From NCBI GenBank assembly GCA_039096225.1, contig JBBPEB010000027.1, positions 372,001-436,000 of the forward strand: DNA of 64,000 nucleotides. Reading direction: 5' to 3'. The notes beneath the pieces were generated by a model. That model was given only the letters and a program-made list of their open reading frames with translations. It was not told the origin of the DNA and searched no databases. Shown one piece after another: positions 1 to 64,000 of the stretch. Made by a program: the position numbers and the translations under genes. This DNA comes from Blastocystis sp. Blastoise (lineage: Eukaryota > Protista > Bigyra: Opalinata). Position 1 is the first letter of the stretch; the number at the start of each line of letters is the position of its first letter.

Positions 1-2359
1 TCTGTAGATAAATAAAAAAATATTATTAATATATAAACAATATATCTATTATATATTAATAAATACCTTTAAAAATTATATTTAAACTATTAATATTTTG
101 GTTATAATTCTCAATATAATTCAACTTTTTGATGTTTTCAAAATATGTAGTATTAACTTTATAATACATAAGTTATATAATATGTAGATAATAATATATT
201 TAAAAATAAAAAATAGTATATACTATAAAGTGTATCAAAGGAAATAAGATTCTTCTCTAATAATTCTTTTAAATGTGGAAAATAATAAATACAGTCATCT
301 ATATAACAAACAGTTAAATATAATAAATTAAATTAGTTTTTTTTAATGCCATAAATTTATAAATATAGAATACATAAATATATATACCAATTTTATCAAT
401 ATGGATTGAATGAGTATAAACAATATTATCTAAAAGAGAAACTATTTTCTGTTGTAAATAGTAATGTATTTTGTGTATACGAATAGTATCAATTAGAGAC
501 ATAATATTTATAGGAAACAAGGACGAAAAATCATCAAGGTCTATTATAAAAATATATTATATAACCATAAATATATAAATATACTTATTTCAATTGCATA
601 ATTGATAATATGTAATTGTGGGAAACATTTTTTCTTTAGTAAAGATAATTGGTAAGATCCTATATATATATATATATATATAATACTTATTTAATTCTTA
701 TATATACCATCATCATCATCATAGATGAGTTCAGTAACATTTGGAAACACATGAGTTGTCATTATTTTGTTAAATAGATTATCATAAACTTTGTTAGATA
801 ATGTTTTAACTATTTTAAATAATAATATTATATATATTAATAACTAGAAATGATTACTGCATTTTACACTTAATGTTGTTAAAGAATCGAAAACACCTTC
901 TTCAAATAATTTCATAATAATTATAGCGTCATTATGTAAGTAGTCGACTAAAACAATTTATTATATTTATTATATATTTATTTATTTACCTATATTAAAA
1001 ATGACTTTTGAAATAGACAAATAGGAACGAAAACATAATAATTGAGATATACCATGTTTAGTATATACTTTATTAATGCTATTATATATATATAGTATAA
1101 ATGGATAATATAAAAAAATAGAATATTTACGAGAATATTTTATCATTTGTTTTATCTATATATAATAATAATAAAATAAATGAATTTATAGTATATATTT
1201 ACCATCATATTCAATACTGACTATATCATATAATGTATATTTATCTTCTGTCGTACTTATTTCAACATTCGAATAATCATTTGTATATATAGCTTCACTT
1301 ACTATATTCTTATATAATTTACGTAATTCATTGTATTGTCTTTTTTCATTATAGGTATTAATAAAATCCTCAGAATAATATAATTCATTAAGATCCATAG
1401 TAGAAATCTTATTATACTCATTCATATCAGACTCAGTGTAATACTCATATTTTTTTTGTTTATTTATTTCATAATCATAATCCTCAAATAAACGAGAATA
1501 CTTTTTTATATATTCATCACTATTTGGATTTAATAACAGTTCACTTTCCTTGTAATTTGTAGTTACTATATACATATATATATTAATTATATATGTATAT
1601 ACCAGTTATCTTTAATTCTTTTAATGAAGGGAATATATCTTTAATACACGATGGACATATATATTCTAATGGAATATCTAACGCATAATCATCTATATAT
1701 ATATTATTATTATTATTTTTTATATTATATATATATACATCTAATTTCAACTTTAGTAACATTCATCATTTTAAAAAGAAGAGAATAATATAATAATTCT
1801 TCTTTTCTTTTTGGTGTTATTAATCCTATATACACATTATTTGTAAACAATAAATTACTAATACCTTTTATATTTAATCTTGTATCTAAACTAAATAACT
1901 TCATAGGCATACATGACTCATAACGTGAATCATACATTTCACTTGCAGTAAAATTATTGTTTTCTAAATATTTATAGAATAATTCTTTAATATGAAACAA
2001 TAAATCACTATTAATTTCATTATGAATGGTTACTGAATATTCATAAAGTGTTTTATATATATCATAACTATCTCGTAGATTTAAAGAAGAAATATCCACG
2101 TTTTCTTCCATTAAAAAGTGAATAACTGTTTTCATTGAAGAAGAAGACATATCTATATAATAACTACCATCCTCATATTTCTCAGAGTGTTCAATGATAT
2201 CATAAAAGGGTAATTGTTGATATTTCTCAATAAATTCTTTAGAAATCCACAATTTTGTCTCATCTTGGAATGTAAATAAATCTAGAAAAGCAAATAAATA
2301 TTTTTTAATAATATTCAAATACGTTTATCTTCAGTTAATTGAAAATCACTTGTTGACAT
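1..2359 (-). CDS. Multi-exon BTB/POZ-like N-terminus + FPxL leucine-rich-repeat-like protein, copy 1 (3' end runs off the window)
   Basis: ATG at 2359 (MSTSDFQLTEDK|HLFTFQDETKLWISKEFIEKY...DGSYYIDM). GT-AG introns join ORFs 1725-2318, 1186-1575 and 314-520 plus small exons (FPSLKEL, FPNVTEL, FPQLHII). Colinear paralog at 22390-25972. Confidence 0.8.
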
Positions 2360-3268
2360 CACTTGAATTAAACTATAATGACAATGTAATCCGATATTAA
2401 TATGTTTTAACATATACTTTATTCTATATACAATAAATAAATACTTTAGAAAATGTTATACTCTATTATAAATAGAATAAATCATAGATAAAAGAGCAAA
2501 CAAAACTTGCAACTTTTTAGAAGAATCTTCATGAAAATGAATAAAAAATGATAAGAGAATTGCTAAAAGACCGCGAATATGTTTTGTAAGATTTATTTTG
2601 TTGTATATGTCTCTTTTAGTAATTTATGAGCATTTAAAATGTTCTTTTAGATCAATTCATGCAGTATAGATTCGTATAAAGAAAAAGAAATACTGGTATC
2701 AATTGATTTTTGATTTTTTCATTTGTTTTTCTTATTATTATATTTTTTCAAACGTTGATTTTATGCTCTAAGAATTTTAAAATAATAGATAGATATGTTA
2801 AAGTGATTCAAATTTTGTTTCTATAATGTGAATGAATTCATTTTAAGATTAACTTATGAATTATTCAATAATTTTAATTAATATGATTTATATATATGCG
2901 TCTCTAGTTTATTTCATAATTAAGAATAGAAATATACCTTAGTTTAACCACATAAAAACGTATTTTGTGAAATATTTGATATAAATTCATAATAAAATAC
3001 TTTTTGAGTATAATAGCAATCTTAATATATAAATATCCATTAAAATGAATCACAGATACAATATTGACTGATATAAATAGATAAAACAATCAAACATGGA
3101 TTTTAAAACTTGTGAATTCATTTGAGGGATTCAGTTTACAACTGAAATTGTTTTAATAATTTTTATCATTTTATTATTGTCGATTTTTCATTCATATTCA
3201 ATATTCAACACCTATTTCTTATTTTAAATACAAATATCAGATATCTCTGTTATTAAAATAATTAAATA

Positions 3269-5570
3269 ATGTTTGAAGAAGAGATGCAAAAAACAAATTG
3301 TCAAGAAAAACAAATATTATTTATATTACAGGATGAATCAACAATCACAATTTCAAATTCTCTTCTACAAAAATATCCTAATTCCATGCTTTCCTTGGTA
3401 TCTATGAATACTAATGATTTCATAGAAGAATAAAAATCGTATTACATTGATCTTCCTAGTTTATCAATACATAAAATGATCCCATTTATGGAGAATGCAA
3501 AAATTCTTGATGTTCTGCCTTTAAAAGACGTAATTTCAATTCATTCAGATATCAATTATTTTTTTTGGTGATGAATCGTATGAAGATAAGATAAAAATAT
3601 ATACATTTCTTTGGGATTCTTTACATAGTTTTGTTGTGAATAATAATTGTGAACAGTATTTTATTTTATAAATATTTATAGAATAAATGAAAGTGATGAA
3701 ATGAAAATAATACGATTTCAACTCATTATTCATGGTATATTTATTTTATTATTATATATATGAATGAATAGATATCCTAACAGAAGAGAGAAATCAATTA
3801 TTCTGTCAATATTCTCCATTATTTGATTTCTTTAATATTACAATTGTTACTTTAAAATGTATATTTATATAATATATATATTATTAATATATAGTTGATT
3901 TCTCTGAAGTTATCTCTTATGAATATATATATCCCTCCAATTTACATGAATTATTTCCAAAACTTCAAGAATATACTATTCATTGTAAGAATTTATTTAT
4001 GAATATATATATATATGTATATTTTCTCTTTATTAATGATTTTATATATGTATATATATAGTTGATTATTATCTTGAATTAGAATATTTTCACCTTCCTT
4101 ATTCTGATCTCCATTATAAAAGATTATATTCAATATATAAACAAAACTATTATAATATGTCCAGTTTAGTAATATGTCACACATATTTACAAAAATTAAC
4201 TGAAAAGAAATTATTAGAATTAGTTAAAAAACAGCTAGTTATATATACAAAAATAGATTTTTGGAAACAATTAAAAATAAAATTAAAAATGTAGATGAAC
4301 ATTTAGTTAGGGGAACTCTTCCTGATGAATATAATAATGATGAATATAAAGATTATAGGCCACCTTTATATGTAGAATGTTATTCAGACTATTCCCGTGA
4401 ATACAATAAACAAAGTAAAAAGAAGTTAAACAATAAAAAATCTTGTTCTATTTCATTTTCCGTTCAAAATATAAAGGTATTTTAGATTTATATATACATA
4501 TAGTTGTGTAAAATGAGTTTTATAAAGAAAATAAGATATACTTAACAATGTAATATATTTACATACATTTCCAAATTATAGGATAATATCTATTTTTTTG
4601 TATATATATTATTTATTATATTATATTATTAATATACTATAATTATATAGATAATAATAAGTTAAAGGATATATTGGATCAATTTATTCGTTATTTTAAT
4701 AATTATAAATTATTAAAACTCAAAGATTTATCAATAGAAATTTTTCGTAAACAAAATAATTACATATTATTGTTTTTATAGATTTTTTCTCTTAAATCTA
4801 GTATTAATGAATATAATTATTATTATATATATAACTTTAGTAGATTCAATACAGCCACTTTTATCATTCATTGAATTTATTCATAATAATCCATCTCTCT
4901 CTTTTCCTAAATTAGATTCTTTTTATATTCATTTCTTATCTGACCCAGATGGTATGTTATAATTTTATTATTTGAATAATATTAGTATATATGCTACAAA
5001 CTCTTTTGTGAATCAAATATTCAATAATAAATATATATATAGATTATATTTATAAACAAGATGATTATAATATATTAAAATCCTTTCCTTCCTTATCCTT
5101 TTCTTTACATATACCTATAACTGAAATATATATGCATTCACAATTAGGAAAATCAAGAGAAACTTCTTTTGAGTATTGTCAATATATATATAATCAATTA
5201 CAGATGGAATATACAAAAACTGTTTCTACATTACATATAAGTATATAAATATATAGTATAGTATATTAGATATTATTTAATATATTTATAATAATATATA
5301 TAATTATGCAAAATAATAATTATTCTGATGAAATAATAAAATTGATTGTTAATGGAAGATTTCCATTTTTAAAAGAACTTCAATTATTATCATGTGGTAT
5401 ATATTATATATTATATGTATAAATATAGGTTTTGCATTATATACTATTTTTTTAAATATATTATATATATTATTATATATTATATATAGAAGAAAATAAA
5501 ATTAATGACATTGAACAATAATAAATAATTATATGAAAACATCAAATCATTGGTTTATTTTTTTTATTAA
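3269..5570 (+). pseudogene. Disrupted divergent member of the BTB-like/FPxL-repeat family
   Basis: ATG 3269 MFEEEMQK...LFILQDESTITIS...KYPNSML. In-frame TAA at 3431-3433 before KSYYIDLPS, a +1 frameshift in the T-run near 3550-3566, and later exons YIYPSNLHELFPKLQEY, FPKLDS and GRFPFLKEL matching the family. The end coordinate is approximate. Confidence 0.7.
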
Positions 5571-6402
5571 AGAAGGCTTTTAATATATATATATAAATAT
5601 TTTAGACAATAGCTATATGTATTATATTTCTATCAAAATTATGTTGTCCATTATAAATAGAATATATATATACACTTATAATGATTATTATATGTTATTT
5701 TTTTAGATATTTAAAGAATAATTATTACTTTTAGTACATGTTAATTGTATTATTTTGTTAAGCCTAAAAATTTTTTGTAAAAAAAGTTTATATTATTTTT
5801 TTAATAATATAATCTCATTTATATATTCTTTAGAAAAACAGACAATATCTTCTAAACATTTTACACACTTGGTGAAAATATTATAAAATGACACTTTAAG
5901 TCTGACTTAATATAGATGAATATAGATATACTATTTTATCACTATCAATAATAAACAACAGTATCACAAATGTTTGTGGTAATTGCTTTAGAGCAAAAAA
6001 AAAAAAGATCTCATGGAAAATACTGTTAACATTTAAAGAGAAATAAAATATATCATTTACATGTTTGTTTTAAAATTACAACTAAAATAATTATTCCTAT
6101 AATTTAGGAAGCTTTATAATATAACAAAGCAAGGAATAAAAATATAAAATATGATTTTTATCCATAGAAAAAAATATAATATATATAAAAATGAATAAAA
6201 ATAAATGTCAATAAAATTAACAACGAAAAAAATATATTAGAAATATAAATGTAATTAATAATATTGAAAATAAAATAGCAAAAAAAAAATTGCATAATAT
6301 AAATAGAAATAATAAATTTTAGAAAAATAATAGTTTTCTTTACATATATAATTTACTTATTATAAAATAATAATAATAAATATAATAATAATATATTTAT
6401 GT

Positions 6403-9400
6403 TTAGATTCCTCGAAGTCTTCTTTCATAGTTGTTTGTTACATTTTCAACGCTTGTATCTATAGTAGCAGATTTAATAGAAATAGATAAATTTCTAATAA
6501 ATTTTCTCATCTGATTATTATCAAGATTCTTTAATAAATAAGCATCATTATTAATATCAGAAGAAATAGTTCGAATATATAATTTAATTAAAGTATCATT
6601 ATTATCATTAATATCTTCATATCTTGTAATATATATTGTTTTTATAATAACATTAGTTGATTTCAGAATAGCTCTATAAATTGATATATAATTTGAAAAA
6701 CTTAATTTTAACGTAGAAATACCTTCAAGTTTAAGATTATAAGATATATAAGAATTATCATGAGAAGGACATTTCATATAATTAATTAATACATTTTTAA
6801 CATCAAAATTAATTTGTCTACATTGATATAAAGGATACGATTTAGTATTTTCATTATCACATGAATAAAAAGAATATTCATATAATTTCAAATTACTTGA
6901 TACATTATCATCAGCAGTACAAATAGTATTACCATATTGTTTAGAATTAATACTAATATGATCGGAAGTAATATTTGATACAATTTCATGTGAATAATGA
7001 TTTATTGTATTTAGTATTTTATTCTTACTATTGTTTATAGAATTTTGAATATTAGAAATATAATTATCTTTACTTGTACCAATAATAATATCTAATTTAT
7101 TCATTTTATCTCCCTAGAAATATATATTATTATGATTTAAATTGATTATAATATAATAATAATATATAAATAAGAATAATATATAAATAATAATAATAAT
7201 AATATATAAATAATAATAATAATAATATATATATATAATAATAATATATAAATAATAATAATATATTATATACAGTAAATATTTGACTTGCATTTGTAGT
7301 TACAATTAAGTTTGATATCATATAAGGTAATGATAAAATAATAGAACGTGCACTTTGATAACATAAATAAAAAGGATCTTCAATTGATGTTGTATTCACT
7401 AAATTAATACTCATTTCAATATTTGCTGAACCATCAATTTGTGTTTCTTTATTAACTATATATATATAATAATATTATTATTATAAATAATATATATATC
7501 ATTATTATAATATAAATTATTATATAAAAATAAATATATAAAAATAAATATATAAAAATAAATATATAAAAATAAATATATAAAAATAAATAAATAAAAA
7601 TAAATAAATAAAAATAAATAAATAAAAATAAATATATAAAAATAAATAAATAAAAATAAATAAATAAATAAAAATAAATATATATATACAGCACATTGAA
7701 TAATCAACAGGACCCCAGAAAGGTTCATAATTACCATTATGAGAACATTGTCTTTTAAGATATCCAACTTTAGTATTACTATCACATTTTGAAATAGTAT
7801 AAAATGTTAATTGTGTAGTATCATATTTTATATCTAAATATGTAGTTTCTTCACAAAATACTGGATGACATTCAGGTGTATAATTGATTTCTTCCCATTT
7901 ACCTCCTAAAGCACAGAATCGACGATTCTCTGAACCATAACCATTAGGACAATTATAATAAGAATATTTATTTGTTTCAACTTCTGGCCAATTTTCATCA
8001 CCAGGACATGTTACTCTTATTATACTTATAGTAATTTTTGTTGTTGCAACTCCACCATTTCTAGCAGTAACTGTATATTCGATAGGACCAGAAACATATG
8101 TAGCACTAACATGAATAGCACCTATATTAGTATAAAGATGAATGTCTTTAGGAAGAGCAGGAGTAATAGAAACTGTTAAACCTGTACTATCAACAAAACA
8201 TGGTATCCATATGTCTTCATTTATTTCAAAGATATATTCACTATTTTTATATGATATTGAAGTCACAGGTTTTAAATTACATGTACTTAAATCACTATTA
8301 TAAACAGTGTTATTACATATACTTGAATATGTACCACTATAATATTGTGGACAATTTCGAGAAACTTCTTTACCATTGAAAATAGGATTTATTAAATCAG
8401 TTGCTATATCACATGCACCTTCAATTCTTTTTGTATATAAACCTATTGAAGATAATTTACTACCAGTACAACTACTATTATCAATTGGTTCATTAGTAAA
8501 ATCATATAAAGTAAAGTCAATTCTATAATAAGAATTCTTTGGAAGAATTTCAAAATACTTTGTTTCAGAATATGATGTAAAATATTGATTACATATAGTA
8601 TGAATAGTTTCAGAATCAGATTCATTTATATATCCAACTAATGTCCAACAAGTTGGAGTTTGATTATTACAATATTTTCCATTTGTTATCGAATAAGATG
8701 TTATATATTCTTTTCTATTATGCATAAATTCATAAGAAAATGTAAAACTAGTTGTAGACTTATCATAAACAAAATGAGTATATTCACTATCATCAAAAGC
8801 CATATTTACTCCATTATAATCATTTACAGGTAGATTCGTAGATGTGACACTACCAAAAACATTTCGTTTTTGATTTTCTGGAATAATAGAACAAATAAAA
8901 CTAAATACATTTTCACTAGAAAATGCTGATTTTTGATGTACTTCAATAGCAAATATATTATTTCCCTCTATTAAACCCATACTAAACTGTGAAGGTATAG
9001 AACCACCTGAAACATAAGTATTCTCATTTGTATAAGTAGACAAAGTTGAAAAACTTATAGTTCCAAGAGGCATATAAATTCTATTAATTTCTTTACCATT
9101 AAGATAAATAACACAGCCACTATTTAAATAGACAGTATATTGAATAGCAGATTGTTTAGAAATATTATTTATTACAAAAATATTTCTATAATATTGTGTA
9201 TTTGTTTTACGATCACCAAATGATTGTCTATTACCAGTAGACCATTCTTGTCCAAGATAATAATCAATTTTTGTCCATTGAATATAATAAATAGTACCTA
9301 ACTGACCATCTGTATATTGCCATGTATTTAAACTAGTAGATGTTAAATAGTGAGTACTAAAAGGTATTATTAAAGGTGACCTATATTTTGTTAAACTTTG

Positions 9401-12400
9401 TTTTAAAAGAGTAGTACCATCTTCAAAATAGACTTTAATATATGTATTATCCCATCCATCATTAGCTGTATCAGTAAGCTGTAAATAATAATCACTTTGT
9501 GGTTTACAATAAGAAAAAGTTAAAATACTATAATCAGGAATATTATTATAACTTTCAAGAATTTCTATACCATCAGATCCTAATAATTTAAATCCAATTT
9601 GATTACCATAATTATCTAAACTATGATTTAGTTCAATAATAAAGATATTATTTGGAGATGAACATTCTGAAATAGAAATATTTAATGAAACAGAAGTAGG
9701 TTTACCTTGTAGAGAATAAGCATTAATAATAATAGATATAGTTCCATTAGTAACTTCAGTAGGAGTACCATATATAATACCAGTTGAACTATCAATATAT
9801 AAACCAGAAGGTAATAGAGAACTAGATTCAATAGAAAAATCTCTATAACCATTTGTAGGTTTTGAGCTAGTTAAATATGCTGATTTATATCCATATAATA
9901 TATCTTCAGAATATAATAATGTATTTATTATATCATTAGAAAGATTAATAGCAAATAAGTCTACTTCATAAAGAACATATATAATAGTTGATCCAATACT
10001 AGAAGATTTAATAAATTCTATTTTATATGAAGGATAAGATTCTTGATGAGTAATAGTATAAAAACAACGATATTCTGATCTAAAATTCCAATGAATATTA
10101 GATTCTATATCAAGAATAGTACAATTCTCATTATTAAAATCACAACCATAGAATATCCATTCAATAGGATCAGTTGTAATAGTTTGAATATTATTTTGAA
10201 AACAATATTTATTAACATAACTAGAACCATAATTATTATAAGCAAAGGTTAACCAATTTGTAGCTTCTGTTACATTTTCATGTGTTGAAGACCAAAATGT
10301 ATCATATTTACCATCAATAAGATAAGAACTACCATGTTTTTCATCAGCATTATCATGATTTGAGGTTATCTGCCATTTCTTTGATACTATATTAGATTCA
10401 ATAACTAATCTACAATAATAATACATATCAATATAAACTGGATTGTTATCCGTATTATATTTTTTAAGAACTAAAATAGCTAATACGTTTGTACCTATCT
10501 TTACTCTTTCAATAGGAATTTCAATATATTTGTTTCCATATGTTGAAGTAGAACAAGTTATATTAGACTCTGACGTAATTGTTTCATATGGTATACATCT
10601 TCTATAAACTTCATCACCATTCCAATAAAGAATAAATTCACCATAATTTCCTAAATATATTTCTAATGAATTATAATTATCAATAGAATTGATATTCATT
10701 GTACTTCTAAATAACCATAATTTTGACGTAGTCTGTGGTAAAGATGACATTGAGAGATTTATATTCCATTCAGAATAATCAGGAATATAATCAATTGAAT
10801 ACCAATTATCAGGAACTATACCATCTATTCTACCAATAGAATTACTAGAACCAAAAGGTAATACAAAATCTAAACTAAGAGGTATAGTTTGAGTTTTAGA
10901 ATGATTTAGAACACCTTCATATATACCAAGAGTACCATGTTTACTAATATAACTAATAGTTATTTTTGAATTAATATCCCATCCATATTCAGTATTAGCA
11001 ATTAATGTTAATTGATAAACATCAGCAGGAATACATATTTTAGTTAATGCAGATTTAAAATATCCTTCTCCATGTCCACTATAAACTAATTGAGAATTAC
11101 TATTTTTAATATTCCATTTTTCAGATTCACTTTCATAAGTATTCGAATAATGATCAATAGAAAGATATATTTCATCTTCACCATAACATTCTGTTACAGT
11201 AAATGTAATAGATGTACTTTCAGTAATGCCAGTTGACATTCTTGTAGCAGATATAATAATTGTTATTGGTGAAAAAGTTAATCTATTACTACCTTTAATA
11301 ATACCATTCTTATTATTTAAACTAAAACCAGTAGGTAATGTAGAATCACAAATAAAATTTGTATATCCAGTTATTATAGGAACCATCTCTACTGTATCTT
11401 TTTGATATAAAAATATGTATTTTTGTTTTTCATATTTAAGTTCATTAATCATATCTTTTGAAACAGCATAAAATTCTAATTGAGTTAATAAAACACCAAT
11501 TTTATCTGGATGAATAAAATCTTCTATAATAGTAATAATAATAGCTTATTAGTAATAAAAAAAAATAATATATATATATATAAATAAAAATAATATATGA
11601 ATATATAAAAATAGAAATAATAATAAATATTTAAAATAAAAATATACTAATTGTTAATTTATATTGATTATATGACTTGACATTATTTAATATATCAAAA
11701 TATAGTGTTTCTTCATAAGCAGTCCCATAAACAATATCGTCTTCTATATCTAATATATCCCAACTAATATTATCGTTAGAACCCGATAGAATCATATTTT
11801 TTATTCCATAATTAGATGGAAAATTAAGACTAATCGAATATTTATTTATCCATTCAGCTCTATAGATAATAGTCATTATAAAAATTATATATATAACTAA
11901 TAATAATATAAAACTAATAATAATATATAACTAATAATTATATATATAACTAATAATAGTTATAGATATAAAACTATATATACCTTCCATTATTATATGT
12001 ATATGTAATTGAATTATTTCCTGTAAATGGATAAAATTGAGCATCAGTTTGTGGATCTTCATCAAAAGCATACTCTGGTTTATTAATATCAACATCTACA
12101 AATTCTGGATCAGCTGTTGGAATACCATCTTGAGTACATGTTATATTATCACCTATATATATATATATATTGTTTATATATGTTTATAAATAAATATATA
12201 TATATATATATATATTAATTAATTAATATTAACTGAATTAATATATATATTAAAAAAAAAATTTTTATTTAAACAATAAATAAAAAATAAATTCTAAAAA
12301 AATAATTAATAAGATCTATAAATACTTGCATAAAATGGAACAATATATCCAGAAAAAGTATCTTTATGTGAAACACCATTTTTAATTGGATGGATTTCAA

Positions 12401-13701
12401 CAGCAAAAATCAATTTTTCAGTATTTTTTAAATATTCACGAATTGACTGTTTTACTCTATATACATAATATATAATATAATATAAAAAAATAAAACTACA
12501 CAATATATATATATGTACATAAACATTATATGTATATATAAGCAAATATATACATCAAATATATTATATAAAACATAACATAAAAAAATCCAAAATATAT
12601 AAAAATCAAATATATATATACACTCTATATGATTCTTCATAATTATCAGCAATAGCACCATCGCTTGGACTTACATTTTCAGAGCTATAATCATATATAT
12701 TTACTAATAATAGACTCAAATATAATATATAATTATTAAAGAAAAAATTATTAATATATAAATATTAATTATAACAATATATATTATTTTAATTAATATT
12801 TATAGATAACTGTCAAAATAATTAAATATCATATTAAAATAAAACATAAATATATATACTATTTTATATTAAATCTATAGATTTCTCTTCCATTAATATA
12901 TACAATTACACCTTCATTTGTATAAATACCAGATTCAAACAAGAAAAAATCATCAGAAAAATGAGGATTATCAAAACTAGTTATATAATATCTAGTTGTT
13001 TCAGCAAGAGTATTTGGGAAATTTCCAGGTTTATAATTAGCCCAAGTATTATCATTAATAGCAGTAGTCGTCCAATCAGTTGTAAGTTGAGGAACAACAG
13101 AATATTTCCAAGATTTATCATATAACAAATTACCCACTATATATAACGATGATTAATGATCAATTATTAAAAATAGAATATAAAGAAAATGAAAATCTAA
13201 ATTTAACTTACAATCTAGTATCCAATCTGTTGTATATAAATCAAAATTATAGCCAACTAACTTCTCAACACCATTTACATATACCACGAACAAAGATTTA
13301 TACCAGTGCTCTTCATATCTAAAAGAAAAAAGACAATGAGACCATGTTCAATAAAATATGTAATATTAAGTTTAATAAAATAAATATACGCTTGAAAAGT
13401 TGTAAACGTATAGACACTAGGAGTAAAGCAATAAGAATAAGTAAAATTTCGATTATTCCAACTATTTCCATCAATTGTCTCTATTAAATCACCTTTAATA
13501 CCATAAGTACCTTTATAAATAAATAGCTTTTCTTTCTCTGCCTCATCTCCATGCATACGTTCAAGACGAACATAATAATTAGGCGCTAAACAATCAGCTT
13601 CTACAGCATCTTGACTTAAACCTAAAGAATGTATAAAGCAGATTCATGTAATATATACATGGTACAAGAAGTAGCAATAGCAAAAGACAAATAGCTTTCA
13701 T
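6403..13701 (-). CDS. Giant secreted multidomain protein, family A copy 1 (Ig-like/He_PIG, galactose-binding-like, discoidin-like, HRM-like modules; ends RRLRGI*)
   Basis: ATG 13701 MKAICLLLLLLLVPC|LSQ (signal peptide). About 8 small exons between 13701 and 11530, one ~3.8-kb exon (ORF 7520-11452), then exons ~7274-7455 and 6403-7113. Motifs LPSGLYIDSSTGIIYGTPT, YLNGKEINR and CPGDENWP...CP...RRFC..GGKW. Confidence 0.85.
7523..7682. repeat. Intronic ~14-bp AT minisatellite (TATAAAAATAAATA)n grading into (ATAA)n
   Basis: Directly visible tandem repeat inside the intron after the MCC exon; it produces spurious YIFI ORFs. Confidence 0.9.
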
Positions 13702-14189
13702 CGTAAATTATTCTATAAAATAAATAAATAAATAATTTATGTATATCTTTTCTCTATTATCTTCTTCCAAAAATTGTTTAGTTCAAATATCAATAATCTT
13801 GATTTTTATTGAATAATCTTTGATGATGATAGGGACCCTTAATATTGTCCCTAAAGGTCAAAGTATATGTAAAGACGTCCTTTGATAGTACTTTTCTTTT
13901 TCTCATTTTCTCTTTCAATATCACATTTATTGACATAAAAACTTATTTTATTATTTTTATATACTTTAAAACATTATGATTGATAAAAATTATGAAAGTC
14001 TTAAATAGAAAAAATATCTTTTTTGAGTTGTTTTTAATAATATTTCAGGTGTTTTTTTCTAACAATTTTTCTATTATAAAATACATATAGAAATCCAATT
14101 CTATACTGTTAGTTTCCCCTGTATCTCGATTTAATAGGGTCAGACTTCATAAACCTTTATATAATTCGCTATAACATTCTTAGAAGTCA

Positions 14190-14310
14190 TGGCACACATA
14201 ATTAACCAATAATATCGGAGATATAATAGAAAAAGAGAAGTGAAATCTCTTTTCTATTTTGTTAAAGATATATATTTCTATTGGCTCATTTACAGTTTGA
14301 TGACTATGTC
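14190..14310 (-). promoter_or_regulatory. Conserved upstream element with oppositely oriented CCAAT boxes (family A copy 1)
   Basis: CACACATAATTAACCAATAA (CCAAT 14206) ... CTATTGGCTCATTT (ATTGG 14280). Resembles 60365-60475 upstream of the paralog. Confidence 0.45.
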
Positions 14311-15931
14311 AGACATATAAATCTCATAAAATTACTCTATAAATAAAAGAGCAAAAACTCAAGCTTATTCTGGAAGCTTCATGTCACTCAGTTTTTCTCT
14401 GATTTATATCTTTGAATAAATGGCTTTCTTTGTTAATTTTGAGATATACTGATGTGTTTATTATGTTTAAATGAGCATAGAAAAACTATAAGATCTTTTT
14501 TTTATATGACAATTAAAAGTATTTTATGTCGCTATTAAATGGACTTGGTAAGATCACTGGAGTGACGAAGAATAAGATTATGAAAAAATATAATAAAAAT
14601 AGAAATATTATCTTTATAAATAAATTAATTCTGAAATTGTGTAGTTTCTTGTTTTATGAGAATAATGGTGATTCTATTTTGACTTCATTCATAGTTGTAT
14701 TTGAAGTGTATTTACTATGTTATAATAATAAAGAAAATTTTTGGATTCTTTTTAAATTATTTTCTTTTTTTGTATAACAAAAAAATAAATGAATATAAAA
14801 GTATTGTAATATTTTAATGATATTATTTAGTAGAGTTGAATTTCATATAATTGAAAAATTAATGAATTATATTGACTGACATGCATGATAAAGGAACAAA
14901 ATATTTTTTTTATTAGAGTATATATATATTATTATTATTATTATTTTCTTCATATTGATAATATATATATATATATATATTATTTATTTCTTTATAATAC
15001 TTTTAATCTTATATATTTTTAACATTAATTTAACGTATATACATATATATTAGTTCTTTTTAATATAAATCAAGTATGAATTTATATTATTTCGGTAAAT
15101 ACGTTATTTCATACTATTCTAATCAATTCTATCTATAATATATTAGCTAAGAACTAGGTATAACATATTTTTATACTAATAAGACTATTTTTAATTATAA
15201 TAATTGAAGAATATGATGAATATTAATATACATTCTTTTTGACAAGAATAAATTCATTATTCTTTTCCTAGAATAACTAATATGCATTTTTTCATAGTTG
15301 AGATAATAAAATTTATCATAAAAATAGCAAAAATTTCTTTTACAAGAAATATATCAGGAAAATTAAAAAATTTGTAATCCACTATATATCTTTCATATGA
15401 GTATTTGATATTCATGTAAATCATCAAATGTTATACATATTAGACCAATTTCAATGATTCAAACCAATTAAAATCTTAGGAATTTTCAAGAATTCTTTCT
15501 TCAACAAGTAAAATAGAGTTCAATTGATTAGTAAAACTTTCTAAAGATCTTCTATACACGAATAAATATGCTTTTACATAAAATATCAACATTTAATTTG
15601 ATTTAAATAGAAGAATATACTCAATTACAAAGAGAAAACATTATTTCTTTAACCGAGATAATATAAATAATTTAAAAATAGTCTATTTTTCATGAAATTT
15701 GGTTAAGTGGCAACTAATTATATAAAAAAAATGATATTTTGTGCAAGTTTTAAAATAATCTTTTTTTTATTAAAATTACGGGAAACTCTTTTATCTTCTC
15801 ACAAAAAACATTATTATTTATGAGAACAATATTCCTCTTAAACAATTTTTTTTATTCTCCTTTATGTATACTAATTTTTCATAATACTCTTCTATGATAT
15901 TAGAATATTAAACAACAGAAGGATTACACAA

Positions 15932-16990
<1,059 letters not shown>

Positions 16991-17895
16991 ATAAACAAAA
17001 AAGGATTCATTATGTTTTTAACAAAAATAAGCGTTTTATTATTGTATAATCATCAGAGAGAATTCATTATATTATAAATTCATCTTTTTAACTTATATTT
17101 ATTTTGATATTTCTTTAATTTCATTTATTTTATAGTTTGTTATAATTTGCATTGAAATTATTATTCTATTTTTATAATTATTATTATTGATTCTTATCAA
17201 CAAATTTTTATTATGTATATAATATATATTTCAAAAACATAAACACAGTTTTATATATTTTGAAATCTTAAACTAATTGAACAAATAGTAAAAACATAAC
17301 AATAACCATTTCAATATATATAAAAGTCATACTATATTTAAATAAATATCTAGTCAATTATTTATGTATAATTTATTATATAAGTTTACTTATATATAGT
17401 ATATCCTTTTGGTTAATATTTTAAACAATAAAAATATTTCATTTATTTGTAAATATATTCATAATCCAATTTATCCACCTAATAGTAAGAAAAGTATGTT
17501 TAGTATAAAAAATTTATTATTATTTGTTAAATTGGCTGTCTTATTTTTTATTATGAATAAAATACTATGTATTATATACTTAACTCGATTGAATATATAT
17601 AAAACATTATGATGATAACAAATTATATTAATATAGATAAAATACATATATAATTTATTTATTTATAAATATTGTATTATATATGAATAACAGTATATAA
17701 GAATATAAAGAATAATTAAATAAAATGAATAAATAAAAAATAATTAATAATATAGTTTGTAAAATAAAACAAAATACTAATTAACTTTTAAATAGGGTTA
17801 ATAATACTATATATGAAAACAAAAATAATTAAAAATAATTTTTTAAATGTATATTTATATATAATTTATTTATAGATAAAATAATTATATATTTC

Positions 17896-20411
17896 TTATT
17901 GACTTGTAAATACTTCAAAATCAATTAAAAAAAATTCATTTCTTTTATCAGGTTGATTAGTATTAACAAAGAAGCTATTTCCTAATTTAGGATAAGGAGA
18001 AACATATATTAGTTTTTTTTTACAGAGTAAATCTATTCTACCATTTGTAAATCGATCTTTATCAATTTGAGATTGTAAATATATACCACAACGAAATGTG
18101 AGTTCTAATATTGAATCATTACTAAGTAATGCACTATGTGTATATTTAGGATTAATATTTAATTTCGTATAATTATGTCCATGAGGATTTATTAATGAAA
18201 ATAAAAATGCTTTTGAATCTGCTCTATATCTCATACCTTCTATATATTATATATAAATAGTAGTTTATTCAATAAATATACTTTTAAGTGGTTTTTCCAT
18301 ATCTGTATGATTCTTTCCCCAACCAACACTAGTATATCCTCCAAATATATATGATTGACCATCTTTTCCTTTTCCGTGTATAATCACTAATGATTCTTTT
18401 TCATCACATTTGTCATGCCATTTCTTTACACTTCTATTCTCATCAGAACATCTATATAGAATAATATATAATTATAAAAAATATTTAAATTATATATAAT
18501 ATTACCTATATAATAATTTCCATTCTTTATTTCCTTCAAACCATTTACTTAACTCGATACCCATTTCTTCATTAATAAGAATTGAGTTTGGTAAATATAA
18601 ATCAGGATTTGGTATTAATCCATATACTTCATATTCATCAACAGTAAACCTATTAGGCTTATCTGGTCCAGCTGTATTTACAAATAATGATGTACATTGA
18701 GGAGTATTATGATGAGCATAATGGAAAATATATCCATTAATATAACTATTATTATTATTACAATCAACGCAAATACGCATATCCATAAAATGAGGACCAT
18801 ATTTCTTCTACAAAATAATGCACAATCATGTTCTAATATATCATATTTAGTAGGAGGAATATCATGTTCATTACTTAAAGTAAATAAGAAAGATCCACTG
18901 TCATATTTCAAACCTATATTGTATTATACTATTAAATAATAAATATATATATACAATCATCACTTTGAGATTCCCAATATTGAGTAGTATATCCTCCAAA
19001 TATATTGATCTTATTATCATGACCTATATGCTTAATAATAGTCACAGTAGGACATTTAGTATCACAATATTTATGAAATTCACTTGCTTTATATTTATGC
19101 TCACTTGCTCTATATATAACATAAATAATAATAATAATAGTATACATACCTAAATAACAATTTCCATTGCTTTTCTTTACCAAGCCATTCATTAAGAATA
19201 TATATATAGTTACTATTTCCATTCAAAATATTACTATCCATAAAATTTATACTTTTAGTGATAACATAAGGTTTTAATAAATTATTCATTTGATTATGTA
19301 AATTAGAAGATTCTAAAGAATTATTTGTTTTTATTCCATTTGAAGTATAAATATCTTTTGCATTATTATTTGCATTATTATTCACAATTTGGTTTACTTT
19401 ATTAGCAGTAGATTCCGTTTTTTGAATGACATTTACATTATTATTATTTGGTATATTATTATTATTATTTAATATATTATTATTATTATTTGATATATTA
19501 TTATTATTATTTGATATATTATTATTATTATTTGATATATTATTATTATTATTTAATATATTATTATTATTATTTAATACATTATTATTACTTGGTATAT
19601 TATTATTATTACTAAGATTACTAGTATTCTTTTTTATTTCCTTCATATCTTCTTTCAATTGTTTATTATCATTAATAATTTTATTAATATTATCATTTAT
19701 ATCTTTAAATTGATTCATATCTTGTTTAATTATAGATATAGAATTCTTCTGATTATCATTTCCATCTTTAATATATTCAATACTATTTTTTATTCGATTA
19801 ATTTCATTATTTTGTTGTTGAATAACTTTCTTCAATTCATCATTATCATTCGAGAGTTTCTGAACTTTATTTATTATTTCATCATTTTTATTTCTTAACT
19901 GAATATTATCTTTAGTTAATTGATCCAATTTTAATAGTACTTGAGACATGTTACTTGTTAAAGAATCCATTTTATTGTCTATATTCATTGCCTCTTTTCG
20001 TGTATACGTTATATCATCAATAGGACCATTAGAATCATCATTATCATCAGAAAAAGTATTCAATTTATTAATTAATTGATCCGGAGCTTCTACTAGATAA
20101 TAATCAAAGTCATCTTTCAATTCTTCAAGTTCTTTCTTTGATTTTAAATCAAGATAAATTGGTCTTCCATTCATATATTCAATAATCAAATCTAAATTTC
20201 GATCGTTTTTTCCTATATATACAGCATTCTTAGTAGGAATAACTGAAGTTAGCCAGGATTGATAAAAGAAACTATCATTCCAAAGAATCTTAAGTCTATC
20301 CACAGAAAGACTACAACGTAATTTATCGTTATCACCAAAGAAAACAACATAACCTTCATCAGTTAAAGAAGAATTAGCAACCAATTTCTCTTTCTCAAGA
20401 TCACGAACCAT
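17896..20411 (-). CDS. BTB-like + coiled-coil + Asn-rich linker + two tandem TLDc domains
   Basis: 5 exons. TLDc motifs WKLLFR|ASEHKYKASEFHKYCDTK..TVTII....IFGGYT..W|..SFLFTL...DEYEVY, and a second copy WKLLYR|CSDE...WHDKCD...IFGGYT..|FLFSLINPH...DFEVF. N-terminal YIGKNDRNLDLIIEYMNG is BTB-like. Confidence 0.85.
19437..19612 (-). repeat. Coding 21-bp tandem repeat encoding (NNNNNI[S/L/P])n
   Basis: Seen in ORF 19110-20411: NNNNNISNNNNNISNNNNNISNNNNNIL... Confidence 0.9.
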
Positions 20412-22389
20412 CTTTTAATTTATTCATTTATGTTAAAAAAAAATAAAACATTTGATTGTTTGTGAAATTATAGAAAATAAGTGGAGAATTTTATTATTTT
20501 CTCGTTTTTATTTCAGTTTTTTTTCAGTTTTTTTTTAATTTTTTATTATAATAATGATAATTTTTTAGATTTATATCAAATATGATATGACTTGATTATT
20601 GTAATTATATAAAATAAATAAATTTCCGAATTATCAACATAAATTGGGTTATGGAAAGCAATTGTTTGTATATAAATCAATTTTTAATATGTATTTATTG
20701 ATATAGGGTACTATTGAATTATTTTATAAAATATAAAAACTCATTATTAATATTAAATATTAAATTTGTGATTTTTTTTACCGAATAAAAGATATGTATT
20801 TGCATTCAAATAGCTATAACAACACTGTGAATGAATTCCATAAAAAAAGAAGAATGGATTAGGCTATATAAAGAGAATATTTTTTTTCTTTTGGCATAGA
20901 AGTTAGTTAATGTTTTTAAGCTATATGGATTAGTGAAACTAAAAGAAATAGTGTTGTTTCATGTAAATACAAAAAAATATTTTATCATCAAGAAATAACT
21001 CAATAATAGGTCATAATATTTATAATTATAACTATTTTTTTGGATGCTTATTATTAACGTTATTTACAAGTATATTCTATAATTGTTGTAGAATAGATCG
21101 TTCGTTGTTATCTTCTTTTCATTGATTGATTTAAATAGTCTATTTGATGTTCATTTTTTATATAAAAGACTTTGTAAGTAAAACAATATTTTTTATTTTC
21201 GTATCACATACTTCATTTATATTTTGACTGATAATCTTTTTATTTTACTATGTATACATTTTTGTTTATATTTATAAGATATTTGTAAACTCTTATTTGA
21301 TATTATTATTTCTATTGATATGATTTTTATCCTTTTCTTGTAATTATTAACATTTCCTGAAGAATCTAATAAGCTATTTGTTATTATATATTATATTTAA
21401 TATATATATATCTAATTACCCAATAGTATCTTTTCTATAGTCTCCTCATATAATTATCTCCCTTTTATTCTATTTCCTACTTATTCTTACTCTTCCAATT
21501 CGATTAAACAATATTTAATTCTATGTTTCATATAATAATTTATTATATATTTTCTACTAATCATAATCATGATTATTAGTTATTTATTATCAATGTATAT
21601 TGTTTAAATTTCATTAATATAGTAATAAATACTATATATAAATAACTAAGAATTAATTTATTATACATGTATTTTATAATTCTTATGAATAATTAATATT
21701 ATAGAATTATTTATTGTAAAGTAATAATAAAAGAATTGAATCATAAATGTTTCAAAAAACTTGTTATCAACATTTTTAATTCATTTAATAAAATAGTTTC
21801 ACTATTATATCTATTTAATTATTTATAAAAAATGAAACCATTCTATAAACATGAAACAAATATTAATGAATTTACAAAGCTATATATATCTCATATATCT
21901 TTTTGTCACTTATTGTGAAACTGCTAAAATTTATTTTTTATATAATTAAACTACAAATAAAGTTATAAAATTGCTACAAAAAAAATCTTATTAATTCTTT
22001 CAATATATTAAGATAAATAGATCTCAAAAAAATTTGTCTTTATTATTATAAAAAAACTATATATTATAAAAATAATTATAGTTATCCATATATAGGAGAT
22101 CATTGTCATAATAATAATTCTGTAGAAATATTTATCTATTTATTTTTAACTAAATAATTAAAAAAAATAATAATCAATTCATAATATTCACAAATAATAC
22201 TTTATAATATTTTTATACTATAATTGTTGCCATTAATTACATTATATTTAGTCACAACTTCTTCAAAAACAAAAAGAATAATTCTTTATATATAGAATTA
22301 ATAAAAACATTAAAAATAAATAAAAAAAATATAATTAAATATAACAGTATAAAGAATAAAAACATATATATAGAAAGGAATGCATATAC

Positions 22390-24367
22390 TTAGTCAAATA
22401 AACAATTCACATGGTTTTCCTGAATAAATGCGGAATCCTTTAATTGTTGTTTATTAGTTTTAATTTGTTTATATGAAATATCACCTATATAATATATAAT
22501 TAATATATATAACTATATATATATATACAGATAAAAGAAATATATTTCAATTTAGGAAATTTTCCAGTAATAATAAATTTGATAAGTTTTGATAATTGTT
22601 CCTCATCATAAATATCTATAAAAAAAGAAATTTCATAAAAATATAATTATTAATATACATAAATCTAAACTTTTTATATTTTGAGTTTTATTTTCATTTA
22701 TACACTCAAATAACGTTTCTATCTCATATTTATTCATCTTTTTTTCTAAATTAAAGTATACCACTTTTTATATGATATATATATACCTTTATTACTAATA
22801 ATTGTATTCATAAATGAATTAGTATCATATTTACATCGAAAAATAGAAGTATTAGGGTCATAAATATAGTCATTGTTTGATAAGCGATCACAGATATCAC
22901 TTAATTGGACAATACTTGAGGATGGAAAGTTATTATTATTCATATATGTACAAATTGCTTTAATAAAAGAACCCAACAATTCTCTATTATTATATTTATC
23001 TATATATACATGCATTATTTAATAGAAATAATTATTAAATAATAAAGAAAAATGTATATAAAACTATATATATTTTGTTTACATAATAATATTATTATAT
23101 ACCAAGCCCAATAGATTTTAATTTAGGGAAATTTTCTGTGGTATATATTTCATAAAAGCTATCATCAGGTATATCATTAATTACTAGATTCATATTAATA
23201 TAAAAATAGGAAGAAATAATTATAATTTAATGGAAACAAAATATATTAAATAAATAATATATATATATATACCTAGATTTAATTGAGTTGTATTAAGGAA
23301 ACAACCCTTGCTAATTAGTCGGTTTATAAAAGTCATAGTACAACCTAATAATAATAGTTAAAATTAAATAAATATTATTAATCATAAAATAATTATATAT
23401 ATAAATAATTACATTTTATTGTAACAATAGAAGCCTTAGGAATTAATTTGCTTATTATATTTTCATATCCGGTTAAATATTCAGATGATGAGTTTTCATT
23501 GATAAGTAAGTCAATCCTTAATTTATGAATAGTTTTAAACTTATTGTCATTAAAGAGAGTTGATATCCAATTTAAATATTCCATACTAATATTCTTATGA
23601 AATGAAACATCTAAATCATTCAAATGTTCTACTATATTACTCTTTAAGAATCTTTCTAATAAATTTCCTTTATCAATTTTATTTGGATTCCCATCTATAA
23701 ATGAATATATATTAGTATTAATACTGTGTACTAATAATATATCTATTATATATTAGTGAATACTTTCAAAATTTATATCTAAACTATCAATATTTTGCTT
23801 ATAATTTTCAAAACAATCTAATTTTTTAATAGTGTCAGAATTGGAATAACCAACTTTATATAATATAAGATATATTATATAAAATAATAAAATTAAAGAA
23901 CAAAGAATATATAGAATACTAGAAAGTTTATGAAAGGAAACAAGATTTTTCCTTAATAATTCTTTTACATGGGAAAAAGAATAAATATAATCATCTATAT
24001 AAAAAAATATAAATATAACTAATTAAATAGATTGTATCATAATCTTAAATATATCATATAATACATATATTATACATATATATATATATATATATACCTA
24101 TTCCATCAATATGAATTGAATGAGTATAAGCTAAATCATCTAATAGAAGAGCTATTTCCTCATTTTGAGAGGTAACTATTTTTTTTATTCGAATAGTATC
24201 AATCATAGATATTAAATTCACTGGAAATATAGACTTAAAATTTTCAGTAGCTATATTTAAAATAAATAGTTTATTTATTAATAAATTAATATACTTATTA
24301 AAATTTTATAATTGATTATATGTAATTTTGGGAAACATTCTTTATTTATTAAAGATAATTTGAAAGT

Positions 24368-24406
<39 letters not shown>

Positions 24407-24659
24407 ATCATTATCATCATCATAGATGAGTTCAGTAACATTTGGAAATACATGAGTTGTCATTACTTTGTTAAATAAATTCTTATCAATTTTATTTGTT
24501 AATAGTTTAACTATACAGAATTATAATACTTATAATAATAATTCAAAATGAAAATACTCGTGTTAATACTTAATGTAGTTAAAGAATCAAAAATACCTTC
24601 TTCAAATAATTTCATAAAGAAAATAGGATCAATTTGATCATATAAATCTAAAATAAATT

Positions 24660-24700
<41 letters not shown>

Positions 24701-25972
24701 TCCTCAAAAATGATTTTTGAAGTACACATATAGGAAGTCAGACATAATAATTGAGATATACCATGCTTAGTGTATACTTTATCAATAATAAATGTTTTAT
24801 CATTTGTTTTATCATCATATTCAATTTTGATTATATCTTTTAATGTATATTCATCTTCTGTTTTACTTATTTCTACTTTTGAATAATCATTTGTATACAT
24901 AGCTTCATTAACTAAATATTTATATAATTTTGGTATTTCATTTTTTTCTCTTCTTTTAGCAATAGTGTCAATCAAATTATGTGAATAATATAATTTATTA
25001 GGATCTAAAGAAGAAATCTTATTATATTTTTTCATCTCTGATTCAGTATAACATTCATATTCTTCAGAATATTCTATTTCATAATCATTTATACTAAATA
25101 AGCGATTATATTCCATTATATATTCATCACTATTTAGATTTAATAATTGATCAGTTTTCTTATAATGCATATTTACTATATAATAGATATATTAATACTA
25201 ATTATATATATTTAAATACCAGTTATCTTTAATTCTTTTAATGAAGGGAATATATCTTTAATACACGATGGACATATATATTCTAATGGAATATTTGATG
25301 CATAATCATCTATATATATTATTATTTATACTATATATAATATATAATAAATTTACATCTAATTTCAACTTTAGTAACATTCATCATTTTAAAAAGAAGA
25401 GAATAATATAATAATTCTTCTTTTCTTTTTGGCGTAAATAAGTCTATAAATATATAATATAAATATATATACATACTATTCACACGTATCTCCTTCTCTT
25501 TTAAATTGTACAATTCCATAGGCATACGTGATTCGATGTCTTTACAATAATATCCAGCTACATCAAAAAAATTGTCTTCTAAATATTCATAGAATAATTC
25601 TTTAACATGAAATAATAAATCACTTTGAATCTCTTTATCAAGTGTAACTGAGTATTCAACAAGTGTTTCATATATATCATAACTATCTTTCAAATTTAAA
25701 GAAGAAATATCTATGTTTTCTTCCATCAAAAAATCAATTACTTTGTTCATGCTGAATGAAGGCATATCTATATAATAGCTACCATCCTCATATTTTTCAG
25801 AGTGTTTAATGATATCCTGGAAAGGAAATTGTTGATACTTATCAATAAATTCTTTTGAAATCCATAATTGTGTCTCATCTTGGAAAGTAAATAAATCTAA
25901 AAAATGATTAAGTTATTGTTAACCATATTCAATACATTTAGCTTCAGTTAACTGAAATTCTGTAGTAGACAT
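22390..25972 (-). CDS. Multi-exon BTB-like + FPxL LRR-like protein, copy 2 (complete)
   Basis: ATG 25972 (MSTTEFQLTEAK|YLFTFQDETQLWISKEF). Many short exons including ORFs 25331-25765, 24658-25170, 24278-24463, 23393-23623 and 22746-23015. Last exon ends ENHVNCLFD* at 22390. Exon 25219-25294 is nucleotide-identical to 1602-1677. Confidence 0.8.
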
Positions 25973-28021
25973 TACTTGAATTTTATGATAACTACAAATA
26001 TAATATATTGATATTCTTTAAGTATACATCTTTATATAAACAACTAATAAATACTTTAAGAATTGTTGTAATAAATTATAAAATAGAATTATTAAAATGA
26101 AAAAGAACTAGCTTTAAAAAGAAGTAGTATTCATGAAAATTTAAATAAATGACTCAATAAGTTGAGAGTTTTCACGGTTTTGATTCAATCATTTTCAGAT
26201 AAACTTATTTGAGATTCATGAAGACTTCAGAAAGAACATATTATTCACTTTTTCAAAGCATATTATTTGTATTCACTTAAAATGAAATTCTCTTTATATT
26301 TTTACGACGGTCCTGAATATATCTCTATTCAATAAAATGAAAAATAACTATCATTATCTCAATCAAAACATTAAAATGGAGTATATACTTTGTTTAAATT
26401 ATTAATATTAATTAGAAAGGTGTTACTGCTATCAGATCATTAATTATTCTTTCAAATATCATATTTTAAAAAATCAAATTAATAAAAATCAATAGTACTT
26501 GTCTTAGAGTATCATTTAGATCCCTATTGAAATGTGAAACATAGTTCTATATATGAAATGATTATCAAAGGAACATCATTCATATATTTTAATAAAAAAT
26601 CACATTAAATATATCTGCTTTCTTCAACAAATCTTATTATTATGTTAAACATTATCTACTTTTTTCTTTATCAAAACTAAATTTGTTAATTAGCGTTATC
26701 TGCGCTTAAATCCTTATATTAAATGAAATATATATTGAGATATAGATATTATTTGTAGTGTTAATAGGTATATTATTAAATACATTCTTATATACAATTA
26801 TAAAGATATTCAAAGTTTTTAATATATAATTTATTTCTAAAAATCTACTTATTTAACTCTTTCTCAAGTATATTATCATTAAAAGAAAAATATATTTTAT
26901 TAATATTTTTTTAAAAATACATTATATTACATTATATATAATAATTATTTATGAACTATATGTTATATAAGTATATATGGATACTTTTTAAAATATGTAA
27001 ATAAACTATTAATACTACTATTAATTATAATATATTTTTAACTTAACAAAATAATAAAACAAAATATTTACTCTCTATATCCATATAATAAAAGCTATAA
27101 ATAAAAATATAGACAATAAAAAAAATAACTACACTTTCTTTAACAATATTATTTTAGCTTTAAAAAGAATTATTACTTTAATTAGTGTAAAATATTTTGC
27201 AAATCTTTTAAAAACACAATTAAATTTATTTATTACTTTCATTTTAATTATTCATAAGATATTACTATCATAAAAGTATACACTTAAACCAACAAAACAA
27301 AATAGTGGAGTGATTCTCGAACAATAAAAATGGATAGATATATATATTAAAAAAGAAAAGAAATATAAGTTAAGTATCAATATCAAGAATTCTATGAATA
27401 AAAAATTTGATAGAATTATATTTTGAGTAATAAGAGAAAATATATCAAGAAATAAAAAACATGATATATCTATAGTATTTGGGGAATAATAAAAAAATAT
27501 ATTATAATAATAATATTATTAATTCTAAAGTGTTTCTATATGTACATAAATAATACATAATAATAATAGATAATGATTTGAAGAAAACATATATATAATA
27601 CAAAAGTTAATATATACATATAGTCACAAAATATAAATAAAAATAATAATACCATGAAAATTTAATAAATATAATAATGTAATAAAATCTCTATTTCAAA
27701 TATATATATATATGTTATGAAAGAGAATGAAATATGTATAAAGATATATATATATACTTTTAAGTATAAATAAAAGAGTGTATATGTATTGAAAAGTATT
27801 TATAATCTTTAAATAGAAAAATAAGCGCATTATATAAAAAATATGTATAATACAAAAAATATATATATTAATAATAATAATAATAATAAAAACATTATAA
27901 TAATTTATGGATAGAAATATAATATAAAAATATATATAAATAGAATATAAAAGATATGTAAACAGTATAATTTAAATATATATATATTTAAAGATGGCAA
28001 TACATACTAGCAACACTAGTA

Positions 28022-31000
28022 TTAATTTGATGTTGATAACATAAACTGAGTAGAATCGTATATAAAAGGAATTCTTCTCATTAATTGATTATTTAATACT
28101 TCTTCATTAAAATAATTGGAAACAATGGCTCCTTCAATTAATACTTCATTAGGTATATTAAGTGAATAATAAACAATAAGTTTTTCAGGATTTGAAACTA
28201 AAATAGTATTTCTTAAATGAGAAATAGGAACCTTACTAGATATTAAAATAGATCTATATATAGATATAAATATATCAGGTTGAATCCAAATATTTGGGAA
28301 ATCTTTAAATTCTAATACTAAATTCAAGCTATTTTTATTTATTTCAGTAAATCTAGCAGGAATTAGAATATAATTTAATTGATCTTGTTTACAGAAATAT
28401 GTTGTATATAATTCCTTTTGATTTTCTATTTCCTCTGAAATCATATAATAATAATTTAGTGGAATAGTCACATCTTGATTTGGAAGTTGACAGTAGTCAT
28501 TAGTATTAGATAAAGTGGTATGATTATAAAGAAGAACAGAAGAAGAATTGAATGGAGTATTTGTATAATTAGTAATAGTATTCAGAAATATTTGTCTTTT
28601 AGAAGAAGATGAAGAAGAATATAAATCTCTATTTGAACCATAATATGCATGAAGAAGAGTATTATTAGACTATATATAATATAATATAAAATGAATAATA
28701 AATAATAATATACATCATTATCTGCTATATAATCTGTAGTAAGAAGAAGATCTGTAAGTTGATATGAATAAATATTCACAAATGTTCTTGCTAAAGATAC
28801 TAATAAAGAATAAATATCATCAATAGTTGTCTTTAAGTTCATAGAATAATCTAATGATTCTAAAGCTTTTCCAGGAATAGAAACAGGTCGAGGATCTATA
28901 GAAAATAATAATAAACATATTAATAAACATAATAAACATAATAATAATAAATATTAATATAATAATAAACATAATAATATATAATAAAACATACAACAAC
29001 GATCTTTATGAATATCAGTTGACCAAGTAGGTTCAGATATGTAATCACAATATACTTTATAATAACCGTATTGATTTTCACTAGTACAATTAACGATACC
29101 ATTCTTCAATATATTAGTTTCAGGATATAAATAGGAATCAATAGTACTAGCAGGACAAGTAGCATCATTTGCAACACATTGATTATTAATAGCAATTTCA
29201 TTTTCATTACAAGGAGTACATAAATAATTATTACCATTTAATGAAGTTACATAACCATTTATACATTCTACACATTCATTACCATTATAATATGTAGTAC
29301 CAGTACAAGGAGTAGAACCATTAAATATACATTCACTAGTATTAGGTTCTTCCCATTCACCTTTATAACTACATAATCTAGATTGATCACCTTCATAATA
29401 TTGAGGACAAGAAATAGAAGCAGTAGATTCAGGATTAGTTTGTGGCCAAATATTATCAACTAAACATGGTAAACCTATAACTATCATAGATATTTGAGAT
29501 AAGTCAACAATAGAACCTTCATTATTTGTATAAGAGAGAGTATAAGTAGTTTTAAGAGATGGAATAGTAGGAGTACCATAGATTCTTTGAGATTCAGAAT
29601 CTATAATAATACCATCAGGAAGAGAAGGAGAACTTGTAATAATAGTATCAACAGCATCTATTGTATAATAGTGTTCATAGAAATCATTCTTATTTATAAT
29701 AATATTTGTTTCTTCAAAATACATTTCAGAGGGATTTATTTTTATACATGTTGAATCACCTTCAATTGCTTGTAAATCAGACGTTGTACATAAACGTTTA
29801 GCATTACTGGTATATCCTTTAGGACAAATCTTATAAGAGTATTGATTAATTCTAGCTGCAGACCATTCATTATTTGCACAACCACTAATCTCATTAGTAA
29901 AATAATTTAGGCTATTTAGAATAGTCATGCTTTCACTTTCACTTTCAGATATATTTGGATCTGTTCCACATTTTGTAATTCTCACACGATATGAATTATA
30001 ACATTTATTTAAATATAATTGTTTTTCAATATAGTAGATACTCATTGATAGTTTATCCATTAAAAAAACTTCATCCCATTGTGGACTATTATTATTATTT
30101 CCTTCTATTACAATAGACTCAGGACTATAGGATACACTCATATCATGTTTATAATATATAAAGATCCCGGTTGTTTCTACACATAATTCATCATTATATG
30201 TATACGTAAATGTGGTATTTGAACACTTATTATGTACTATTGTATATGTAGAACTATCAGTATCATACATATAACTTAACGGATATTCAGGATCTACTTC
30301 GCCATTAACAGACCATGAACTAGGTATTGGCGAATCTCTTAGATTAACAAGGTCAATTACTATTGAAAGTCCATTCTTTGGTTGAATAATATTATTATAT
30401 TTATGTATTTCAATAGCAATAATATTATCACCCAGGAGACGTATTCTTGGATCAACAAAAGCACTGGTAATAGTTCTATATGATTTATATTCACTATATT
30501 CAGCAGTAGCTAATGTATTATATTCAATATTATCACCATCATTCATATTTACTCTTCTTACTTCATAACCATTTATATATATGATCATACCAGCATAGGT
30601 AGATACAGTTATATCGAATTGATAACTGTAAAGTAATATTTCTTCTATAGTATAATGTATTCTATAATATTGAGTAATACTATCACTAGGAACATCAGGA
30701 AGAGTAGAAGTAGAAGGAACAGTAGACCATAGATTATCATTAAATAAATTAGTAGTCCAATGCTTAGGAGGAGTTACATTATCATAAGAATAAGCAACAG
30801 ACATCTTAGATGCATCAGCATATTGAGTGAAAAAGAAACTAACTTCATTAGTCTGATCAAATTGACTATAATAATAATTATTAACATATACATGGGATAA
30901 TGAACTAGACACTCCTTTAATAATAGACATAGTTAAGGTATATTTTGATGGAAATAGACATAAATTATAGTCTTCTGAACTTTCTTCATAAATATGATAT

Positions 31001-33999
31001 TGATTTATAATTTGTTGAGATGTCATATCAGTTACTAGTTTAACTATGTAAACAGCTTCTTGTTCATATTCAAACTGGATATTAACAAAATTATTAGGAA
31101 ATTGACATGACTGAATGTTAATAGTTAATGTGTATTCATATGGAGTATTGAATATAGATGTAGCATGTATAGTATAATCAGTATTACCAGTCTCACCATG
31201 AATAATACCATATATAGAACCAGTAGTAGTATCAAATGTTAATCCATCAGGAAGAGAAGGAGTTATAGTAAAATCATGATAATATTCCGAATTAGTAAAT
31301 AATATAGATATAGTTGTATTATCATAAGCTATATAAGGATTAGAAGCAGTTAATAATTGTGGTGATGTATTAGAAGTAACATGATCCACGAATAATTCAA
31401 TTTCAGATATATAATATTTATTCTCAGTTTTATTAATCCTATTATTAATTAATGTAAATTCTAATTTATTGATACCTGTAGTTACATTAGATAATAAGAA
31501 ACATCTTCTTTGAGGAGTATAATAATTAAATGCATTCGCTACAACTGAATGTTCATGACGATTACCATTTATATCTATAGATTCCACTTTCCATGATGTT
31601 GGAGCATAAAGAAAATAATCAATATGATAAGTTATACAATATTTATTTATATATTTATATCCATCTTTAGTTGCTATGGATAATATAGGGCTTGATTTAT
31701 CTGATTTACCAATAATATATATAAATGATACCATATACAAGTCCACAACATTATTAGGATTACTAGTAGATGAATCATTAGTGACTGTTACCTCATAATC
31801 ACCATAAATTGGAAGATTAGTATCAACAGCCATTAGAAGAGAAGCATCAAAAGATATATCAATTATATGTTGCTTATCATATAGTAATACAGAAATAGAA
31901 ATAGTTTGTTGATTGTCAAATAGATAGAGAGGACCTGTTGTTGTTTGTTCTATAATAGTAGAGGCATCTGTTGAATCTAAATAGCCATCTATAAATCCAT
32001 ATACAGCAAGTTCATGATTATTTATATAGATCTTTGTGTTCGGTAATGTTTTATAACTTAATATAAAATACTTTTGACTAGCAATAGAAGGAGTGTTAAT
32101 AGTTTTATGGAATACAAAATACTGATTAGAATCAGTAGGAGCAATAGCAGTACCACCATTAATAGTAGACCAAGTAGAATCATCAACAGAAGATCCATAC
32201 CATGCTGTAGGTATAGAATCATAACAATTATATTTCCATTCAGACTTCATTAACATTAACATAGAATAATTAGTATTAACATAATATGTTTCACGCGATT
32301 TATACATAGTTCTCATTCTAGTAACAAGAACAGATGTGCTACTAAGATCATCTATAACATTTACTGTCATAATTGATCCTTTATACCAAAAAGTTTTAGT
32401 GTCTTCTATTAATTCAAATGACCAAGTACCTACAGGACCATAATAATCATAATTCTTGTTTATATTATTACCTTGAATTAAAGAAACTATTTTATTTCCA
32501 TCTTCTGATTTAATTATAACTTGTTCATAAGAAGCATAATAGGATGTAATTCTATTCACACGTATATGTGCACAAAAAGTGGGATTACATAATATTTGAA
32601 GATTAAATATATATGTATGTGAAGAACTACCATCTTCATCATTAGTATAGGAAAGAGTATATTCAGCAGATTTAACTTCTTTAGGAGTACCAGAAAGAAT
32701 ACCATTAGAAGATAGAGTTAAACCAGTAGGTAAATCAGTAGATAGAACACAATTCGATAATGAAAGGGATAATATAGTAGAGAAATCAATAGATTGATTT
32801 TCTTCAAAGGCGTTCATAGTATATTGAGGGATATCCTGTAGTCTTCGAGAAGCAAGCATAGAGAGGGTATACATAGAATCTATAGTATATATAAATATTA
32901 TTATTATGTATATACCTTTAGAATTCGTAATATAGGTGAGAACATCAAAAGAAGAAAGAAGTTCAGGATGATTAATATTAGTATGTAATTCAATAGCTAT
33001 TTTTAATGTAGTAAGAGAAACAGAGGAAGCAAGTAATTCTTTAGGAACAATAATACTATATATATTATAGAGTAATGTTAATAATATATATACTGTTTAT
33101 AAATAGAAATATCTTCAAGAGATTGAGAAGGAGTATTTTCATTGATTTTTGAAGATCTATACATAAATTAAAATATATATAAAAGAAATATATATATAAG
33201 ATATATAAATTAATAAATTAAACATACTCAGGTAATAAATAAGTATACACTTGAATTTTATTTACATAAACAATAAATCCACTTTGACTTTGAACAGCTA
33301 ACTGAAGAACAGCAAAAGAGTTATCTACAGTGATATCCTTTCTAAAATAAACACTAGTTCCAGCATTCTTGATTTCTTTATTGTTATAGTCTTCACCAAA
33401 TTCTTCTATCTTATTTTCCTTCCAAGAAGTACAATCAACAGAAGTAGAATATCTCCAATTAGCACTTGAATCAACAAGAAAAGATACTAGATAAATAATA
33501 TATATATTAATTAAAAAAAATACAATCAAATATAACTATTTTCTTTCCCTTATCATCAGCATTCACACGAGAGTTTACAAGAACTATTTTATTATACATC
33601 AAGCTAACATAAGAATCCTTAGCCCAAGCAGTAGAATTCCTAAAAAAATATATTTTTAATAATTCACTAATTACTTTGAAGATAATTCAAGAGAATAGTC
33701 TTCATTTGCATCTAAACAGACTTTATAAATCATCACAGAGTCTTGAGCAACAAGGGATTCATCGCGGAAAACAAAAGTATTTCTCAAATTAGCGGATTCA
33801 CCAGCATGTAATTGAATCACTTCACCAGGGTTTCCAGCATAGTTTCGTTGAATAGTAACCTCGTAGCTACCAACAGAACAAGCTTTGACACCTATGAGAA
33901 AAACAAATCTTAGTGAATTGATCTTAAAACGATAATAATAGTCAACATACAGAAAGCGATCAATAACCAAATCAATATGATGTTGTTATACTTCATCAT
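28022..33999 (-). CDS. Giant secreted multidomain protein, family B (He_PIG/Ig-like, galactose-binding-like, discoidin-like, HRM-like; internal RRL site)
   Basis: ATG 33999 MMKYNNIILIWLLIAFC|VKAC (signal peptide). Small 5' exons, a ~3.9-kb exon (ORF 28954-32874) and two 3' exons ending MLSTSN* at 28022. Motifs LPTGLTLSSNGILSGTP, YINGYEVRR and CLVDNIWPQT..CP..Y.GDQSRLCSYKGEW. Confidence 0.85.
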
Positions 34000-34301
34000 T
34001 CTTTATTTAGAGTCTAAATAATAATAGAAAAAATAAATAAAAATGTTCTTACAATAAAGATTTCGTTTCTCTAGATATAAAAACCATCAGGAAAATGGTA
34101 TCAAAAATTTATATATGTCCCTATAAGAGAGACACTGAAGGGAAAACAAGGTGAATCCATTTTATTTATGAAAAATGTCATTCGATTACTATACATTTAA
34201 TTATCATATATACACTAGCAGCCATTTTCTTGGGAATTTTTTTGCACCAGGAAGTCGATTCGGCAAATATGCGAAATTTGGGGAAAGTTTTATTTTGGAA
34301 A

Positions 34302-34392
34302 TGGAAAAATTTTCATTTCCAAAAAGACAGATTTTTTCATTGTAGCACTGGAAATATTTCCGTTTCCAAAAAGACAGATTTTTATTTTTTCT
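34302..34392. repeat. ~47-bp imperfect tandem duplication (TTTCCAAAAAGACAGATTTTT x2) containing the palindrome GGAAATATTTCC
   Basis: Core copies at ~34316-34336 and ~34363-34383; palindrome at 34350-34361. Confidence 0.8.
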
Positions 34393-35372
34393 TTTCTGTA
34401 GCAAACCATTTTGATAAGGATTCCTTACGTTTTCCATTAATAATAGTTTATTGCTTGAATAGTTTGAGTAGAATTGCTTCTCTTATTTCTTCTTTTCCTT
34501 TATCACCATATAATTCAACTATTTCTTTCCAAATAATACTTTATTAATATCTAAAATTTGATCTTCTTCTATATCTATATTGTTATTCTTCAGATATTCT
34601 TCAATCTATTCAAGATATTCAAATGTTTTTTCACATATAAACTATTATTTACAGGATTATAATTAATAAATCCATTATAGTTCTTACATAATTATTCCAT
34701 AACCCATTCTTTACTAAATATTCTTTAATACCATCATTCTTATTGGCATTTATAGTCAATTCTATTTCATCATCTAATTCATATTCTTCTTCTTTCTCTA
34801 CAATCTATTAATTCTAAAGGAGTCACTAATCCACAAAATTTAAATAAATTTAATAAATCTAATTGTTCTTCATAAGAAAATTGATTAAAATCTACTTTCT
34901 TTCCATTCAAATAATCTAATAAATAATAAATAAAAGCATCATTTCCAGGATAATCAAGATATATAGATCCATCATTTGTTCTTTTTTCTTCTTCACGTTG
35001 ATCTTCAATAAAAGAACCTTTCAACGTATCTAAAACAGATTTTGATATTTGAAATATAGGACCATTATTTGTAAATCGTATTAAATCCATATCATCATCA
35101 TCTTTATCATCCATATTCACATTCATATCTTCATTATTATTACTTTCATAAACACAATTCTTTTCAAATTCATTATTTTCACCTTCCTTTTCAATACAAT
35201 CATTTCCAATATGTTTTATAAGTCTATTAATCGGCATTCCAGAATGTATTCCAAGATTCATTACTGATCCAAATACATTAACAACATCTTTCATCAATTC
35301 TTCATATACATTGATATCCTCCTTCAATCTATTGAATTTATCAATATCAAATAACACCTTTTCTTTCACCAT
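34375..35372 (-). pseudogene. Frameshifted, 3'-truncated BTB-like/TLDc-family pseudogene
   Basis: MVKEKVLFD...IRFTNNGP...DGSIYLDYP aligns with 50250-51158. Frameshift near 34780, with further stops and frameshifts (EYLVKNGLWN, YGDKGKEEIREAIL). Similarity ends at SLSKWFATEKKK*, just where the TLDc domain should begin. Confidence 0.8.
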
Positions 35373-36854
35373 TTTCAAGGAAAACAATAAAAATGAAATA
35401 TTAAAAAAACTTAAAATAATCACGAATAAATAATTATTATTGCTTGAAAATTATTTTATTACTTTTTTTTATTTATTCTATGTAATATATATTTAGTCAT
35501 ATTTGAAGATATCTTGAATAGTTGAAAATTAATTAGGTTGTATATATAAACGTCTTTTAGGTTAAAAATGCACGAATTACAAGTTGATGCTTCTTCAAAA
35601 CAGAGTTACTGTGATTCTTTTAATAAAGAAATGGCTGGTAAACTCCTGATATGTATTTCTAAGCTTCTATGTTTAAGATCAAAGCAAGTCTGTATCACAA
35701 TTGTCCTTTTTAAAAAAATAACTAAAATCATAGTTATATATTTCTTAGTAGATATAAAAAAATTATATAAAAGTTAGTGATGCATAATATATATACTTTT
35801 CATAAGTTTCATATATAGTTTACATTAGCTTATGGATAAGAATAAAAATCTTGATTCTTTTCAGTTCGTTAGATTAGTGATATATATAATTACATCGAGA
35901 AAGTTCTATGATAATGAATCCGTTGAATGTTTATAAACATGGAAATTTTAAAACATTCAAAAACATAAGTATTTAAACATATTGTTGATTTTAGTATGAT
36001 TATACTTATATTTATTAGGTGCATATTCCTATTAAATGTAATAGTTAGTGAATATTCTAGATAAAGCAATAGATAGCTTGAACAATATATATATATTTTT
36101 TTAATAAATAATATTATACTATGGTTTCACATATAAATTTTTAATTATAATACTTCTATTGAATTCAACTATTTAGAATCAAAACTATATTGTTAAAAGT
36201 GTTTATTAAAAATATTTTTCTTCATCTTAATAGCTATATCTATTTATTGATGATAAATATAGCATACTGTATATTGACATAATTTTTTTAACTCATATAA
36301 AACATAGACTAGACTTTCTTAAATTACTTAAATAATTCTAATAGTATCATTTTAAACTATATAAAAAGGTTTCTTTTAAAAAGTGAAAAAAAGAATGATT
36401 ATATCATTATAGATGATTAAAAAAATAGAATTAGACATGGAATCTTTCTTGTCAATAATATACGTTCTCTTGATCCTATTAAGAATATTGGTTTACATAA
36501 TAATTATACACCACTTTATAAATTAAAAAAAAAATGATTGAATATCTATTAAAAAGATGGAAATATTTTTTTTTAAATAAATTGTTGTGTTACAGGTTGC
36601 TCTATATAAAAATAAGCAATCGATAATTTGCATTGATTACATATATAGATAAGAAAAATATTTAAAAAAAGACAAAATAGAGAAAGAATTTATCAAATAG
36701 TAATTACATATTGATAATGAAAAAGTTATGAATGGTCATAGCATGTTATATAAAATATATAAGATAGCAAATATATTTTATTTAAAAGAAATTTTAAAAA
36801 ATAGAAATATAGATATACACAAAAATAATAATTAAAATATATTATTCAACAGAA

Positions 36855-38778
36855 TTACTGTCTCCAGAATCCATTCACTATTTTTTTTGAATTTTTACAA
36901 TCAACATAAGAAATACATGTTGTTCCTCCTACTTCTAAAAACATATTTTTTCCTCCATACCCAACTGTATATTTAAGTTCAACTATATATCTATTCCAAT
37001 TACTACCATAAGTACCTATATGTATAGGACTATATAAGGATTCATATAAATTAGCTAAGGAAATAAGTGTTATATAAGGTATTGCTTTTAATCCACCCAT
37101 AGATTGATTATTTCTATTTGGATTATTATAAGAGATAAAAGTGGTACTATTATCGTATGAAGATAATTCTTGAATAGATTTATTTTCGTCTGCATTTATG
37201 AAAACTTCCATTTTTTCTTTATTAAAATATTTACGAAGTATAACAACAGGATCATAATAATATGAATTATCAACTAAAGGCATTTCTTTATATTTTTCAC
37301 CATGTCTTATATGTATATCAGCATCATAAGAGTCTTGACAATGAGGACATTTTTCTTTTCTATAATTCTTAATCCATTTTATTGTTCTTGGATTCATTCT
37401 TGTTAAGAAGGTAATTGCTTGGATTCTCCAATATATTACACATTCTTCTTTTATTAAACCATTTATATTACAAAATTCTTGTACAAATTTAGGAACAGTT
37501 TTCGGTCTACTTAAGAAAGGAGTTGAATGTGTTTTTGCAAATACATATTGATCATTGTCACTACCCGATTCCAGCCTTTCATAACGATTATAAGATCTAT
37601 TAGGAACACGTTTATCTAAATCACTTAAAGATAATATTGATTTACCATCAAATGTAATATTAGTAATTGGAGAAAAATAGCAATTGTAAGTTTTTTCTGT
37701 ACAGAAATCTTTATCTATCCAGTTAAGAGATCCATTATCTATATACATAAGAACTCTATTTTGATTGATAGCTACTGCTAACATACATGTAAATACATGC
37801 ATCAAAGATCCAAAACCAGAATTCCCTCGACCTGCAAATAAATAACGAATATTATAATTATTATTCATATCTCCATTTAAAGAACGAAATTGATGTTTCC
37901 ATATCATATGTTGCATATAATAAGTACCATAAATAGGATGATAATCTTGTTTATTTGATTTAAACCAATAATAACTGTCATCAGGAAATGATGTATATTG
38001 ACTATTTATAGATTCAAAATCTTTATTAAATGATATATGAAAGAATGTAGATCGATATATATATTGAATATATTCACTTTGTAAAGGATAATAATAATCT
38101 AATATAGAAATTATTTGTGAAGAATTATAATTGGAAACAAGTCTCCAAAATATACCCACTATATCACGGCGTTTTTTTAAATTATTCACTAAATTATTAT
38201 ATATTTGTGGATATTCAATAGGAAGAGAAGGAGAAGGAGAAGGAGAAGGAGAAGGAGAAGGAGTAGGTGAAAGAGTAGGAGAAGGAGTAGGAGAAGGAGT
38301 AGGAGAAAGAGTAGGAGAAGGAGTAGGAATACTTGTAGGAGGAATAGTAGGTTGAATAGTAGGTTGAATAGTAGGTAGAATAGTAGGAATACTTGTATCT
38401 GGAAGAGTAGGAATTGTTATATTTTTATCATTTTTTAAATTCTCTTGAAAGGAAGAAGATCTAAAAATAAAGAATTAATTATACTATTTCTTCTAAAATA
38501 TACAATAACGATAACAAAAAAATATCGTTGTATTAAGAAAGCAAAGAAGAATAAATAAAATAAAATATATACACATTAGCTACAACGATGCTATTAATCT
38601 TATGATTAGTCATGGAAGATACACGGATATTTGACAGATGGATCTCGTAATTAGATGAGTTTCTTTTGATAACAATAAATTTAGATTCAGTGTATTTTTC
38701 ATAATGAGAATTACTAAATACTAAAATAAAGGACACTAAGCAAATGAATACGAGCAAACAGATATATTCTAATTTCAT
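36855..38778 (-). CDS. Type II membrane glycosyltransferase, GT23/FUT8 (alpha-1,6-fucosyltransferase/NodZ)-like, with Pro/Ser/Thr stalk
   Basis: Exon 1 MKLEYICLLVFICLVSFILVF (signal anchor), intron ~38572-38462, PT/PS stalk, then GFGSLMH, HIRHGEK (cf. FUT8 HVRRTDK motif I), VFINADE (motif II) and IGTYGSNWNR (motif III). Confidence 0.7.
38218..38415 (-). repeat. Coding 12-bp/6-bp repeats encoding a mucin-like PTIQ/PTPS/SP stalk
   Basis: GGAGTAGGAGAA and GGAGAA repeats on the + strand read PTPSPTPSPTLSP...SPSPSP on the - strand. Confidence 0.9.
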
Positions 38779-39793
38779 ATTATTTTAGTATCTATAGAAA
38801 TGAAAAGAGTTAAAATAATATGAATTAAAATGACATTTTTAGAAGAGAAAAACGATATTGCTATTTTTATATATCGAGACCCTGACTATATATATATATA
38901 TATTTATATATCCATATTTACATTATTATTAATAACTTATATATGTGTGATATAATCAGTTTATTTTGTAGTCGCTAGATTCTTAAAAAAATACAAAGAA
39001 ACAGATTCTGTAGTTTTTCCTGATAAATATTCATGGTTTTCTTTTTGTTTTTGTTTTTGTTATCGTTTAATGGATCGTTTTCATTGAGTAAACTAGTTAT
39101 TTTCATAGATATTTGTAGATTATATGATAAACAAAAGTAAACTATGATAAAAAAGACAAGAAATTGTAATAATGAGAATGTGAATTTTGTTGTTATTCAT
39201 ATTTCTTGTCTCTGATCCATATTTACAACATTATCAGTATAAAATTGAATGAAAAAAACATATGATATGAAAAAGCAAGTCAGTTTGCGTCATCACTATG
39301 TATACTCCACAAAAATAGTCAACAGCACTTTTCTGAACAATCATAATCATATAAGGTTTATAACAAAAAATATTAAAATTATATTCAAGGTTTATTTAAT
39401 AACTAAATACATAAAAAAAATATTTTTTTTTAATTCCATAATTAAAAGTCTTGGTTATAACTATTTTGTATATAAGATAAGCACTTAAAATTGTTGAAAA
39501 TTTTGAAGATTCTTCTGAAAAAATTAGGAAAACCAACCCTCATCAAAAACAACTTTTTATACAGTAATGTATTCTAAGGAAGTTTTATTTTCGTCGTTGA
39601 AACCCTAAATCTCCCTACCTATAAAATTATTTTGTTTGGAAATAAGTATTCCAAGAAAGTTTTTATCATGAGCGATTCTTAAAAACCCTTCATTTTTATA
39701 ACCACTCATCTGTTTTCCTGAAGAAAATAATTTCATTAAATCCATTCACTAAAAAATTATTTTAACGCCTTCAATTATATTTTTCTTTGACAA

Positions 39794-42700
39794 ATGATAA
39801 TGAGGCCGATAATTCTTCTCTTCATTATAGCAATAGCTCTATCTCAAACAAGTATGTATCCTAATCATTTATATAACTTAAAAAATATGAACATTCTATG
39901 ATATTAATTAAATATAGGTTGTGGTAATAGTCCTGATTTCAATTATCGTCTAGTGACGATAGAAGTCACTGGTAACCTTGTGAATAATCCATCAAATAGT
40001 GAATCTGTTTCGTTCGAAGCTTTATATTATGATATTTCTACTAGTTCAGCTACTAGTTACGTTGACATTTGTGGTAAACCTGTTAGTGATGCTGATAATT
40101 TCGTTACTGGTAATTGTCCTTCTTCATTTACATATAAAGTTTCTCAAATCAAGGCTGGTACTGCTAAAACAAGTTTATGTATTGTTTCTGAAACAGTACA
40201 AGATCAGGCTGTCTATACGTATCAACTTTCAATTAGGGAAAGTTCTGTAAGAGGTTTCTGTATAAAAGTTAGTGATGCTTCAACGAATCATTATTATTCT
40301 GGTGTTTGTTATCAAACATCTAGTGTTAATACTCAAGCATTTAGTGTTAGTGAAGTTGAAACTATTAATATATATACTCCTAGAATTAATAGAATTACAG
40401 ATACAATTTATGTTGATGCTTTTACTCCTACTGAAATTAGACCTGAAATTGCTCTTATTTTAAATACTGATAATACTATTGATGCTACTACTCCTGGTAA
40501 TTATCTTACTTCGTTAACTTTTCAAGGTGAAACTATTCTTGGTTTACAATTTATGAATTCGGATTTTATTTTCTCGGGTAAAGTTCAAGTTAATAAATTT
40601 GATACAACTGCTTCATTTACTATTCGAACTGGTCCTGAAGATACTCCTAAGAAAATTGTAAATATACAAAAATTTGATTGTTCTACTATTGGTGAATATC
40701 CTGTTCTTATTACAAGAGTACACAGTGGTAATGCTAATAAAGAAGCTTTTAGTTTAAAGAATTCTAAAGGTATATTAATAGGTGATACTGATAATATTAA
40801 TGATGAATCTTCTACTGGTTGGGGTCATATATTACAAAATAATGGTCGTGATAATAAAGGACTTGTTGCTGAATATGCTGTTTGTTTACCTAAAGATGAT
40901 TATACTTTATATATGTATACTCTTTCTTATGCTAATAATGTTCGTTTAGCTAATTCTTGGACTTCTGATTCTTATGTAACTTTTTCTACTTTATCTGAAC
41001 AACGTGATGGAGATATTAAATATACTGGTTATATTGTAGGTGATTTTGCTTTTACGACTTCTGCTAGAAGTACTAGTAATATTATTACTATTCATCTTGG
41101 TCCTGTAGAATGTGCTAATAATCAAAGAGTTGTTGTTTTTGATAAATTAGCTACTACTAATGGTGGTACTGAAGGTTTTGAAATATTTAAACGTGATGAT
41201 ATAACTGAAGAATATTCTTCAACTGCTATTACTGAATATTATGGTTTAGCTAATTTCCTTGGTGGTCGTTTTGATCCATATTTCAGAGTTTTCTTATGTT
41301 TAGATGAATCTACTTATCTTATTCGTTTAAGAAATAAACAAAGAGGTACAAATAAATGTACTGCTTGGTCTACTGAATATTCTGTAGAACAAATAGATTA
41401 TACTACATTAGATGGTAATAAAGCAGAATCTCAAACACATCCTTCTATATTTAAAGCTAGTATTTTAAGTAGTAATACTTATTATGGTGGTGAATTTCAA
41501 TTAGATACTTCTATAGAAGGTGAATATTATAGTGTTTTAAATAATCCTAAAGATAATGAAGATCATATGAATGATATTAAATCTACTACTGATTGTTATT
41601 TTGATTTTGAATTATTTGTTTCTAGAAGTGTATCTTTTGATATTTATGGTTCTACAAATATACTTACAGAAGGTCAAGTTATTACTAAATATGTTGATGA
41701 TGAAACAAAATTAAGTATTCAATGTACTCAAGAAAATGATGCTTGTGTTGGTATTACTGGATATACTATTACTTGTGCTACTTCTTTTAATTTTGTTAGT
41801 CTTATTGATTGTTCTACTTATGGTATTTCCATACCAAATACTATTATTGATCTTACTAATGTTGGTCTTGTAGGTAATTATAAGAGTGTTGGTCCTACTT
41901 TATTTTATATAAAAGTAACTCCTATAGTAGCTCAAGCAAATAAATATATTATTGTAACAAAAACTGTCGGTATAAATCTATTAGATAGAGTACCATGTGA
42001 TGAAGATCATTGTGAACAAGATGGTAATGCTATTGAAAGTGAATGTTTACCTCCTAATTTATATGTTCATATTGAACGTCAATATAATTTTATTGCTAGA
42101 AATGAAGAGATTTTTATATATAAAGGCTCATTTGATGTCAAAGGAAATGTAACAAAAAGAATTTCTGGTATTGGAAAATCAAATAAAAAAATTGATTTAT
42201 ATTATTGCTTTGCTCCTGGTGTTTATACTATTGATTTTTATGGACTGTATGTTATTTTTTTTTTTTAATTTTATTATTGTTATTTTTTTTTTTTTAATTT
42301 TTTTTTATTATTATTTTTATTATTATTTTTATTATTATTTTTGTAATACTCTATATATATAGTAATACTGATGTTGTAGAAAAGTCATGGATAAGAATAT
42401 ATGTGAATCATGTTAAAGTACTGTATGAAATTGTAACTAATATTGCTCATGTTGTTTGGAAATTAAATCGTAAATATATATAAATAACTTTTTATTATTA
42501 TTTTATTTATATATTATTTTTGTATTATTTTAATAAATAACTTTATATATTATATAGTTAATTATGTGATATCCCATAGTAATGTCTGGAAATATTCAGA
42601 TATTCCTCAAAATAATCTTGATTGGACACTAAATGCTATTAATAATAATAAATGGATGAGTTATTATCCTGGTATATTCCCCCATACTCCTGTAGGTACT

Positions 42701-42844
42701 GCAAGATATTATGTAACTTCTTTTAGAAATCTTGATTGTTCTACGAATTATCCATTTTTTGAATTTGCTATTTATTCAAAAGAAGGTTTTATTGCTTATA
42801 TTAATGGAAAAGAAGTTTATAGATTTAATATGGAAGAGTATATA

Positions 42845-42876
<32 letters not shown>

Positions 42877-45800
42877 TTATAGTACAACAACCACTGCAGC
42901 TACTGATACGGCTTTAAGTAATGGTTATGATGATTATTTTAGAGTGTATATATATATTTATATCATTAAATATTATTATTATTATATATTATATATTATA
43001 TATTCTTCTAGTGTACGTCATTCTGCTCAATATTTCTTTCAAAGTTATCAGACTATTATTTTAGCTGTTGAAGTACATCCTATTAAAGGAGGTACTGCTC
43101 ATTCTGATACATTTAATGCATATTTTGCTATGAGAACTTATCGTATATATATATATATATATTATTATTATTATTATTATTATTCTATATTATAGATGAT
43201 ATTAAGAGTGCTACTCAAGATGGTTTTATAACAAGTATTCCTGATACAAGTGCAGATGATAATGATAATAAATTATTTGATAATAATTTATATTCTATAT
43301 GGGAATCAAAATCATTTAATGGTGAAAACTCTATTACGTATACTTTTAATAATGGAAGGTATATATATATATATATATATATTTTATTCATTTATTTAAT
43401 AATAATTATTTTTAAATAAATTTTATTATATAATATATACTATATATATAGAGCTGAATGGATTAATCAATATTCCATTAGTTGTGGTTATGATTTTGGA
43501 AAGAATCCAAAAGATTTTAAATTGGAAGGTTCTGTAGATGGTATTCATTGGGATTTATTAAATATACAAACATATATATATTTTAATATAACACTTGAAG
43601 TACAAAATTTTGGTCTTTATTCAAATACAAGAGCTTATAATCAATATAAATTTACTATTCGTATATATTATTATTTTTATTTATTATTATTATATATTAT
43701 TATTTATTTTTATTATTTTTTAATTATTAATTATGAATTATTATTATAATTATTTTATATAGAATCTATAAGAGATCCATCTATGAATGCAGTTGAAATT
43801 GGAGAAATTGGTTATTATACTGTTCCAAAGAATGTATATACTAAATTACGATATGAGAAAAGTGATTATATATTTTCAACAATAGATCGAATAGTAGTTA
43901 TTCGTCCTAATACATATACATATATGAATTATAGATTAGAATCAGAAATTCCTGATGGTTTTACTTTTAATAGTGTTGATGGTGTTATTATAGGTAATAG
44001 TAATAAACGTTTTGATCCTATGACTGTTACTATATCAGCTGTAAATAAAGTTACAAATATACGTGAATCTGTATCTATACGTATGAGAGCAACTGGGTGT
44101 AATTTAGAAGATGAAGTATTAATTCGTATTGTACAAACTGTTTATGGATATAATTATTATAATGAAATATGGGAATTATATGATTTAGAAGATAATCTTA
44201 TTATGAGTGGTCGTGGACGTCGTGTTCCTTATAGTAATATTGCTATTTCTCAATTTTGTGCTAAAAATATGGAATATAAAATAAAATTTGTTACTATTAA
44301 TGGTATTAGTTGGCATCCTTCTTCTACTATAGAAATCATAGCTATTCATGATCATGATCATAGTCATGGAGAAGATATTATTTATACGGGTCATTCACAT
44401 ACTGGCTCTACAAAAACAGTACAAGTACAAATTGGGTATACTTTACCTTATAGTTCTATTAGTACAATAAGTAGAATAGATGGTGTTATTCCTCATTATT
44501 GGTATAAACCTACTTATATATATACAGATATTGATTGGAATATTAATTATGGTATGTATCCAAGACCTAGTATATATTCAAAAATATCTTTAACTAGAAG
44601 AAAAATATATATTAGTAGTATTATTAGTTCTATTACATTTGAAATACGTTTAATTATTCGTGGTGGTTCTGTTGTTTATTGGAATGGTGAAGAAATCTAT
44701 AGAAATTATTTACCTAGTGGTACTATTACTTCTTCTACTGTTACTACTTATACTTCATTAAATTATATAACTATATATATACGTATTCCTATATGGCAAG
44801 TAATTATAGGTGATAATGTATTAGCATTTATTAATGTACTTCCTGATGAAGTTACTTATCCTACTTCTTATGATAATGATTGTGCTGGTTTATTAGTACA
44901 TGAATCAGTAGCTATTACTACAATTAGAGATATAATAATAACTGTTTCTCATACTGATGAAGGTTATAAAGTTATATATCTTAATGATGGTTTACCTGAT
45001 ACTATATGGGTATCAACACATATTGGTGTCACTGAAGCTACTGATTATATTTATCTTAAATATAATAATAATACTGCTAATTTTGTTAATAAATATTGTA
45101 TAGTTATTACTACTCTTGCTATAACTAGTGCTCCTATTGAATGGACATTTTATGGTTGTGATTCAAATAATGATAATTGTGCTATACTGGATATAGAATA
45201 TAATATTAATTGGAAATATAAATCTGAACGTCGTTGTTTTTATACTGTTCCTCATACTATATCTTATAGTTCTTATAAAATATTCCTTACTAAATCAGGT
45301 AGTACAGGTACTTATGTTCAATATGCATTAGCTGATATAGAATTATTAAGTGATGATTATACAAATATTATTATACATTCATTAACTTATTATGAAAAAA
45401 TATTATATTTTTATAGATCTATATATGTTACTAGTATTACTCCTTCAACTGGTTATAGACATTTTTATATACATTCTGGATATACATTACCTAATGGATT
45501 ATATATAGATAGTAGTAGTGGTGTTATCTATGGTACTCCTACTGAAATAATGATTAAGCCATTAACAATAGTAGTTGATGCAGATAGTATTAAAGGTGAT
45601 GTTAGTTCTTCTACTATTGAAATCTATACAACAGAATGTACATTACCTAATGTTTTTATTAATATAGAAATTGATCATAGTAAAGATAATAAAGGATCCG
45701 AAATGTCATTTGAATTAATATCTTCTGATGGTATTACTATCATTGGTTCTCATTCTGATTTCCCTGATTATACTAATCTAACTTATTCTTATTGTATACC

Positions 45801-48762
45801 TAAAGGTATTCATTATATTAAATTATATGATACTTCTAATGATGGTTGGGATAATACATATATACAAGTTACACTTCGAGATCATACAGTAATAACAAGA
45901 GAAACATTATTAATTGGTCAATCTCCAAGACAAACTATAATAGATACTACATATATAATTATATCATTATATTCTGAATGGATATTTATTAATAGTATTT
46001 CTATTACATTGCCTGTAGATCATTCTTGGACATCTATTGATTATCATCCTATTGGATGGAGTACAGGTAATAAAGATACATTTGGTACACTTCAAGGAAT
46101 AACACAATATTATAGAAATGTTTTTGAAATTGAATATATATCAATACAAGCTGGTATTCAATATACAATAACATTAAATAGTGGTTGTATTATATATCTT
46201 AATGGTATAGAAATTCATAGAATTTATATGCCTATTGGTACTATTAATAATTCAACATTATCTACATATACAAATACTGAAACATTTACTACAGGTGGTT
46301 CTATTTCTATTCAATTTAATAATATGAATCTTAGAAATGGTTCAAATATAATAGCTATAGAAATACATAAAACTAGTATTAGTACTATAGAAAATGTATT
46401 TAGTTTTGTTAGTTCTATATTACCCGATAATCATTATCGTATATTTGATGGTATTGCTACTGCTTTCCAATATGATTCAGAAATAGAATCTCCTTCTCAT
46501 TGTTTTGATAATGATAATAATACTAAATGGTATTCTAGTGAACCTATTGTTACTAATTGGATTTCTTATCAATATTATAATGATAGAAGAGAATATATTA
46601 CTTCTTATACTATAACTACTGCTAATATAAAGAATGATAGACATCCTTCTGGTTGGAATATAGAAGGTTCTAATGATAATGGTATTACTTGGGAAATTAT
46701 TCAAAAGAAATCTAATATATATTTTACATCTTTTTCACAAACTATCTCTTTTGATATGATTCCTTCTAAATCATATAATAAATATCGACTTTATTTTACT
46801 CAAGGATTAAATTCACCTATTTTAGATAGTCAGATTGATTCAGGTACTCAATTAGCTGAAATACGTTTTTATTTAAAAACACTTATAGGTACATGTAATA
46901 CTACTAATGAAGGTCTTGGTCCATTTTTAAATGGTGAACAATTTACTAGAAAATGTCCATTATATTATACAGGTATTACTAAATCATTATGTAATAATAC
47001 TATTATTGAAGATGATAATAGTGATTGTATATTAAATCCTGTAACTACTATAAGTTATTCAGAAACTACATATATTATTGAAATAAGAAAATATTTTATT
47101 ATTAAACCTATAGTTGATAGTATATTAATAACATTTACTATTACTCCTTCTCTTCCTGAAGGTCTTACATTAGATCCTAATACTGGTATTATTTCTGGTA
47201 CACTTATTTCTTTTACTGAATCTATACAATATACTATTACTGCTACTAATACACAATCTGTATCAACAGTTATTCAATTAAGTACTTTAGTAACAATATG
47301 TATTGCTGAAGGTAAATGGCCTGAAACAAGTATTGGTTCTACAGCACATGCTATTTGTCCTATTGGTTTTGGATCACATGCTACAAGATATTGTAATGAA
47401 CAAGGTAAATGGGAAGATATTCTTAATGATGATGAATGTACTACTGTTGTTTGTAAAAGAGAAGAAGTAGATAATATTATATATGATGATACATCTATTA
47501 ATTTCCATAGTATGCCTAAATGTAATAATGAAGATATGTTTGGATATAATGATAGACGTTGTAATGATATTGATATTTATTCTGCCTCTTGGGGTGATAT
47601 TAATCGTCAAATGTGTTGTATGTAGTTATTATTATTTTATTATTATTATTATATTTATTTATTATTTATTTTATTTTTATTATTTTTATTATTTTATTTT
47701 TATTATTATATTTTTATTTATTTATTTATTTATTATTATTATTATTATATTTATTATATAATGTATCTATATATATCTAGTCCATAAGAGTGAAATATCA
47801 AATGGTGAAATTCGTATTGAAATGTCCATTAATTTAGTTGATGTTGATTATATTGAAGATCCTTTTGAATTATGTTTTTATGGTGTTCGTTCTGTTATTC
47901 TTATATTCCCTTATTTATTATCTAGTTTATTAGTTGCTACAAATGTAAAACAAATCTCTCCTGTATATATTTATGTGTTCTATATATATATATATATTAT
48001 TTTATTATAAGAATTTATATTTATATATAATATATATAGTTACAATCATCTAGTCAATATGATATATATATTGGTACAAATCATAATGGTTATAATTCTC
48101 ATATACAAAATTATTTAATAAATAATAAACATACAATGTTAGAAATCATTAAAATTAATTCTAATAATAAATTCCCCTCTAATATAACTATGAATAATTC
48201 TAATTTTAATTCCCAAACCTATGGTGATGCTATATGTCCTCCTAATTCTTATGTTTCAGAAGAATTAAATCTTTATGAATATTCTCCTATGGATTGTGAA
48301 GGTAGTAATACTCTTTATCCTTTATATGAATGTCAACAAAATAAATTTAAATTTGAAAATAAATTTATTAATTATATGAAATGTCCTCCTCGTTCTACTC
48401 TATATATATCTTATAATCTTATTATTGAAGGAGTTAATACTCAAAGAATAAGAGATTCCGATTATATATATATGTATAGAGCTATTTTACACTCTAGTAA
48501 TATTATTATTAAAAATATGTATTTAACTAGATATGATAATATTAATGAAAATAATGATTCTTCTATATACTTTATTATTCAAACTATTGATTCATCTACT
48601 ATTTATGAAGATGCATCTAATTTACAAATTCTTGATAATACTCAAATGAATTTATTTATGAATAATCTTTCTCCTTCTCTTCGAAATAATATTAAATCTA
48701 TTCAAATTAAAACAGATGTTATTAATAATAATACATCTGATAGAAAACTTAGAGGATTCTAA
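39794..48762 (+). CDS. Giant secreted multidomain protein, family A copy 2, with ~700-aa N-terminal extension; ends RKLRGF*
   Basis: ATG 39794 MIMRPIILLFIIAIALSQTS|CGN. A 2.3-kb exon (39918-42246), an intron-rich module (42363-43660), a ~3.86-kb exon (43762-47617) and final exons 47781-47962 and 48040-48762. Colinear with 6403-13701 and 53169-60195. Confidence 0.85.
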
Positions 48763-49589
48763 GTTTATTTTTTTTTATGAGACAATTTTAATCCCTTAAT
48801 ATATATATAATATATATTATTGGTTATTTTCTATTATATAAAATTATTTAATTAATTTATATAAAATATCAAAATGTCTCATACTCCTGTGTACTTTTAT
48901 TCTAAAATTATTATATATAGAATATATATTTAAAATTTATACTATGTTTTTTTTTTAGTATACCTTTTATTTATATATCAATTATTATTATTTTTTATAT
49001 ATAACAATTATGTATTTTTAGTTGTTTTTATTCTCTCTCTCTCTCTCTACTATAATTAATATATCTTTATGAATAATATTATAAATATTATATAGCAAAT
49101 CAAAACTATATTTTTATCAATAATCTGTTTTTTTTTTTCTAATTTACTATAATATTTTTTTATTTCTATTTTATTCATTATTAAAGATATTTATGGCATT
49201 TAAAGAATTTATTGTTTTGTTTCGGTAGATATTTTAATGTATTCTATTAGATACTATTTATATTTATTTGTAATTAAAAGGTTTATTTTGCTTTTGTAAA
49301 GAGTTATATTATAACTAAAATATACATTTCTGTGATAGTCATAGCAAGTGCATAGAATATAGGGAAGGCACTGAAATGATGATAATTTGTTATTCGTGAA
49401 ATTATTATATACTAATTAATTAAAAAACTTTTAATAATAATAAATATTGTTAGCAAACAATTAACTAAACTATTTTATATGTTAAAAACATAAAAAAAAT
49501 TATTATATATAATAAAAATATTTTCAATAAAGAAAAGAAAACAATATATATATAACGAAAGAAATAAAAAACATAATTTATTATATAAT

Positions 49590-51158
49590 TTAAACTCTTC
49601 CCCATACTTCATAATCTTCTACTGTAAACATATTAGCAGAATTTGCATCATCAGTATTTACAAATAATGATGATTTTTGAGGAGTATTCACTTCAGAATA
49701 AGAATGTGCATAACAATAAGAATTAGTATTACTATGACATTGATCATATATATGGATACCATGACCATATCCAAATACTGGACCATAAGAAGAACTACAA
49801 CCTATACCATAACTACTATCAATAATTGCATAATCATATTTAGTAGGAGAAATACCATGTTCATTACTTAAAGTAAATAAAAATTCTTTAGAATAAGATT
49901 TCCAACGTATATAAATGATATTAAACAATTATATAAAATAAATAAATATACGACCTGAACTATCCCAACTTTGATCTGTATATCCTCCAAATATATTAAT
50001 ATGATTATTATTACCTATATGTTTGATTATAGTCACTGTTTCTCCTTGATTATCACAATATCTATGAAATTCGTCTTTTGAATAATTATGCTCACTTGCT
50101 CTATATATAATATAAAATGATTAAAAATATATAAATACCTAAATAATAATTTCCATTTCTTTTCTTTACCAAGCCAATTTACTAATGAACTCTCTAATGA
50201 CTTATTTAAAATAATAGTACTTCCTTTAAACAAACACTTTACCAGTCCTTCATTTATAGCTCCTTCCTTTATCACCAAATAAACTATACATTTCATTCTC
50301 TAATAATTCACTATTTATATTCTTTGTTTCTTCTTCAGAAATATAAATACAATTATATTGAATATATTCATCAATATGATCAATATATGTATAATCCATC
50401 TTCAAATACATTTCATTATTCTTTTCATCATAATCTACGTATCCATCAGCATATTCATTAACAATCTTATTCCATAATCCATTCTTCTTCAAATAATCTC
50501 TTAATATATCATCTTTCTTGTCATTTATATAAAGAATAACATCATCACCTTCTTTATATGGTTTCACGCCATGATCTCTTCTATAATAGGTTTTCATTAA
50601 TTCTTCAGGCATAGGTAATTCACAATATTCAAACATTCTTAATAACTCAAATTGATCTCTATATTTTAACTTATTAATACATATTTTTTTATTCATTAAA
50701 GAATCAATTAATAAAGGAGCTACTGTTTCATCATAAGGATAATCTAAATAAATAGTACCATCAACAGTCTTTATATCCTCTTGAGAATATTCATAAAGAA
50801 GACTACCCACTAAACTATTTGTTATTCTTTTAGGAAGAGAATAAACTGGACCATTACTTGTAAATCGAATATAATCAATTCCATTATCATTATTATTCAT
50901 AGTAGCATCATATTCATTCAGAAAAGAAGATTCTTGGATAATTATACTTGGATCAACACCATTCTTATCCTTCATTCCTTCAAAATTTCTTGTTAATCGA
51001 CTCACTAATTCATTCACTGACTCACCTGAATGAATACAGAAACTTATTGACTTACTTAAAATACCAATCAAATGACCAGTCAGTCTTTCAAAATGAATCA
51101 CATCCTTTTGAATATCACCCATCTTCTCAGCATCAAATTCTACCTTCTCATTCACCAT
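49590..51158 (-). pseudogene. BTB-like + TLDc gene, apparently disrupted (or assembly errors)
   Basis: ORF 50250-51158 shifts frame at GDKGR (~50262) into AINEGLVK..WLGKEKKWKLLFR|ASEH...IFGGYT. The last intron ends ATATAC rather than AG (~49907). The TLDc C-terminus YGPVFG.GH...VEDYEVW* is intact. Confidence 0.7.
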
Positions 51159-53168
51159 TCTTAATAATAAAAGGAATAAAAGAATAATGAAAGTTTTTTT
51201 AAATTAAATTATGAAACTGTGTTCTTATATAGCTTGATATTTAATAATAATCGTAAATATTTTTAAACATTTTTATTTTATCAATTTATAATTATTTTCA
51301 TTTTATAGCTTTCATTTCAAAATAAATATTGATTTTAATAATTTTTTATTCATTCTTTTTTATTCTCTTATTATTCATCTAATTTGCATTTATAGTGAAA
51401 ACTGTCATATTTAATTGGTTTTAAACCGTGTGATCTACAAAAATAATATTAAAATAAATTAAAATAAACAACTCATTGACATTTTTCCATCCATTAGCTA
51501 CTATTACAAGTCTATTATATTTTAATTATTAATCAAGTTGCTCTTATTATTTTTAATTTTCGTTAATTACTTCTGAATACCTTTCTTTATTCACACTTTT
51601 GTTAATAATATTCCTAATATGATTTATTTGAACATTAATTTATAATCACTATTATTCAAATGATTATAATTTGTAGGGTTCACTTATCTATATTATGATT
51701 ATCATTTTTTTATAAATAATCACTCCAATTGTTTCGTATTTTTTATTTATATATATCTATTATATATATACTCTATTTATAATAAGATTCTCTATTCAGT
51801 CAATATTATTTATTTTCTTCAATTTCGAAATCATCTTATTTATTCGACAATTTAATACTCTATCTATTGTTATTGTATACAAGTAATTAATAATGATATG
51901 TCTTACACAAATAATAATCATCATGCATGTTAATATATTCTCTCCATTCAAATAGCTATTATCTACTGTTTTTATATTATTTCAACAACACATTATTCTC
52001 AATGATTCTTATATATATTTACCCTATTCATTAATAAATTAAATATAATTATCTCTTAACAGACACTATTTCTTGATTATTTTCTTATTCTATAAATATA
52101 AATTAAATAATTAATAAGCTGCATGATTTAATATAATAACATATAAAAGAAATTGAATTATAGCAATTTACCTATATATTTTATATCTCAATTATATAAT
52201 ATATATAATGTATCATATTTATCTAATAGTTGTAAAACATATAACATTTTTTTTGATTACAAACTATACTATTAGTATTTTATATCCTATTTATTATTAT
52301 ATTTAATTATACATATAATAGCAACTATTGGCGACTAAGAAAATTAAAAAAGAAAAGAAAAATTCAACAACCTATATAAATGTCTCATTATCTCCATTTT
52401 TATACCATTTTTAAAATACTTTTTATAAAAACTTAATAAACTAAAAAAAATATATACTATTAAGGGTTAAATATTTTTTATAATAAAAGTTTTTTTTAAT
52501 TATACTCTCCCAAAACATCATTTCATTTCGACGTTGCAATCGATAGAAAATATGACACTTTCCATACTTTTTGTCAATGAAAAAAGTATTTTTGATCTAT
52601 CATTGCTATATATATATATATATATATATATTTAATGTAAAGACAAAACAAATAATATACATTCTTTCTCCATTATAGAATTATGTTCTCATATTTGTTT
52701 TGTTTATTAGCAACATCATTCATGATTATTCTTAACATAAATATTTTTATATAAGTTTTTTCATGATTAAAAGACTATACCTTCTTTTACAAACCATAAA
52801 ACAATGTTTAATATCGAATGGCTTTGTTTTATAAATTTTTGATCACTTTTTCTTCAAAACTGTGACCTGTCTATAAATATAAAGTCAACAAAACAAACAA
52901 TTTATTTTTATAACATTTATAAAAAACTACAAGACGCAAATATTGTAGTAAAATGTAAAAATAAATATTTTTTATGTATATATAATATAATATTTATGAT
53001 ATATTTAAATACATATATAATAATAGCATATAATAATAGTAATTAAGAATAAGTATTTTTTTTTTGAAAATAATAATAATATGTATAATAAAAAGAATAT
53101 TATATAAAAATAAATAATAATCATAGAATAGAATACTATATAAAAAAATATTATAAGTATATATAAAT

Positions 53169-60195
<7,027 letters not shown>

Positions 60196-60364
60196 TGTGA
60201 ATTATTATTATATCAAGAATAAATAATTTTTGTGGATAAATGAGAATGAATAATCTCATATCTTTGTCCACTTTTATTAAAAGATGTTTAGTTCAAAAAA
60301 GAATAGAAAAACAAGATTTTCACTGAATTCTCTATTGATATTCACGATTATAATCCATAGAGAT

Positions 60365-60545
60365 GACACATCAATTCAGCCAATAAGAATTCAGATCTAA
60401 GTTCTCCAAAAATATAGGAATTTCCCCGTTTTTTGGGATATCGAATTCTAAATGAAAAAACTATTGGCTATTTGTCGTCTGTATTGACTGATGCATGTTG
60501 ATGTTTTAAGCAAATCAATTGGATAAAAGTGTAAAGAGCCAATTA
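60365..60545 (-). promoter_or_regulatory. Upstream CCAAT-box cluster (family A copy 3)
   Basis: GACACATCAATTCAGCCAATAA (60380), CTATTGGCTATTT (60463), ATTGG (60518) and GAGCCAAT (60539). Similar to 14190-14310. Confidence 0.45.
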
Positions 60546-63101
60546 TATTTGTTAAAAAGCAAAAAAAAAAACCATATGGTATATGTAGAGAACCATAATA
60601 ATATATGTTTCCTTATTATGACGTATCACACAAAAATACTACTGTAGCCAAGCTATTATTAAAGGAGTCAAGTTTCCATAGCTTTTTTTTCTAACTTTTT
60701 ATATTCACTAATTCATGTTATATCGATATTAATTTTGATACAAGGACCAAGAGACGAGTCTATTGATACCCAGAAAGTAGGTGAAAAAGTGCTTATTTAG
60801 GATAAACAGTTTCTTGTTGGTATTACGATTATTTGTTAGTTTTTTTTTAATATTTATGCGATACTAAGCGATTATACATCAATTCATAAGCTTATATACA
60901 TGAAAATAAGTAGATGTTGAAAAATATGTTCACATTGAATTGGCTGATTAAAGGATTACTGAAGTGAATTCAAATAGAGAATAGCTTAGTAGATCAGATA
61001 AAGGTATTTATAGCCCATGATAACGTAGATAGAAAAGAAACTATGATTTGGTCTTTGTTTCAAGAAGATTTTGGATATTTTATGATTTCTACACTTTGTT
61101 TGAGGTATTTCTATTCAATATGAAGAGAGTACAGTATTCAGGAAGTCAATTTGTTCATGCAAACAATTTACAATGGAGAATAATGAATATAAACTTAATA
61201 CAGCAGTCGTATTTCATAGAATACTAACAATATTTAATTTCAAATATATAGCTAACATACATTAAGATGTAAAAGCAGTTACTTTTAGAAAAGAAATGAG
61301 AGAAATTTCTTTTTGTTATGAAAATTTCGTTTTTCGTATTTAAATACTTATTTGTTCCCTGATTATATTAATAAAAATTGTCATTCTTTGTTCTCTAAAT
61401 ATAATGAGTATTATTATATATATGGAGTAGATAGCAATTTGATTGCTTTTAGTGTATGATATATTATAGATTATGTGTTCAAATTTATTCATTTTATCGT
61501 TAATTGTGATTAGATGATTTTTTCTTGGATGTTTTTAATAGACAGAATTGATGAACAATATAGGTAAATGATGGTGATATTATATCTACTAAATATATAT
61601 AAAATAATTATATGAATTAGTGCACTTGAGTTTATTTTGTTCGATTCTAAGCATATCTATTTCTCTATCTTGTTCTCAGAATCAATAGATTAGCAATAAC
61701 GCTAAAGAAGGATTAAATTAAGTGAAAGTAATTGGATTACATTAGAAATTGTGTAAAAAATTATTCTGAACTTAGTTATATTATTAATCATATATGAAAA
61801 ACGATTCAAAATAACTCTAAAGAGAAATTTATGACATATTTATTATTTATGAGTGAAAAATAAAAGGAAAAACTTTTTTTTAATTGTTATGCACTTTTAA
61901 TTAAATTATGTGTTTTTTAGAACATTATATATAGTACATTTTATCATTGTTTTGAAATTATTTAAAGCTCTACAAAATGTATATTTTTGTTTATATTTTT
62001 TGTTGAAATTAATTCCTTCCAATAAGTTTTTTTATATGAAGCCATAGTTGTGATTAAAAAAGAAATTTAAAGTAAACTATTCTTTGTCTTATTTTATTAT
62101 AATAATATCTTTAAGCAACTTCAGAGGATATTATTAATGAATAAATTATTTATTATATTAAAAAATAAATAAATATGCTAAAACAAAACAACAAATTGAG
62201 TTGAATCTCGGACAAAGTAAAAATAAAAAATAAATATTTATATTGTTTTGAAATAGTATGTATAATATATAATATATATAATTAGTTATAAATATCAAGA
62301 ATTATAATACAAAAAAAAATAGAAAACTTGATAGAAAATAAATTAATTAAGATTAATTTATGTTTAGAATTGTTTTAAATATTTTAATAAAAAAAAGAAT
62401 GGTATGAATAAAACCATATATAGCTATTATATCAATAGTTTTATAAATAAAAAAAACTATATATATTATATAGATATATTTATATTAAAATTTATAGCTT
62501 ATTTAGAAAATAAGTACCATAATGAAATATTAATAAACAATTGAAAATGTATATCTGGATAATATAATCTATATTTAAAAATAAAAAATAGATAATATAT
62601 TAATAATAAGAATTAAATATTAAATAAAGTTTTTAAATATATATAAGTATTAAAGAGAAATTATCAATGGAAATATGGTATTCATTTATCAAATGCAATA
62701 ATGATAATAATAGTTTCTATTGTAATATAGAATAGATAAAACAAAGATAATTCTACTTTATATAAAAAGAAAATAAATAATATGTAAATATATATATATA
62801 TAATCAAGTTAATTGATATATATTTGTGTATATATAACAATAAATATAATCAAAAAAAAAAAAATGCAAATTATATATATATAGAAAAAGTATAATAAGT
62901 TGAAAAATATATTTTTATATATATAATGTATATTAGAATATTAAAAAACAATAATATTAAATATTAAAAAAATTAAGATAATAAATATTAAAAAAAAAAT
63001 AATAGTAAATATTAAGAAAAAATATAATATTATATATTATAAAAGTTATAATAATAAATATTATATTACAAAAATAATAGAATAAAAATATATAATAATA
63101 A

Positions 63102-64000
63102 TTACATAGAATTTATTACATTTATATTCATAGAAGAATATTTAAATGAAATAGCTTTAGATAATTGTTCTTCTAATAGAATTCTATCAAACCAAGTACC
63201 AGTAGAAGGATTCTCAATTTGAATTTCATTAGGAAAAGAAATAGAATAGTTTATAGTTAATTTATTATGAATATCTGTAGTAGATTCAATAGAATGTATT
63301 TTTAATTGTGATATAGGAACATGAATAGATTTTAATAATGATCTATATATGGATATATGAATATTAGGACCAATATATGTATTTTTATTATCAGTTAATA
63401 CTATAGATAAGCCAAATAATTGATTCATAGGTATATTGGATGTTGTTACAGGAATTAAATCATATTCTAATTTATCTTGTTTACAGAAATATGTAGTAAG
63501 ATATGTTAATGAATTTATGTTTTCTATATCTAAATAATAACTATTAAATTGTATTTTTTTATTAGTATCATATGGATGTTGACAATATATAGTTGATTGA
63601 TCTATAGTTGTTTCTGTACTGATAATAGGAGTAGTAGAAATAAGAGGAGAATCTGGTAATGAATTAATTTTCTTCAAAAAAGATTGATGTTTAGAAGAAG
63701 AAGTAGTAGTAGTTATAGAAGAAGAAGTATACGAATCCATATTTGATCCAAAATAAACTTGAAGTTGAAGGGAATCAGACTATATATAATATTTATAAAA
63801 TAAATTTTTATATAAATTATTAATTGAAATGATTATTAATATAGATTATTAATATAGATTATTATATATATTATATATATTATATATAAATACATTATTA
63901 TCGTCACTGTATTTTGTAGTAAGAAGAAGATCTGTAAGTTGATATTTATATGTATCAATAAAAGATCTAGCAACAGATATTAATACTTGGAAAACATCAT
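63102..64000 (-). CDS. 3' exons of a second family-B giant protein (5' part beyond the window)
   Basis: YQLTDLLLTT, YCQHP, TTYFCKQDKL.Y.LIP and ISIYRSLL align with 28022-28842; the intron is at the same position; ends INVINSM*. Confidence 0.85.

What the first reader, a model, noticed from the sequence alone, without database searches (positions are those of the whole stretch)
6403..64000. Expanded family of giant secreted proteins combining bacterial-style Ig/lectin/discoidin units with adhesion-GPCR-type HRM modules but no 7TM or TM
Seen: five paralogs (6403-13701, 28022-33999, 39794-48762, 53169-60195, 63102->64000). The four complete copies have signal peptides and 2-3 tandem units of [LPxGLxxDxxTGxIxGTP Ig-like; C..Y.L....DGW beta-sandwich; W...G..TQYYR..F....Y.NG.E..R galactose-binding-like; FD....T.W...P..W..EGSND...W discoidin-like]. 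These are followed by 2-3 CxxDxxWPxTxxGxxxxxxCPxGxxxxxxRxCxxxGxW modules, and there is no C-terminal hydrophobic anchor. Known: that Cys/Trp pattern is the hormone-receptor (HRM) domain of secretin/adhesion GPCR ectodomains, and He_PIG and these carbohydrate-binding modules typify bacterial surface proteins and glycosidases. Inference: a diversified, glycan-binding surface-coat or adhesin system of a gut protist, possibly chimeric from laterally acquired domains. Paralogs are highly diverged, as expected for a variant antigen or bacteria-capture repertoire.
Basis: partly seen in the sequence, partly recalled or inferred. Interest (0 to 1): 0.85.

Follow-up and report, generated by a model that had tools for sequence, protein, structure and literature searches.

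The report
Anchorless Blastocystis surface-coat adhesin subfamily
These are five giant secreted proteins of a tortoise gut protist (Blastocystis); the wider adhesin-like family has been known since 2011, but these copies lack the membrane anchor and instead carry a folded tail and a conserved likely protease-cut signal, which makes them testable candidates for the unknown building blocks of the cell's surface coat.

Summary
The window is from Blastocystis sp. Blastoise (Rus-B, tortoise). All five genes are real; my spliced models match the NCBI proteins found for G1, G3, G4 and G5. They belong to the He_PIG (IPR008009) candidate-adhesin family already reported in Blastocystis in 2011, here with at least ~75 copies. 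Most kin are single-pass membrane proteins, so 'no TM' holds only for a ~40-gene subfamily that includes these five. New here: (1) architecture SP-[sandwich, jelly roll, CBM32, He_PIG]x3-HRM stalk-two ferredoxin/SEA-like domains; (2) CBM32s closest to a bacterial mannosidase CBM, whose mannose contacts are kept in 21/62 domains of anchored members but 1/41 of anchorless ones; (3) 19/20 anchorless proteins carry one positionally conserved R[RK]L motif (C-terminal RRLRGx or internal RRL[QED]), and the genome encodes a plasmepsin V/ASP5-like protease; (4) G1/G3/G4 are chimeras of an anchored-type head and an anchorless tail (AU p=1e-6); (5) over 100 HRM modules in a stramenopile, although a 2025 survey found HRM only in opisthokonts. 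Best reading: secreted, protease-matured coat proteins (inferred, untested). No support for variant-antigen selection. First readers noted similar genes elsewhere in this genome.

The parts
6403..13701 (-). G1 (WA158_000220): 11 exons, 1986 aa; SP, 3 units, HRM x2, double SEA-like tail, C-terminal RRLRGI
6415..6423 (-). G1 C-terminal RRL motif (RxLR type), three residues before the stop
28022..33999 (-). G2: 9 exons, 1852 aa; group B anchorless member; first unit lacks its CBM32; Cys-rich insert in the stalk
32839..32847 (-). G2 internal RRL-Q motif just before the first He_PIG
39794..48762 (+). G3: 11 exons, 2699 aa; as G1 plus a ~700-aa N-terminal extension; ends RKLRGF
39851..42034 (+). G3-specific N-terminal extension, beta-rich, with extra C..Y.L sandwich-like modules seen by eye; no Pfam or Atlas assignment
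48742..48750 (+). G3 C-terminal RKL motif
53169..60195 (-). G4 (WA158_000229): 10 exons, ~1990 aa; ends RRLRTL
57986..58540 (-). G4 unit-1 CBM32-like domain; the only anchorless domain keeping all three mannose-contact residues of the NnGH92 CBM32 (E105, D148, R152)
54539..56200 (-). G4 unit 3 (sandwich, jelly roll, CBM32, partial HRM, He_PIG); most of it lies in the model of residues 930-1500, pLDDT 91
54066..54523 (-). G4 two HRM-type modules (4-Cys, WPxT, RxC..W)
53190..54047 (-). G4 anchorless tail: ferredoxin/SEA-like domain, degenerate HRM linker, second SEA-like domain
53181..53189 (-). G4 C-terminal RRL motif
63102..64000 (-). 3' end of G5 (group B tail); the gene continues ~6 kb beyond the window and has an internal RRL-Q motif there

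Best explanation
The five genes are anchorless members of the Blastocystis He_PIG modular adhesin family. The family's anchored form is a type I membrane protein: three [sandwich, jelly roll, CBM32, Ig] units on an HRM/Ig stalk, usually a SEA-like domain, a TM helix and a short basic tail. In the anchorless form the TM and tail are replaced by HRM-SEA-HRM-SEA. Most likely they enter the secretory pathway (signal peptide, 36-50 Cys, 14-28 N-glycosylation sequons), are recognised and probably cut after the leucine of their single R[RK]L motif by a plasmepsin V/ASP5-like protease, and are released to form a non-covalent part of the fibrillar surface coat. There they would act as diversified structural or adhesive rods beside the anchored, mannose-binding members. 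Shown: gene structure, domains, predicted folds, no anchor, motif conservation, presence of the protease gene, chimeric origin of G1/G3/G4. Inferred: secretion, cleavage, coat location, any ligand.
For: Models match NCBI proteins. Anchored kin dominate the homologs. AF2 folds, pLDDT 84 and 91; CBM32 Z 17-21; profile hit to GH92 CBM32s E=8e-52. SEA-type matches (PCDH15 MAD12, CELSR1, dystroglycan complex, MUC16; Z 5.8-7.1) and sequence homology of the tail to the juxtamembrane domain of anchored kin. R[RK]L[QED] 11 observed vs 0.6 shuffled, R[RK]LR 8 vs 0.1; one of the two in 19/20 anchorless and 0/8 anchored proteins; motif at the expected place in 13/13 further loci. Two exons of a genome-encoded protease best match plasmepsin V, both catalytic motifs intact. 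ASP5 cuts after RRL, also far from the N-terminus (PMC6212819); oomycete RXLR is cut after L (PMC11754927). About 40 tail loci with long open frames; purifying selection. The coat contains mannose and traps bacteria by an unknown mechanism (PMC5608401).
Against: No localisation, proteomic or cleavage data. SEA Z-scores lie in the range of generic ferredoxin folds. Cutting a C-terminal RRLRGx would remove only 2-3 residues, so its purpose is unclear. Motif sharing among paralogs is partly descent. The protease assignment rests on short exon hits (E 0.004 and 0.16). The protease that cuts RXLR in oomycetes is itself unsettled.
Confidence: 0.55

Rival explanations
1. Freely released soluble lectins or decoys that agglutinate or scavenge bacteria, yeast or plant glycans in the lumen; not coat components.
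For: No anchor; three tandem glycan-module units give avidity; G4 keeps a full mannose site (102); tortoise strains are rich in plant-glycan enzymes (PMC12129017).
Against: The sugar site is lost in 40/41 anchorless CBM32s; no catalytic domain; a conserved double SEA-like tail suggests an assembly role.
Confidence: 0.2
2. Stage-specific wall proteins (cyst wall or its outer layer), with RRL acting as a sorting or maturation signal for regulated secretion.
For: ASP5 substrates are dense-granule cargo; the proteins are Cys-rich and anchorless; RNA signal is patchy, absent from two same-study runs.
Against: No chitin-binding domain found; no stage data; the patchy signal may simply reflect other strains in that study.
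Confidence: 0.12
3. Variant surface antigens under immune-driven diversification and switching.
For: Large dispersed family, 22-46% identity among window copies; long branches after anchor loss.
Against: Codon models give omega 0.22-0.41 (group B) and 0.03-0.33 (group A, saturated) (134); the raw ratio near 1 (124) is an artefact of GC3 of 7-10%; no switching evidence.
Confidence: 0.06
4. Low-function by-products of duplication and recombination, drifting after anchor loss.
For: Degenerate sugar sites, domain deletions, a few tail copies with stops (111).
Against: Intact 4-kb exons, invariant Cys/Trp, conserved RRL at 17-50% tail identity, omega below 1.
Confidence: 0.04
5. Truncated models of adhesion GPCRs or of TM proteins with unseen downstream exons.
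Against: NCBI models end at the same stops; RRLRGx-stop is conserved in 11 paralogs; no TM-tail match in the window (124); the tail folds as ferredoxin-like, not GAIN (53, 60); G3 and G4 end 0.8 and 2 kb from other genes.
Confidence: 0.03

Closest known systems
Blastocystis ST7 IPR008009 (He_PIG) candidate adhesins, 26 genes (Denoeud 2011, PMC3129679)
   Same: Same genus, same signature domain, same proposed role (adhesion, bacterial origin); full-length homologs occur on 54%-GC gut contigs (P0002).
   Different: That paper named only He_PIG and cadherin-like domains; it has no CBM32, HRM, SEA or RRL description and no anchorless subfamily; at least 3 times more copies here.
CBM32 domains of Neobacillus novalis GH92 alpha-1,2-mannosidase (PDB 7nsn, PMC10167667)
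   Same: Best sequence (E=8e-52) and structure (Z 21, rmsd 1.9) match; mannoimidazole contacts E105, D148, R152 conserved in many anchored members.
   Different: No catalytic domain here; contacts lost in most anchorless copies; even in NnGH92 the CBM adds little to mannan binding.
Adhesion GPCR ectodomains (BAI3, latrophilin; HRM, some with SEA or lectin)
   Same: 4-Cys HRM module (28/30 modules hit Pfam HRM; BAI3 is the best full-length PDB match, E=0.003); lectin-stalk-SEA layout.
   Different: No GAIN/GPS, no 7TM; HRM is repeated as a stalk spacer alternating with bacterial-type Ig.
SEA-containing single-pass surface proteins (dystroglycan, PCDH15, MUC16)
   Same: Ig/cadherin-like repeats followed by a ferredoxin-like domain next to the membrane in anchored kin.
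   Different: Fold-level similarity only (Z below 8, 3-12% identity); the anchorless copies have two such domains and no TM.
TEXEL/PEXEL/RXLR substrates of ASP5, plasmepsin V and oomycete proteases
   Same: Signal peptide plus R-R/K-L motif; a plasmepsin V-like protease is in the genome.
   Different: Cleavage untested; motif at the extreme C-terminus or 200-420 residues in; no host-cell export is implied for a lumen-dwelling protist.

Membership tests
Blastocystis He_PIG (IPR008009) candidate adhesins | He_PIG domain above Pfam cut-off | tested here: met
   54-67 bits vs cut-off 24 in all four big exons
Blastocystis He_PIG (IPR008009) candidate adhesins | Encoded by Blastocystis, intron-containing, not contamination | tested here: met
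   WA158 names; 8-10 introns per gene
Blastocystis He_PIG (IPR008009) candidate adhesins | Adhesive function | not testable with these tools
   Never shown for any member in the papers found
Adhesion GPCR | HRM domain | tested here: met
Adhesion GPCR | GAIN/GPS domain | tested here: not met
   Tail predicted as two ferredoxin-like domains; no Pfam GAIN/GPS
Adhesion GPCR | 7TM domain | tested here: not met
   No TM in window copies, one TM in kin
CBM32 / F5-8 type C | Discoidin beta-sandwich fold | tested here: met
   Z 17-21 to CBM32s
CBM32 / F5-8 type C | Sugar-contact residues (GH92-type E, D, R) | tested here: inconclusive
   Kept in G4 unit 1, partly in G4 and G3 unit 3, lost elsewhere; 21/62 vs 1/41; columns may slip in diverged domains
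SEA domain | Ferredoxin-like fold in an extracellular, membrane-proximal position | tested here: met
   Strand/helix order in the model; homologous to the juxtamembrane domain of anchored kin
SEA domain | Homology to Pfam SEA, or Z clearly above other ferredoxin folds | tested here: not met
   No Pfam SEA hit; Z 5.8-7.1, tied with unrelated folds; filed only as SEA-like
ASP5/plasmepsin V (TEXEL/PEXEL) substrate | Signal peptide and conserved RRL/RxL motif | tested here: met
ASP5/plasmepsin V (TEXEL/PEXEL) substrate | Cognate protease in the genome | tested here: inconclusive
   Two exons best match plasmepsin V (E 0.004, 0.16), catalytic motifs intact; no tree made
ASP5/plasmepsin V (TEXEL/PEXEL) substrate | Cleavage after the leucine in vivo | not testable with these tools
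   Needs terminomics
Variant surface antigen system | Diversifying selection | tested here: not met
   Gene-wide omega 0.03-0.41; site models not run
Variant surface antigen system | Mutually exclusive expression or switching | not testable with these tools
   No single-cell or raw RNA data

The most novel reading that the evidence does not exclude
Blastocystis builds its surface coat from a two-tier system: anchored mannose-binding receptors plus ~40 secreted scaffold proteins, made in part by swapping an HRM-SEA tail cassette onto receptor heads, and matured by an ASP5/plasmepsin V-type protease at RRL. That would be a third SAR lineage using the RRL/RxLR code, here for coat assembly instead of effector export, and it would put true HRM domains outside opisthokonts.
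Probability: 0.3. Interest if true: 0.8.

Novelty: new variant of a known kind. Interest (0 to 1): 0.58.

Why it matters
Blastocystis is the commonest gut eukaryote, and the proteins of its coat and the way it traps bacteria are unknown (PMC5608401). This work turns a one-domain note from 2011 into defined proteins with a predicted ligand (mannose, for anchored members and G4), a predicted cut site and a candidate protease, all testable. It also bears on two evolutionary questions. A 2025 survey (PMC12716839) found HRM only in holozoans and Fonticula but did not search stramenopiles; this genome has at least 124 modules over the Pfam cut-off. And an RRL motif with a plasmepsin V-like protease in a lumen commensal would suggest that RRL/RxLR processing is an old SAR secretory step and not a parasite export invention.

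Tried and rejected
Nei-Gojobori ratios near 1 (124) were rejected as a composition artefact. Module 2 (C..DGW sandwich) has no credible PDB, Pfam or Atlas match, and it was not folded alone, so no claim of a new fold. Module 3 has only weak PDB support (rhamnosidase 3w5m, E=6e-4) but clear bacterial homologs. A sushi/CCP identity for the Cys module was considered (complement C2 hits its second half) and ranked below HRM (28/30 vs 2/30 Pfam hits). C-terminal RRLRG as a genome-wide signal was rejected: 8 of 12 pattern hits are this subfamily and the other four appear to be chance. Stop codons made by polyadenylation are not relevant, because tortoise strains keep normal stops. Paper searches for the HRM/CBM32 architecture in Blastocystis found nothing.
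Full report
Source. The window is 21% GC and intron-rich. It lies on contig 2 of a 33.3-Mb, 34-contig assembly. Homologs are named Blastocystis sp. Blastoise, and size and contig number fit strain Rus-B from a Russian tortoise (PMC12129017 Table 1). Tortoise strains keep ordinary stop codons, so DNA stops can be trusted.

Observation. A small splice-aware script gave clean models for all five genes. G1 is identical to the NCBI protein WA158_000220, G4 differs from WA158_000229 at one splice site, and G3 and G5 match database proteins. G1-G4 have a hydrophobic N-terminus (G5's start lies outside the window) and none has a C-terminal hydrophobic stretch. An HMM of the TM-plus-tail of anchored kin finds nothing convincing in the window, while its control scores E=1e-14. 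Identity among the five is 22-46%, in two groups: G1/G3/G4 and G2/G5. Two public runs hold part of G3 (0.38 and 0.17 of its words), which is weak evidence of expression. My joined models stayed in local scripts; searches used exons or database ids.

Anatomy. The layout is signal peptide, three units of [module 2, module 3, module 4, He_PIG], an HRM stalk, then the tail. AlphaFold2 on one unit gave pLDDT 91 and four beta domains. Module 4 is a CBM32/discoidin: Z 21, rmsd 1.9 to the Neobacillus GH92 mannosidase, and a profile of the Blastocystis domains hits the same protein at E=8e-52. In that structure a mannose analogue is held by Glu105, Asp148 and Arg152 (PMC10167667). Mapped through the HMM alignment, all three are kept in 21 of 62 domains from anchored members but in 1 of 41 from anchorless ones, namely G4 unit 1 (columns may slip in diverged domains). 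Module 3 is the jelly-roll module of bacterial CotH, phosphatase and T9SS proteins (26-36% identity), without their DDG motif. Module 2 is unassigned. The Cys module has four invariant Cys plus W-P and R-x-C..W; 28 of 30 copies hit Pfam HRM and 2 hit Sushi weakly; BAI3 is the best full-length PDB match, while complement C2 matches its second half. The tail model (pLDDT 84) shows two ferredoxin-like domains. Their matches include PCDH15 MAD12, CELSR1, the dystroglycan complex and MUC16 SEA, but at Z 5.8-7.1, tied with unrelated folds, so I call them SEA-like only. They are homologous to the domain next to the membrane in anchored kin. The linker between them aligns with a degenerate HRM, which is clear in a related Cys-rich family. 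There is no GAIN and no 7TM.

Family. The genome has 890 He_PIG candidates; the best 149 fall in about 75 reading frames on 25 contigs by my count. There are 138 HRM matches, 124 over the cut-off, and 654 candidates for module 3. Most full-length homologs, from this strain and from gut metagenome contigs of higher GC, are type I membrane proteins with a basic tail usually ending like VKV or TQI. The anchorless tail occurs at 44 places, 40 of them full length. Among 1.8 billion representatives its profile finds 22 proteins; nine of the ten looked up are Blastoise, and the tenth is a distant tail on Cys-rich genes from 38-41% GC gut contigs, probably another Blastocystis, with introns in apparently the same places.

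Origin of the anchorless copies. On a tree of the last head unit, G1/G3/G4 nest inside the anchored family next to WA158_004513 with starred support and long branches, while group B is a separate deep clade. Holding all anchorless heads together is rejected (p-AU 1e-6; six rows lacking a full last unit were left out). On the tail tree G1/G3/G4 group with short one-unit proteins. The simplest reading is a swap that joined an anchored-type head to an existing anchorless tail. The trees are midpoint-rooted, so the direction is inferred.

The RRL motif. All 20 anchorless proteins examined contain R[RK]L, and 19 have it at one of two fixed places: eight end in R[RK]LR plus one or two residues (G1, G3, G4 among them), and eleven have R[RK]L[QED] just before the first He_PIG (G2, G5). 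Shuffles give 0.1 and 0.6; eight anchored Blastoise proteins have neither. All 13 further loci had a motif at the expected place, five of them not looked at for it before. The genome encodes an aspartyl protease with intact catalytic motifs, two of whose exons best match plasmepsin V. Toxoplasma ASP5 cuts after RRL, including deep inside proteins, and many of its substrates are not exported (PMC6212819); oomycete RXLR is cut after L by a protease still unsettled (PMC11754927). Cleavage here is inference. I found the motif pattern before reading the scan's notes, which record it too; those notes are not independent support.

Selection. Raw dN/dS near 1 reflects GC3 of 7-10%. Codon models give 0.22-0.41 for group B and 0.03-0.33 for the saturated group A. 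The genes are under purifying selection; a variant-antigen system is not supported, though site models and an anchored control were not run.

What is known. Denoeud et al. 2011 reported 26 IPR008009 genes in ST7 as laterally acquired adhesion candidates (PMC3129679), so the core of the finding is known in outline. I found no paper on the CBM32, HRM, SEA-like or RRL features. A 2025 survey calls HRM largely holozoan, with non-GPCR membrane proteins in Fonticula as the only exception, and did not include stramenopiles (PMC12716839). Whether the Blastocystis module shares descent with it or converged from a sushi-like ancestor is open.

Verdict. A real, intact, expanded family and a new variant of a known kind. 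Most likely these are secreted, RRL-matured components of the surface coat working beside anchored mannose-binding members (0.55). Interest 0.58: the family is known by one domain, but the anchorless chimeric subfamily, the RRL motif with a candidate protease, and HRM in a stramenopile are unreported in the papers I could search and make the coat question testable.

Noticed in passing
G000:C2 ~848500-851200 (L032, L033), - strand: Plasmepsin V/ASP5-like aspartyl protease with a signal peptide, both catalytic motifs, and an RRL in its own pro-region; two more pepsin-family genes at C4:79000 and C13:907000 have altered catalytic motifs and a TM.
   Followed up: partly
window 36858-38474, - strand: Single-exon protein with a Pro/Ser/Thr stalk and motifs resembling alpha-1,6-fucosyltransferase (GT23) from memory; no Pfam or PDB hit. 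It lies 1.3 kb upstream of G3, head to head.
   Followed up: partly
window 17896-20414, 34779-35450, 49590-51203, - strand: Several BTB-like plus TLDc genes interspersed with the giant genes; TLDc is just under the Pfam cut-off for 49593-49928.
   Followed up: no
window 317-2324 and 22749-25912, - strand: Two paralogous BTB-like genes of a lineage-specific family with no Pfam match.
   Followed up: no
P0059, P0060 (WA158_004639, WA158_008546); L035-L037: A second family with Cys-rich repeats uses the same HRM-SEA-HRM-SEA anchorless tail, also on gut contigs of 38-41% GC; the tail looks like a shared cassette.
   Followed up: partly
window 53169-54067: G4 lacks the last intron that G1, G2, G3 and G5 have; in all five genes unit 1 is split by many introns while units 2-3 lie mostly in one ~4-kb exon.
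   Followed up: partly
window 59471-59878: 408-nt intron of G4 made mostly of TTTA/TCTA tetranucleotide repeats.
   Followed up: no
G000:C13:32372-41242, C33 (8813-aa frame), C18 (7594-aa frame): Very long open frames with He_PIG or HRM repeats; C13 has nine He_PIG hits of equal score at exactly 840-nt spacing, a recent tandem expansion.
   Followed up: no
Anchored homologs (P0002, P0008, P0136 and others): Cytoplasmic tails are Lys-rich and end in a hydrophobic-x-hydrophobic motif (18-19 of 19 end in V or I), like a class II PDZ ligand or an ER-export signal.
   Followed up: no
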